Below, piece after piece: positions 1 through 64,000 of a stretch of 64,000 nt of DNA (positions within the stretch are counted from its first letter, which is position 1; each line of letters opens with the position of its first letter). The notes below the pieces were generated by a model. That model ran no database searches. It worked only from the letters and a program-made list of their open reading frames with translations, and was not told where the DNA came from. The DNA lies in NCBI GenBank assembly GCA_002104905.1, contig MCFE01000332.1:1-64000 (forward strand), read 5' to 3'. The DNA comes from Basidiobolus meristosporus CBS 931.73. Its lineage: Eukaryota; Fungi; Basidiobolomycota. Made by a program: the position numbers and the translations under genes.

Positions 1-952
1 CCCAAGCCTACGGTAAGGAAGATCAGCAAGAACAACGGGGTGCTGTGTGCTATGGGAATGATGTCGGCTGTGAGCAGGGTGAGTGATTGATCTGGTAGAA
101 ATAGGAAATTTCAGATTCATACTTAATAGGCTATAGAATGAATTGAGCCCGTGGGCGATCCGCACGCAAAAGAGAAATACCAAGATTCCGCTGTTCACCC
201 TATATGCAGGATCCTCCACCATGCCGCATCTTTCCTTAAATGACGAAGCGGTTGGTAAATACGGCAATTGGCTTGTTCCTGAATCCTTTTCTCACCATAT
301 ACCATAGAGTATTGCTGAAGGGCGTACTAAGTTCATGAATCAGGCATACGCTAACGTGATACATGACGAACGGTCTCTAGTGTGATAGGGTAATCAGGTC
401 AACCTTTCTAGTCAGGATAAACTGTGGAGAGTTGCCTACATATGAGCTGAGGGTAAGCACAAAGCGCGAGAACACTGATATCAAGAGTCTAAGCCCATAC
501 TCCTTGATGTACTTGGAGTAGAACATCGTGTTCCAAAGGAAATAACTACGTTTTGGGTTAGCTTGGCACTTGGTTACACAGGAGGTTGACGTTAGGACCT
601 ACCCACAGGCAATAGCATATACATTTTCAGCGTGTGGACTGTAGCCATGAACCCTATCTTCTCGAAGATGAGGTTCGAAACGAACTGAGAATGCTAACAC
701 AGCAGTAAGGATGCAGTGCAGAAAAGAAACGGCTTTTGCGTCCCAAGAGATTTGTTCCATGTCGCTTAGGTTCCCATATGCCTTACGAAAAAGCAGGGGC
801 GACAGTGCACTGGACAAGCAAAATGTTCCCTGGCATGCACCTGCTGACATCAGAACCAGTTGCCAATGAAAGGCTAGTTTCTCAAAGCCACATTCCCGGA
901 AGATTGTCTGTATTGACTGCTCTAGCGTTGGCCCACTAGTCGTAGAGCTCAT
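1..952 (-). CDS. TLC-domain (TMEM56/Tda4-like) membrane protein, multi-exon, 3' end runs off the window
   Basis: Exon 1 (952-602) ends ...VYAIACG at a GTAGGT donor. Spliced continuation reads GYFLWNTMF..., HELSTPFSNTLWYM|ERCG...LVFLFCVRIAHG, which are typical TLC motifs (GYFLW, ELSTPF.N, F..R). Confidence 0.8.
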
Positions 953-1316
953 GGAAGGATATTGGTGATGGAACTCTGTATGCGAAGTCTAGTTGATATA
1001 TTCCCTGGTACATTTGAGACCTTCGCTCTTCTGTGTATACATTGGTTACTGTTTTGTTAATCAAGTTGCTGCGGGCTATCCAATTAACTGATTCTGCGGT
1101 ATAGCTGTGTTAGAATCCCTGAATGTGTTTTGAAGCCCACGGTGATAATAAGCATGAGTCACGTGATAGTAGATGGCCTATCCAGTGTACTATCTGGAAT
1201 TGAATATATTAGTCAGCTGATGGAGTGGGTAGACGGGCATGTAATAATTTTTATTTGTGCTAGAATTATGAGGGAATTGGTGAAAATGGCACCGCTTTTG
1301 GCGATTTACTACATGT

Positions 1317-1757
1317 CTAATAATGCGCCAACAAGGCCACTCCAACTGCTGGAACCAATCCCAATAGTGATAAGCTGTTGAAAGCAGCCGCATTGATGAG
1401 GGTTGGTCTTGCTAGCGTTGGGGTAGAGCTGGTACCAAAAAAGTGGTTAGAATCACCTCGATGCATGTCGATGATCCTTGTAGCTTACCTCAATGCACTG
1501 CCAGTAGGGGCGGAAATGGATGTTCCGTTGAAACTTGAGGAAACGCCTCCGGTGCTGCTTGGCGATGCGGTGCCAGAGGCTGTCCTGGTCGCTTGGCGGG
1601 AAGTTGGGCGACCATCATCCCCTGACTCGGCAGATGGGCCTCGCCCCCTTTGAGGGCCTGTGCCAACGGTGGAGTCGTCATCTCCATCATTTGATGACTG
1701 GGCTCTCACAGACAACACCAGTAATAACGCTACAAGGAGAATGGTGAGCAGTTTCAT
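1317..1757 (-). CDS. Small secreted Ser/Thr/Gly-rich protein with a probable GPI-anchor signal (126 aa, 2 exons)
   Basis: Signal peptide MKLLTILLVALLLVLSVRA. A 60-bp GT-AG intron (1488-1429) joins in phase to exon 2, STPTLARPTLINAAAFNSLSLLGLVPAVGVALLAHY*, which has an NAA omega-like site and a hydrophobic tail. Confidence 0.75.
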
Positions 1758-2803
1758 TAGTAGATTGTGGCTGTGCGAGAGTATGGCTTTATCATATTAG
1801 CGACATTCTCGTATCTTTTTATACCCAGCTATCCTACTGGTGATGATCACTAGAGCATGCGCAAAAATCCCAGCACTGTAGATCCCCTGCATAATCGCTA
1901 ATACAATAGCATTACTTGAAACCAACAGCGGACTCTGCTGTCTAAGTGGCATATACGGATTGTAGAGACTAAATGGGGGTTACTAACCCGGTACCAGGTT
2001 TATGAGGAGCGCCGAAGCAAGTCCCTAGGAGAGTGCATGTCGGAGTGGATCTCGATTATGAGCTCCATGAGTGCTAATCCATCCTTGAACAATACATGCG
2101 TTTCGTTTTGGGATACGATCATCGGAACGGCGGAATGCGTAAATTGGCAATCCCATCACCACTGATATTGCAAATCGCCTTGCCGCGATCTTCTACTGTA
2201 CGGTGTGTTTCACCAATCCCATGACATCACTTAGCGATGACAATAGGGGCCCCCAGTCTGGGATAGGATGTCCCATCGCTCTTCAAATCCCACACAAGCA
2301 GATCAGGCTGTAGAGGCACGACACTGCCTAGAGAGCAAGCTTTTATTGTGAAATCGCATCATTCGCTGTGGCTTGGCCGCACTGTTTGCCGCAGAATGAT
2401 GAATGGCTTCTCTAGGTTTTATTGGGTATATTGCCTAGCTCAACGATTAAAGCGGCGATGCTGGAATTCTCATTACTGTACACTCTGTCCTTAAGTTGAT
2501 AGAAGGTGATTGTTGCTCCGGCAGACAGACTAGTATGGTACCTTTCTTTGGCTGGCCGTCTTAAACTGCTCAGAGCCATTGGTGTACGGTAGAGTAGGGC
2601 AGTCCATTACCGATATCCGGATCAAATCCAAATTATACTTAAAATACTGGCTGTTCACGTGATACGGATGGAATGATCCATTTTACTGCTAATTTAAGAA
2701 AAAAGAAGCTCACCTGATGTAGCAATGAGCATAGGCTGCCAAGAGGTAACAACGAAAATTTATAAAAGCCAGCCCACCCACCAAGAAATCCCTAAAATTC
2801 AGC

Positions 2804-3499
2804 ATGTTGAAATACGGATATTTAATTGGTATGTTCACCAACCTTTCTGCTCATCCTTCAAGACATAAAGCTAAAAATTCATTATATTCTTTAGGAGAGA
2901 CCACTGCGGAGACAAGGCTCGTTACCCCACCACATCTCAAAGGAAAAATTGGGTTGACCCTGGGTCAGAGTAGCCGATTCTGCTTCGTCGGAACTCGAAG
3001 CGCCATTTTAGAATGGTTCCGTAATTTCAGCGATACTATTGTGGAGGTGAACTTGGGGTATGATCACGAGCAGAAGCAGGACCTGGTGTTTGATACTTTT
3101 TGGCAATACAACGAAGCAGGCACTTGGCTAGATAGCTTCTGGAGCTATTTGGGCTGGCCAGATAAGAACACCGAGCACGTCCGTCTAGAAATCAGACCCA
3201 GAAATCAGAAGATAGACGACGGCTTAGAGCCTTACCACCGAGTGTTTACCCCCAACAAGGTTACGCTCGGAGCGATGGCTGAAACCCTGCAAAAACAGTG
3301 GGCAAACCCTGGCCCTTCTTTCATGGACGCTGCAAAGCACTTCCTGACTGATGAATCCACTTCTGCTCCCTACGTCGACAATCTTCCTCTCGCAAATATT
3401 GTGGTGGAGGATCGTCCCGAACCCAATGCCTCCACTCCTGTAGCAGCACCACAATCCGCCATTGCGCAAAAAGGTTCCGAAGTACCTTACCTGACTTGA
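2804..3499 (+). CDS. Hypothetical intronless protein, 231 aa, no recognised domain
   Basis: 696-bp ORF with protein-like composition. TATAAAA lies at about 2761 upstream and the sequence after the stop is AT-rich. Confidence 0.6.
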   Translation: MLKYGYLIGMFTNLSAHPSRHKAKNSLYSLGETTAETRLVTPPHLKGKIGLTLGQSSRFCFVGTRSAILEWFRNFSDTIVEVNLGYDHEQKQDLVFDTFWQYNEAGTWLDSFWSYLGWPDKNTEHVRLEIRPRNQKIDDGLEPYHRVFTPNKVTLGAMAETLQKQWANPGPSFMDAAKHFLTDESTSAPYVDNLPLANIVVEDRPEPNASTPVAAPQSAIAQKGSEVPYLT

Positions 3500-3733
3500 T
3501 TTACTTCTCCAGCATATACAAGCATGTCACCAAAACATCGTGTACAATAAGGCTTCTTTCTTAGGGTCAATCATTTTTGAATCGGTTTAATAAATTTGTT
3601 GTAATTATGTGGAATTCAAAGGACCACCCACTTCTTTACATGTATATTAAATAGTAGTGACGTGCTTAATTAATCTCATTTAAACAAAAGCATTCAGTTT
3701 ATTTAGCCTTGGATGGATATAGAATCCATCTGC

Positions 3734-4527
3734 TTATTCGTGAAGGATCATTGGAGGAGCGATAGAATCCACCACTTCCTTGCCAACGAGCTTTTCTACA
3801 ATAGCCAGTGCGAATTCAAAAGTGGTTCCAGGTCCTCGACTACAGAAAACAACGTTAGTTCTCAGTATAATCTACCCGTTAATAACTACCAAATACCTAG
3901 TGATAAGATTGTTTGCAACGACCACTCGCTTCTCCTGATAGTCGTAACTGTCAGTGAGCTGATCCTTAACACTGGGATGGGAGGTCAATTTCTCGTTTTT
4001 GGCAATCTTGGCAGATTTGATGGCCAAGGAACCTAATTGTATTCAGGACGTTGTTACTTTAAAATCCATTTGGGTGTACACCTCTATCCTTACCAGCGCA
4101 AATGGCCGCTACAACTTTGTCCATTTGGTAGTATCTCAAGAGGAGTTGTTGAACCAAGGGTGCCTCGGACAGTGTTTTGGCTCCTTGAGCTCCTCCTGGA
4201 ATAACGATGGCATCATATTGATCCTGTGTTGTTGCTCAGGTTATGATTGTAGGGTAGGACGATTGCTTGGAGAAAACTTACATGATTGGTGATGCCTTCG
4301 AGTTTAGTATCTGGAACAATACGGACACCACGGCTGCACTCAACGCTGGTCGCATTTACACCAAAGCTAGCAACAAGGACATCGATCTTAGCACGTCTAA
4401 GGACATCAACTGTATCAAATATGAGTAATAAGACAGGAAGTGATCAGAGGAGAAGTGGAGTACTTGTGATGATGGCCTCCATTTCCTCACTGCCATCGGT
4501 AATCAGAACTAGAGCTTTCTTGGTCAT
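3734..4527 (-). CDS. DJ-1/PfpI family protein (PARK7/YajL-like), 5 exons; absent from the ORF track
   Basis: Manual splicing gives MTKKALVLITDGSEEMEAIITIDVLRRAKI...YDAIVIPGGAQGA...VAAICAGSLAI...TSHPSV...NLITSRGPGTTFEFALAIVEKL...ILHE*. The catalytic Glu (EEME) and Cys (AICAG) are present and all introns are GT-AG. Confidence 0.93.
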
Positions 4528-5728
4528 TTTCAAGAACGAGGTTTACGTGTGGGAGGAGTTGTGATGTCCTTTTTAACTAACAAAAATTAGTGGCTTATCT
4601 CGGCTGAATGCGTCATGTAATGATTAGCAAATTTTTGGATATAAACATAATCAAATATCTGGTGTCTGTTATTCACTATTTGATGGTAGTTTAATGTTGA
4701 TTCACTTGGGCCCAGGTAGCTCAACAGACTATGACCCTGGGAAAGGCATATTAGCTGCGTGGACATCACGGTTGAAACGGGCAGTTTCATATCGATAGTG
4801 CCGCAGTAGCAGGAGGCTGGCCGGATAAGGCTGGGACCATGACACACAATAGCGATATTATGATCAGAGAGACCCTGCTATGGCAGATGCAGAGGGTGCA
4901 AAACTGAATGAATGTTCCAAGCCAGGGTTGGCAGAAACAGTCCGTAGTGCGCCTGGGAATATGGCTGGCTGCCTTGTTGGAAGAATAGTGATCATGCTCT
5001 CAAGAATAGGAGGCCTCCCCCAGGAAGATTTCCAGGAATGCCAGAGAAATGGGAGTTTCACATGGATTCAAACCCTAATATGCTTCACATACTTGTTTAC
5101 AGATTGATTAATTAATAACGGCAATCGAATGGTGCGTTGCATTCTTCGAGCCATGTACCAACTGGCAGCTTTATGCTGTTCATTTGAATCATCTGCAGCA
5201 TTGTAATATGCAGTATCTTATTATGCCATAAATCACTTGGTTCCTCTCATTTGTTGATTGATTAACGGAAGCGGCAATACATAAAGGCGGTCATTGGATG
5301 TTCTTTTGTATTGATTGAAATATGCATCGAAGCCAGCATTTCCCATTTTGTAATTACTTTAATTGTGCAACAGACAATCTTCAAACTCTATAATCAAGTA
5401 TTTCACCCCTTTTTGGAATTCGTCGTCTTGGTCTATATCCTTGGTCTTTCCTTTCTTTTCTCCCTTTCTAACACTTGCACCTCTTGGCAAGCAGCTTGGT
5501 CCGCATATATGCATAGAGCCTGACGACGGTCATAGAACTTCTGTTAACTCTACTAGCCTCCCTCTTCTATCAATAGCAAGGTACAGTCCATACACTTATC
5601 CAGCTTCATTCTCCCCTCCAGCAGCGGCAAACACGAACCACCGTTGTATTGGGTTGATAAACAGTGGCTAACAGATCTTAAGTCAAAAAACGTTACCCAG
5701 GTGTCGAGCTCTTACAAATACCTATTCG

Positions 5729-8311
<2,583 letters not shown>

Positions 8312-8860
8312 CAATATACCACTCTATACCTAATACCCTTCATATTCATGTACAATCTGCTTTATCCGGCCTTGTGTTTGTTCGTCTTGCCATTCTCTTC
8401 TTAAGTGTAAGGCCATACCTGATTACCATGACCCCGTATACGGTCAAGTGTTGGCGATCGCCTTGACTTCTCCATTGGCCCGTCCTGCGGCCAACTTTTT
8501 ATCTACGTTTATTTAATTCCGCTGAATACTTGAATCGATGTTTAGATGTTAAACGCAGTACTTTAATTGGTTTTGCTATAAAGGAAACAACAGCACTTTC
8601 ACTCCGAGGGATCAATTTGATGGTAACGCGCATCGTGCACTTGCCGCCCAATCCCTGGCTCTAACGGGCCTAAAGAACCCCCCCCCGTACCCAACATCTC
8701 ATCACGAGGAGCAAGTGGCATTTATTTGATTTTCTTGATACGTGCATCGAATCCATTGGGAAATGTCGTTCTTTTCCAGCAAATATTATATACAGGCTCT
8801 TGATTTAAAATGTGCAACTTTCAATCGAGTCGAGGTCGTCCGTTATCCACGAACCCCTCC

Positions 8861-9295
8861 CTAGCGGGTTTCCCCGCGAAGTCTCCTCGCCAAGTAGATG
8901 TCCTTGGGCTGGATGGTCACCCGCTTTGCATGAATCGCCGCCAGATTGGTATCTTCAAACAAGGTGACCAGGTAGGCTTCAGTGGCTTCTTGCAACGCGG
9001 CAATTGCTGAGCCCTGAAAGCGTAGGTCGCTCTTGAAATGGCTAGCAATTTCCCGCACCAGCCGTTGGAAAGGGAGCTTGCTGATAAGAAGCTCGGTGGT
9101 TTTCTGGTAACGACGGATTTCCCTCAAGGCCACCGTTCCGGGCTTGTATCGGTGGGGCTTCTTGCCGGTGTAGACGCGTTTCCCGGAGATCGGTGGGTTC
9201 GAGGGCTTTCTCTTGCGCAGATTCGGGGGGATGATGTGCTTCCGGGGGGCTTTGCCGCCCGTGGACTTACGAGCGGTTTGTTTAGTTCTGGCCAT
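8861..9295 (-). CDS. Histone H3 variant (144 aa) with a divergent, extended N-terminal tail; not CenH3-like
   Basis: [18 protein letters not shown] is canonical, followed by a non-canonical 25-aa segment, then an intact H3 fold (KKPHRYKPG...[11 protein letters not shown]...LRFQ...EDTNL...KRVTIQPKD). Intronless. Confidence 0.93.
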
Positions 9296-10036
9296 GACGG
9301 TAAGCAGATGGCTGGTAGATGGAATGGAGAAGAGATGTGGGCAAGTCCCCTCTAGCCCTAGCTGCGAATCTATACCCCCCGCGATGATGCTTTCGTTGAT
9401 ACCATCAGTTCATCCGATCAGTCTATTCACTTGATTTTAAACTTCCCTTTCCTTCCATGCCGGTACATGTTTCGGTCCCCGTTTCGGCTCTGCTGAGGAT
9501 TCGCCACTGGTAGGTCTCGCACGTCGCTGTTGCGTGTTGGCCTGGTTTTGGCATGGCTTCAGGGAGACCGAGCTGGGCGTTGGGGCCCATCTGGATACGC
9601 ATCACCAGCATATTACTCTGGCCAAATGCATGCATGTGCTGCGCATGAGGCGATGATGATGGTGATCGAAAGACCTCAGCCACGATCCATGTGCTAGCTG
9701 TGCGATGGATAGTCCCCAATGGCCACCCAATGTCCTCCTTCGTTCCGACAACTGTGTCCCACGGTTCGAGTAGCTTGAGCATAGAAATAGAGGAACCTTG
9801 GCTGTAAGTGAGGGCCATTTAACCGGTTGGCATGGTGGCAGCCGAATAGACAGGCATGCAGTTAGTCAAGTAGAGATTTATTGACAATACTAGTTGACCA
9901 GAATAGTGATAAGATGGTTAATTCAATCGATGTAGTACATATATAGACGATATTGATCGAAGCTCTTGCCCCAGGTTTCCTAGTGCAGTTGCTTTAAGAG
10001 ATGCCAATGGGTTGAACTAATGCAAGAGGATGTCTC

Positions 10037-10359
10037 TTAGTGGGAGCTTTGCTTGGCTTTGGCTAGAAGGTTCGGAAAGTACCAAGAAGAACGGGGTTAG
10101 CTAGTGTTGGCCACAACTCGACCTCGAAATCACTTACCCAAAGGATTGCGGGGATCGTTGGCATATTCAGGGGCTGTGGTGAGGAAGTTCGTTGTTTACT
10201 GGACTGTTGGTGTGGAATACCCTGCGACTAACACAAACCTTGGATCATAGCGTTCTGGAGCTTGGCGATCAAGCAGAAAGTGATCACGCCTCCGGCGAAG
10301 AAAGGGAACATGGGGCGGAACACGGGGGTGGACCAAGCGCGAAGACCGAAGAAACTCAT
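10037..10359 (-). CDS. ATP18: Mitochondrial ATP synthase subunit j (i/j), 3 exons; absent from the ORF track
   Basis: Spliced product MSFFGLRAWSTPVFRPMFPFFAGGVITFCLIAKLQNAMIQ|APEYANDPRNPL|AKAKQSSH* has the family hallmarks P..RP..PFFA.G and NDPRNP. Introns are in-phase GT-AG. Confidence 0.88.
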
Positions 10360-10760
10360 GATGTACGTTTGGACTGGGTTAACGTTGAGGTGTTAAGAAG
10401 CGAGGGACCGTTGGATACTAAACCAGGCTTAAAGGACGATGGTTCAGCAAATGAGAAGGTGGTCCCGCTACTTTACTCACCCAAATACTGGACTCCCTCG
10501 TCCATACCCCACAGAATCTTCCCCATTTTTTCGATTTGGGGTGGTTTTTTGCTGCACTTGGCGATGTGATGTAACCCGGTCGTGTCACGTGAGCCAAGGC
10601 CACGCCAGGAAGGTTGGTTAACTTTTGGGAATTGGCGTGGGTTCTCGCTAAAGTGCCGGCTTAACTATTGATCATGCTTGATTTGGCAGGAGTAGTAGCA
10701 TTCACAGCTGACTCCTGGAGATTGACTTATGCTTACATATTCCCTTTATTAGATAGATAG

Positions 10761-12498
10761 TTACATACTAGGCAGCTCACCCAATCTTACAAAAGTCAAG
10801 TGGTTAGGCACACAAGCGGAGCCGCGGAGTGATTTTGTGTCTCGGCTCTGGGTGTGTCTTGAAGGAGGGTTCATTTCAGTCCTGGTGCTTTTTGTAGGGG
10901 ATGGTTAAGCAGTGGATCCCAAGGAAAGTGCAAAACCGATCGATCACCAAGAGGGCCCAATGAGTATAGGCGACGCTAGCGAAGACAAAGAAAGCGATGA
11001 GGTAGTAGTACTCGGTGCTAGGTGTGAGCAAGGGTTGCCTGGTTCCAGAGGGTTAGCGATGTCTGCGAAGGTGGCAAGTTCTAATGGGGGGCACTCACGT
11101 ATCGAACCAGTTGGGCGCGTTGACGGCGATTGAGCCAACTACGATTGGTATGAGCAGCACCGTGAACATGGGGAATTCGCTCTTCGTGACGTGGGAGAGG
11201 ATGATTTTGGTGGCCATACGGCCGAACACGATACCAACTGTGATGATAAACAAAATCAGGTGCTCGTGCAACATGACAGAATAGGGAGACGCAAGCCAGA
11301 AATAGATGCAGACCACGTAGAGCGCCATGGAGCTAAGCTGCAGCAGCGTGGTTGCGTAGTTCTTATTCTTTTCTTGACAGGCTTTGCGGACGGCGATGAA
11401 GCTAAAGGAACGTTTCGTCAGAGGCAGGTTGGCTGTGGATTTCAAAGCATGCAGTAGTGTACCAAGCTGGCGAATGGACAAAGGCAATGATCAGGTACAT
11501 GGATAGAAATATCACATCGGCCGGGCTTGTGTCCTTGGGAAGGAACGACGGGGTAAGCTCCCCAAGGATATTCGATAGAGGGGCTCTCCAGATATGAGGG
11601 CCTGTAGGTAGAAAATCAGTAATCGCTTGTATAATGTCGATTGTTCATCCGACGCACTCACCGTAGATCCCCGATAGCACATTGCAAAGGCAAGATAATA
11701 CAAGGCCCTCGGTAGGTCCATTGAATACACCAAGGTAAAGTACACCAGTATGGTATTCCTCCCACGTAGAGAGATAGAAGGGAATGGTGGCTGAATTTGC
11801 CAGTTAATATTTGTGGATTACACAAAGGTTGGATTGGTGTGACCTACTCATTGCAGCCAGGTGTACTGTATACCAGCTGAGTCCCATCCCCATCCCGGCA
11901 GCTTGAACAATACTCCCGATGGAGCAGTTGAGAGCGTCGCAGCCATGGTCGAATAGCTCGCCTAGGTGATAGTCAGAGGATACATACGGCCGTGCTCAAG
12001 AATCAAGAAGCATACCTAGTGGAGACGAGCTTCCAGTACGACGAGCTTGTTTACCATCAACGTTATCGAAGGTCGAATACAACCAGATACCTGCGGCAAA
12101 ACTACGCAGCTTCTAGTTAGTCGCTTATGGTATGGCACATTCATACCAAGGGTTGAGCCGTACCTGTAGTACAACCAAGGGGCGGCAGGGGTTTCGAGGT
12201 CAGGAATGTAATACAAAACGCAGAAAAAGTTGAACACCATGAAACCAAGACCGCATAGTGTTATCAGGTTAGGTCTGTGGATAGCAAGAAGTTAGGAAAC
12301 CACCGCTTCGAAGAGGCCAGCATAAAGTACTAACGCCATCCAAAGTGGAAACAAGCTGACGCAGGCATTCCAGTAGTGGCGAAGGATATAGTGGCTCAGG
12401 TACGACTTGTCCACTGCGGCGTATTTGTACAGTCGTAGTTTACTAAGCGCCTCATCGGAGACGTATTCTGATTTGCTCGACAGACCAAGAAAACCCAT
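10761..12498 (-). CDS. CDP-alcohol phosphatidyltransferase (choline/ethanolamine phosphotransferase, CPT1/EPT1 family), multi-exon
   Basis: [68 protein letters not shown] and [20 protein letters not shown]. The 3' end is less certain. Confidence 0.9.
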
Positions 12499-13575
12499 GG
12501 CGCACACCCGAATCCAAATTCTCTGGGGGAACACTGAAAAGGACTATGCACTCGAAAGTTCCTCAAAGACGATATCGCAGCCGACAACGGGCGTGTATTT
12601 ATCAGGAAAAGGTGGGTAAAAAAATCACGCAAATATCTGCTTTTTCTTTGCGAAGTGACACTTCGCTGGTGCTTGTTTTGGGCATAACTTATGCAGTCAA
12701 TTTATAAATCCATTCACCCTGAGGATGGAAACTGGCCCATGGAAGGGGGGTTCTATTCGTATCTCCCTTAAACACGTACGCTTCGCGATTGGCTATCCAT
12801 GAACATGTAAGCCCGAGCGATCTATAGCTCCACACTCTCATATTTGGCATGAGCCCAATGGCTTGTGATGCTCTCCTTAGTGGCCGTATTGCCTGATGGT
12901 TGATCGTGCTTGGACGCAAATGAAATTGGGAATTCCGGAATAATTGATACAGGCTGCTGCATTTGCATGAGTGAGGTAGTCAGACACATGCTAAAGTCGG
13001 TCCGTCAACAGCCATACAATCATCCAAATCCGAATCCGAATCCAAATCTCATGGGAGATGACTGAATGAGATCCGGCCACGTAGACGTTTCTCAAGATGG
13101 TAATGAAGTTCCTGAAGACAAATAAAGGGAACTGTGCCAATCTGCAGCCGCTTATAGCCTCCATTCGCAGTATTGCAAGCTTCCCAGGTGCTAGTTGGGC
13201 TGTCTATTGTGGTCAGAGATATACATCTGGTCCTCACGTGTGATTGGTATAAATGTCGTGTTTATACAATGCTGTTGTTTCTAGGACCCTGGGAATCGAG
13301 CGAGAACCTTCGAGTTGCACATCCGCTAGCTGATGTAGGCAGAAGCAAGAAGCAAACTTCGCTTAGATACGTGCATGCTCCCATTCTATTTCCTGGGCAA
13401 ATTGGATACATTCGTATGTCTACAATATTTGGTTTAAATGGATCCTAATATATCGTAAACAAGTCACTTGGTTGTGGTTTACTGGAAATTGGTGATGCAA
13501 ATTGTTCTAGATTGTCAAAAACACCGGCCGTCGCTCACAGAGCATTGTCACGAATCGTCCGAGGAAATTTCTCCC

Positions 13576-13605
13576 CTAGGGTTAGGGTTAGGGTTAGGGT
13601 TAGGG
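13576..13605 (+). repeat. Interstitial telomere-type repeat CTAGGG(TTAGGG)4
   Basis: Directly visible as ctagggttagggttagggttagggttaggg. Confidence 0.9.
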
Positions 13606-15989
13606 TCATGCTTGATACATGCTACCAGCCCATTAGTTGCAGCTATTATGAACCAAGAACAAGCCTATGGGTTTGGAAACCTCTCTTCACCACATCCCAA
13701 GAGCTTCATTTGAAGAGGAAGATTATTTCCATACCACCAGTTTCCCTGAGTATGTATCCTAGATGGGCTGTAAACTTTCTAGTTAGTTTCTGAAGATTCA
13801 TTACACATCCCAGGACTGAAGTTCAATGGCATATATCAGTGAAATTAGGTTGTGAGGGAACTGATCAGTTGCCTATGGCTAGCGAATTTTGTAGCATGTT
13901 GCTCACAGGTAATGATTGTCCGGCCAATAAGCAACTGAGAATAGCAAGTGTCCAGGCTTTAAACCTTGTCTGCGAAGCCTAGAGGTCGGGTGTAACAATT
14001 CAATTATGACATTATCGCTGGCTACAATCTGAGGGCATAACTTTAGGCACATCCATCAGCACATTCTCCCATCCTTAGGTATGCATTATTGGCAACACGC
14101 TGTTCCAGTATATATGGGATAAGGTGCCATATGATTCCCCTTTACTGATGGAGTGCTGCACCAAGGTGTACAAATAGGGGAATAATGGCCTGGTGAAATT
14201 AGTTCTAGTTGGGTGGTGATGATAAAAATATCGACTTCCATATGCGTGGTCCGATTTAGATAGGTAAAATATGATGCCGAAGTGCCAAGTTCGATAGTGC
14301 TACGAAATGATAGCTATGCTTGTGCTTCCTCTCAAGATCGACTAGTCACTTTGGAAAATACTGGGAGCCTCTCCAAATGTGAGATGGTTCCTACACCGAA
14401 TGTATATCATTCAGGACAAATTGTTGCGTAGTTCTTGCGGACCTACCCGACCCGCATTTGATTCCCATGATTTTCTACAGCTCGACATGCGGCAGAGCCA
14501 GTTTCTGAGTGCGAGAGTGGTGCGATAGAGGTTGGACATCTGAAGCTTAAAAGGTCTGATTAATTTGGCAACTCCCTGAGGATACCAACTGGCTGCTAGT
14601 GGCATCATCGTGGTGAACCCACTGGGATTGCGGTTGACTCACTAATCGCGTGTGTGGTAAGAGATGTTTGGGCTTCATAGAAATGGCCCAATGTCGCCAG
14701 TTCCCATATGCATGCTGACTGGCCGCAATCTCAGCGAGTGGTTGGTTCGTAGCTAGTCATCGCCAGTATTCAACCCTTGCCAACTTTTGCATTCCCGGGA
14801 ATTCCTCATCCACAACGTTGTTGAATTCCTGGCAATGCATGCAGTACGTCCTCTGGCACAAGTCCAATCGACTGCCATCAACATGTAGATACGGAAGGTC
14901 CAGCATCTCCATCGCTTATCGGTGAACTTTGGTTGAAGTGTGTTCGCGAACGTTGTATCGGGTACCGTACTAATTGGGCACTAGGCGGTAGGCTATATTT
15001 ACCCTCAGGCCAGGGAAATAACTAGTCCCATCTCATGGGGTAGGATTCCATAAATCAATCAGAATCTAGCCATGGATCCCGGCTGTGGCGCTTCCTTAAC
15101 CAGTGCACGGGTGCCCGTGTTGTGCGATTTATCAACCTCGGGGGATACACACCGTTGGAGTAATCCTCTACCATAAGGGAACCAAGCCGATCCTCACTCG
15201 AAAATCATTGAACCCAGATTCTTGGAATGGGCCTCCGCTGGTGAGGTGTGGAGCTCGATGATGATTAGGTTAAGCCATATATTATTTTGGTTGAACGCCT
15301 GAGTAATGATGTAGTCCCAATGACTGTCCTTGAGCCCGAGTGACTGCGCCATCGAAGAGTCCGTTGCAAGCCGTTTGAGTAATACCAGTCCTTAGGACCA
15401 TTGTTGACGGTAAAGATGATGGAATCACTACAATGGTTTGGTCCCAAATATACTGATGCCTCATCGGAGTAGCAAGAGCTATATCGTATGCTTGTCGATA
15501 TATCTGATGGTTCAACGCTGTTGTGAGAGTGGGAGCTTGCGTCATGTTGATTGCAGAAAGAGCTGTGGTGAAGGTGGCCCTGGAATTTTCATATCGCTAT
15601 ATATGCCGTGCTTCGCATATTATCCAACGAGTCCATGCACCACGCACATCGTGTAGTATACACCGTCTGCTGATATTGCACTGGAAGTATGCCATGCACT
15701 TGAATTTATTTTAAGAACCTCCTATATCGGTGATACCTTTATACATCGTCCGTAGTCTCCAAATAAAAATAATGGTGGACTTCACTGGATACGGTATATT
15801 TATCCTCGAATTCCTATCTTCCAGTCTGCCAATGGTATTGCTGCTGGAAGATGCCTGATACTGAATGGGCCAGAGATCAATTGCCAAACATGGAATCGCG
15901 ATGACTACCCACCGCGAGGCTGCTCACCAGGAGGAAGCTATATAAGCCTCACTTCCGTGCTCCAACGGTTATTTTAGTCAGCCATTACA

Positions 15990-17136
15990 ATGAAACAAAC
16001 CATACTGGACATTACACTCCCCGCGAAGTTCCTCGTATTACACGGGCCTCCAGCTGAAGCGGCTGGGGCTGTTTTGAGAGGCTGCGTGATTCTTCGTGTG
16101 AAGGAAGCAGTCAAGCTTAGATCGTTGACGTTAGAGTTGAGAGGGAAGGTTGATGTCAAATGGGCTCCTGGTATGTACGCCACCCACACATTGGTCCATG
16201 TATCCCACCCCCCTCACGCATGACTAATTGATTTCCTTAGTGATCAGCTCCAAACCTGATACTCTTCCCATCAAAAAAACCGTCCTGAACTCATCGCTGA
16301 TCATTTTAGAGCCGCGAGAGCATTTTCACACCATCCCCATAGGGGAGACCAAGTACGAGTTCGAATTCCCTTTCAACGGAAACCTGCCTGAAACCGTTCA
16401 CACGGATCACGGCCACATTCACTATTCTCTCAAGGCCGTCGCCGAGCGCTCCTTCCTGCTTAGGAACATAGTGGCCAGAAAGGATGTCCTCGTCAAGAGA
16501 TTCTCCTCCACGAACCGCATAGAAGATACGGAGCCGCTTTCCTTGATGCGGGTCTTCAATAGTGACGCTGCTTGCAACGTGTCCATCCCCAAGAAAGCTT
16601 ATGGGCTAGGCGAAACATTCCCCATTCGATTCCAATTGATCCCTTTCATGGAGAGCATCCATGCTACCAGAGTTACTTGCAAGCTCAACCAGACGGTCAG
16701 CTACGGGGATCCCCGAGCAGGGAAGCTTCGCTCGTTCAAAAAGGAGCGAGTGGTTGCTTCTCAGGAGCTCGAGGGAGATGAGTTGATCCTCCCGGTGAAG
16801 ATTTCGTCGCAAGGAGTCTTCTATCCCGCGTGCAGTACTGATTATATCTGCAACGAGCATGAGATGTCTCTGAAGATCGACTTCATCGTCAAGGGAAGGC
16901 ATGAGGTAGGCTACATCCGTTTTCCATTCACCATTGCCGCAGAGAGCAGCGACGAGTTCTTTGATGTCCTCCCACCTTACACTTCTCACCCTCCTGGCCC
17001 CATCACCTTTACCCTTCCATCGGACCATCACGAGGCCTACGAGGTGGGACAGATCGAAAATGATCTCCCATCGTATGAGGCCTGCTGCTGTGATGCTGAG
17101 CCGTCGGCGGTTATCGTGTTACCTGCCAAAAATTGA
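15990..17136 (+). CDS. Alpha-arrestin (ART/Rod1-like ubiquitin-ligase adaptor), 2 exons
   Basis: Arrestin_N motifs LRGCVILRVKE, YEFEFPFNGNLPETVHTDHGHIHYSLKAVAER. Arrestin_C SIPKKAYGLGETFPI. PY-like motifs LPPYT and LPSYE. In-phase intron 16171-16240. Confidence 0.88.
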
Positions 17137-18629
17137 CTAGCCACATAGGCTGGCATATTGTGTACACATCTATACATATTCTTACCCATCGATCGTCCAC
17201 TCACGTATACATAGAACCGAGTCACCTGTAGATATCTGTAACCATGAGTCATTTCATTCATCCATCCATCCGCCGCCCTCCCAGACGGCCTTCCCACCGT
17301 GCAATAAATCTTGTGACACCACTTCCTTCTGGCATTCTCTGACCAAAGGTACCTCGCTGGGGGCCATATGTGGGTGGAATCACACGGTTCTCGCGCTGCC
17401 CAAACGAGGGAGGAAGAGGCGCAATCTTAATCCCCCCGAGGTGCCGATCCAAAAATACCGGCCGATCCAGGCCTTCACATACTCACAGTTCATTTATGAC
17501 GTGAGGCGGCAATTGGCAGTGGGTGAGATGGTCCATGGCACCCGCCAGGCCAAACCTCATTGTAACTAGGGTTTCAGAAGTCAAGATGTGCAATCCAGCC
17601 CATCCCATGCAACCGGTACATCAATCGATAGTCGCTTGCCCCGTTGTCAGCTCAGGTCATTGACGCTGGGGTGGGCAGACAAGCTTTGGATTCGTCAGGT
17701 TCCAAGCTCACCTTCGGGACCGAAAATCTGACTGGGGTCTCGGAATAATGTACCATCCCGTCCAACTAAGTAAATCCCCGTGATTTCGAGGTCCCTTTTC
17801 AGGGCCCACGGAAGGTCGTCTTCACCAACACTGGTCAGGTCGCTCTTTCGCCCCCACCGATGAGGACTCATTGTGCCCTCCTGATGCCCTCGATGTGGCT
17901 CATGATATTCCCAGGGATTCTCACTACCAGTGAGCCATCTCCGTAAGGAACATTCGCTTTGCGTTATGCCTGGCACCAACCACCACCGGACCAAAGGGAT
18001 CTACTTGTATGGAGGGTTAGGCGCTAGTCACATCCAGCCTTTCCACCCCAAGTCTGCGCTCCGTGGAGTTCTACATCTGGTAGCAGGGAGCTCACTGTTG
18101 AGAAGTTTGCGACCCTGGCTGGACCAGATCGAGCCCAGCCCTAGACCGTCACTGCGTGCACGTTGGTTGTAAATTGTCTAGGATGGGATGAATAGCACTC
18201 CCCAGGCGACACTCCGCCCTTGGCCTCCAGTGCGTTCAGTCAGCGCCCAGTACACTTAAGAAACCTAGCTTGAGGTAATCCCTGTTCTACACCAAGACCT
18301 TGACAAGTCCTACATGGGTTGATGCCGATCATTAGATACGGACCCTGTTTTCAGCGGGCCCGCATCAGCCAATGCAGCTGCTAGTAACAATGAATCTGGG
18401 CCAGCTTATATCCCTGGAGTCTGTGTTGGCTGCCAGTGGTGGATAGGTTCTTGTTCTACTGGTCGAGGCTCCCACCAGGTCTCCATCACCACTCATCAGC
18501 AACAGTTGATTGTATTCCATGTTGGCTGCTCTGCAACCACATTACAATCCCAGGATACCTGGGGAGCCCACCAGTGTCCAAAGGAAGATCGAGTACCCTC
18601 CAGGAGATTTTGGGACCTTTTCAAATCAG

Positions 18630-20290
18630 ATGGATTCCAAGTTTCTCAAAACTGGCAACACTCGATATTGCCGGCACTGGCTACTGGGTGGACAAGCAAA
18701 CATATTTTCTGGGAGGAGACCAGGCCAGCCAGCATTCATGCCAAGTTTGGCAACCATCTGCCTACTACTTCCATCAGAAACTGCAACTGTAAACATGAAG
18801 GAAAAGCAGTGGCTGAATACCAGCAAAATACCATAAGAATACCAGCAGAATACCAGACCAAATCTGATGATCCCCATGCTCAGTATTTTTGTACAGGTCT
18901 CTACATGCCAAGCAAGATGGAGTGGAGAATGGATACAGTAGCAGCATAGGTTTAATGCATTCATCATTATGCTTGTAGCATAGTTGCTCCAATCCCTCAC
19001 AAACTCCTTGCACAAAACCTGTAGATAAGGTAAGTTGGCAAAGATCATCCTCTTCTGGATCAAATATTCCTACAATGTCAGCATATGACTCCTAATGCTT
19101 CCTATATACTCAGAGTAGGTATTGCCTTAGAAGGCCACTAAGACAAATATGTACAGAGTTCATTCAATCCTTGCATTTGTGTTGTTTCCTATGAATATGA
19201 CCATCATTTGGAGCTTGTGAGAGGTATCTTGGGCAACTTATACTTGATAAAATCTTGCCAATTCTTTTGAACTTCTCTGGTAGCTTGAAGGAGGCATTAT
19301 AATTAAAATGACCCACACACAACTTGTTCATCAGTATAGGGATACTGTTGAAGAGCAAATGCATTGCTTTCAGTGCAAAGCTTTTGCTCCAACAGATTCC
19401 CCCTATCTTTAGTATATCCAGTTTTTGATTAATGCTATATTCTGGCCTATGGCTTATAGCTAGCCATCTTTGCTGCAATTGCATACTGACTTTGGTATGT
19501 TCTCTCTGTGGGAAGATGATGTTCTTAATATTGATGCTTGGATAATAAAAAGGTGTGTGAGTTATGGAGTAAATCCTCTGGATTTCACACATTTCACAGC
19601 AATACTATCCATTGTGCTCAGAAAAGCCAGCTATCTTGCTGATGGATGGGGTACACCAATGCAGATAACAATATTTACTTTGACATGATGGTCATTTACT
19701 ATTATCATACTGGATAACATACAAAAATTCATCCAGCAATGGATACATGTAGCTATCCAGGTTAGATAGTGATTTAGCCCCAGATATCAGTGAGACTTCC
19801 GTCAGACTCCTTGTCTGATAATGTTAGAATGGCAGCAGATTCAGGTTGATGTGAATCACTGGCCAGCAGGATTTGCTGACAGAGTACTTGTTCAGTTAGA
19901 GTCCATCATGTACCAAGGCAAAGGCATGGCCACAACATTGCAGCATTTACCAGTGAATAGATTACTGAGCTGACATGGCTCCATAAAGTTTTTTAAACAA
20001 AGAATTGCTTGGTAAAGCACTAACCATGGTCCTTGTAATACTTTCGATACTGTCTGCATGCTTCATGGATTAGAAGCTTGTTACAATAGCCACATGGTCT
20101 TTTGTCACTTCTCCTACACCTTTGAATCAAAGTAGTCTTGTCCATGGGGTGAACAGCTTAGTACTCAGCAACATAGTACTATCATATCACTTTGTTGTCA
20201 ATACTCATGTGAGTTTAAGACAGTTGTATATTCAATACATTGCACCTACATCAATGTATAATTCAATGATGACCCACCAAAAGTAAGCAT
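18630..20290 (-). pseudogene. Degraded CACTA/EnSpm-type (Transposase_21-like) transposase remnant
   Basis: Broken frames with MHLLFNSIPILMNKLCVGHF, CCYCIHSPLHLAWHV and SCWPVIHINL, which resemble fungal tnp2 motifs. Homologous to 25-26.8 kb, 41.2-42.1 kb and 53-59 kb. Boundaries are approximate. Confidence 0.6.
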
Positions 20291-20978
20291 TATGAATAAA
20301 GCTGAGGCATCAGATACCTACATATATGTAACACTCTTTCCCACTTGGCTTGTCCACTTCCATATATACACCATCCCAAATAGAGCAAAGTTTCCTAGTT
20401 CTCAGCTATACCCCACTGCAGACAGTAGCAAAATAACAATTAGACAACAACTTGCTTTAACATTCAGTGCAACAAGCAGGGCTACATCCAAAGAAGGCCT
20501 TGTAGACAGTGTACCCACTGAAGGTAATAATGCGGACTCCTCAGGCTCTCAGTCAGGTAGGCAATTGCAAGTCTTTGTGGAGCCTCAAGCTAACCCCTCA
20601 GGAAAAAAATTAAGAAAAGGCCAGCAAAACACCACCATAATATCAGCTGAATTCCAAGTCTCTCAAAACTGACAATTCTCAATATCTCCACTGTTAGCTG
20701 ATGGACAGGCAAGCAAACAAAGTTTTCAGGAGGAGACTAGGCCAACTAACATCCATTTCAATGTTGGTAACTAGCTGCCTGTTACTTCCATCAAAAATTG
20801 CATTTGAAATTTTGAAACAAAAACACCAGCTTAATAGCAGCCACATATATTAGAATACTGGCAGAATACCAGCTAAGAATCAGATAAATTACATGTTTGA
20901 GATTTTTCATAGTGACAATAATAATCAGGCAGATGCAAATGTAGCAAATGCAATACCTCCAGCAGAAGACCAGCAAAT

Positions 20979-21185
20979 AGACTTGTTCCATTGTACTGTG
21001 CCAGGGTGTGCAGCACAATCCGCAGTCAGCAAGAACTATCAGGTCCAATGCTATAGCTACTGGTAGGCAGGAGTGCTCTTGGACATTTTTGCACTATGTG
21101 TGATGATCATGCACACTATGGCACCATATGATACAATGAGGTTGGCATGGATGATTGTGCCAACTTGTAATGTTTGCATCACATG
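20979..21185 (-). mobile_element. PHIS-family right-end fragment in inverted orientation
   Basis: Begins AGACTTGTTCCATTGTACTGTGCC, the reverse complement of the right TIR, preceded by AAT. About 200 bp of subterminal homology to 63570-63776. Confidence 0.85.
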
Positions 21186-21349
21186 GGCCCCCATCCAAAG
21201 GATGGAGGGGTGGGGGCTTGGTGATTCCACAACTGGAGCATCCCCCTAGACCAACTGGGTGGGGGTGGGCTATGCCATCCTCATCCTTCCCCCACATCCT
21301 GCCAAGGAACATTGTACAGTCTTTGAAGCACAACCACAGTGCCAAAAGA

Positions 21350-21935
21350 TAAAGCCCACAGAAAAACCTATCACAGCATGGAAGGGAGAAAATGTAGTGT
21401 TTATGCCAAAGCCTAAAAATCAAAGACATTGAAGATCTGCAAAGCCATTGAGTGCAATGATGAAGAGTGGGCTTATACTCAAGAGGCTGTTAGAAGTCTA
21501 GCACACCAACACATCAAGGCAGGCATACCATGGGACTATCAGGAACTCAAGGCCAAGCAGAATGCACTTGACTTGCTTCATGAGCATTATCCTGGATTCA
21601 AACAAGCAAACAGTTTTTGGGCCAGCATTGGTATGCTAAGAAAGCATCTCAAGAACCGCAGAAACTATCAGAAGTGGATGAAGAAGGGTGCAATGGCTAA
21701 AAACCAGTGGCTTCCTCAAGAGCCTGTAACAAGCAGGGCCAAAAGCTTGATACAAGAATCAAAGAGGCATCAGGTAGCTGGAAGAGTGCCAATAAGAGAA
21801 AAGCAGGCAGACTCAGATGCACCAGCACAACATCTACCAATAAAAAAGAGTAGTTCTACTCAAGAAGCACTCAGTCAAAGTAGCAGTGAAAGACTTGACA
21901 GTGATAAAGGAAAAGGTAAAGGGGAAAAAGTCTAC
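21350..21935 (+). pseudogene. Fragment of an uncharacterised repeat-associated ORF (second copy at about 47.7-48.5 kb, minus strand)
   Basis: KICKAIECNDEEW...LLHEHYPGFKQANSFWASIGMLRKHLKN matches 48000-48266 (LHEHYPGCKQANRFWASIDMLRKYLMN). Confidence 0.6.
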
Positions 21936-24377
21936 TAAGTGTGTCAAAAGGAAATCCAGTGGTAGTGATGGGATTGATGAGAAAAGACCATTTAGATGAG
22001 TAAGTCATATTAAAATTAGTAGATGATTGGGCTGAAGTGATTTGGATTGATTTGGCACATTCAGCTTTATTTATCTGATTTTCCATGCATTATGATTAAA
22101 TCTCCATCAATTGCCATGTATCCCATCATTGTGTTGCATAAATCATCCTCAAACAATGACTTGGTATTTTTATTGATGTTTTACTCACAAGTCTATATTC
22201 AAATAGGAAATCTGAGATTGATGTGATCTGATCTGTGTCAATGTAATCTAAGATGCATCATGCATAATATATGGAAAGTTCAACAATCACATTAGTTTTC
22301 ATATATATTTCATATAAGACCAGGTTGATGCCAATACACTACTGTTTAAGTATCCAAATCAGTCACTATTGTCCCTATACCAAGTCTCAACTCCTCTTTA
22401 GTACAACGCAGACAAAACCTATCACCCAGCTCACAAGAATGGTCCTGACCAGAAAAGCTGATGTTGGGTCCATTTGAGTTCTTGCCAAATGATTTCAGTA
22501 TGGCCCAAGTGTCTATGATGAGCCTTCATACAGATATTTGGGCACTACGCATTAATCTAGCAGAACTAGATACCTTGGAGAGTTGACAGAGATGGAAGAA
22601 CCTGAGTAGAAAGCTGTGGCATGAGTTTTACATCAAGATGCCAGCGGATTTATGTAAGAAGATATACAACAAGACAAATATTGAAATCAAGAATGAGCTG
22701 GGGGTGAGGGGATTTGATGAGGAAGCCATGGAGGATTGATTTTGCACGCAGTTTGCACAGTATGGGCCAGATGTGTCTGTTTGTGCCTCAACTTTGGGAA
22801 CCAAAGAGATTTGAATGAGTTTTAGCCTCAAATGACTAATTTATTACATGATATATTAGTAGAGCTAAGTGGCTTCCAAGAGCAATATACACAGGACTCA
22901 TCCAGGCAACAGTTCCAAAGTATCAGACAGAAGGTAAGTGAATACCTTGAAAAATCAGAGGGTGAGCTTCAAGAGGAAGAATACAGACCACAAGCAATAG
23001 TGTCTAGATTGCACCAGCACACCTTGCTGGATTCCTTATCATCCTTTGAAACTTCAGCATGCCAGTGCATGTCAGTCCAAACTATGCCAACACCCTTCTC
23101 AAGAGCACACTGCATTGAGTCAATGCATGTTGGGTCAACATGCATGGTTCAGAGCAAAGCCACTAGAATTTGCCAAACTGCTCATTTAGACACAAGTCCA
23201 TTGGAGCATTCCAAGTTGCATCAACAAGCAGCATCACATTGAACCCAGCCAAGGGGCATGCAAGCGCATCAAGTTGCATCTGCGCATACCATTACACCTG
23301 ACCATCAGCAAGTTTCTTCTGGTGAACTGACTGATGATGACCCACATGAAGTGCTTCCACCACCAGAGCCTTTGGCAAGTAAAAAAACACATCCACATGT
23401 AGCACTGCAGGCTGGCTCAGTTGCATCATCCGGAGTAACTCAGCATGGTTAAGCTGCAGCATTGCACTCATCAACTAGAAGGCAAAATATTGACTACAAA
23501 TACATAAGTAGCCAAGAGGATAGTCAACAAGAAAGTAGTTTAAGTGTGCAGAGTGAATCACTACCAAATGCTTCAGTAGTAATCCCTGCAAGAAAAAAAC
23601 CTAGGAAAAGATGATGCAATTGCATTGAACTGATATCATTTGTCATGATTCAAACAACTAATTTTTTTTGCAATCGGCATTAAGCCATTGCAAATCAGTG
23701 ATCACTAAATTTTTGATATAAGCAATATCAAGGTTGTCTCACATTTGAGACAGGACCCCTATAAATAAACACCCTGAATATGTATACATCACCTGTGGCA
23801 CCAGTGCAGCCATTTGATCTGATTTGTACCTATATGATTGGTTGCATGCTAGCTATGAAACCTTGTCCAATAACTAGGATCAGGGATTTACTTGCTTAAT
23901 GGGCAAAATGGGATATTTGATTGCAAATCAGGTAGCTTGTGTATTGGTCAAAGTGCCAATTGGGGTCTGGCAGCTTTGGGATACTTTTAGACCAATTAAC
24001 CACTGAGATACCATCCAATTGGAGTGATAGTAACCAAAATAGCAAGTATCAGGTTAGTTTATAGTGTGATATGTATTTATTTCCATTTACATTAAAGAAA
24101 CATATCCAAATACCAGATTTTACCTACCATAATAGCGGTATCCAATTGCACATGTGATGCAAGCATTACAAGTTGGCACAATCATTTGTGCCAACCTCAT
24201 TGTGTCAGATTGTGCCATAGTGTGCAAGATAGTCCCACATGGTGTAAAATAGTCCCACATGGTGCAAAATTGTCCAAGAGCAATCCTGCCTACTGGTAGC
24301 TACAATATTGCGCCCAATTGTTCTTAGAAACTGCGGATCATGCCGCGTGCCCTGGCACAGTACAATGGAAAAAGTCT
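21936..24377. mobile_element. PHIS-family copy lacking its left end and most of the transposase; degraded ORF2; right TIR intact
   Basis: Colinear with 61350-63776. Ends GGCACAGTACAATGGAAAAAGTCT followed by ATT. Confidence 0.85.
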
Positions 24378-24649
24378 ATTGTGTGAGTAGGAGTGTTGAA
24401 ATAATTGGGAGTCCATGTTTGATTCTACTCAGCTTGTGTAGAGATGTGAGAAGTTTGACATTGGTACTTAGTAAAGAGTTGAGTCTCTTGAACTTAAAAG
24501 CTTTAGTTTTGTCTATTTATGTGCTGGTTAGCAGCTTGTAGTAATCATTAGGAGACCCATCTAAAGAAGCAGGATAGTTTTCCTCTCCATGAGCTGTTTA
24601 ACTGTTGAACTGTGATCAAGAGCACTGCAAATAATTGCCATCTTTGCCA

Positions 24650-24980
24650 GTATATTTTTGTGCTATTGTATTATACTTAGGATGCCGGTCTCAGTCTGTA
24701 GAGTAATTATGTGTGTCCAGATACATTATGTCAGCATTTAGGCTACAACTATTTTCTAGTAGCTCTACAAAAAGGGTTTATGCAGAGCACATTTTGAGAA
24801 GGCTGTCTTACATCCATCTGGTTTATATTCAGACTTTTACATAGCCAGGGATAAAACCACCCCACTGGAGCTTAGCCTAGCTACCACATCAGCTGCTTTC
24901 TTGAGGCATATTTCCTGAGCCTAGACAATGCCATGAGCTATCAATCCAGCCTGGTGATTGCAGACTAAACCATTGACAAT
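24650..24980 (-). pseudogene. Ty1/Copia reverse transcriptase remnant
   Basis: The minus strand reads LIAHGIV*AQEI...VVARLSS...then, after a frameshift, QMDV(K)TAF. This resembles the Copia RT motifs RLVAKG.Q...VARL.S...QMDVKTAF. Confidence 0.5.
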
Positions 24981-25049
24981 CATCTTAAGCTTTTGAGTCC
25001 AACTTTGCCTTATTGATTGTGTTGCTTTTGGGGAGTCTATCAGTTCTTA

Positions 25050-26850
25050 CATCTTGGTTGAATATCTCCTTTTGAAAGAAGGCTTAGTTCTGTGGGTGCA
25101 TCCAATCCAGCTCAACCATGAGGGTCCCATAAAAAGGCTCTCATAATGCTAGCAGCTTGGAATTGTTGACCCTCTTGAGCAACTCTTGATGGAATCACAA
25201 CAGTGTATTTCTTAATTTACTTTTATATTGGTTGATACACTAGATGATTGTTTAAGGGCTCTTTGGTGGGATTTGAATTGTATTTGAGCCTTCATTTAGC
25301 AGACTATACTTATTTTAGCAGACCCAGCTGGCCATTACAGGCAAGTGTTACATATAAACAAGAACCTTTCAGTACTTTGATGGCCCTGATGTGGACATCT
25401 GCCAGTAATATAATGGCAATTCCCCAACCTACAGCTAGTCCTGTGGAATACTACCACACCAATATGCTAGGTAGCAGTTTATTCATCTACCTCCCCTTGC
25501 ACCACTTATACATTCCGCTGTAAATTCTCCTCTATATATTTGCTTAACCAAATATCACATTGGTATTCTACATATAGTTGGACTTAAAAAACAATAGCCT
25601 TTTACTTAATAGCCTTGATACTTGCATAATAGCTGCAACTAAAGCACCTCTATCACCTCAACTTTATGGCTTCCAGAGTGATATTTGTAAAGTAGACATA
25701 TCCATTCTATTGCATGTAGCAAATACATCCTGTATAAATGGGTTTGGCTGCCATCTCATTTGTCATGAGTACCTCATGCATATCCTATGTGATGGTGCAT
25801 CAGTCTAGGGGACTGATATATCTAACAGTTCTCAAGTATTTTTGCATGTGGGGTATTCACTAGGTACAATAATATCTGGCAATGCTTACAAGGAATATAT
25901 GGGATAGTCTCTACTTTAATGTTAAGGAGAATAAAACTTCAAGCTTGTGAAGGGAAACCATTGGGCTACAACCCCCAGCTTAGTTGGTATCATGACAAAA
26001 GTATGTGTAGAGCTCAGTATCCTTTAACAGGACAATGTACTAGAGCTTCCAAAGTGAAAATAGCTAATAATCCACCAGCAGCTATTTGATAAGAAAGCAG
26101 CTATGGCTAATAGTTGCACAGTTGGAAAATATATTTGCATGTACAAGTATTAATCTGAGAAATAATCAAATGTAATAAGCAACTTGTAAACCAAGAATAG
26201 CTTACAAAAAGTGCCTCTACAGTCAGTTGGTTGCCACTGCAGTTTTCCAGGAGTGTCGCAATGTCCATATTCTTGCTTATGGCTTTTAGATTGCCACCTT
26301 TGCTGCAATTGCATGCTGTCTTCTGTACATTTTCTTGGCATGAATATGTTGATCCTACTGTAAGCATTTTGATGAAAGTAATGTGTTTTTATTATGGAGT
26401 ACACTCCATTGATTTAGTACATTTGATAGCAACACTGTCCACTATGCCAGAAAATCCAACTCTCTTGCTCATGGCTGGGTAGCTTTGATGAAGCTTGTAA
26501 TACTTGGCTTAACCTGATGGCCATTCACAACTATTGTGCTGGACGCATACATTATTCATCCAGCATTTGATACTGGTGGCTATCCAACTTTTACAGTGAT
26601 ATATACCAAGATTGATGACACGACCATCAGAATTGTGATCTAATACCTCAAGATTGGTAGCAGATTTGGGTTAATAGGAATTAGTGGCCTGCTTAGCCAA
26701 TATGGCGGAAACATACCAGTTCTCTAGCCACAACATTGCATCATTTACTACTATGTAGAGTACCAGGCTCACTTGGCTTCACACAGTATCCTTGGCCTTT
26801 TTTCAATTGGTGCTCTCCCATGCCACATTGGGACTTTGGCGGTTTCATGC
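25050..26850 (-). pseudogene. Degraded CACTA-type transposase remnant
   Basis: Homologous to 18.8-20 kb (MQLQQRW... segment at 26107-26367). Multiple stops. Boundaries are approximate. Confidence 0.5.
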
Positions 26851-26903
26851 AGTTGTGAAGTGAGAAAGGCTCAAAATCTATCAGCAAGCCTTCTTCTTCA
26901 CAG

Positions 26904-28594
26904 TGTTATGCTCTACTGCTTCAATGTTTAAGTTAGATCAGCTTTTAGTCAAATTAATTAGCTTATGTTTAGCCTATCAGTATATCAGTGTTATATATGA
27001 AATCAGCAGCATTAGTCAGCAAATTAATCAACAGATCCTTAACCATGAGAAATAGATATATCAAGTAGGATCTTGTTGAGTGATGATGATGCAATCAAAT
27101 GAATCATCAGCCACAACTTACATCAGGAAGCACAACAAGTCAGCAACTGATCTGGCAAAATGTATATAGGGAGCTGCTGGATCCTAAATAAAAATCAGTT
27201 CAAGTTTTAATGATTACAATACTAGCTAAACTCCCTATTCCTCTACAACTCTGATATCAAAGCTTGTAGCATTGGCAGCAGAAATAACCAGGAGCCTCCC
27301 CCCTGAAGAAGGAAGAAGCCATCCTCAAGATGTCAGAAAATCAAGAATAGAAGAATGCTATGCAACAAGTCCTGGCCCAATAGCAACAATTACTCTAGAT
27401 TCTTAGCCAGTTGCAACAAGGAAAGACTACCATGGCCCAGAGCCAGCAAAACCCTGTCAAGAGCAACTTGAGTGTAAAAGTCAACTGGTACCACAACATG
27501 ATCAGGTCAGCCACCATGATTGGAAGCTCTTCAATCTCTACCTAGGATGAGCTTGGGTCAGAAATTCAGGATGCTTTTGAACCCGCACACCAGCAAATAC
27601 TACCAAGAAGGAAGCTGAAGACACTAAGACAGTAAGTAATGGTTCAAGAGTACATCTATGAATATAGATGTCTACTTGGACAAATGAATGGACCCCCTGG
27701 ATCAAGATGAATATTTTATTGATGGCTTGAAAGCAAGAACTTGCAGGAAGTGATTTATTGAAGACCTCAGACTATTGCAGAAGCCATCAGGATTGCCAAT
27801 GACTATGCCTCAGCTATGCAGAGAGGCTATTATCACTATGAAAGAAGACAATCACATGCAGTACCAATGGAAATAGATTCTATGCAGAAGATTCCCACCT
27901 CAGATGAATGCAAGAAGAAAGGACTTTTCTCTAATTGCCTGCAGCAAGGACAAATTGCAAAGTACTGCCCTCAGAGAATAAATGTACACTGGTCAACAAG
28001 AACCTTCAACCATATTGAAGCCCTTAAGCAGAGTAAAATGGAGGATCAACTTGAAGAAGACTCAGAACTCAGCTTCTGTATGACAGCAGAATACTTATCC
28101 CAAATGACATCAACTTCAGGAAAGCTAATATACTTGTATGGAGTAATCAATGGAGTCCCTGCCAAGATCATGATTGACTCTGGAGCATCACATGAGTACA
28201 TGTAGGAGCAATTTGCCTTCAATGCTGGAATAATCTTGGAACCAACCAAATCAACTTCAGTCTCAACAGCTGATGGGAACTCTCACACAATAAACCAGAT
28301 TACTCAGCCAGTAAGAATGAAGATCAATAACCACAAAGAAGACCTAGAGGCTTGTATATTTGGGAACTGCAAGTTTGACCTTGTACTTGAGAAATAGGCA
28401 ATTTGGTTGTGATCCATCAATCAACCAGAGAACCCATGCTACTCAGATCCAGAAAGACAACAAGACCTATGAGCTATTACCTGCTGGACTGGATCTCAAC
28501 TTGGTCAATTCCAGTGTGTGTGAGACAAGTGAGCATAACAAGCAACAGTTCTGTAGAGAACTTTGATAATGTACCCAGATGTTCCTGATGGTTG
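26904..28594 (+). mobile_element. Ty3/Gypsy family C remnant: 5' LTR (26904-27271), degraded gag and protease, truncated by the Gypsy A insertion
   Basis: LTR TGTTA...TGTAGCA is homologous to 52751-53118. AVPMEID and KIMIDSGASHEY motifs are colinear with 48580-50040. Confidence 0.85.
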
Positions 28595-29708
28595 TGTGGA
28601 GGTGTATAGGTCCAAGGGTGAGATACATCCAACACTTCTCAAGTGTTTTGTGTGTGGGGTGTTCACTGGGTGCAATAACCTCTGGCAAAAGCTTGCTGGG
28701 AATACTTGGGCTCTGACTCCAATATAATGTGATGGAGAATAAAGCCACAAGCTTGTCAAAGGCAAACTATTGAGCTACAATCCTCAACTTAGTTGGTGTC
28801 TTAACAAAAGTATGTGCTGGGTTCAGCATTGTGGTAGGGTAAGCATACCTCCCACATACAAATTTATTCATATAGCTATTATGTTGGACTTATCCATATT
28901 TTATCTTATCAGTATTGTCCCAAACCTCTTTTGCCCATATTATTATTATCCCCATATGATGTTTACACTGGCTAGTTATTAGCATTAGTTATCACAGATG
29001 TTATTCAGCTTTGTGATCTGTATATGTATCTACATTAGGCAAGTACCTGTGTCAGTACCCATGACACATGTCCTAAATCTGTGCTACCATCCCTACCATT
29101 TAAATATCATATATGGTATCTCTGTGTTGCATACATTTCAGACTACTGATCCCTAGCTGGGTGGATGTGCTGTGTCTTTTAGAACCTTCCAGGACATTCT
29201 TGGCATATTTTTAGCTCATATTGATGTCATCAAGAATTCCACTGATGCCTGGAATTTTCTAGAACCTTGTCATTAGTAATAACTTGGCAATCAGGAAAAG
29301 CATTCAAGGTAAGTCAATCAATCATCATTAAATCATCCCTTCTATCAGTAACACTTTACTTTTACTGATCAGCAGTTGATCACTGCACCTACCTTTAACA
29401 GTTACATCTCAGACTTGCCATCAAGGAGCTTTTCAGGGTAGTGCACAAGACACACAAAGGCCTTTGAAGACACTTAGAGCATATTGGTAGCTAGAGAAGC
29501 AGGAGCTTTTACCATAGTGACATGTTAGACTTATTCCGTTGATAGTGCCACATAGTGCCAGCCGGTTTATAGTGCCGGATTGATCTGACACTCTACGGCA
29601 CTATCTGGCACTATAATTTCTACCATTATGCCAGTGGTATGATACAGTTACTGGTAATTTTACTCAATCTTACTTATGTTGCTCAGAATAGTGCTTTCCT
29701 TGCTTTAT

Positions 29709-30593
29709 TTACTCTTCATAATGCTCCAGACACATTTCTCTCAGTGGATGTCTTCTTGTATGAGCATACTGTGCATTGATAAGTATCTTAACTATTTTAC
29801 CTATTCTGCTGTTTTCTCCTATATATGACTTTCCTCTGTATTTACCTGCCAATATGCTGAATCTCTTCAGATATCCAAATGTGTGCTCCACCCTTACTCT
29901 GAAATGATTAAATATCTCATTGTAGAGCTTCTGCTTCCTGCTAAGCACACCATTCCTTGGCTTCCTATAAGCTGTAATACATCCTAATCTCTGACAATCC
30001 TCTCCTATATAGGCCAAGTCTGCCATACATTTCTCCCCTCTACTGAATTCAGGATGATTCTCTACCCAGAGTGCTTTGTCATGCCTACTTCCAGCAAATG
30101 GCCCACTAAACCAGATGATGTTACCCTCAATGTCAGACAGTGCTGGAAACTTCACACAGTGTGCCTTGTACTTGCCAGAATAAAAGTGCCTCTGCCCTCT
30201 AGAAGGTCTGTTAATCCTCACTGGGAAGGTATCCAAAACACTCCTGATATGGAACCTGTTGCTGAACACTCTGGGATATGGAAGTCTATTGGAGCTTCCG
30301 AACCTAGTATTCCAAGCTTGCTCTAAGTCATTCATACCCTCTGCAAGGTGGTTCTCCATTGCTGTCAGCTGGGAATGAAAGCTTCTAGGACTTTTGTTGC
30401 CATGGATGGTGGGATGAAACCTTGTAGGGCAATAGTTCTTGTAATACCAGAGAAGCTTAACAAGGGATCTCCTTGAGTAGATTGGGGTTGATGGTCCACA
30501 GTACTTGGAATAGATCTCCTCCAGTGTGTCAAAAGGAAATCCAGTGGTAGTGATGGGATTGATGAGAAAAGACCATTCAGATGAGTAAGTCAT
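29709..30593 (-). CDS. DDE_Tnp_4 (IS5/Harbinger-like) transposase, uninterrupted 294-aa ORF
   Basis: VLDTFPVRINRP, YSGKYKAHCVK, SGPFAGSRHD, MADLAYIG, YRKP, LYNEIFNHFRVRVEHTFGYLKRFSIL. The putative triad is D(VLD), D(ADL) and E(VEH). Confidence 0.9.
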   Translation of the reverse strand: MTYSSEWSFLINPITTTGFPFDTLEEIYSKYCGPSTPIYSRRSLVKLLWYYKNYCPTRFHPTIHGNKSPRSFHSQLTAMENHLAEGMNDLEQAWNTRFGSSNRLPYPRVFSNRFHIRSVLDTFPVRINRPSRGQRHFYSGKYKAHCVKFPALSDIEGNIIWFSGPFAGSRHDKALWVENHPEFSRGEKCMADLAYIGEDCQRLGCITAYRKPRNGVLSRKQKLYNEIFNHFRVRVEHTFGYLKRFSILAGKYRGKSYIGENSRIGKIVKILINAQYAHTRRHPLREMCLEHYEE

Positions 30594-31426
30594 ATTAAAA
30601 TTGATGGATGATCGTATGGAGGCGGTTTGAATTGATTCGGCGCGATCTGCGTTATTTATCTGATTTTTAACACATTATGGTTAAATCTCCATCAATTGCC
30701 ATGTATCCCATCATTATGTCGCAAAAATCATCTGCAAACAATGCCTTGGTACTTTTATTGATGCTTTAATCATAGGTCTATAATCAAATAGGAAATCTGC
30801 GATTGATGTGATCTGATCCGTGTCAACGCAATCCAAGATGCATCATGCATAATATATGGAAAATTCAACAATCACATTAGTTTTCATATATATTTCATAT
30901 AAGACCAGGTTGATGCCAATATACTGCTGTATAAGTATCCAAATCCGTTGCTATGGTCCCCATACCAAGCCTCAACTCATCTTTAGTACAACCCAGACAA
31001 AACCCATCCCCCAGCTCACAAGCGCGGTCCGGACCGGAAAAGTCAATGTCAGATCCGTTTGAGTTCTCGCCAAATGATTTTAGTATGGCCCAAGTGTCTA
31101 TGATGAGCCTTCATACAGATATTTGGGTACTACTGATTAATCTAGCAGAACTAGATACCTCAGAGAGTTGACAAAGATGGAAGAATTTGAGTAGAAAGCT
31201 GTGGCATGAGTTCTACATCAAGATGCCAGCTAATGTATGTAAAAAGATATATAACAAGACAAGTATTGAAATCAAGAATGAGCTGAGAGTGAGGGGATTT
31301 GACAAGGAAGCTGTGCGGGAACGATTTTGCGCGCAATTTGCACAGTACAGGCCGGACGCGTCCGTTTGTGCCTCAACTTTGGGAACCAAAGAGATTTTGA
31401 ATGAGTTTTTGCCTCAAATGACTAAT

Positions 31427-32160
31427 AGACTTGTTCCGTTGGATAGTGCCACATTGAGCCATGTGTGCCAAATGATGCCATAGTGTGCCAGAGAGGTCAA
31501 GTGAGCCTATACTTGGCCACCAAGTGTGAAACATAGCTCTGCATCTTCATGTAAAGCAGCCCCTGTGTTTCACCCATTGCGCAGGAGAAAATCCATTTTT
31601 TGACCTTTTTTTGTGGATCAAAGTAGCTCAGGATGTGTAAGAGCACAGGAGAACTGAAGATATGCATCTGGTACTCAATACCCATGGCACTCTGAGTCTA
31701 GCTCCTGTAGCTTGTATCATGTCACAAAAATGAGCGGCACTATCTTGGTCCACTGGTACTATCTGGCACTATATTTAAATATTAGCCCTAAAGTAAGATC
31801 TATACAAAGCACTTATAGTGCCAGATAGTACCAGTGGACCAAGATAGTGCCGTTCATTTTGTGACATGATACAAGCTACAGGAGCTAGACTCAGAGTGCC
31901 ATGGGTATTGAGTACCAGATGCATATCTTCAATCTGCTTGTGCTCTAACACATCCTGCACAACATTGATCCAAAAAAAAAAGGTCAAAAAATGGATTTTC
32001 TCTAACACATTGGGTGAAACACAGGGGCTGCTTTGCATGAAGATGCAGAGCTATGTTTCACACTCTGTGGCCAGGTAGAGGCTCAATTGGCCTCTCTGGC
32101 ACACTATGGTATCACTTGGCACTCATGGCTCAATGTGGCACTATCCAACGGAACAAGTCT
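31427..32160. mobile_element. 734-bp non-autonomous foldback MITE carrying the PHIS-family TIR
   Basis: Perfect TIR AGACTTGTTCCGTTGGATAGTGCC at both ends. TSD AAT (31424-31426 and 32161-32163). Arms of about 345 bp are near-perfect inverted repeats around a 40-bp spacer (31774-31813). Confidence 0.92.
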
Positions 32161-32600
32161 AATGTACTACGTGATATATTAGTAGAGCTAAGTGGCTTCC
32201 AAGAACAATATACACAGGACTCATCCAGGCAACAGCTCCAAAGTATCAGACAGAGGGTAAGTGAATACCTTGAGGAATCAGATGGTGAGCTTCAGGAGGA
32301 AGAATACAGACCGCAAGCAACATTGTCCAGATTGCGCCAGCACGCCTTGCTGGATTCCCTACCATCTCTTGCAACCACAGCACGCCAGTGCACGTCAGTC
32401 CAGACCACGCCAACACCCTTTACCAGAACGCCCCACGTCAAGTCAATGCACGTCAGGTCAACGCGCGTGCTTCAGAGCAAAACTACCAGAACTCGCCAAA
32501 CTGCTCATTTAGACACAAGTCCATTGGAGCGGACCGAGTCACGTCAACATGCGGCATCACATCGAACTCAGCCAAGGGCCATCTCAACGCGTCAAGGCGC

Positions 32601-33671
32601 TGTAGTGGGGTGACAGTGACACCCACTGACAGATGTGCTCATTCCCTTATTTTCTACTTCCCTATATCTCTACTACACTTATTTTAGTTTTATCCCATTT
32701 GTCTTACCCAATCAGTACTATCCCATAAGCCGGTTGACTATCACACCTGCTTACCTTATTGCATAAGTTACCCCTCACTTTATGTAAGATTACTAGCTAT
32801 AAGTACTTCTATATTAGGCAAGTACCCGCGCCAGTACCCGTGACACATGATCAGCCTGCGTCACCATCCCTACCATTTCCATACCATATATGGTATCCCC
32901 ATGTTACACAGGTTTCAGAATACTGATCCCTGATTGGTTGAATGTGCTGTGCCTCTTAGAACCTTCCGGCACCTACTTAGAACATTCTTAGGTCATTCTG
33001 ATGTCATTAAGATTTCTATTGATCTCTGGAACCTTCTGGAACACCATGATTAGTAATCACTTAGCCAGTGAGAAAAGTATATAAGGGAGGCTATCCCTCA
33101 ACAATAAATCATCATCCCTTTTATCAATATACCAACTTGTTGATTAGTGTGATCACTGCTACCTGCTGCTACCTGAACTTCCAACCCTAAACCACAGGAC
33201 ACTCCCAGGAAACCGCGCTGACAGCCAACTGACCTTAGAGGCACTACTTGTGAGGAATACTCAGAGTAGGTATCTTTTATTATATTTGATTCTTTCCCAA
33301 GTTTGTTCTTGTACAGGCAAAGATACTTTTCTGTCTTTGTAACTATTGACCAAAGCTGCATTCTTATCAAGTCCCTGCTGGTGGAGTTTACAGTTGTTTT
33401 GACTTTGGAAGCTTTAGTACATTGTCATCTCAAAGGACGCTGAACCCAGCACATACTTTTGTTAAGACACCAACTAAGTTGGGGATTGTAGCTCAATAGT
33501 TTTCCCTTGACAAGCTTGTGGCTTTATTACCCTTCACATTAGATTAGAGACAGAACCCAAGTATCCCTAGCAAGCTTTTGCCAGAGGTTATTGCACCCAG
33601 TGAACACCCCACACACAAAACACTTGAGAAGTGTTGGACGTATCTCTCCCTTGGACTTATACACCACCACA
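32601..33671 (+). mobile_element. Solo LTR of Gypsy family A (1071 bp)
   Basis: TGTAGTGG...CCACCACA with a 4-bp TSD GCGC (32597-32600 and 32672-equivalent flank at 33672-33675). Reverse-complement homologous to 34873-35712, 28595-28829 and 40378-41094. Confidence 0.92.
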
Positions 33672-35712
33672 GCGCGCCTGCGCGTGCCGTTTTGCCTGAC
33701 CATCAGCAAGTTACTTCTGGTGAACTGACTGATGATGACCAACATGAAGTGACTCAACCACCGGAGCCCTTGGCAAGTAAAAGAACGCGTCAGCGCGTGG
33801 CACTACAGGCCAGTTCAGTTGGTTCAGTTGGTTCAGTTGGAGCGATTCAGCGCGGCCAAGCTGCAGCATAGCACTCATCAACTAGGAGGCAAAATACTGA
33901 CTACAAATACACAAGTAGCCAAGATGATAGTCAGCCAGGAAGTAGTATAGGTGTGCAAAGTGAGTCACTACCAAATGCTTCAGTAGTAATCCCTGTGAGA
34001 AAAAAACCCAGGAGAAGATGATGCGATTGCTTTGAATCGCTCACATTTGTAATGATCCCAACAACCCTTTTTTTTTGCAATCCGAATCAAGCCATTGCAA
34101 ATCAGTGATCATCAAATTTTTGATATAAGTAATATCAAGGTTGTCTCACATTTGAGACAGAACCCCTATAAATAAACACCCTGCATATATATACGTCATC
34201 TGTAATACCAGTGCAGCTATTGGATCTGTTTTGCACCTACACGATCGCTTGCGTGCTAGCTATGACACCTTGCCCAATCACTAGGATCAGGGATTTACTT
34301 GCTCAATGGGCTAAATGGGATATTTGATGGCAAATCAGGTAGCTTTTTCAGTAGTCAATGAGCCAATTGGGGGCTGCCAGCTTCAGGATACTTTTGGACC
34401 AATTAACCACTGAGATACCGTCCAATTGGAGTGAGGGTAACCAAAATGGTAAGTATCAGTGTAGCTTATAGTGTGATACACATTTATTTCCATTTACATT
34501 AAAGAAACATATCCAAATACCGGATTTTACCTGCCATTGTAGCGGTATCCGATCGCGCACGTGATGCAAGCATTACAAGTTGGCGCGATCATCCGCGCCA
34601 ACCTCATCGTGTCAGATTGTGCCATAGTGTGCAAGATTGTCCCGCATAGTGCAAAATTGTCCAAGAACAATCCTGCCTTCTGGTAGCTATTATATTGCGC
34701 CCAATCGTTCTTTGCAACCGCAGATTGCGCCGCGCGCCCTGGCACGGTACGGTGGAACAAGTCTGTTGACAGAGACATCAGCAGTTTGGAAACAGAGGTT
34801 ATTGCACCCATCAGACACCTGACACACCTTGAGTTGTGTAGCTTCTCCCAGGAATACCTCTACAACACCACAGCATCCCTTGAGATGACAATGTACTAAA
34901 GCTTTCAAAGTCAAAACAACTGTGAACTGCACCAGAAGGGACTTGATAAGAATGCAGCTGCGGTCAATAGTCACAAAGACAGAATAGTATCTTTGCCTGA
35001 ATCAGAACAAATGTGGGAAAGAATCAAATATAATAAAAGATACCTACTCTGAGTATTCCTCACAAGTAGTGCCTCCAAGGTCAGTTGGCTATCAGCATGG
35101 TTTCCTGGGAGTGTCCTGTGGTCTGGGATTGAAAGTTCAAGTAGCAGCAGGTAGCAGTGATCACACTAATCAACGAGTTGATATATTGATAAAAGGGATG
35201 ATGATTTATTGTTGAGGGCTTGCCTCCCTTATATACTTTTCTCACTGGTTAACTGATTACTATTCATGTTGTTCCAGAAGATTCCAGATATCAATAGAAA
35301 TATTAATGACATCAGAATGAGCTAAGAGTACTCTAACTAGGTGCTGGAAGGTTCTAAGAGGCACAAAACATCCAACCAATCAGGAATCAATAATCTGAAA
35401 CCTGTGTAACATAGGGATACCATATATGGTATAGAAATGGTAGGGATGGTGACATGGTTTGACCATGTGCTACAGGTACTGGCACAGGTATTTGCCGAAT
35501 ATAGAAGCACTTACAGCTAGTGATCTTACATAAAGTGAGGGATAACTTATGCAATAAGGTAAGCAGGTGTGATATTCAGCCAGCTTATGGGATATTACTG
35601 ACCAAGTATGACAAATGGGATAAAACTAAAATAAGTGTAGTAGAGAAATAAGGAAGTAGAAAATATGGGAATGAGTACATCTGTCAGTGAGTGTTACTGT
35701 GAGCCTGCTGCA

Positions 35713-35726
35713 TCCACCCCCCTCTC
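35713..35726 (-). other. Polypurine tract of Gypsy A
   Basis: GAGAGGGGGGTGGA on the minus strand immediately precedes the TG of the 3' LTR (35712). Confidence 0.85.
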
Positions 35727-38700
35727 AGCTATGAGCTTGGGTCAAAGCAAACTAATCCAGATGTGCAAAGTTCCTATGCTTGAATAACTTAAGTTGGTTC
35801 CCTGCCACTGGTGCTCTCAATTGGGTGTTGTCAAGCTCAGATATGTAATAACTTCTGTTTCCAATCACTTTGGAAATGAGGTAGGGGCCAGTCCATTTGT
35901 TGTCAAACTTCCAACTCCATTGTTTGTCCAGGGTGGAATCATAGAGTAATACTGGGTCTCCTAGTGATGGTGGCCTTGGTCTTGTTAAGTGTGACTTGTC
36001 AAATGGCACTTTGTTCTTCAGCCATGTATCCTTAAGTTGTTCAGCAGCTCTGTTGATATTTGGGTCATGGTGATCAAGTTGCTGTATACCAGTAGCTAAG
36101 ATGTCTTCAGCCTGCATATTAGATTTCCAATCCAAGGAGTTCCAAGTAACTATGTCTAACTCAACTGATAGTATGCAGTCATGTCCAAAGAGTAGCTCAA
36201 GTGGAGATAATCCAGTTGTTGTCTGGGTAGTAATTCTATCTGCCCTGTGTGCAAGATGTAATTGCTTTGGCCACAGTGTTGTATTATTCTCACAGGTCTT
36301 GGCAAGAGAGCTTACTAGTGGTCCATGTCCTCTCTCTACAGTTTGATTGGCTTGAGGATGGTAGGCTGTAGTAAAAGCAATGTGTATCTTGTACTCTGAG
36401 CACAACTCCTGGATTGTTACAGATGTCATCTCTCTTCTGTCAGCAACAAACTGTTGGATGCAGCCAAATCTGCAGATAATGTCTTCAAGTATAAATCTCC
36501 ATATTGTATGGCTCTTGTTGTTGAGCAAGGCTTGAGCTTATGCCCATCCACTAAGGTCATCTCTAGAAACTATCAGGTACTTCTTTGATCCAGCTGTTGG
36601 CATGTGGACAAGGTCAATACCAACATTTTGCCATAGACAGATTGTGTAAGTAGGATGCAGTGGTTCTTCATAATGCTTAGAGGATCTCTTCTGGCAGGCT
36701 ATACATGACTCAACAGAGTGTTGGATATCATAGTACATGTTTTAACAGTAGTACCTCTGAGCTGTGGTATTGTAGGTGGCTTCTTGTTCTCTATGTCCTC
36801 CTGGTTCTCCTTGGTGGATACATGTAATGATGTTCAGTTGCTCTTGTGGGGTAGTGACTACTCTTCCTGGCATAAGTCCAGGCTTCACACTGTAAAGGGA
36901 AGATCATCTTTGAGACAGTAGTGGGGTGCCTTCTTTTTGAGCTTTCTAAACTCATGAATTTCCATCCAACTAGGTTTCTTGAGTGTCCTAGATATACTTT
37001 GATCAGGCTCCAAGTGGTTCTCTCTTAGTCTTTGATGGCAATCTGTTGGATCTCTGCATCAATCATATCATCAAAGTAAGGGTCCAAGTCTTCAAATAAT
37101 TGTGGTCCCTTCCTGGAGAGTGCATCAGCCACAACATTTGTCCTGCCATGGATATGTCTGACCTCAGAGTCAAACATTTTTAGCCATGCCATCCATTTGT
37201 TTGTGGCATTATCAGGTAGGTCAGGCTGATTGAATATTCCTATAAGTGGCTTGGCATCTGTCTCCAGGATGAAATGCGTTATGTAGAGTTGTGACTTCTG
37301 CTTCCTCAGCATCTTCACAGCTCCTAGTAGCTCTCTCTTAATCTGCAAATATCTTCATTCTCTAGGAGAGAATAGACAGCTCTCATATCTGCAGGCATGG
37401 TGGTTGCATCTTCATCATCTTGACCAAGTAGTGCTCCAGCTCCTATGGGGCTTGCATCAACTGTCAAAATAGGTGGGCATTCAGTGTTCTGATAGTCAGG
37501 AGGTCTTAGAACTGGTGGAGATACTATGGCCTCTTTTAGTAATTACATGGCTTCTTCTTGTTCTTGTCCCCATATAAATGGGGTATTCTTTCTCTGTAGG
37601 CGGTAGATTGGTTCTGCTATCTCAGAAAATGTTGGGATCCAGATACTAAAGAACCCACAAGCTGCCACAAAGCCACAAGCTTGTGTTAGACCTGTGGGGG
37701 TAGGCCAGTTGCATATTTTTGTGTCTTGGAGTCTCCAGGTGATTGACCAAAGGTGTTGCATTTTTGTCCAACAATGGATATCTCTGATATACCAAAGATG
37801 CTTTTCTCAGCACTGATGGTGAGTCCAGCATCTTTGGTGGCTCCTAATATAGCATCATTGTTGGAAATATGGTCCTAGACAAACTTTCTTACTCAGGTAC
37901 AACTTCAGTGGTGTCCTGGAATTTTGGACCTTTGATGCCTATGTCATCAACAAAGACAGCAAGTTTCCCTGGTATAAACTGGTACAGCACATTCACCATG
38001 CATCTCTGGAACTAAGCCACAGAGTTTGTAGCCCCTTGGCTGAGTCTTGTCATCCTTAACACTCCAAATGGTGTCTGGAGTGCAAACATATCTTTTGATG
38101 TCTCATCTAGGGGGATCTGGTCATATGTTGAGTAGATGGAGTGACCACTAAAGCTCTCTGCAAAGTCATCAGCAGATGGAGGTATTGCAGCATCTCCAAT
38201 AGTGACAGCATTTGCAGGTTGCAAGTTTTGTTTGAATTGGAGCTTTCCATTCTCTTTTGGTCACAAACCATCTGTTGGCATAAGGTCCATGGCAAGGCTC
38301 TAGGACACCAGCATCAATCTTCTTCTTAAGTAGATCATGCACATTAACATGGAGTCCTCTGTGCAGTTGGTAAGGCTTATAAGACCAAGGTGTGTATGGC
38401 TCTGTTTAAATCTTGGCAGGATTTTCAACCAATGTCTTTAAGAGCACCATCTCCTTGTCATTATATGAGTAAACCTTATCATGCCTTTTCAGGGTTTCTT
38501 CAAATAATAAAATTTCCTCTGGTGTTAGGTTTCCATCACCAGTGATAAGTTGCATAAGTCTCTTGAGTGTAAGTTGCATATTTCTGGTGGTCTGATGTAA
38601 TCAGCAGGTTGAGATCCATAAGTCAAAGGTGTAAGTGATGGTCTAACCTTCTGTTCAACCGTCTTGTATTTTGTTCAAACTATGGCTGTCTGCTCCTGTA

Positions 38701-40356
38701 TACCTAATGAGCAGCTCCAAATGTTGGGGTGTATATTGTCATGCTTCTCATCATCTATAAAAAGATGCATCTTCTGGCAAGCAGTATATATACTCGTATT
38801 GTGGGGTGTTACACCACAGGACATTGACTGTAGCCCTGGGTTTGATCCTTGTAAAGTATATCACACTGACCCATCAGAGTAACTGATAGTTGTAGCCTTA
38901 GTACTGGTCTCCCATGGTCTGCCTAGCTGAAGGTCAAAGTTTGCCTTCTGGCAGATAAAGAGGGGAAGCCAGACCTTGATTCCTTGTACTTCAATAGGAA
39001 ACTTGTGCATTACACCATAGAGTGGACTAGATCCTGAGTTCGCATCAGTCATGTTTCATCCAATATCTATATCAACAGGGAGTAGCTCCTTACTTCTAAG
39101 TGTCTTCCAGAAGTCTAGCAGCATAACACCAATCTCTGAGCCACTGTCAATATCACAGTCAACAGGGTCATCATACTTATATCCTTACACCACAGCGGTT
39201 GCAACTGAGTAAAAGGTCTTATATTCAGTAGTGTTGTCATCCTTTTGGAGGACTTCATGGCTTGTCTGAACTCTATGGGTGTCCATTTGTTCAACAGCTT
39301 GTTGTCTTTGTCTAAGCTGCTCATTGAAAGTCTTCCTAACAGATGGGGATATACTCATGATTTCTTTAACCAACAAAGTAAGGTTCTGCTTCAGCAGCTT
39401 CTCAACAATCAGCTGAGGGTTTGAGTAGCTTGCTATCTTTGAGGTCATCTGAACATGAGGCAACAAATCTTGAGTGGGCAGTATACCAGGCCTTTTGTCA
39501 ATGATAACTTCAGGCTCTTCAAATTGTGGTCTTTTAATGATGGGTTTGGTAGCAAAGGCATTGACTTTGTATTGTCTTTTGTCAAGGCTGCTTGGACTCA
39601 CTGTATGAGCTCCAATATAGGCTTCAGCAGTAATCTTTCTGGTTGCTGAGTTAGATTGTCTGGAAAAGAGCTCTCATCCTTCCCTTTCCCAAATTGGTGG
39701 GGATCCTTCTACCTTCCCTGTCAGCAAGCATTCCATTGGCATCAAACTGTAAAGCTCCTTCTCTAAGTAGCTGACAAAGCTCTGAGCATTCTCATCTGGC
39801 ATGCTGAGTAGAGTCATGCCAGATGCAGTATCTGGGCAAAGGTCTTTGGCTCTCAGTACCTCCTTTGGCTGAGCCACTAATTTTGAAGGCTAGCTTTGGT
39901 AGCTGTTCATCAAGTTGGTCAATTCTGTTGGTAGTGTATGTCTGATGCAGTCCTTCCAAAGTGTCTGAGGGCTTCTATTCCATAGTATATCTGAGGTCTA
40001 CCATACTTGGTCTGTATGTAGGTCTTGATTAAGGTCCAGTCAGTGAGAATGTCTCCTTGTCTGAAAAGCTTAGTGGTAATATTATTGGTGCAGTAGTAGG
40101 GTAAGTCTTCATCCATTTCTTGTTCAGATAGGCTGCACATCTTGCAGAGCAGTTCCCATTTGAATATGAAGCTTTCCACATTCTTTGCATCAAACTGTGG
40201 GGCTCCATGTGACAGTGGTAATGGCATAGAGTTCATTTTGGGTAGGTAAGTTGTTATACAATCTTGATAATATAGGTAGTCTCATTGCAATAAGTGGATA
40301 ATTGCTCAAATCTTCTGGTAAATCTTGTTGGGTCCAAGGGAGCTTTTATGAACCCC

Positions 40357-40373
40357 CCCCACATTGGGTGCCA
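40357..40373 (-). other. Primer binding site of Gypsy A, tRNA-Lys(CUU)-like
   Basis: TGGCACCCAATGTGGGG lies 4 nt after the 5' LTR. It equals the known Lys PBS TGGCGCCCAACGTGGGG with both CpGs deaminated. Confidence 0.75.
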
Positions 40374-41169
40374 AATATGTGGTGGTGTATAGGTCCAAAG
40401 CAGAGATACATCCCACACTTCTCAAGTGTTTGGTGTGTGGGGTGTACACCAGGTGCAATAACCTCTGGCAAAAGCTTGCTAGGAATACTTGGATTCTGAC
40501 TAAAATCTAATGTTATGGGGAATTAAGCCACAAGCTTGTCAAGGGAAAACTATTGAGCTACAATCCCCAGCTTAGTTGGCATCTTAACAAAAGTATGTGC
40601 TGGGTTCAGATTCCTTTGAGATGACAATGTACAAAAGCTTCCAAAGTCAAAACAACAGCAAACTCCACCAGCAGGGACTTAATAAGAATGCAGCTGTGAT
40701 CAGTAGTTACAAGGACAGGAAAGTATCTTTGCCTGTACAAGAACAACCTTTGGAAAGAATCAAATATAATAAAAGATACCTACTCTGAGTATTCCTCACC
40801 AGTAGTGCCTCCAAGGTCAGTTAGCTGTCAGCATTGTTTCCTGGGAGTGTCCTGTGGTCTGGGATTGGAAGTTCAGGTAGCAGCAGGTGGCAGTTATCAC
40901 ACTTATCAACAAGTTGATATATTGATAAAAAGGATGATATTTTATTGTTAAGAGCTTACCTCCCTTGTATATTTTTCTCACTGGATAAGTGGTTACTAAT
41001 CATGGTGTTCCAGAAGGTTCCAGAGATCAATTGAAATCTCAATGACATCAGAATCAGCTAAGAGTACTTTAAGTAGGTGCTGGACGGTTCTAAGCTTATA
41101 TATGGTAGTGAGTCACGCCAAAGGGAAAATAGTGTTGCATATATGTGTGTACATGGTGCCACAACATTA

Positions 41170-42140
41170 TTTATAATGCTACCTATTGTGGGCCATCATT
41201 GAATCTTAAATTCATGTAGGTGCAATGTCTCAAATACAAGACTGCTCTAAATTCACATGAGTATTGACAAAAAAGTGATATAATAGCGTTATATTGTTGA
41301 AGGCCAAATTGTTTGACCCATGGACATGATTACTCTGATTCAACGCTGTAAGAGAAGAGAAAAAGACCATGAGGCTGTTGTAGAAAGCCTCTCAGCCATG
41401 AAGGATGCAGAGAGCATATGAAGTATTACAAGGATCAAAGCCAGTATATTGCCACAAAAGTCATATTTGACCATTCATCAGTCACTGCTGCACCAACATT
41501 ATCTTGCTGGATAGTTGATACTTCTATATTGGGACCTGGCCATCTTTCTCACCTTGCACAAACTGAGTCAGGAGCCCAGTAAGCCATCTACTGGTGAATG
41601 ATGTAATGTTGTGGCTAAAGAAGTGGCACATATCCACTAATATCACTAATGGGGGCTTTGAGGATTTATTACCGCTTCTTGCCAATATCATTCCAGGATA
41701 TAACTTACCAAGTGTATGATACAAGTGGACAACTGCCATGAGGCTGGCAACATATGACCCAGAGACTGTCCTGATGCCGGCATGTGTTAACAGTTGCATG
41801 GCATTCACATCTGAAAATGCTACCATAGCGACTTGTCCAAACTGTCAGGAATCCACCACAATTGAGGGAAAACATCATTCACAATCTGGATATATCTTAG
41901 TAATACCCCATATAAAGAAGCTCATGCAGTCCAACAAATATTGAAAAGTTTTAAAGTACTACACTCTGTATCAATCAAGCACAAAAATATCCATAATATT
42001 TAATGGCAAACATTACAAACAGCTAAGAAGCAAGGGCTACTTTGAAAGTATATATGACTATGCCTTTGCCTTGGCACTTGAGGGATTCTCATTAAACACT
42101 TTACCGGCAAATCCTGCTGGCCACTAATTTTCATCAACCT
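41170..42140 (+). pseudogene. CACTA-type transposase N-terminal remnant
   Basis: MPACVNSCMAFTSENATIATCPNCQE (C.NSC.AF...CP.C motif) and KSCWPLIFINL. The 5' part is homologous to the reverse complement of 20050-20290. Confidence 0.65.
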
Positions 42141-42149
42141 ACAGTGACC

Positions 42150-43560
42150 AAGACTAGTCCAGAGCTGTTAACAATAAATATCACAATGTCTATTTTAGCT
42201 CTTAAGGAGATTGTTCTCATCAGCCACATATGTTGGAGTGCACTGTAGTCAGTATTTTGGACCTGTTAATGCCTCCTGAGGTCTGAAGTATTTCTTAGCT
42301 TGCTTGCTGTATGAAAATCCCTTACAGATACTCAGTTTTATTGGAATTTAGTAATTTAGGCCCAAATCAAGCTGATTTTTCACTAATTGGCTGTTTTTCT
42401 GCTCCCCAATGTGTCCTAGCCTCCTATACATCATCTCCCAGTTAGGTTCATCAGTTTCAGTAATCTTGTCATACTCAGGAGCAATGATCTTGCACTGTAA
42501 CTTGTATGTACTTTGATATCTCACTCCAAAAGCTAGTTTTGGTACATTTGCACTCAGTATTGATCAATTCAGCTTAGTAAGAAACAGTTTTAGTCCCTGA
42601 GTAGTTGCTCCACTGACTGAGAGTAGGTTCTTAGCAATACCAGGTGCATAGAGTATGTCAATCAGTTTTGCTGTTGGTGCCCCTGAGACATCACTCATAT
42701 TTAGCTGCGTTGACCAACTAGCAGTGGCTGCCTGTGCAGAGTTATCTCCCCAACAAACCTTTCTTACAGAAATAGTCTTGAGTTCCTCAGCCACTCCTTT
42801 ATACCACAGAAATACTATGATACTTCAGAGTCAATAGACCAATCATTACTTTGGTTACTTGCACTCTCTTGTATAGTTACAAATAGCTGTTGAGAAGCAG
42901 TTATATGGTTTGCCTGCTCTGTTTCTGTTTTTTGTCCGCTTGTTTCTTCATGAATTTGGTTGCCTAGTGTCCTGGCTTTGTACAGTAGCAGCAGGAACCT
43001 GGGGTTTTTTTGTTTTGTTGCTTTCCCTTCTTTCCTGTCTGTCTTTATGAGCTGAATAAGGCGTTATATTTGATTTTCTCTCCTTAATCATAACATCTGA
43101 GTTCTTCATGGACAAGTATTACTTTGACATAGTCCAAAGCCAGATTGCCTTCTCTGCTTTCAAAAGAAATTATGAGTGGCTCATACTCATCTGGCAAGCT
43201 GCAAAGCAGACAGAGTCTCTTTTCTTCATCATCCGCACCAGCATTAATAATGTATAGTTCTTCTGCAAGTGTCTCTATTCTGGGAATGAGCTGTACCATA
43301 TCATCATCTGGCTTCTTCTTCATGTTGAAGAACTTTTGCTGTAAATAAAGCTTGCTTAATACCAACTTTACTTTGGCAGCATCTGAACCATGAATCTGTC
43401 CAATGAAGGAATCTTGCGCATTGATACAAATGGCATTCAAGGCTTTTCTCTCTTTCTCTTGAAACTTCTCCACTTCTCCTGCTTTTCCTTTGGCCTCAAC
43501 TTCTCTTTCTGTTGCCATATTTCAAAGCTCTCTTTCCTTAAGGCAGATATGCGTATAAAT
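42150..43560 (-). pseudogene. Ty1/Copia remnant (gag UBN2-like, decayed zinc knuckle, protease and pre-integrase)
   Basis: KLYLQQKFFNMKKKPDDDM...LLCSLPDEYEPLIISFESR, DWSIDS and DILYAPGIAKNLLSVS. Confidence 0.75.
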
Positions 43561-44379
43561 ATTCCAAAGTCTGTAGTTCTTCCCACCAAACCTCTCCTTT
43601 ACAGGGAAGATGTTTGTATTGTTCTGTTTGCTGTTAGATGTCTTCTATAGAATAGATGAAGGCCATTGGGCCTAATAACCTGTCATAATTATGAGAAGTG
43701 ATTTGGATATAAGGAACTTATCAAGAATTAGTGATATTGGTTGGACCTTTGTTTGTTCATAAGGAACCTCAGCAGTTATACCTTTGTGAAGTCACACAAC
43801 TGTAATATTAAGTAAGAAGAGCTTCTCAACGCTCAGGAGCATTCTTTAACAGTTTCAGAGTTAGTACATAATGCCTGGTAAAAGTGTTATCTGATCCTGA
43901 CTATAGGAGTATGATCATAGGACCATAAATCTAAATAAAGTGGCAAAGTTAGGGCTGTATGTTAGTCCCACAGTGTCCATGACTGGTCCAGAATTGTTAA
44001 GTAAATTTTTAGCTGCTGAATGATACCAAATAGTCATATATTTCAATAGATTTCTGGGCAGTTTCTCAGCTTTTGCGGTACAAGCAAATATTCCTATATA
44101 TTTGCATGCACTAATACTCCATTTTGCAGTGGGGAGTATTTTATATAGTTGCTTGCTTTGTGCCATGAATTTTGCAGAAGTGGATGAAGAGTTTGAAGTA
44201 TATTCTTCATCAGTGTCCAAGCTTCCTATTATAGTTTTTTAACCTGTTTCTCTCTTTGCCTTGGCTTTAAACTCCCTAAGCCTAGACAGAGCTTCTTCAT
44301 TTCTACCCATGTTTATCTAGTATAATCATCATTAAAAGAGATTTGATACTTCATCCTGCCTAGGGATAAATTTTGCATA

Positions 44380-45830
44380 GGTCCACACAGATCTGAGTAA
44401 ATTAGATCAAATTATCTTAGCTTTGACTGACCCAGAGCTCTTGAATATTTTTTTGGCTTATTTCCCATATATTCAGATTTCACAATATTCTAAATTAGCA
44501 GGGAAATCAATCTTTACTCTGGTAATTAGCTGATCTCTGATCATTTTGTGCAAATAATCAAAATTGATATGTCCAAATCTCCTGTGACAAAGCATTGGTG
44601 TTTCCTCACCTAAGTGACTTATATTGGCCTCCAGATATAATGGAATATGAGTTAACCTGTAAATACTCTGATCTCTGATACCAAGACAATATGAGCCCTA
44701 TATTGATCAGTGTTACTGAATCCAGAATTGCCAAAGCTGAAACTGATCCATTGCGTAGTGGCCTTGCTTAAATATAGTAGGTTCTTGGCTATTTCTGGTA
44801 CATAGAGTACTTTGTTGAAGGTGACTGTATGGCATTCTTTACTGCTTCTCATGTTTACCAGTACAACTTATGTTGCAACCACATCAAGTGCTCTAAAGTC
44901 ACTCATGCAAAACTTCTTGATTGCAATATTGTGATTTTGGGTTAAAAGCTCCTTTTGGGTGTTAAGTGTTGAAATGCTTCAGAATAAATATACTACATCT
45001 CAGAATCCTTGTTTGCAGTCATATATAGCGCAGATAGAATGGTCTCTCTTTGGGTGTTGCAGCATATACATATTCAGGTTGTTTCTACTCTCTTTCTTTA
45101 TGAAGCACTGGTCTGATGTGTGTCCTTTTCTTTTGCTGTGGTTGAAAAGCAGGTTACTATTGCCTTTAAAGTGCCCCAGAAGTCTCCCTTGTGGCTGACC
45201 ATTGCTTATTTAAGGATTTTCTTCTTCCTTCACATTGGTGCTTAATATTCTTAATTCTTCATTGATAATACTTCCATATATGTAATTTTAGGTCAAACAC
45301 TCAGTTCCAGACTATAGGGCTGCTACAAGGCCCTGAAACCTATCTGTCAGGCTATTCTGGATGGTAACTATTACATCCTCAACAGTAGTTGTTTTGTCCA
45401 CCAATTCCATCTTCAGTAGGGTAGTCATGTTAATAGAGCTCTCAGTTTGTTTACTGGCAGCATCTTTGTAGTTAAGAATACATGTCTGAGATACATTTTC
45501 ATAGCAACAGAACATGACTAGTATATGTTGTCCAATGTCTTTAAGGCATTTTTGCAATTTTTGCTCTTCAGTATTGCATTAGCAATTTGTCTTAGACATT
45601 AAGGCTGATGCAGTAAAAGGCACTTAATTATTTCTTCTGGTGCTTCAGGGTGTCCTCTCCCACATTTTAGATTGGTATCCTTCTCCCATGTCAATATCTA
45701 AAAGGCCTCTTTCTTATAGCAGTATCTTCATTTTCACCCTCCACAATTGGTTGTGAGACCCCCTCCCCAACTTTTCAGCACAAGGAAGAAATCTAGAAAT
45801 AGTAGAGAACATTGCAGAGAGTAATAGCTT
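44380..45830 (-). pseudogene. Second Ty1/Copia remnant (gag N-terminus to GAG-pre-integrase)
   Basis: QLWRVKMKILL, KVLYVPEIAKNLLYLSKAT and CHRRFGHINFD, in broken frames. Confidence 0.65.
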
Positions 45831-46872
45831 GAGGCAAATAACCTGTTGCAAGAGTCTTGGAGATATTGGAAGTGATTATGGGGACAAGTTGATTATGTGG
45901 TATTAATTCAACTTTTCATATAATGTAAAAGTAGCATTCATGCTTTTATATGGTCTTGGCATGACAAGCATCTAGAATAGGCTTAGGATGGTCCCAATAA
46001 AATGTAGGCAAAGTTTTGGGGCTGCTTGGAAATCTTTGAGAATTTTCATGTTTTGGGTAACTAATATTGTACTAAAAGTATTTTAAGTGAATCTGCACAA
46101 GGATTTTGGTCAGTGCTCTCTAGAATTTGAAGGAACAAGTCTAATTGACTAAGTAAGGGGCTATTTAGGTGCATTTACAAATTCTTACAATAAGTATGAC
46201 AAGAATTGCAGCCAGAGTTTTGCTACACAAGTCATATTTGACCATTCATTGGTCACCACTGTACTGACCATATCTTGCCAGCTGCTTCATACTTCTATAA
46301 TGGCACCTAGCCATATTTGTCACCTTGTGCAAACTGAATCAGGTGATATTATGACACCTTTGGGCTCACCTCAGCCATCTGAACAAGGCACTCTGCATCA
46401 TACACTACAAAAAATTACTGTGATGATCCCATCAGGACACCATGCAGAGACTGTTGAAAAATCATTGCACCCCAGATTTCACACAAACATGGTCAAATTT
46501 TTGATCATAACATTATATAAATGGCTTTTGATTGGTTCCCTGCCAGTTTGGGCACTTTCTGATTGCAGATACTTAATCACCTCCCACATTTGTGTATATT
46601 GAGAGGCTAATGCCTCTTTTTTGCATTCCTTACTTCCTCACTCTACTGTTTCTCTTACTTTTCATGCATACAAGCTAATTTATTTCCATTGCAACTTCAG
46701 TTGTGCCTCATTTGCCAAATGCATTGGCCTATACAAGTCCATACACCCTACAATAACATTAAGCCCAACCCTGCATTCAATAAGAAACTCAATTAAAGTT
46801 CACCACTCAATCAGTATTTCTGCTGTAATGCTCTGTTTCCACAACTTTGGCAGGGACCCAACAACTTTATGG

Positions 46873-47575
46873 CACTGTTCATTCACTGATTCTCAAACAT
46901 CCTGGTCTTCAGCTGGCACTGCAAGGTCTAGCACCTCATTTGCTGGTCTTTGCAATAAATCCTCGCAATATTCAAGTGTGTTCTCTTGAGTGCTGCTCTT
47001 GAAGAAGTGCTGCAACCACATGGTGTGCCTATTGATGTTCCAAAACTTCACTGAAGGCATTGTGTCAGTGTTTTGAGTTCTTGACATTGTAGCCTTGTCC
47101 GTCAGTGGGGTCCCCACTCTGTCAGCAATGGATGATGTGGAGGCTCTGGTAGACAAATTGCCTTTTTCAGCAAACTCATCTACCTTGCTGGAGTGTAGCT
47201 CAACTGGTGGCACAACTTCATGCCACTGTTCATTCACTGATTCTCAAACATCATGGTCTTCAGCTAGCACTGCAAGGTCTAGCTCCTCATTTGCCAGTCT
47301 TTGCAATAAATCCTTGCAATATTCCAATGTGTTTTCTAGAATGCTGCTCTTGAAGGAGTGCTGCAACCTCTTGGTGTGCCTATAAATGCTCCAAAATTCC
47401 ACTGAAGGCATTGTGATAGTCTTTTGAGCTCTTGACATTGTAGCATTGTCTGTCAGTGGGATCTCTACTCTGTCAACAATGGAGGATGTGGAGGCTGTGG
47501 TAGACAAATTGCCTTTTTCAGCAAACTCCTCTACCTTGCTGGAGTTTAGCTCAACTGGCTGTGCTTCCAACTCTT
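46873..47575 (-). repeat. In-frame tandem duplication with a 351-bp (117-codon) period inside a decayed ORF spanning about 46.6-48.5 kb
   Basis: CACTGTTCATTCACTGATTCTCAAACATC occurs at 46873 and 47224. The translated units (46893-47237 and 47244-47570) align throughout. Confidence 0.85.
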
Positions 47576-48579
47576 GTGAAAAAAGCTTCTTTCTTGCTGG
47601 TAATTATTCTTGGCTATGATAGGTTTCAGTCTGTTCCAGGCCTGCAGCTTTAATTGGCAAGAACTGCAGTTTTTTGGATGCTTCCTTGTCAAAAGCTGGA
47701 TAGACATTTTTCCCTTGCCTTTTTCTTTACTACTGCCAGATCTTTCACCGCTACTTTGTCCAAGTACTTCCTGTATGGGGCTGCATTTTCTCCTTGATAA
47801 ACACTGCTCTGATGCATCTGTATTGGCCTGCTTGTCTCTTGCTGGCACTCTGTGGGCATCCTTACATTCTTTTCTGCATATTTTGAGCTCTCAGCTGTAG
47901 TTGTGATGGGCCCCTGAGAATGCCACTGATTTTATTACTACCAGGACCTACACTGCTACATTGACTGAGTGCTTCTTGAGTAGTACTACACTTTTTCCTT
48001 CATAAATGTTGTGCTGGTGCATCAGAGTCTGCCGGCTTTTCTCTTATTGGCACTCTTCCAGCTACCTGAGGTCTCTTTGACACTTGTCTGGAGCATTTGG
48101 TCCTGCTTGTAATGGGCTGTTGAGGAAGCAGCTGGTTTTTAGCCATGGCACCCTTGTTCTTCTGCCTTTGATAGCTTCTGGTATTCATAAGATACTTTCT
48201 TAGCATATCAATGCTGGCCCAAAATCTGTTAGCCTGTTTGCATCCAGGATAATGCTCATGAAGCAAGTCAAGTGCATTCTGCTTGGCCTTGAGTTTCTGA
48301 TGGTCCTATGGTATGCTTGCCTTGAGGTAATGGTGTGCTCAACTACTGAAGGCCTCTTGAATATTAGCCAACTCTTCATTGCTGCACTCAATAACTTCAC
48401 AGACCTTTGATGTCTTTTGATTTTTAGGCTTTGGTGTATATATCATATTGCCTCCCTCCCATTCTGTGATAGGTTTTTCTTTGGGCTTTATCTTTAGACA
48501 GTAATCTTGTGCTTCAAAGACTGTATGGTGTTACATCAGGAAATGGCTCAATTCTTGGCTGTGACATTGAGCTACTTGA

Positions 48580-51500
48580 GTTCAAGAAAGAAGCAGCCTT
48601 CCTCAAGATGTTCAATAATGAAGAATGGAAGAATGCCATGCAGCAAATCCTGGCCCAACAGCAACTGTTACTCCAGATCCTCAGCCAACAGCAACAAGGA
48701 ATGACTACCATGGCTCAGAGCCAGCAAAGCCCTATCAAGAGCAACTTTAGTGTGAAGGTCAACCAGTACCATGGCAGAGTCAATGAAAACCTGGGAACTT
48801 GGCTCTTCCAGACTGAAGAAGCTTGTAAAGCTAAAGGAATTGCTCCAGAAAGTAAGTTGCATTATGCAGCTTCTTACCTGGCAGATGCAGCCTTACAGTG
48901 GTACAACAACAAGAGCAGGTCAGCCACCATGATGGGATGCTCTACAATCTCTACCTGGGATGAGTTTGTGTCGGAAATTCAGTATGCTTTTGAACCTCCA
49001 CACCAGCAGACACTACTAAGAAGGAAGTTAAAGACACTCAGACAGAAAGGAATGGTGCAAGAATACATCTATGAGTACAGATGTCTACTTGGACAAATTA
49101 AAAAAATGGACCCCTTAGATCAAGTTGAATACTTTATTGATGGGTTGAAAGAAAGAACTTGCAAGGAAGTGAATTACCAAAGACCTCAGACTATTGAAGA
49201 AGCCATCACGATTGCCATTGACTATGACTCAGCTATGTTTGGAGTTGGGAAGCCTACAGTGACTAAGCAGAAAGGCTACAATCATTATGAAAGAAGACAG
49301 TCCAAAGCAGTACCAATGGAAATAGATGCTATGCAGAAGAATCCTGCCTTGGAAGAATGTAAGAAGAAAGGACTTTGCTTCAATTGCCACCAGCAAGGAC
49401 ATATTGCAAGGTACTGCCCTCAGAGAAGAAATGGACACCAGCCATCAAGAACCTTTAACCGTATTGAGGCCATGGGGCATAGTAACATGAAGGATGAACT
49501 TGAAGAAGACTCAGAACTCACCTTCCACATGACAGAAGAATACCTATCCCAGATGACCTCAAACTCAGGAAAGCTATTACACTTGAATGGAGTAATCAAT
49601 GGAGTACCTGCTAAGATCATGATTGACTCACGAGCATTGCATGAATACATGTCAGAGCAATTTGCCTTGAAAGCTGGAATCAACTCAGAACCTACCAAAT
49701 CAACTTCAGTCTCCACAGCTGATGGGAACTCCCACATAATCAACCATATTACCCAGCCAGTAAGAATGAAGATCAATGACTATGAAGAAGACCTACAGGC
49801 TTATATATTTGGGAACTGCAAGTTTGACCTTGTACTTGGAAAAACCTGGCTATTTTGTTGTAATCCATCAATCAACTGGAGAACCGATGCTACTCAGATC
49901 CAAAAAGACAACAAGACCTATGAGCTATTACCTGCCAGGCTGGATTTCAACTTGGTCAATTCCAGTATGTGTGAGACAAGTGAACTTAGCAAGACCCAGT
50001 TCTGTAGAGCGCTTAGAAAAGGTACTCAGATGTTCCTCATGGCGGTTTTACAGGAGGATTCCTCTACCCCAGCACCCCAGCAGGTCCAGACACTCTTGAA
50101 GAAATATTCAGATGTGTTTCCAGATGAGCTTGTAAGCCTACCACCAGTCAGAGATGTGGATCATGCCATTGACACAGGAGATAGCCCTCCAGTGAGCAAG
50201 ACACCTTACAGAATGAGTCCATTGGAATTGGAGGAAATGAGGAGACAAATTGATCAGCTATTGGGGCAAGGATATATCAGGCCCAGCAAGTCACCCTGGG
50301 GAGCACCAGTGCTTTTTGTGAAAAAGAAGGATGGAACACTTAGGATGTGCATTGACTACAGAGCCCTGAACTCCGTTACCGTCAAGAATAAGTACCCCAT
50401 ACCTCGGATTGATGAGCTTTTGGACCAACTTAATGGAGCCACTATTTTCAGCAAGATTGACCTCATGTCAGGATACAACCAGACTAGGGTGAAGCCAGAA
50501 GACATCCCTAAGACAGCATTCAGGACCAGATATGGACATTACAAGTACCTAGTCATGAGTTTTGGCCTCACCAATGCCCCTGCAACTTTCATGACCCTGA
50601 TGCAGACTGTCTTCCAGGAGTACTTAGACAAGTTTGTGATAATCTACCTGGATGACATATTGATATACAGCAAGACAGAAAAGGATCACATGGTGCACAT
50701 TGAAAAGGTCTTGAAGAAACTAAGAGAGAACAAGCTATATGGCAAGCTAGCCAAGTGTGAATTCTTCAAGGAACACATGGAATACCTGGGACACATAGTG
50801 ACTAGCACAGGAGTGACCTTAGACCCTAAGAAGGTCAAAGTTATAAAGAATTTGAAGCAGCCCCATAGTATATCAGAACTCAGATCATTCCTTGGAATGG
50901 TTTCCTATTATCGGAGATTTGTCAAGGCTTTTGCAAGTATTGCAGCCCCTTTAACTGATATCCTCAAGAAAGACAATACCTACAAGTGGGACATAGCTTG
51001 TGAGACTGCCTTCCAGATGCTCAAGAATGAACTTGCTAAGCTGCCAAGCTTAAGAATACCAGACTTCAGAAAAGAGTTCCCTCTGTGCACAGATGCTTCA
51101 GATTATGCAATTGGTGGAGTGCTGAGCCAAGAACACAGGGAAAGGACTACCCTGTTGCCTTTGAATCCAAGAAACTGAACTCAGCAGAACAAAACTATCC
51201 AGTCCATGAGAAGGAGATGCTTGCTATAATACACTGTTTGAAGACATGGAGATGCTATATTGAAGGAGTCAAATGCACTGTGAAGACTGATCATACCTCC
51301 CTCAAGTATATATTTACTCAGAAGGTACTCTCTAGAAGAATGACAAGATGGAGTGAATACATTCAGCAATTTGACCTGGAGATTGTCTACTGCCCTGGAA
51401 AAAACAACACGGTTGCTGACGCCTTATCAAGATTAGATCAAGTTGCACAGCTTAACTTGGTGCATGAATCAGATTGGCCTAGCCTATTACTAAAGTACTT

Positions 51501-53118
51501 GGGGGACTAAGCCATTCCTAATGCGGTGGATGAAGATATCAAGAAGATAATCCATGATGAAGCCAGCAAATTTGTAGTACAGGATGAAACACTCCACCAA
51601 ATTGTTGATGGAAGCCCTATTGCCTATTGCCCTTATGTTTCTTGCCTGAATTTAATATATAAGCTACACAATGAATATGGACATCTTGGGATTGAAGGAA
51701 CCTATAGCCTTGTGAAAGCCAGAGCATGGTGGCCCAGAATGAAACAAGATATTGAGAAGCTAGTGAAAACATGCCCAAACTGCCAAATCAATCAAGGCCA
51801 GCCACAAAGAATTGCCAAACTCTTCCCTTTGGAGCCTGTAAGACCATTTGAGAGATGGGGAATTGACTTAATTGGAAGATTGCCAACTACCAGGAAATGC
51901 AACCGTTGGATCCTAGTAGCAATTGACCATGCCACTAAATGGCCAGTTGCTAAAGCTGTACCAATAGCCAGTGAACAAGAAGTTGCAAGTTTCATTTACC
52001 ATGAGATCCTGATGAAGTATGGATGCCCTGTGGAGATCTTATCTGATAGAGGAGCAAACTTTATGGCAAAGACATTAGAGGCTTACCTGGAAATGCAGTA
52101 GATCAGACACTTGAAAACCTCGGCATATCACCCCAGAACTAATGGAGTCACTGAGCGGTTTAATGGATTATTTGGAAAAATCCTCACCAAGTATGCAAAT
52201 GGAGTTGTCAGTAGATGGGATGAGTATATAGACCAAGCACTCTTTGCATGCAGAGTCAGAGTACACAACACCACCCAGCAATCACCATTTTACTTAGTGT
52301 ATGGATGTGAACCAAGGATTTCAGGAGATCTCACACAACCAAAGCTTACAGACACCTTAGAAGATGAACTCAGTCAGCCAAGTAGACACCAGCAACTGGA
52401 ACAAAGACGTCAAGAGGCACAGACCAAAGTATCTCAAAGTGCAGAAAAGATGAAGCCGAGATTTGATAAGACTATAGCACCAGAAGCATTGACAGTTGGG
52501 AACTTTGTATTGCTAAGAAACAACACTTGGAAGAAGTTTCAGCCACAATGAACAGGACCATTCAAGATCATCAGAGAATGTCCATTTGCAACTTACCAAC
52601 TGGTGGACAAACAAGGCAATATCCGGGAAGACTTAGTGCATAGGGACAGACTCAAGCTTGCAAGACTTGCTGATAATACTGAACCATCAAGATATTGGTA
52701 TCACAAGAAAAGAGGTTCAGGAGAACCCTCTCAACTTTAGTAGGGGAGAATGTTATGATCTGCCACTTGAATGTTTAAGTTAGATCAGTTTTTAGTCAAA
52801 TCAATTAGTATATGTTTAGGTTATCAGTATATCAGTATTATCTATCAAATCAGTAGCATTAGTCAGCAAATGAATCAGCAGATCCTTATTGAACAGAAAT
52901 AGACATATTAAGCAGGATCTTATTGGGTGATGATGATGCAATCAGATGAGTCATCAGCCACAACCTACATTAGGAAATACAATTAGTCAGCAATTGATCT
53001 GGCAAAATGTTTATAAGGAGCTGCTGGAACCTCAATAAAAATCAGTTCAAGTTTTAGTGAATACAATACTAGCTAAACTCCCTATTCCTCTACAACTCTT
53101 ATACCAAGACTTGTAACA
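48580..53118 (+). mobile_element. Ty3/Gypsy family C element lacking its 5' LTR; 3' LTR 52751-53118
   Basis: gag-PR-RT-RH-IN order. PPT AGGGGAGAA precedes TGTTA...TAACA. One frameshift at about 51150 and stops at about 51508, 52099 and 52549. Confidence 0.92.
48608..51178 (+). pseudogene. Gypsy C gag-pol reading frame (capsid, CCHC knuckle, protease, RT, start of RNase H)
   Basis: [21 protein letters not shown] (DSGA altered), [37 protein letters not shown] and [14 protein letters not shown]. The likely ATG is at 48608. Confidence 0.9.
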
Positions 53119-55750
53119 TGTGCATATTACTGGGCCTTGCTTCACCTTTTGGGGTTCCCTATAATGTGGATGTGTGGGGAGATAGGAAGACAAGTCAAAT
53201 TGTAGGTACTAGCATATCTCAATATCATCAACAATATTACCTTCAAGACCATGATGAATTTGGTAGGTTGATACATGGAGGACAACCAGGAAGTGTTGGA
53301 AGATATTGAGGACAGATGTGCACAAGGAAACACCTTTACCTGTGGAATTAATAAGCTAAGCAGCCACAATGTGTGGGTAGTTAGTTAAGTAATACAAAAT
53401 TGGGTTGGGTGCAACAAGCAACTAATTTACATTTGGAAAGCTCTACCAGTGATGACAAGTTTCTCTAGGTCACAAGCCAACTTCTACACCATTCAATACA
53501 GAATTCACTCAAACAAGATCCAGAGCACACCTATAAGGGGGAGTAGAATTTAGCAGGGAGAAGCATTATCTTGGCCAAGTACTAATAAGTTATTTGTGGA
53601 GATTCAGGAGGTATTTGTGGCAGAAGTGGTGGCAACCAAGCATATGCTTCCAAGATGTATATATTGCCATCAGTACAAGGTATCTAGCAACTTTGCAATT
53701 ATCACACTAAAAGGCCTTCAACTTGAGGTGATAGAAGTATGTCAGTTGCAGCTGGTGTGTGGATTTGTAGAGGTTTGTAAGCAGGAGGCCACAGTTCTTT
53801 TTTGGTTTAAGCTATATGTGGAGTATCTAACATAGTAATGGGTAAGCAAATGAAGTGGGGTGACTCTGCAGTGGAATATATGAATGGCACAAGGGGAGGT
53901 AGAAAAAGGAAATACTATTTGGTATATTGGTACAGTATCATTGTGGAGAACTAGCTGTAGGCTACTATGCTGCCATAATAATACTAATGAACAGTTGCAA
54001 TGAGGCTGTCACAGCACTGTCAAGTCTTTTTCCATGTAAGGCAACTTGATGTACTGGCTGGTTTGATCCATTGAAAGAGTTGGAGAGCACATTAAGACTG
54101 CAACAATGCCACTCAATAATAGCTACAGTACTGATCAAACCCTGTCAAGTTTTTTCACCTCATTTAGCAGTAAAATTAGCCAAACACCATTGTGAACCTG
54201 TCATAAAATCTTCAAGAAGGCCACTAGTTCCAAGCTGCTGGTATCATGACAGTTTCCCAATGGGATCCTGATAGCTGATCTGGTGTGGATTCACCCATGG
54301 GACCAAGCTATTTTTCATAGTGATCAATATTAATATGCACATTCAAAAATACAAATGCAAAGACTGGATGAACAAGATATGTATATATTCAAGTGCTATT
54401 CAGAAGCCATTCCTACAAATAATACAATACAGGCTTTGGGACTCATACGCTGATGTTGTACAAATATTTATCTAGAAGCCAATCACCAACACCAACTTGA
54501 TGCATCTACAACTGTTGTGCAAGGAGTCTGTAATGGGATTTGGGAGGCCACACTACAAACATAAAGCTGATATGTAAATCACTGCTGTTACTGTATCTGT
54601 TCTCAACTCCATCTCGCTTAGTGTTGGAGAATATTGGGCCTTTCTTCACCTTTCAGGAGTTTCCTATCAAGTCCATCATGGAAATGGTGAGTTGGCTCTT
54701 GGAGGACAGCTAGGAAGAGTTGGAAATACTGAAGACAGATTTGTTCAAGGAAACATCTATGCCTATAGATTTGAGAAGCTAAGCAGCCCCAATGTGTGGG
54801 TAGTTAATTAAGTAATGCAAGATTGAGTTGGGTGCAACAAGCAGCTAATCTTTATAAGGAGAGCTCTACCAAATTATGACGGGTCTCTCTTGGTCATAAG
54901 CCAACTTCTACACCATTCAATACAGAATTCACACAAACAGGGGCCAGAGCACACCTAAAAGTGGAACCTGAATCCAGCAGGTGAAGGAATATATTGTCTA
55001 AATACCAAGTAGTTATTTGTAATATTCAGGAAATATGCATGGTAGAAGTGGTGGCAACCAAGCATATGTTTGCAAGATGTATATGTTGCCAGAAGTACAA
55101 AGTATATGGCAACTTTGCAAGTTTTACACTAAAAAGCTGTAAAACTGAGATTATAGAAATACATCAATTGCAGCAGGTGAACATGTTTGTAAAGGTTAGT
55201 AAGCAGGAGGTCATAGTTACTTTTGAATCAAATTATATGTAGAAAACCCACGGTAGTAGTGATTAAGCCAATAAAGCAGGGTGATTCTACAGTAGAATAT
55301 ATGAATTGCACAAGAGGAGGTAGAGAAAGTAAATACCATTTGGTAAATTGGTAAGGAAGCGTTATACAGCACTAGCTGTAGGCTGCCATGCTGCCTTAAC
55401 AATGCCACCAGAGACTCACAACAAGGCCGTCAAAATACCATCCAGCTTTTTGCCATATAAGTCAATTGGATGTACTGGCCAGTTAGGTCCATTTAAAATA
55501 GCTGTAGAGAGCATTAAGACCAGAACAATGCCGTGCAAATATTGCTACAGTGCCAATCAAAACCCATCATGTTTTATAACTTTATTTGGTAGCAAAAGTA
55601 GCTAAAAGCCATTATGAACCTGTTATAAGATTGTTAAGAGGGCCAATAATCTCAAGCTGCAGGGATTATGATGGTCACCAAATGGAATCTGATGGCTGAT
55701 CCAGATTCAATCCTCCAGTGAGACCGGATTATTTTTCATAGGATAAAGCT
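53119..55750 (+). pseudogene. Two tandem, diverged CACTA-type 3' remnants (about 53120-54310 and 54600-55745)
   Basis: Shared segments, for example CTTCTACACCATTCAATACAGAATTCAC at about 53482 and 54905, are homologous to the 58.5-59.2 kb remnant. Confidence 0.55.
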
Positions 55751-56082
55751 CTGAAGAAGAAGGCTAACAGAATTATTTGGACCTATCTCTCCTAACAACA
55801 GTACTTTACATTAGCGTGGCAAAACTCTATATTGCAATGAGAAAACACCTATTGAAAAAAATGCCAAGGATATTCTTGGGGCCATCTGCCACTAGTAATC
55901 AGTCTTCTAGTTGATGGTGTGATGTTGTGGCTTTAGAAGTAGCAGGTTTCCACTAATATCAGTGATGGGGACTCTGAGGGCTTACTACTACTTCCTGCCA
56001 AGATCATTCTGGGATGTAGTTTACTACATGCTTAGTACAAAAAAAAACCAGCATGCAACTGGCTTCATACAACTCAGAAACT

Positions 56083-58488
56083 AGACTTGCTCCATTGAAT
56101 AGTGTCACATAATGCCAGCCTGTTTACAGTACTAGACTGATCTGGCACTCTTTGGCACCATCTGGCACTGTAACTTCTACCATAATGCCAGTGGTAGGAT
56201 ATAGTTACTGGTAATTTTACTTAATCTTACTTATGTTGCTCAGAGTGTTGCTTCCCTTGCTTTATTCACTCTTCATAATGCTCCAGACACATTTCTCTCA
56301 GTGGATGTCCGGTTGTATGAATGTGCTTTGCATTGATAAGTATCTTAACTATTTTACCTATTCTGCTGTTTTCTCTTATGTATAACTTTCCAATGATTAA
56401 ATATCTGATTGCAAAGCTTTTTCTTCCTGCTAAGCACACCCTTCCTTGGCCTCCTATAAGCTTTGATACATCCTAATCTCTGACAATCCTTGCCTGTACA
56501 AGCCAAGTCTGCCATACATTTCTCCCCTCTACTGAATTCTGGATGATTCTCTACCCAAAGTGCTTCATCATGCCTACTTCCAGCAAATGGCCCACTAAAC
56601 CAGATGATGTTACCCTCAATGTCAGACAGTGCTTGAAACTTAAAACAGTGTGCCTTGTACTTGCCAGAATAAAAGTGCCTCTGCCCTCTAGAAGGTCTGT
56701 TAATCCCAACTGGGAAGGTATCCAAAATACTCCTTATATGGAACCTGTTGCTGAAAACGCTAGGATATGGATTCATAGAGGAGCTTCTGAACCCGGTATT
56801 CCAAGCTTGCTTTAAGTCACTCATACCCTCTGCAGGGTGGTTCTTCATTGCTGTCAGTTGGGAATGAAAGCTTCTAGTACTTTTGTTGCCATGGATGGTG
56901 GGATGAAACCTTGTAGGGCAATAGTTCCTATAATAGCAGAGAAACTTAACAAGGGATCTCCATGGGCAGATTGGAGTAGATGGTCCAGAGTACTTGGTAT
57001 AGATCCCCTATAGTGTGTCGAAAGGAAATCCAGTAGTAGTAATGGGAATGATGAGAAAAGACCATTCAGGTAAGTAAGTCATATTAAATTGGTAGATGAT
57101 CTGGCGTTGAATTGATTTGGCACAATCAGCTTTATTTACTTGATTTTCCATGCATTATGATTAAATCTCCATCAATTGCCATGTATCCCCTCATTATGAT
57201 GCAAAAATCATCCTCAAACAATGACTTGGTATTTTTATTGATGTTTTACTCAGAAGTCTATAATCAAACAGGAAATCTGCAATTGATGTGATCTGTGTTG
57301 AAATATTGGACTATTTGGTATCATTCAGCAGCTAAAAATTTACTTAACAATTCTAGGCTAGTCTTAGTCACTGTAGGACTTATTTACTGCCTTAATTTTG
57401 CCACTTTCTCCAGATATATGATCTTATGATTATTCCCTTATAGTCGGGATCAAATTAGCACTATTACCAAACATTATGTACTAACCCTGAAACTGTTACA
57501 GAATGCTCCTGAATATTGAGAAACCCTCCCTACTTAGTGTTGCAGCTGTATTACTTCTACAAAGGTATAAATACTGAGCTGCTTTATGAATAAACAACAG
57601 TTCAACTATTATCACTATTTCTTGATAAGTTCCTTGTATCCAAATCACTTCTTAAATTGCAACAAGAACCACTTTCAGGTGTGCAAAGTAAATCACAACC
57701 AAATGCTTCAATAGCAATCCCTGTGAGAAAAAAACCTAGAAGAAGATGATATGATTGCATCAAGTTGCTATTATTTGTCATGATCCAAACAACTCATTTT
57801 TTTTGTAATCCGCATCAGGGCATCACAAATCAGTGATCACTAAATTTTTGATTTAAGCACCATGGAGGTTGTCTCACATTTGAGACATGAGCCTATAAAT
57901 AAACACCCTGCATGTTTATACATCATCTGTGGCACCAGTGCAGCCATTTGATCTGATTTGCACCTGTACAATTGGTTATGTGTCAGCTATGACACCTTGT
58001 CCAATCACTAGAATCAAGGATTTACTTGCCTAATGAGCAAAATGGGATATTTGATGGTAAATCAGGTAGCTTGTGTAATGATTAAATAGCCAATTAGGGG
58101 CTGACAGCTTTGGGATACTATTGTACCAATTAACCATTGAGATACCATTTAATTGGAGTGAGGTAACCAAAAAGGTAAGTATCAGTGTAGTTCATAGTGT
58201 GATATGCAACTTTTTAATTTACATTAAAGAAACAATCCAAATACCAGATTTTACCTACCATAATAGTGGTATCTGATTGCGCACATGATGCAAAAATTAC
58301 ACGTTGGTGCAATCATATGTGCCAACCTCATTGTGTCAGATTGTGCCATAGTGTGCAAGATTGTCCCACATGGTGCAAAATGGTCCAAGAGCAATCCTGC
58401 CTACAGGTAGATACCATATTGCACCTGATTGTTCTTAGGGATTGCAGATTGCACTGCTCACCCAGGCATGGTACAATGGAACAAGTTT
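56083..58488. mobile_element. PHIS-family internally deleted copy
   Basis: TIRs AGACTTGCTCCATTGAATAGTGTC and GGCATGGTACAATGGAACAAGTTT. TSD ACT (56080-56082 and 58489-58491). The transposase has lost the RVEH segment and ORF2 is replaced by filler. Confidence 0.9.
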
Positions 58489-58499
58489 ACTATCCTGAT

Positions 58500-59220
58500 T
58501 CCAGCATATGTTAACAGTTGTATGGTATTTATATCCAAAGATGCCACCATTGCAAGGCGTCCAATTTGTTCAGATCCACCACCATAGAAGCAGCATAGAT
58601 CTCAACAGATACTGTATCCATTCTCATTTTCATCTTGGACGGTGTATGGAAAATATTGGACCTTTCTTCACCATTTGGAAGTTTCCTATGGAGCAGATGT
58701 GTGGGGAGATAGGACAACAAGTGGAGTTGCAGGTAATACCATATCCCATCTCATCAGGAATCAAACCTTCAAGTCTGTCATGTTTGTGATGAATAAGCAC
58801 ATAGTGGACAGCCAGGAAGAGTTAGAAAATTCTGAGGACAGATGTGCACTTGAAGACACTCCTGCTTATGGCATTAAGAAACTAAGCAGTTCCAATGAGT
58901 GAATAATCAGTTAAGCTATGCATGGTTAGATTGAACACAGCAAGCAACTAATTCTTTCTAGCGCAAATTTACTAAAGAATTCCACATTTCTCATGGTCAC
59001 AAGTCAGCCTCTACACCACTTGATACGGGATTTACACAAGCAAGAGCTGTAGGCTACTGTTTGGTTGTTATAATACCAGCAGCAGTCTGCAATGAGGCCA
59101 TCAGAGAACTGTCAGATTTAGGGCCATATTAGGCAACTGGAAGGATCAACTGGTTAGGACTGCTCAAATAAATGCAAGTATAATAGCCTGTCAGAATACC
59201 CTGCAACATTTATCAAATGG
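58500..59220 (+). pseudogene. CACTA-type transposase remnant
   Basis: RYCIHSHFHLGRCMENIGPFFTIWKFPMEQMCGEIG resembles the tnp2 H..LH...GP...W.FPMER.CG motif. Confidence 0.7.
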
Positions 59221-60494
59221 TTTTAGAGAATGTACATAGGTGTAGGAGGTATTTGAGTGACTGGGGCCCAAAGGTTAGAGAAGTGGCAGAAAACTACTCA
59301 AAAGACACTGATGCATAGTAGCAAAGTACAATATTGATCAAGTTTTTTGTGAGATCTGAAATGCAGTATCTTTAAGCAGTTTCTGTTGAGATATAGGAGG
59401 GATATGTTGGAAGTGAAATGAAGAATCAGAAAAATAAGTGATACTCACTTGATGAAATATTGAGTTACAGCACAGTATATATACTTGTTGCCAAACTACA
59501 TAAATGTACCTTTTTAATCACTATTGAGGGAGTCTCTGGAATACACGTGTCAAGCTTTAGCTCATTGGGACAAGTTGCACATTTTCCTAATATTCTATAC
59601 TTTTCTTACTCACAGTAAATAGCAGATATCCTAAAACAAATTTGCAACTCATTATTCTGAGATACATCATTTAACAAAGTGCTAGTTCATAACATATTAT
59701 AATTAGGATGACTTCCAATCATTTCAACACTCCCACTCACATATAATGTTCATATTTTTATGAGGTTCCTATGGTATTGTGCATCTTGCTGTTGAAATTA
59801 AACCTGCAATTAACCATATAACTGATTGGACAAACATACCCTCCAATATATGTTGGGGTGGCTTATCATCTGTAATAACTAACTATAAGCCTATATTATT
59901 AATCAAATACCTCATATCAAATTACTTGGAGTCAGAATTCTGATCTTATCAAAAAATACCTACGGGAGAGTATCATCCACTTGATTGGGAAGAAGCTCTT
60001 CCAATACTACTCATATCCAATCATACTCTCTGTCATTAGGTAGCTGTGCTTTCAGGTCTTCTGCTGCTTTTTTCTTGAGCATAAAGTTCTAAAATTGGCA
60101 AAGCTAGGATGTAGCTTCCTTCCAGTAGATCTGAATCATCCAGAGCTCTGATTTATAGTAAAATTCACTGCAACTACTCTCAATGTATCCATAATGAGAT
60201 CTGGGTAATAAGATTCTTCATATATTCCAAATATCATCTGCTTGAGCCAAGAACTGGTCTTCATTGTGGAAGCCTTATTCTTCATCAGTTGGGCTAATTT
60301 TTCCTCTTCCCAACTAGTGCTCTCAATGTGCTTAGCCTAGGTTTTCTTCATTTATTAGACTAGTTCCGTTGGATAGTGCCATATACTGCCAGCCTGTTTA
60401 TAGTGCCAGATTGATCTGGCACTCTATGGCACTATCTGGCACTAAAATTTCTACCATGATGCCAGTGGTATGATACAGTGAGTGGTAATTTTAC

Positions 60495-61424
60495 TCAATT
60501 GTATTTATGTTGCTCAGAATAGTGCTTTACTTGCTTTGTTAACTGTTCATAATGCTCCAGACACATTTCTCTCAGTGGATGTCTTCTTGTATGAGCATAC
60601 TGTGCATTAATAAGTATCTTAACTATTTTACCTATTCTGCTGTTTTCTCCTATATATGACTTTCCTCTGTATTTACCTGCCAATATGCTGAATCTCTTTA
60701 GATATCCAAATGTGTGCTCTACCCTCACTCTGAAATGATTAAATATCTCATTGTAGAGCTTCTGCTTCCTGCTAAGTACACCATTCCTTGGCTTCCTATA
60801 AGCTGTAATACATCCTAATGTGTGACAATCCTCTCCTATATAGGCTAAGTCTGCCATACATTTCTCCCCTCTACTGAATTCAGGATGATTCTCTACCCAG
60901 AGTGCTTTATCATGCCTACTTCCAGCAAATGGCCCACTAAACCAGATGATGATACCCTCAATGTCAGACAGTGCTTGAAACTTCACACAGTGTGCCTTGT
61001 ACTTGCAAGAATAAAAGTGCCTCTGCCCTCTAGAAGGTCTGTTCATCCTCACTGGAAAGGTATCCAAAATACTCCTTATATGGAACCTGTTGCTGAACAC
61101 TCTGTGATATGGAAGTCTATTGGAGCTTCTGAACCTAGTGTTCCAAGCTTGCTCCAAGTCATTCATACACTCTGCAAGGTGGTTCTCCATTGCTGTCAGC
61201 TGGGAATGAAAGCTTCTAGGACTTTTGTTGCCATGGATGGTGAGATGAAACCTTGTGGGGCAATAGTTCTTGTAATATCAGAGAAGCTTAACAAGGGATC
61301 TCCTTGAGTACATTGGGGTTGATGGTCCACAGTACTTGGAATAGATCTCCTCAAGTGTGTCAAAAGGAAATCCAGTGGTAGTGATGGGATTGATGAGAAA
61401 AGACCATTCAGATGAGTAATTCAT
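60495..61424 (-). pseudogene. DDE_Tnp_4 transposase with one premature TGA (Trp codon) near the N-terminus
   Basis: Colinear with 29709-30593. LL*YYKNY replaces LLWYYKNY, and the original stop has mutated, extending the C-terminus. Confidence 0.85.
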
Positions 61425-61785
61425 ATTAAAATTGGTGGATTATTGTATGGAGGTGGTTTGAATCAATTTGGCATGATCTCTGTTATTAATCATATTTTTA
61501 ATGCATTATGATTAAATTTCCATCAATTACCATGTATCCCATCATTATGTTGCAAAAATCATCCGCAAACAATGCCTTGGTACTTTTATTAATGCTTTAC
61601 TCATAGGTCTATAATCAAATAGGAAATCTGCAATTGATGTGATCTGATCCGTGTCAATGCAATCTGAGATGCATCATGCATAATATATGGAAAATTCAAC
61701 AATCACATTAGTTTTCATATACATATTTCATATAAGACCAGGTTGATGCCAATATACTGCTGTATAAGTATCCAAATCCTTTGCT

Positions 61786-63033
61786 ATGGTCCCCATACCA
61801 AGTCTCAACTCATCTTTAGTACAACCCAGACAAAACCCATCCCCCAGCTCACAAGCATGGTCCGGACCGGAAAAGTTGATGTTGGATCCATTCAAGTTCT
61901 TGCTAAATGATTTTAGAAGGGCCCAAGTGCCTATGATGTGCCTTCATACAGATATTTGGGCACTACTGATTAATCTAGCAGAACTAGATACCTTGGAGAG
62001 TTGACAAAGATGGAAGAATTTGAGTAGAAAGCTGCGGCATGAGTTCTACATCAAGATGCCAACTGATACATGTAAGAAGATATATAACAAGACATGTATT
62101 GAAATCAAGAATGAGCTGAGACTGAGGGGATTTGATGAAGAAGCCGTGCGGGAACAATTCTGCGCACAATTTGCACAGTGCAGGCCTGACGCATCTGTTT
62201 GTGCCTCAACTTTGGGAACCAAAGAGATTTTGAATGAGTTTTTGCCTCAAATGGCTAATGTACTGCGTGATATATTAGTAGAGCTAAGTGGCTTCCAAGA
62301 GCAATATACACAGGACTCATCCAGGCAACAGCTCCAAGGTATCAGACAGAGGGTAAGTGAATACCTTGAGGAATCAGATGGTGAGCTTCAGGAGGAAGAA
62401 TACAGACCGCAAGCAACATTGTCCAGATTGCACCAGCACACCTTGCTGGATTCCTTACCATCTCTTGCAACCACAGTGTGCCGGTGCACGTCAGTCCAGA
62501 CTATGCCAACACCCTTTACCAGAGTGCCCCACGTTGAATCAACACACATTGGGTTGATGCGCACGCTTCAGAGCAAAACTACCAGAACTTGCCAAACTGC
62601 TCATTTAGACACAAGTCCATTGGAGCGGACCAAGTTGGGTCAACATGCAGCATCACATCAAACTCAGCCAAGGGCCATCTCAACGCGTCAAGGTGCGCCT
62701 GCGCGTGCCATTTTGCCTGACCATCAGTCAGTTACTTCTGGTGAACTGACTGATGATGACCAACATGAAGTGCCTCAACCACCAGAGCCCTTGGCAAGTA
62801 AAAGAACGCGTCAGCGTGTGGCACTCCAGGCCAGTTCAGTTAGTTCATTTGGAGTGATTCAGAGCGGCCAAGGTGCAGCATTGCACTCATCAACTAGGAG
62901 GCAAAATACTGACTACAAATACACAAGTAGCCAAGATGATAGTCAGCCAGGAAGTAGTATAGGTGTGCAAAGTGAGTCACTACCAAATGCTTCAGTAGTA
63001 ATCCCTGTGAGAAAAAAACCCAGGAGAAGATGA
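61786..63033 (+). CDS. PHIS ORF2, MADF/Myb-SANT-like protein (415 codons with one internal TGA at 62002-62004)
   Basis: The 61786-62004 and 62020-63033 ORFs are in the same frame: DIWALLINLAELDTLES*QRWKNLSRKLRHEF. The C-terminus is basic (RKKPRRR). Confidence 0.65.
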
Positions 63034-64000
63034 TGCAATTGCTTTGAATTGCTATTATTTGCAATGATCCCGACGACCCATTTTTTTGCAATCTGAATTA
63101 AGCCATCAAAAATCAGTGATCATCAAATTTTTGATATAAGTAATATCAAGGTTGTCTCATATATGAGACAGAACCCCTATAAATAAGCACCCTGCATATA
63201 TATATATCATATGTAATACCAGTGCAGCTATTAGATCTGTTTTGTACCAACCTAATTGCTTGCGTGCTAGCTATGACACCTTGTCCAAACACTAGGATCA
63301 AGGATTTACTTGCTCAATGGGCAAAATGGGATATTTGATGGCAAACCAGGTAGTTTGCTTAGTAGTCAATGAGCCAATTGGGGGCTGCCAGCTTCAGGAT
63401 ACTTTTTGGACCAATTAACCACTGAGATACTGTCCAATTGGAATGATGGTAACCACAATGGTACGTATCAGTGTAGTTTATAGTGTGATACACATTTATT
63501 TCCATTTACATTAAAGAAACATATCCAAATACTGGATTTTACCTGTCATAATAGCGGTATCCAATTGCGCACGTGATGCAAACATTACAAGTTGGCACAA
63601 TCATCTGTGCCAGCCTCATTGCGTCAGATTGTGCCATAGTGTGCAAGATTGTCCCACATAGTGCAAAATTGTCCAAGAACAATGCTGCCTTCTGGTAGCT
63701 TTAATATTGCGCCCAATCATTCTTTACAACCACGGATTGCGCCACGCGCCCTGGCACGGTACAATGGAACAAGTCTATTATCAGGGATATTGGACTCTGA
63801 CTGAAGCTACATATTGTGGTGCTACCCTATGAAAAATGGATTGGTCCTCCAGGTACATCCAATCTGGGTCAGCCATCAAGTTCCCATCAGGAGACAGCTA
63901 TACTACCAGCAGCTTGGAATTAATGACCATCTACACAATCTTATGACAGGATCACAACAGTGTTTTACTAATTTACAACTAAACAAAGTTGATAGAATAT

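Follow-up and report, generated by a model that had tools for sequence, protein, structure and literature searches.

Lineage-specific variants of the histone H3 tail are well known in plants, animals and protists. H3.3 and the replicative H3 are only four to five residues apart and keep the entire tail; a patch at residues 86–90 is used by chaperones of animals and plants to tell the H3 types apart. The centromeric histone CenH3 (CENP-A) is distinguished by a tail that cannot be aligned, by a longer loop 1 and by the usual replacement of Q68, F84 and T107. To our knowledge, few fungi have non-centromeric H3 variants, most species having one or two near-identical H3s. Altered tails are found in Arabidopsis H3.15 (HTR15) and in the sperm variant H3.10 (HTR10), lineage-specific proteins in which a changed K27 neighbourhood alters the marking of the tail (PMC10426802).

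The window analysed here comprises 64 000 nucleotides of Basidiobolus meristosporus CBS 931.73 (contig MCFE01000332.1, positions 1–64 000). An earlier note, made from the letters of the window, had proposed that one of its genes codes for a specialized, non-centromeric H3 variant, and this view agrees with the syntenic orthologue, the low pN/pS and the related second gene described below. We consider it probable that the gene codes for a functional, non-centromeric, lineage-specific H3 variant. It would belong to a group of two or more paralogues with a single origin in Basidiobolus, prior to the split between B. meristosporus and B. ranarum. The variant family is assumed to be accessory, beside a canonical H3. 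Systems of this kind, i.e. lineage-specific H3 tail variants, are already known, and what is new here is the variant clade. A search of the literature yielded no publication that deals with the histones of Basidiobolus or their variants.

The variant gene and its product

The general features of the gene are reported in table 1. A database entry for B. meristosporus CBS 931.73, on the same contig, contains the identical protein. It matches the Pfam family Histone (PF00125) with an E value of 3e-42 and 144 bits (cut-off 26.4). When it is compared with the H3 chains of the PDB by phmmer (E 7e-60), its residues 1–142 correspond to H3 residues 1–134 with a single gap of eight residues, located in the tail. 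The N-terminus and the αN region KPHRY(R/K) are those of canonical H3, and the fold is 85–90% identical to it; about 35 positions differ in all.

Table 1. Features of the H3 variant gene and its surroundings in the window. The values of pN and pS are Nei–Gojobori counts between the variant orthologues of B. meristosporus and B. ranarum. Owing to the saturation of synonymous sites, the pN/pS ratios overestimate omega.
Feature	Position	Strand	Description	pS	pN	pN/pS
Complete single-exon coding sequence of the H3 variant	8861–9295	−	ATG start, 144 codons and TAG	0.86	0.049	0.057
Codons 1–19, canonical tail	9239–9295	−	K4, K9, S10, K14 and K18 intact; same as canonical fungal H3	0.77	0	0
Codons 20–44, rewritten and expanded mid-tail	9164–9238	−	net gain of 8 residues; 17 of 25 residues shared with B. 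ranarum	0.94	0.19	0.20
Codons 45–144, K36–K37, αN and histone fold	8864–9163	−	gap-free relative to canonical H3	0.86	0.022	0.026
Probable 3′ UTR block of the variant gene	8712–8792	−	contains AATAAA; 70% over 83 nt versus B. ranarum, blastn E 0.005			
12-nt motif TCTTCTCCATTC upstream of the ATG	9322–9333	−	same letters in B. ranarum, E 0.12 (weak)			
Probable 3′ UTR of the ATP synthase subunit J gene	9863–9964	−	104-nt block, 77% identical between the species (E 8e-17), contains AATAAA; 73–174 nt downstream of the stop codon			

Alignment to canonical H3 gives exactly the exchange that the earlier note had described, the 17 residues QLATKAARKSAPxTGGV being replaced by 25. The lysines K4, K9, K14, K18 and K36 are all kept, as it had also stated: residues 1–19 are canonical and K36–K37 are aligned. 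The changes in the mid-tail include T22P, K23P, A25L, S28R, A29K, G33Y and G34T. The three residues G33-G34-V35 that precede K36 become Y-T-G, and Y-S-G in the orthologue of B. ranarum; position 28, an arginine in B. meristosporus, is a glycine there. The basic RKRK patch and the prolines reported for this segment are present in B. meristosporus, but the patch itself is not conserved, since B. ranarum has RKGK.

In the fold, the clade-specific substitutions are S57T, R63S, Q76S, D77H, S86G, G90A, S96T, Q125Y and R134T. The list drawn up previously (R63S, QD replaced by SH at positions 76–77, SAIA at 87–90) is entirely present in the alignment; it had omitted S57T, S86G, G90A, S96T, Q125Y and R134T. 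The complete patch at 86–90 changes from SSAIG to GSAIA. An AlphaFold2 model of the monomer, based on an alignment of 16 sequences, has a pLDDT of 53.5 and a pTM of 0.25, presents the tail as coil and is too poor to interpret.

As in CenH3, a paralogous H3 fold is combined with a non-canonical tail, and the protein has side-matches in Pfam to the histone folds of CENP-T and CENP-S, both weak and below the cut-off. Such side-matches are generic to any histone fold. The differences from CenH3 are more pronounced: the tail can be aligned, its first 19 residues being canonical, loop 1 has the canonical length in a gap-free alignment of the fold, Q68, F84 and T107 are all present, and identity to canonical H3 in the fold is high, as given above. 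That the protein is the CenH3 of Basidiobolus is thus the least probable of the explanations considered here, and the same conclusion had been reached from the letters of the window.

Two mechanical origins of the unusual segment were considered and rejected. A frameshift does not account for it, the other two reading frames being unlike H3 in both B. meristosporus paralogues. A hidden intron, the removal of which would give a canonical tail, is contradicted by the codon-wise conservation of the segment (table 1) and by the annotated gene models, which are single-exon in both species. The open reading frame needs no GT…AG intron, in agreement with the earlier note.

Conserved non-coding sequences flank the gene. 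The word TTTATT on the forward strand at 8721–8726 corresponds to AATAAA, 135–140 nt past the stop codon of the variant, and the surrounding block appears to be the gene's own polyadenylation region. The motif TCTTCTCCATTC is located 27–38 nt from the ATG in B. meristosporus and 21–32 nt from it in B. ranarum, and is a possible candidate for a 5′ UTR or initiator element. The only strong upstream block, at 9863–9964, was considered as a promoter of the variant and rejected, as it is part of the 3′ end of the adjacent gene, that for ATP synthase subunit J, and is probably the 3′ UTR of that gene. Its conservation is unusually high, given that synonymous sites are saturated.

A clade of H3 variants in Basidiobolus

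Only one further protein falls in the 90%-identity cluster of the variant: KAK9764741.1 from B. ranarum, which has 144 residues and is 92% identical. The gene order is the same in both species: CDP-alcohol phosphatidyltransferase, ATP synthase subunit J, H3 variant and a convergent PAK-type kinase. The tail letters that differ between the two orthologues include the RKGKSANVPM stretch of B. ranarum. The third-position GC content of the variant gene is 0.69 in B. meristosporus versus 0.37 in B. ranarum, and the neighbouring genes are similar; for the syntenic orthologues at 5729–12498 of the window, the values are roughly 0.55–0.69 and 0.36–0.41, respectively. The difference is a genome-wide compositional shift between two species of one genus; the saturation of synonymous sites reflects this shift and is therefore real.

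On the basis of these codon comparisons, the gene, including its rewritten segment, is under purifying selection, which is weaker in the segment than in the fold (table 1). Selection on the gene and on its odd segment rules out both a pseudogene and an unrecognized intron. A solitary copy with an unusual tail might be expected of a decaying or functionless duplicate in which the frame is open by chance. We regard this as highly improbable: the frame of 144 codons is intact in two species with saturated synonymous sites, the pN/pS ratios are low over the whole gene and in the insert, and an intact paralogue of older origin is present. Neutral dN/dS, which the earlier note had named, together with a lack of expression, as the mark of a pseudogene, is therefore not what is observed.

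This paralogue, P0067, is a second H3 variant of B. meristosporus, with 145 residues, encoded on contig MCFE01000152.1 and 83% identical to the window protein. Its expanded tail, QLIPKIARKNTLNAVTASRRTYGV, is homologous to that of the window protein. The derived residues common to both number 12, as established by comparison with canonical H3s from the closest relatives for which sequences exist (Conidiobolus, Entomophthora/Massospora and Piptocephalis). The window protein, the B. ranarum orthologue and P0067 all have A21I, T22P, G33Y, S57T, R63S/N and Q76S, a changed D77, and S86G, G90A, S96T, Q125Y and R134T. The stretch from K27 to K36 is longer by seven to eight residues in all three. The H3s of Conidiobolus, Entomophthora and Massospora are canonical, with 136 residues, SSAIG and QLATKAARKSAP.

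The H3 phylogeny, proposed previously as a check, is favourable to a common origin. In the maximum-likelihood tree of 30 H3s, the three Basidiobolus variants constitute one clade (support 100/98), the stem of which has about 0.5 changes per site versus a median terminal branch of 0.019. P0067 falls outside the pair of orthologues, so that the duplication predates the separation of B. meristosporus and B. ranarum, if the root lies outside the clade.

Systematic searches were conducted for further members. When 5.8 billion proteins are searched with a profile, the clade members alone rank above ordinary H3s among the single-domain matches listed, with 312 and 298 bits versus at most 251 bits. 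Tail-only, fold-only and profile searches, each with about 8000 scored candidates, yielded the B. ranarum orthologue and P0067 as the only clade members, and an orthologue of P0067 was not found in B. ranarum among the profile-search matches listed. In the JGI metagenomes, a back-translated pattern of 12 variant residues has no match, and the pattern QKTTELLI retrieves 29 protist H3s, none of them with the clade residues. As sampled, the clade appears to be restricted to Basidiobolus. Many of the top ‘H3’ matches have 220–250 residues and correspond to tandem double-H3 fusions of gene models in animal, plant and fungal annotations; these outrank the true relatives in searches based on summed scores.

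Neither variant gene of B. meristosporus is part of a histone cluster. There is no histone-fold gene within 10 kb on either side of the window gene, which confirms the absence of an adjacent H4 partner noted before, and the surroundings of the P0067 gene are likewise free of histone genes over 10 kb. The P0067 locus (7001–7438) is followed, 3.6 kb downstream, by a gene for an HMG-box protein of 98 residues (11084–11377), and a DUSP-UCH deubiquitinase is encoded upstream.

The Basidiobolus variants could alternatively be the bulk H3 of a lineage that rewrote the tail of its main H3. NCBI simply names them H3.1 and H3.2, and no canonical H3 of Basidiobolus is found among the 40 members examined of the 233 in the canonical cluster, an absence that concerns those 40 members and is not a genome result. 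Against this, each of the two genes stands alone, without a paired H4 gene, all of the sampled relatives keep a canonical H3, and the tails of the paralogues are strongly divergent, unlike those of bulk histones. We consider a bulk role very unlikely, if somewhat less so than decay or a centromeric function, and retain the reading of a functional, accessory variant family.

The K27 neighbourhood and other H3 tails

The earlier note had concluded that the variant would be refractory to H3K27-type marking. In such a reading, the protein would resemble plant H3.10 and H3.15, and its incorporation would erase or block Polycomb-type methylation of H3K27. The residues around K27 are indeed changed (A25L, A29K, and S28R or, in B. 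ranarum, glycine), and H3.15 (K27H) and the sperm variant H3.10 are precedents for such a reading and its nearest analogues in function (PMC10426802). However, the R26–K27 dipeptide is in register in every alignment and invariant in three of the three clade members, and P0067 even retains A25-R26-K27. The ARKS motif, described as gone, has thus lost A25 and S28 and kept its two central residues.

The machinery itself may be missing. In the Figure 1 source data of a survey of 180 eukaryotes, EZH1/2, EED and SUZ12 are all given as ‘ND’ for B. meristosporus (PMC10538959); the survey is based on reciprocal BLAST, which divergent homologues could escape. The same survey reports DNMT1, two Dim2-like enzymes, DNMT2, UHRF1 and HELLS in this species. 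If PRC2 is absent, there may be no Polycomb mark for the variant to escape. The refractory reading is therefore weak, and we consider it unlikely.

The likeness to H3.15 and H3.10 consists in their being lineage-specific, non-centromeric H3 variants with a changed K27 neighbourhood. In H3.15, K27 itself is replaced, whereas it is kept in the Basidiobolus variant. Furthermore, the plant variants act against PRC2, undetected in B. meristosporus, and they have no common ancestry with the Basidiobolus clade.

Compared with canonical fungal H3, for example Conidiobolus coronatus KXN73427.1 or H3.1 of Entomophthora/Massospora, the variant shares residues 1–19, K36-K37-P-H-R-Y, αN and a fold that aligns without gaps and is about 88–90% identical. 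It differs in positions 19–35, which are rewritten and carry eight extra residues, in the twelve clade-specific substitutions and in being encoded by a solitary gene without an H4 partner. With H3.3-type histones it has in common the solitary location outside histone clusters, a putative downstream signal of polyadenylation type and changes in the 86–90 patch. However, the patch is GSAIA and not AAIG, and both the length of the tail and about 35 positions are changed. As for the H3.3 signature (S/T31 and A87-I89-G90), residues 86–90 are G-S-A-I-A in Basidiobolus, and position 31 is not assignable across the insertion. Judged by the patch and by the number of changed positions, the variant does not qualify as a strict H3.3.

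Length variation in the same part of the tail is not unusual. Insertions of two to ten residues are common in the K27–K36 linker of H3s from Kwoniella, Coemansia, Caenorhabditis brenneri and metagenomic protists. In these proteins, QLATKAARK and TGGVKK are nearly always kept and the fold is canonical, whereas both flanks and the fold are changed in the Basidiobolus clade. Some environmental H3 genes in JGI metagenomes and ENA, probably from protists, have a rewritten or shortened K23–K36 segment combined with a near-canonical fold; one example, PRKQLASTGGKKSPPAAAGVIKPHRY, is devoid of the ARKS site of K27. Rewriting of the mid-tail has thus evidently occurred many times, independently.

Predicted nucleosomes and genomic setting

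From the residues and by analogy with other H3s, we infer a set of consequences for modification, chaperone recognition and DNA contact. The variant would assemble into otherwise ordinary nucleosomes, since all of the elements that contact H4 and DNA are kept, with the exception of R63, a residue at the start of α1 that contacts DNA. Its deposition would probably follow a distinct or replication-independent route, as suggested by the solitary gene, the downstream AATAAA and the change in the 86–90 patch. The isolated gene together with the conserved AATAAA block would point to a replacement-type variant that lacks the K23, S28 and K36 context and keeps K4, K9, K14 and K18.

Chromatin containing the variant would present a normal K4/K9/K14/K18 cassette followed by a different mid-tail. 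As T22 and K23 are replaced by prolines, acetylation or ubiquitination of K23 would be impossible, as would phosphorylation of S28, which is lost. The bulky residue at position 25 would destroy the second ARKS reader site, K27 being present nonetheless. Mutants of G34 hinder K36 methylation of SETD2 type in cis. By analogy with these oncohistones, Y-T-G in front of K36 may hinder Set2-type K36 methylation in cis. The eight additional residues, rich in proline, lysine and arginine, would be placed where the tail exits between the DNA gyres. As a net result, the nucleosomes would be partially insensitive to signalling through the K23/K27/S28/K36 cassette, and the contact between tail and DNA would be altered.

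The gene had also been described as lying about 9 kb from a silenced repeat block. A CpG-depleted block does begin at about 18.5 kb, roughly at the stated distance, but no link between the block and the gene is apparent. The ratio of observed to expected CpG is 0.6–0.9 (about 0.75) in the gene-rich part of the window (1–18 kb) and falls across a sharp boundary to 0.02–0.12 from about 18.5 kb, with partial exceptions at 30–36 kb (0.34–0.44) and 62–64 kb (0.38). The corresponding ratio for GpC remains near 1.0–1.4 across the depleted part (18000–64000). The loss of CpG fits long-term methylation and deamination of repeats, DNMT1 and UHRF1 having been reported in this genome (PMC10538959).

A wider role of the variant can be suggested only tentatively, as a speculation that we consider improbable. 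Basidiobolus is an early-diverging fungus with very large nuclei and a large, repeat-rich genome. It may partition this genome, which it methylates at CpG, by means of a dedicated H3 variant. K9, K14 and K18 are retained in the variant; K23, in animals a site of ubiquitination by UHRF1 that is read by DNMT1, and the G34 context needed for Set2-type K36 methylation are both missing. Maintenance DNA methylation and K36 marking would then either pass over the nucleosomes that contain the variant or target them specially, and a separate chaperone route that reads GSAIA would deposit them.

The two genes represent an old and selected family of H3 variants combining a rewritten K19–K35 tail with coherent changes in the fold, in a setting of DNA methylation without detectable PRC2. 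If expressed, this family would constitute a natural experiment on the role of the tail segment around K23, S28 and G34, and on the division of labour between histone variants and DNA methylation where Polycomb is absent.

Follow-up and report, generated by a model that had tools for sequence, protein, structure and literature searches.

Canonical PIF/Harbinger transposons, such as Ping/Pong and zebrafish Harbinger3_DR, carry two genes, mobilise MITEs in trans, and generate a 3-bp TWA target site duplication (TSD). The two-protein PIF/Harbinger systems are the model for the role of the second protein (ORF2), a DNA-binding partner that delivers the transposase to the transposon ends and to the nucleus. 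Pangu, a group in the PHIS (PIF/Harbinger-ISL2EU-Spy) superfamily, is defined by an ANT duplication, terminal inverted repeats (TIRs) of 11-40 bp usually starting with AG or GG, and a mean length of ~3,487 bp (Han et al. 2015, Mobile DNA 6:12, PMC4482050). Pangu elements have two ORFs, encoding a DDE-only transposase and a usually motif-less ORF2 protein; they are known from several fungi, and Pangu adjoins IS5 (PMC4482050). Pangu corresponds to Harbinger2 in Repbase (PMC12730594), and HarbingerS is a lineage related to Harbinger2/Pangu (Kojima 2025). From Basidiobolus, a "huge PIF-Harbinger expansion" was reported at the superfamily level (PMC5751038).

A family of cut-and-paste DNA transposons in the Basidiobolus genome is here assigned to the Pangu (Repbase Harbinger2) group of PHIS, with a probability of roughly 0.87. 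The placement is based on TSD composition, ends, length, ORF layout, and the motif-less ORF2. It is not a new kind of element; the group is a described one, and the family itself is probably undescribed, as the initial annotation had suggested: no Basidiobolus family is included among the 34 Pangu families of Han et al. (PMC4482050) or in the other published accounts found, and the protein nearest to the transposase, among 15 billion, is 62% identical. An exact look-up of the transposase found no record of it. With regard to the host, a histone H3 variant encoded in the 64-kb stretch falls into a cluster at 90% or more with a protein of Basidiobolus ranarum.

Self-BLAST and repeat finding joined all copies in the window, the whole 64-kb stretch of DNA analyzed, into a single family. 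One complete copy, one full-length copy split by insertions, one internally deleted copy, two end fragments, and one MITE were recognized (Table 1). In copy C, ORF2 has lost ~1.3 kb, with 381 bp from a different repeat in its place. Between the inverted right-end fragment and fragment A lie 734 bp of a Gypsy-related repeat. The solo-LTR-like insert in copy B is outside the transposon family, and its relatives are found at 34871-35700, 40378-41094, and 28595-28827. The initial annotation had described a 3.4-kb two-gene family with five copies in 43 kb, and this description was reproduced by self-BLAST, repeat finding, and boundary calls.

Table 1. Transposon copies, genes, and nested insertions in the 64-kb window.
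Feature	Position	Strand	Description
Inverted right-end fragment	20979..21188	-	210 bp; outer flank AAT on the + strand, which is ATT in element orientation
Fragment A	21923..24377	+	5'-truncated; 5' part of the transposase gene, spacer, ORF2, and right end; right flank ATT
Copy B	29527..34764	+	Full-length; GTT/GTT; split by two nested insertions; least CpG-decayed copy
Copy B transposase	29709..30593	-	Intact 294-aa ORF; DDE_Tnp_4
Copy B ORF2, first part	30953..31426	+	TGA at 31169-31171; resumes at 32164-32600 and from 33674, past two insertions
MITE	31427..32160		734-bp hairpin nested in copy B; AAT/AAT
Solo-LTR-like insert	32601..33671		1,071 bp inside copy B ORF2; TG...CA ends; 4-bp duplication GCGC
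Copy C	56083..58488	+	ACT/ACT; internal deletions; old, ~80% identity to copy D
Copy D	60357..63776	+	Complete 3,420-bp element; flanks ATT at 60354-60356 and ATT at 63777-63779
Copy D transposase gene	60540..61424	-	Pseudogene; codon 49 is TGA (61278-61280); natural stop lost
Copy D ORF2	61786..63033	+	415 codons; frame interrupted only by a single in-frame TGA (62002-62004)

All ten family ends contain a 15-bp core starting with AG (AGACT) inside an imperfect 24-bp TIR, in which the core is followed by four variable bases and then by GTGCC, in agreement with the TIRs proposed initially. When the 15-bp terminal pattern was searched with 3 or fewer mismatches, 15 matches were obtained against 4.1 expected, and none of 100 shuffles reached 15. 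At 0-2 mismatches there were 11 matches, all ten family ends among them. A chance origin of the pattern is excluded. The initial 100 bp of copy D contain GTGCC/GGCAC 5 times, where roughly 0.2 would be expected by our own estimate, and a similar subterminal motif is present at the terminus of L001, the relative with 62% identity.

The boundaries listed in the initial annotation, i.e., three TSD-bounded copies (GTT, ACT, and ATT), two partial copies (AAT and ATT), and a MITE (AAT), were verified, and the duplications are exact at the four insertions flanked on both sides (ATT for copy D, GTT for copy B, ACT for copy C, and AAT for the MITE). Counting the two single flanks, both ATT in element orientation, ANT was observed at 5 of the 6 insertions scored in this window, against an expectation of ~9% per site estimated by us from base composition. 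The claim of ANT-type 3-bp TSDs was supported in its size and in ATT, ACT, and AAT, while one target, GTT, is not ANT. None of the copies shows the TWA (TTA/TAA) duplication of canonical PIF/Harbinger. Copies D and A each retain the MITE target without an insertion and with just one AAT; as two paralogous empty sites, they are proof that the duplication is 3 bp long.

The copy B transposase was aligned to DDE_Tnp_4 in Pfam with an E-value of 2.5e-22 across profile positions 1-153 of 158; for PHIS, the DDE transposase is to be alignable with those of PIF/Harbinger/IS5 type over the catalytic region with an E-value below 1e-4. No relevant domain beyond the DDE models was found in the 294 aa by the Pfam scan, and the best NCBIfam model was IS5-family, below its cut-off. 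The residues D121, D192, E236, and K243 are invariant across 18 relatives. Relatives of 276-296 aa are collinear with the transposase from start to stop, and therefore, its short length is genuine. The compact 294-aa DDE_Tnp_4 transposase of the initial annotation is upheld. The open transposase frame assigned there to one copy is that of copy B, but ORF2 of the same copy is destroyed. The transposase gene of copy C contains a stop and has lost the catalytic E region through a 68-bp deletion, and the transposase gene of copy D contains no CpG in 885 bp.

The top 20 relatives of the transposase are metagenome or read-archive proteins on contigs of 1-9 kb. A distant relative (L009), with 27% identity, belongs to a complete element of 3,434 bp that has 16-bp repeats, is flanked by ATT/ATT, and shows the head-to-head layout. 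In L006, another complete relative, the repeats are perfect and start with AGAG, but the flanks are unequal (ACT and TCA). One-sided end searches in the short relative contigs gave mixed flanks and no validated ends. A profile search seeded with a bacterial sequence yielded no further eukaryotic relative; most of its matches were transposases of the HTH_Tnp_4 + DDE_Tnp_4 type, and those with a name were cyanobacterial. The single bacterial insertion sequence (IS) copy is flanked by a duplication of AT, or by unequal TAT and ATT.

The transposase gene and ORF2 are divergent and arranged head-to-head, as initially described, with start codons separated by 359 bp in copy B and 361 bp in copy D, close to the 360 bp first proposed. 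ORF2 is predicted to encode a product of about 340-415 aa. In copy D, constraint is seen at codons 74-208 but not in the S/T/Q/P-rich tail, and the protein ends with KKPRRR. The in-frame dN/dS is 0.18-0.25 for ORF2 codons 74-208 and 0.28-0.46 for the transposase, compared with 0.4-1.7, mostly 0.5-1.0, for the off-frame and non-coding controls. Coding constraint acted on both genes during the active phase of the lineage. Polarizing private substitutions by majority rule was abandoned; it is confounded by shared CpG decay.

The initial annotation regarded ORF2 as MADF/Myb-like, and this assignment was not supported. The ORF2 pieces on either side of the internal TGA showed no relevant Pfam match at E-values up to 10, and no relative was found by the word-based protein search. 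PDB gave only weak and unrelated matches (best E-value 0.05, Nup107), PHROGs gave nothing relevant, and tblastn detected no ORF2 homology in the loci of the relatives. The sole lead is a language-model match in Atlas to Myb_DNA-bind_4, which is sub-threshold at 0.76 and absent when the N-terminal part is used alone. The single-sequence AlphaFold models were poor, with a pLDDT of 48 for the ORF2 core and 41 for the ORF2 exon of L009, and the in-frame TGA divides the putative domain in two.

An in-frame TGA followed by C is common to all three ORF2 copies. In fragment A it lies at 22584-22586 and is one of six in-frame stops; this copy also has one frameshift and has lost its start codon. No in-frame GT...AG pair with a credible donor or acceptor was found for an intron across the TGA. 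Because the TGA is shared, and the coding sequence downstream, perhaps also that upstream, stayed under purifying selection, programmed stop-codon read-through or downstream re-initiation might be considered for the production of the ORF2 protein, although this is doubtful. Such a device would provide a DNA transposon with built-in dosage control of its accessory protein, placed beside a transposase gene purged of every CpG, in a genome where CpG is heavily mutated.

The MITE is a hairpin with about 88% self-complementarity and perfect 15-bp cores at both termini. Its similarity to the coding element is confined to 28-35 bp at the ends, and it was probably moved in trans. The transposase, with D121, D192, and E236 as its putative catalytic residues, would cut at the AGACT termini and open A-N-T targets with a stagger of 3 nt. 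If the two-protein PIF/Harbinger systems are a guide, the ORF2 protein may bind the cluster of GTGCC-type motifs that lies inside the ends, and could bring the transposase to the ends and into the nucleus.

No copy in the window has both genes intact, and none of them is autonomous. The copies differ by 7-20%, and most are heavily CpG-decayed, with observed/expected CpG ratios from 0.10 to 0.57. The proposal that the family is probably recent finds little support in this divergence, the heavy CpG decay of most copies, and the lack of an autonomous copy. The copies lie in a 44-kb gene-poor tract, which extends from 20 kb onward and is packed with Gypsy-type elements and LTRs. Four of the five coding-element pieces share the same orientation across 43 kb, and a MITE of the same family landed in copy B; both would be consistent with local hopping of an active element, rather than passive accumulation, as the origin of the cluster. 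This origin is nevertheless unlikely. With 7-20% divergence and such different CpG decay, the copies do not derive from one recent burst, and because the tract is gene-poor and full of LTR retrotransposons, the clustering does not call for a special explanation. All five copies in these 43 kb are decayed, and they reside in a tract that is rich in repeats and depleted of CpG.

Two other classifications were weighed against Pangu. An A-N-T duplication always allows the TIRs to be extended by one base (T...A), so boundary calls from few copies are open to shift errors, and the family might be canonical PIF/Harbinger (TWA), Nuwa (CWG or TNA), or ISL2EU (AT) with its ends misdrawn by 1-2 bases. 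This is extremely improbable: moving the boundary by one base produces unequal flanks in every copy, the single AAT in the empty MITE sites of copies D and A determines how long the duplication is and which bases it comprises, and the Pfam scans revealed no match to YqaJ or THAP, the gene content of ISL2EU. Somewhat easier to envisage, yet still quite unlikely, is a PHIS lineage of its own, IS5-derived or HarbingerS-like, that has the ANT preference of Pangu and stands outside the Pangu clade. The only named relatives of the transposase are cyanobacterial IS transposases of the HTH_Tnp_4 + DDE_Tnp_4 type at 29% identity, and its best NCBIfam model is IS5-family. The terminal hexamer AGACTT is common to the Leptolyngbya IS, the length of 294 aa is at the short end of the range of Pangu transposases, and HarbingerS is listed as related to Harbinger2/Pangu (Kojima 2025). 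On the other hand, closeness to IS5 is expected in a Pangu member since Han et al. placed Pangu next to IS5, and the bacterial set formed a distinct long-branched clade in our own tree. Pangu is defined by the composition of the duplication (PMC4482050), and ANT was found here at 5 of 6 insertions, with the size proven by empty sites. The AG-starting TIRs, the length of 3,420 bp, the two-ORF layout, and the motif-less ORF2 are also within the published Pangu range. ANT as the reported signature of Pangu, named in the initial annotation, was indeed published by Han et al. (2015; PMC4482050). The assignment to Pangu is therefore preferred.

With this assignment, the expansion in Basidiobolus (PMC5751038) gains a defined family whose ends, target, genes, and MITE are known, which aids the repeat annotation of the genome. 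The little-studied Pangu/Harbinger2 group is extended to an early-diverging fungal lineage, and a compact two-gene system becomes available as a candidate for transposition tests.

The Basidiobolus family shares with canonical PIF/Harbinger the superfamily (DDE_Tnp_4), the two-gene organization, the 3-bp size of the duplication, and, probably, the mobilization of MITE derivatives in trans, but differs in the A-N-T target instead of TWA, a much shorter transposase, and an ORF2 with no detectable Myb/SANT or MADF. Nuwa I and Nuwa II have CWG or TNA within CTNAG as targets and a Myb_DNA-bind_5-type ORF2, in contrast to ATT, GTT, ACT, and AAT and an ORF2 without a Myb match in Pfam. ISL2EU (2-bp AT) and Spy (no duplication), with a THAP/HTH transposase and a YqaJ ORF2, are distinguished by the 3-bp duplication and the lack of THAP or YqaJ matches in the family. 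Bacterial IS5-family IS, such as the Leptolyngbya copy (L025), likewise have a transposase of ~300 aa, share its N-terminal TG-hydrophobic motif and catalytic blocks, and have the same AGACTT at the tip of the inverted repeats, but they are ~1 kb long with a single gene, show 29% identity, and constitute a separate clade. Compared with the Pangu group, the family differs in its host, Basidiobolus being outside Dikarya and none of the 34 Pangu families coming from an early-diverging fungus, as well as in one GTT target, a transposase gene virtually without CpG, and the in-frame TGA in all ORF2 copies in the window. It shares with the Pangu group, whose fungal examples are Pangu-1..3_Tmel (Tuber), Pangu_Tsti (Talaromyces), and Pangu_Tmes (Tremella), the A-N-T 3-bp TSD, AG-starting TIRs of 11-40 bp, a length of ~3.4-3.5 kb, the DDE-only transposase with a motif-less second ORF, and the affinity to IS5.

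Self-comparison of the window revealed a single repeat family, with five occurrences from 20.9 to 63.8 kb. Together with the flanks of copies D, B and C and of the MITE (a non-coding hairpin element with the family termini), it confirmed the composition described in the initial annotation: three copies bounded by target site duplications, two partial copies and a MITE. Pairwise identity is 93% between D and B, 86% between either of them and fragment A, and 78-81% for the pairs that include C. The second insert of copy B is similar to other LTR copies of the window.

Features of the window and their positions
Feature	Position	Strand	Description
Histone H3 variant	8864-9295		present in public databases; in one cluster (90% or more) with a protein of Basidiobolus ranarum
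Inverted right end	20979-21188		210 bp; 734 bp of Gypsy-related repeat between it and fragment A
Fragment A	21923-24377		left 980 bp missing
ORF2 TGA, fragment A	22584-22586		followed by C
Copy B	29527-34764		full-length, with two nested insertions
Transposase ORF	29709-30593	minus	294 aa; intact only in copy B
ORF2 TGA, copy B	31169-31171		followed by C
MITE in copy B	31427-32160		734 bp
Second insert in copy B	32601-33671		1,071 bp; TG...CA ends, 4-bp duplication, solo-LTR-like
Apparent LTR-bounded element	34871-41094		about 100 bp right of copy B
Gypsy-type ORF set	48509-52101		gag-protease-RT-RNaseH-integrase
Copy C	56083-58488		68-bp deletion; about 1.3 kb swapped for 381 bp of another repeat
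Copy D	60357-63776		complete element, 3,420 bp
Transposase of copy D	60540-61424		codon 49 is TGA; stop codon lost
ORF2 TGA, copy D	62002-62004		codon 73; followed by C

The 15-bp core AGACTTGTTCCRTTG is present at all ten termini with 0-2 mismatches, and is followed inward by four variable bases and GTGCC, which gives the imperfect 24-bp terminal inverted repeats that had been proposed. With up to three mismatches, the terminal pattern occurs 15 times in the window against 4.1 expected, and 15 occurrences were reached in 0 of 100 shuffles. The 3-bp flanks on both sides are equal for copies D (ATT), B (GTT) and C (ACT) and for the MITE (AAT), and ATT lies beside the single terminus of fragment A and of the inverted right end, read in element orientation. 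The MITE is inserted within ORF2 of copy B, and the site is uninterrupted with one AAT in copy D and fragment A; these two paralogous empty sites fix the size and sequence of the duplication. A TWA or 2-bp AT duplication was ruled out, since a one-base shift of the boundary gives unequal flanks. The 3-bp size of the claimed ANT duplications thus stands, and A-N-T is observed at five of the six targets; the GTT of copy B is a real exception, because its two duplication copies agree.

The transposase matches DDE_Tnp_4 (E-value 2.5e-22), and the domain search gave no further relevant domain match. Relatives of 276-296 aa are alignable with it from the first to the last residue, which indicates that the compact size noted initially is genuine, and 18 relatives all retain D121, D192, E236 and K243. 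The open frame claimed for one copy is that of copy B; the transposase of copy C has one stop and a frameshifting deletion over the region of the catalytic E. The two genes are arranged head-to-head as described, the transposase on the left and ORF2 on the right, with 359-361 bp between their starts.

To evaluate coding constraint, dN/dS in the reading frame was compared with that of off-frame and non-coding controls, which matter because CpG transitions dominate the substitutions. The controls gave 0.4-1.7, mostly 0.5-1.0. The transposase (0.28-0.46) and ORF2 codons 74-208 (0.18-0.25) are clearly under constraint, while the S/T/Q/P-rich tail of ORF2 (0.47-0.72) is indistinguishable from the controls.

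In copy D, ORF2 spans 415 codons and is interrupted only by an in-frame TGA, which is identical in all three copies keeping the region. Decay from CGA to TGA arising independently in all three seems unlikely, because copy B keeps 88 of 103 CpG sites. No credible candidate was found for an intron across the TGA. An ATG at codon 91, downstream of the TGA, offers an alternative start, and the constraint on the 72 codons ahead of the TGA is only suggestive (dN/dS 0.24-0.46, from small counts).

The supposed ORF2 domain spans the TGA, and ORF2 was searched as two pieces on either side of it. Neither piece had a relevant match in Pfam at E-values up to 10, a word-based search drew no match from 5.8 billion proteins, and searches of PDB and PHROGs gave no useful match. 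The first match in a language-model atlas was a Myb_DNA-bind_4 cluster with a sub-threshold score of 0.76, absent when the N-terminal 135 residues were used alone; it is a lead only. Single-sequence AlphaFold models are all-helical and poor (pLDDT 48). The MADF/Myb-like label given initially is therefore not supported. As ORF2 contains Myb_DNA-bind_4 in 2 of 34 published Pangu families (PMC4482050), a Myb-like identity would still be a reasonable guess.

Copy B, with its 88 CpG sites, is the youngest copy; copy D keeps 40 of the 103 and fragment A 13, and five are retained in all three alike. Although the youngest, copy B was later hit by the MITE and LTR insertions, and no copy of the window combines two intact genes. 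The suggested recency of the family is not supported. The 885-bp transposase ORF contains one CG in copy B and none in copy D, and all 27 of its arginines are encoded by AGA or AGG; outside this ORF, the CpG observed/expected ratio of copy B is 0.55-1.03. The last host-like genes lie near 20 kb; the DNA beyond is repetitive and contains Gypsy-type gag-pol ORFs and LTRs. This tract has a lower G+C content than the genic part, and its CpG observed/expected ratio is 0.14 (20001-64000) versus 0.70 at 1-20000, which fits mutation of CpG in repeats by methylation or by a similar CpG-directed process. Given this gene-poor, repeat-filled and CpG-depleted setting, the cluster of copies is best read as accumulation inside a repeat island.

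An exhaustive HMMER search with the transposase found 19 proteins at E < 1e-30, all of them encoded on short contigs of metagenomes or read archives; the top relative is 62% identical and the next at most 43%. The contig of the 62% relative (L001) runs out within a similar terminal repeat, and its subterminal motif, of the ATAGTGCC type, is similar too. A tree was built from 42 sequences (the window transposase, its relatives and a bacterial HTH_Tnp_4 set). It pairs the window transposase with the 62% relative (support 100/99) among compact proteins of roughly 290 aa, and the bacterial set forms a separate, long-branched clade. In a metagenome contig (L009, 27% identity) lies a complete element of 3,434 bp; its repeats are 16 bp long, its flanks are ATT/ATT, and its two genes diverge in the same layout as in the window family. 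Another relative (L006) has perfect repeats starting AGAGTTGTATCC and unequal flanks, ACT and TCA. Directly downstream of a further relative's transposase, a 383-bp MITE-like inverted pair (metagenome contig, L020:2143-2525) has termini starting AGAGTTGTGCGACC and flanks TAC and CAC. Some 34-37% relatives (L005:6019-7131 and protein P0002) have a C-terminal extension with a common aromatic-rich motif, which by eye looks chromo/Tudor-like and may be a targeting module of a sister lineage.

Among named bacterial relatives, the nearest is an insertion sequence of 1,048 bp in a Leptolyngbya chromosome (CP071923.1; L025:1427-2474); measured from its AGACTT tips it is 1,044 bp long. This hexamer, which is also terminal in the fungal element, lies within the perfect 20-bp inverted repeat of the insertion sequence. 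The duplication at the insertion sequence is ambiguous and can be read as AT or as unequal TAT and ATT. The top NCBIfam model for the window transposase is of the IS5 family, with a score under the cut-off of that model.

Pangu corresponds to Harbinger2 of Repbase (Kojima 2025, PMC12730594). Han et al. 2015 (PMC4482050) defined it by a 5'-ANT-3' duplication, which they verified at paralogous empty sites. Pangu elements average about 3,487 bp, have inverted repeats of 11-40 bp usually starting with AG or GG, and encode a DDE-only transposase along with a partner that mostly has no recognised motif; the group was placed beside bacterial IS5, and fungal families are known from Tuber, Talaromyces, Tremella, Melampsora and Puccinia (PMC4482050). 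Every Pangu feature tested is matched by the window family, and the Pangu-like reading of the initial annotation is thus supported by the features of the element. A huge PIF-Harbinger expansion in Basidiobolus has been known at the superfamily level since Muszewska et al. 2017 (PMC5751038). The family itself is probably new; the group to which it is assigned, Pangu, is already known.
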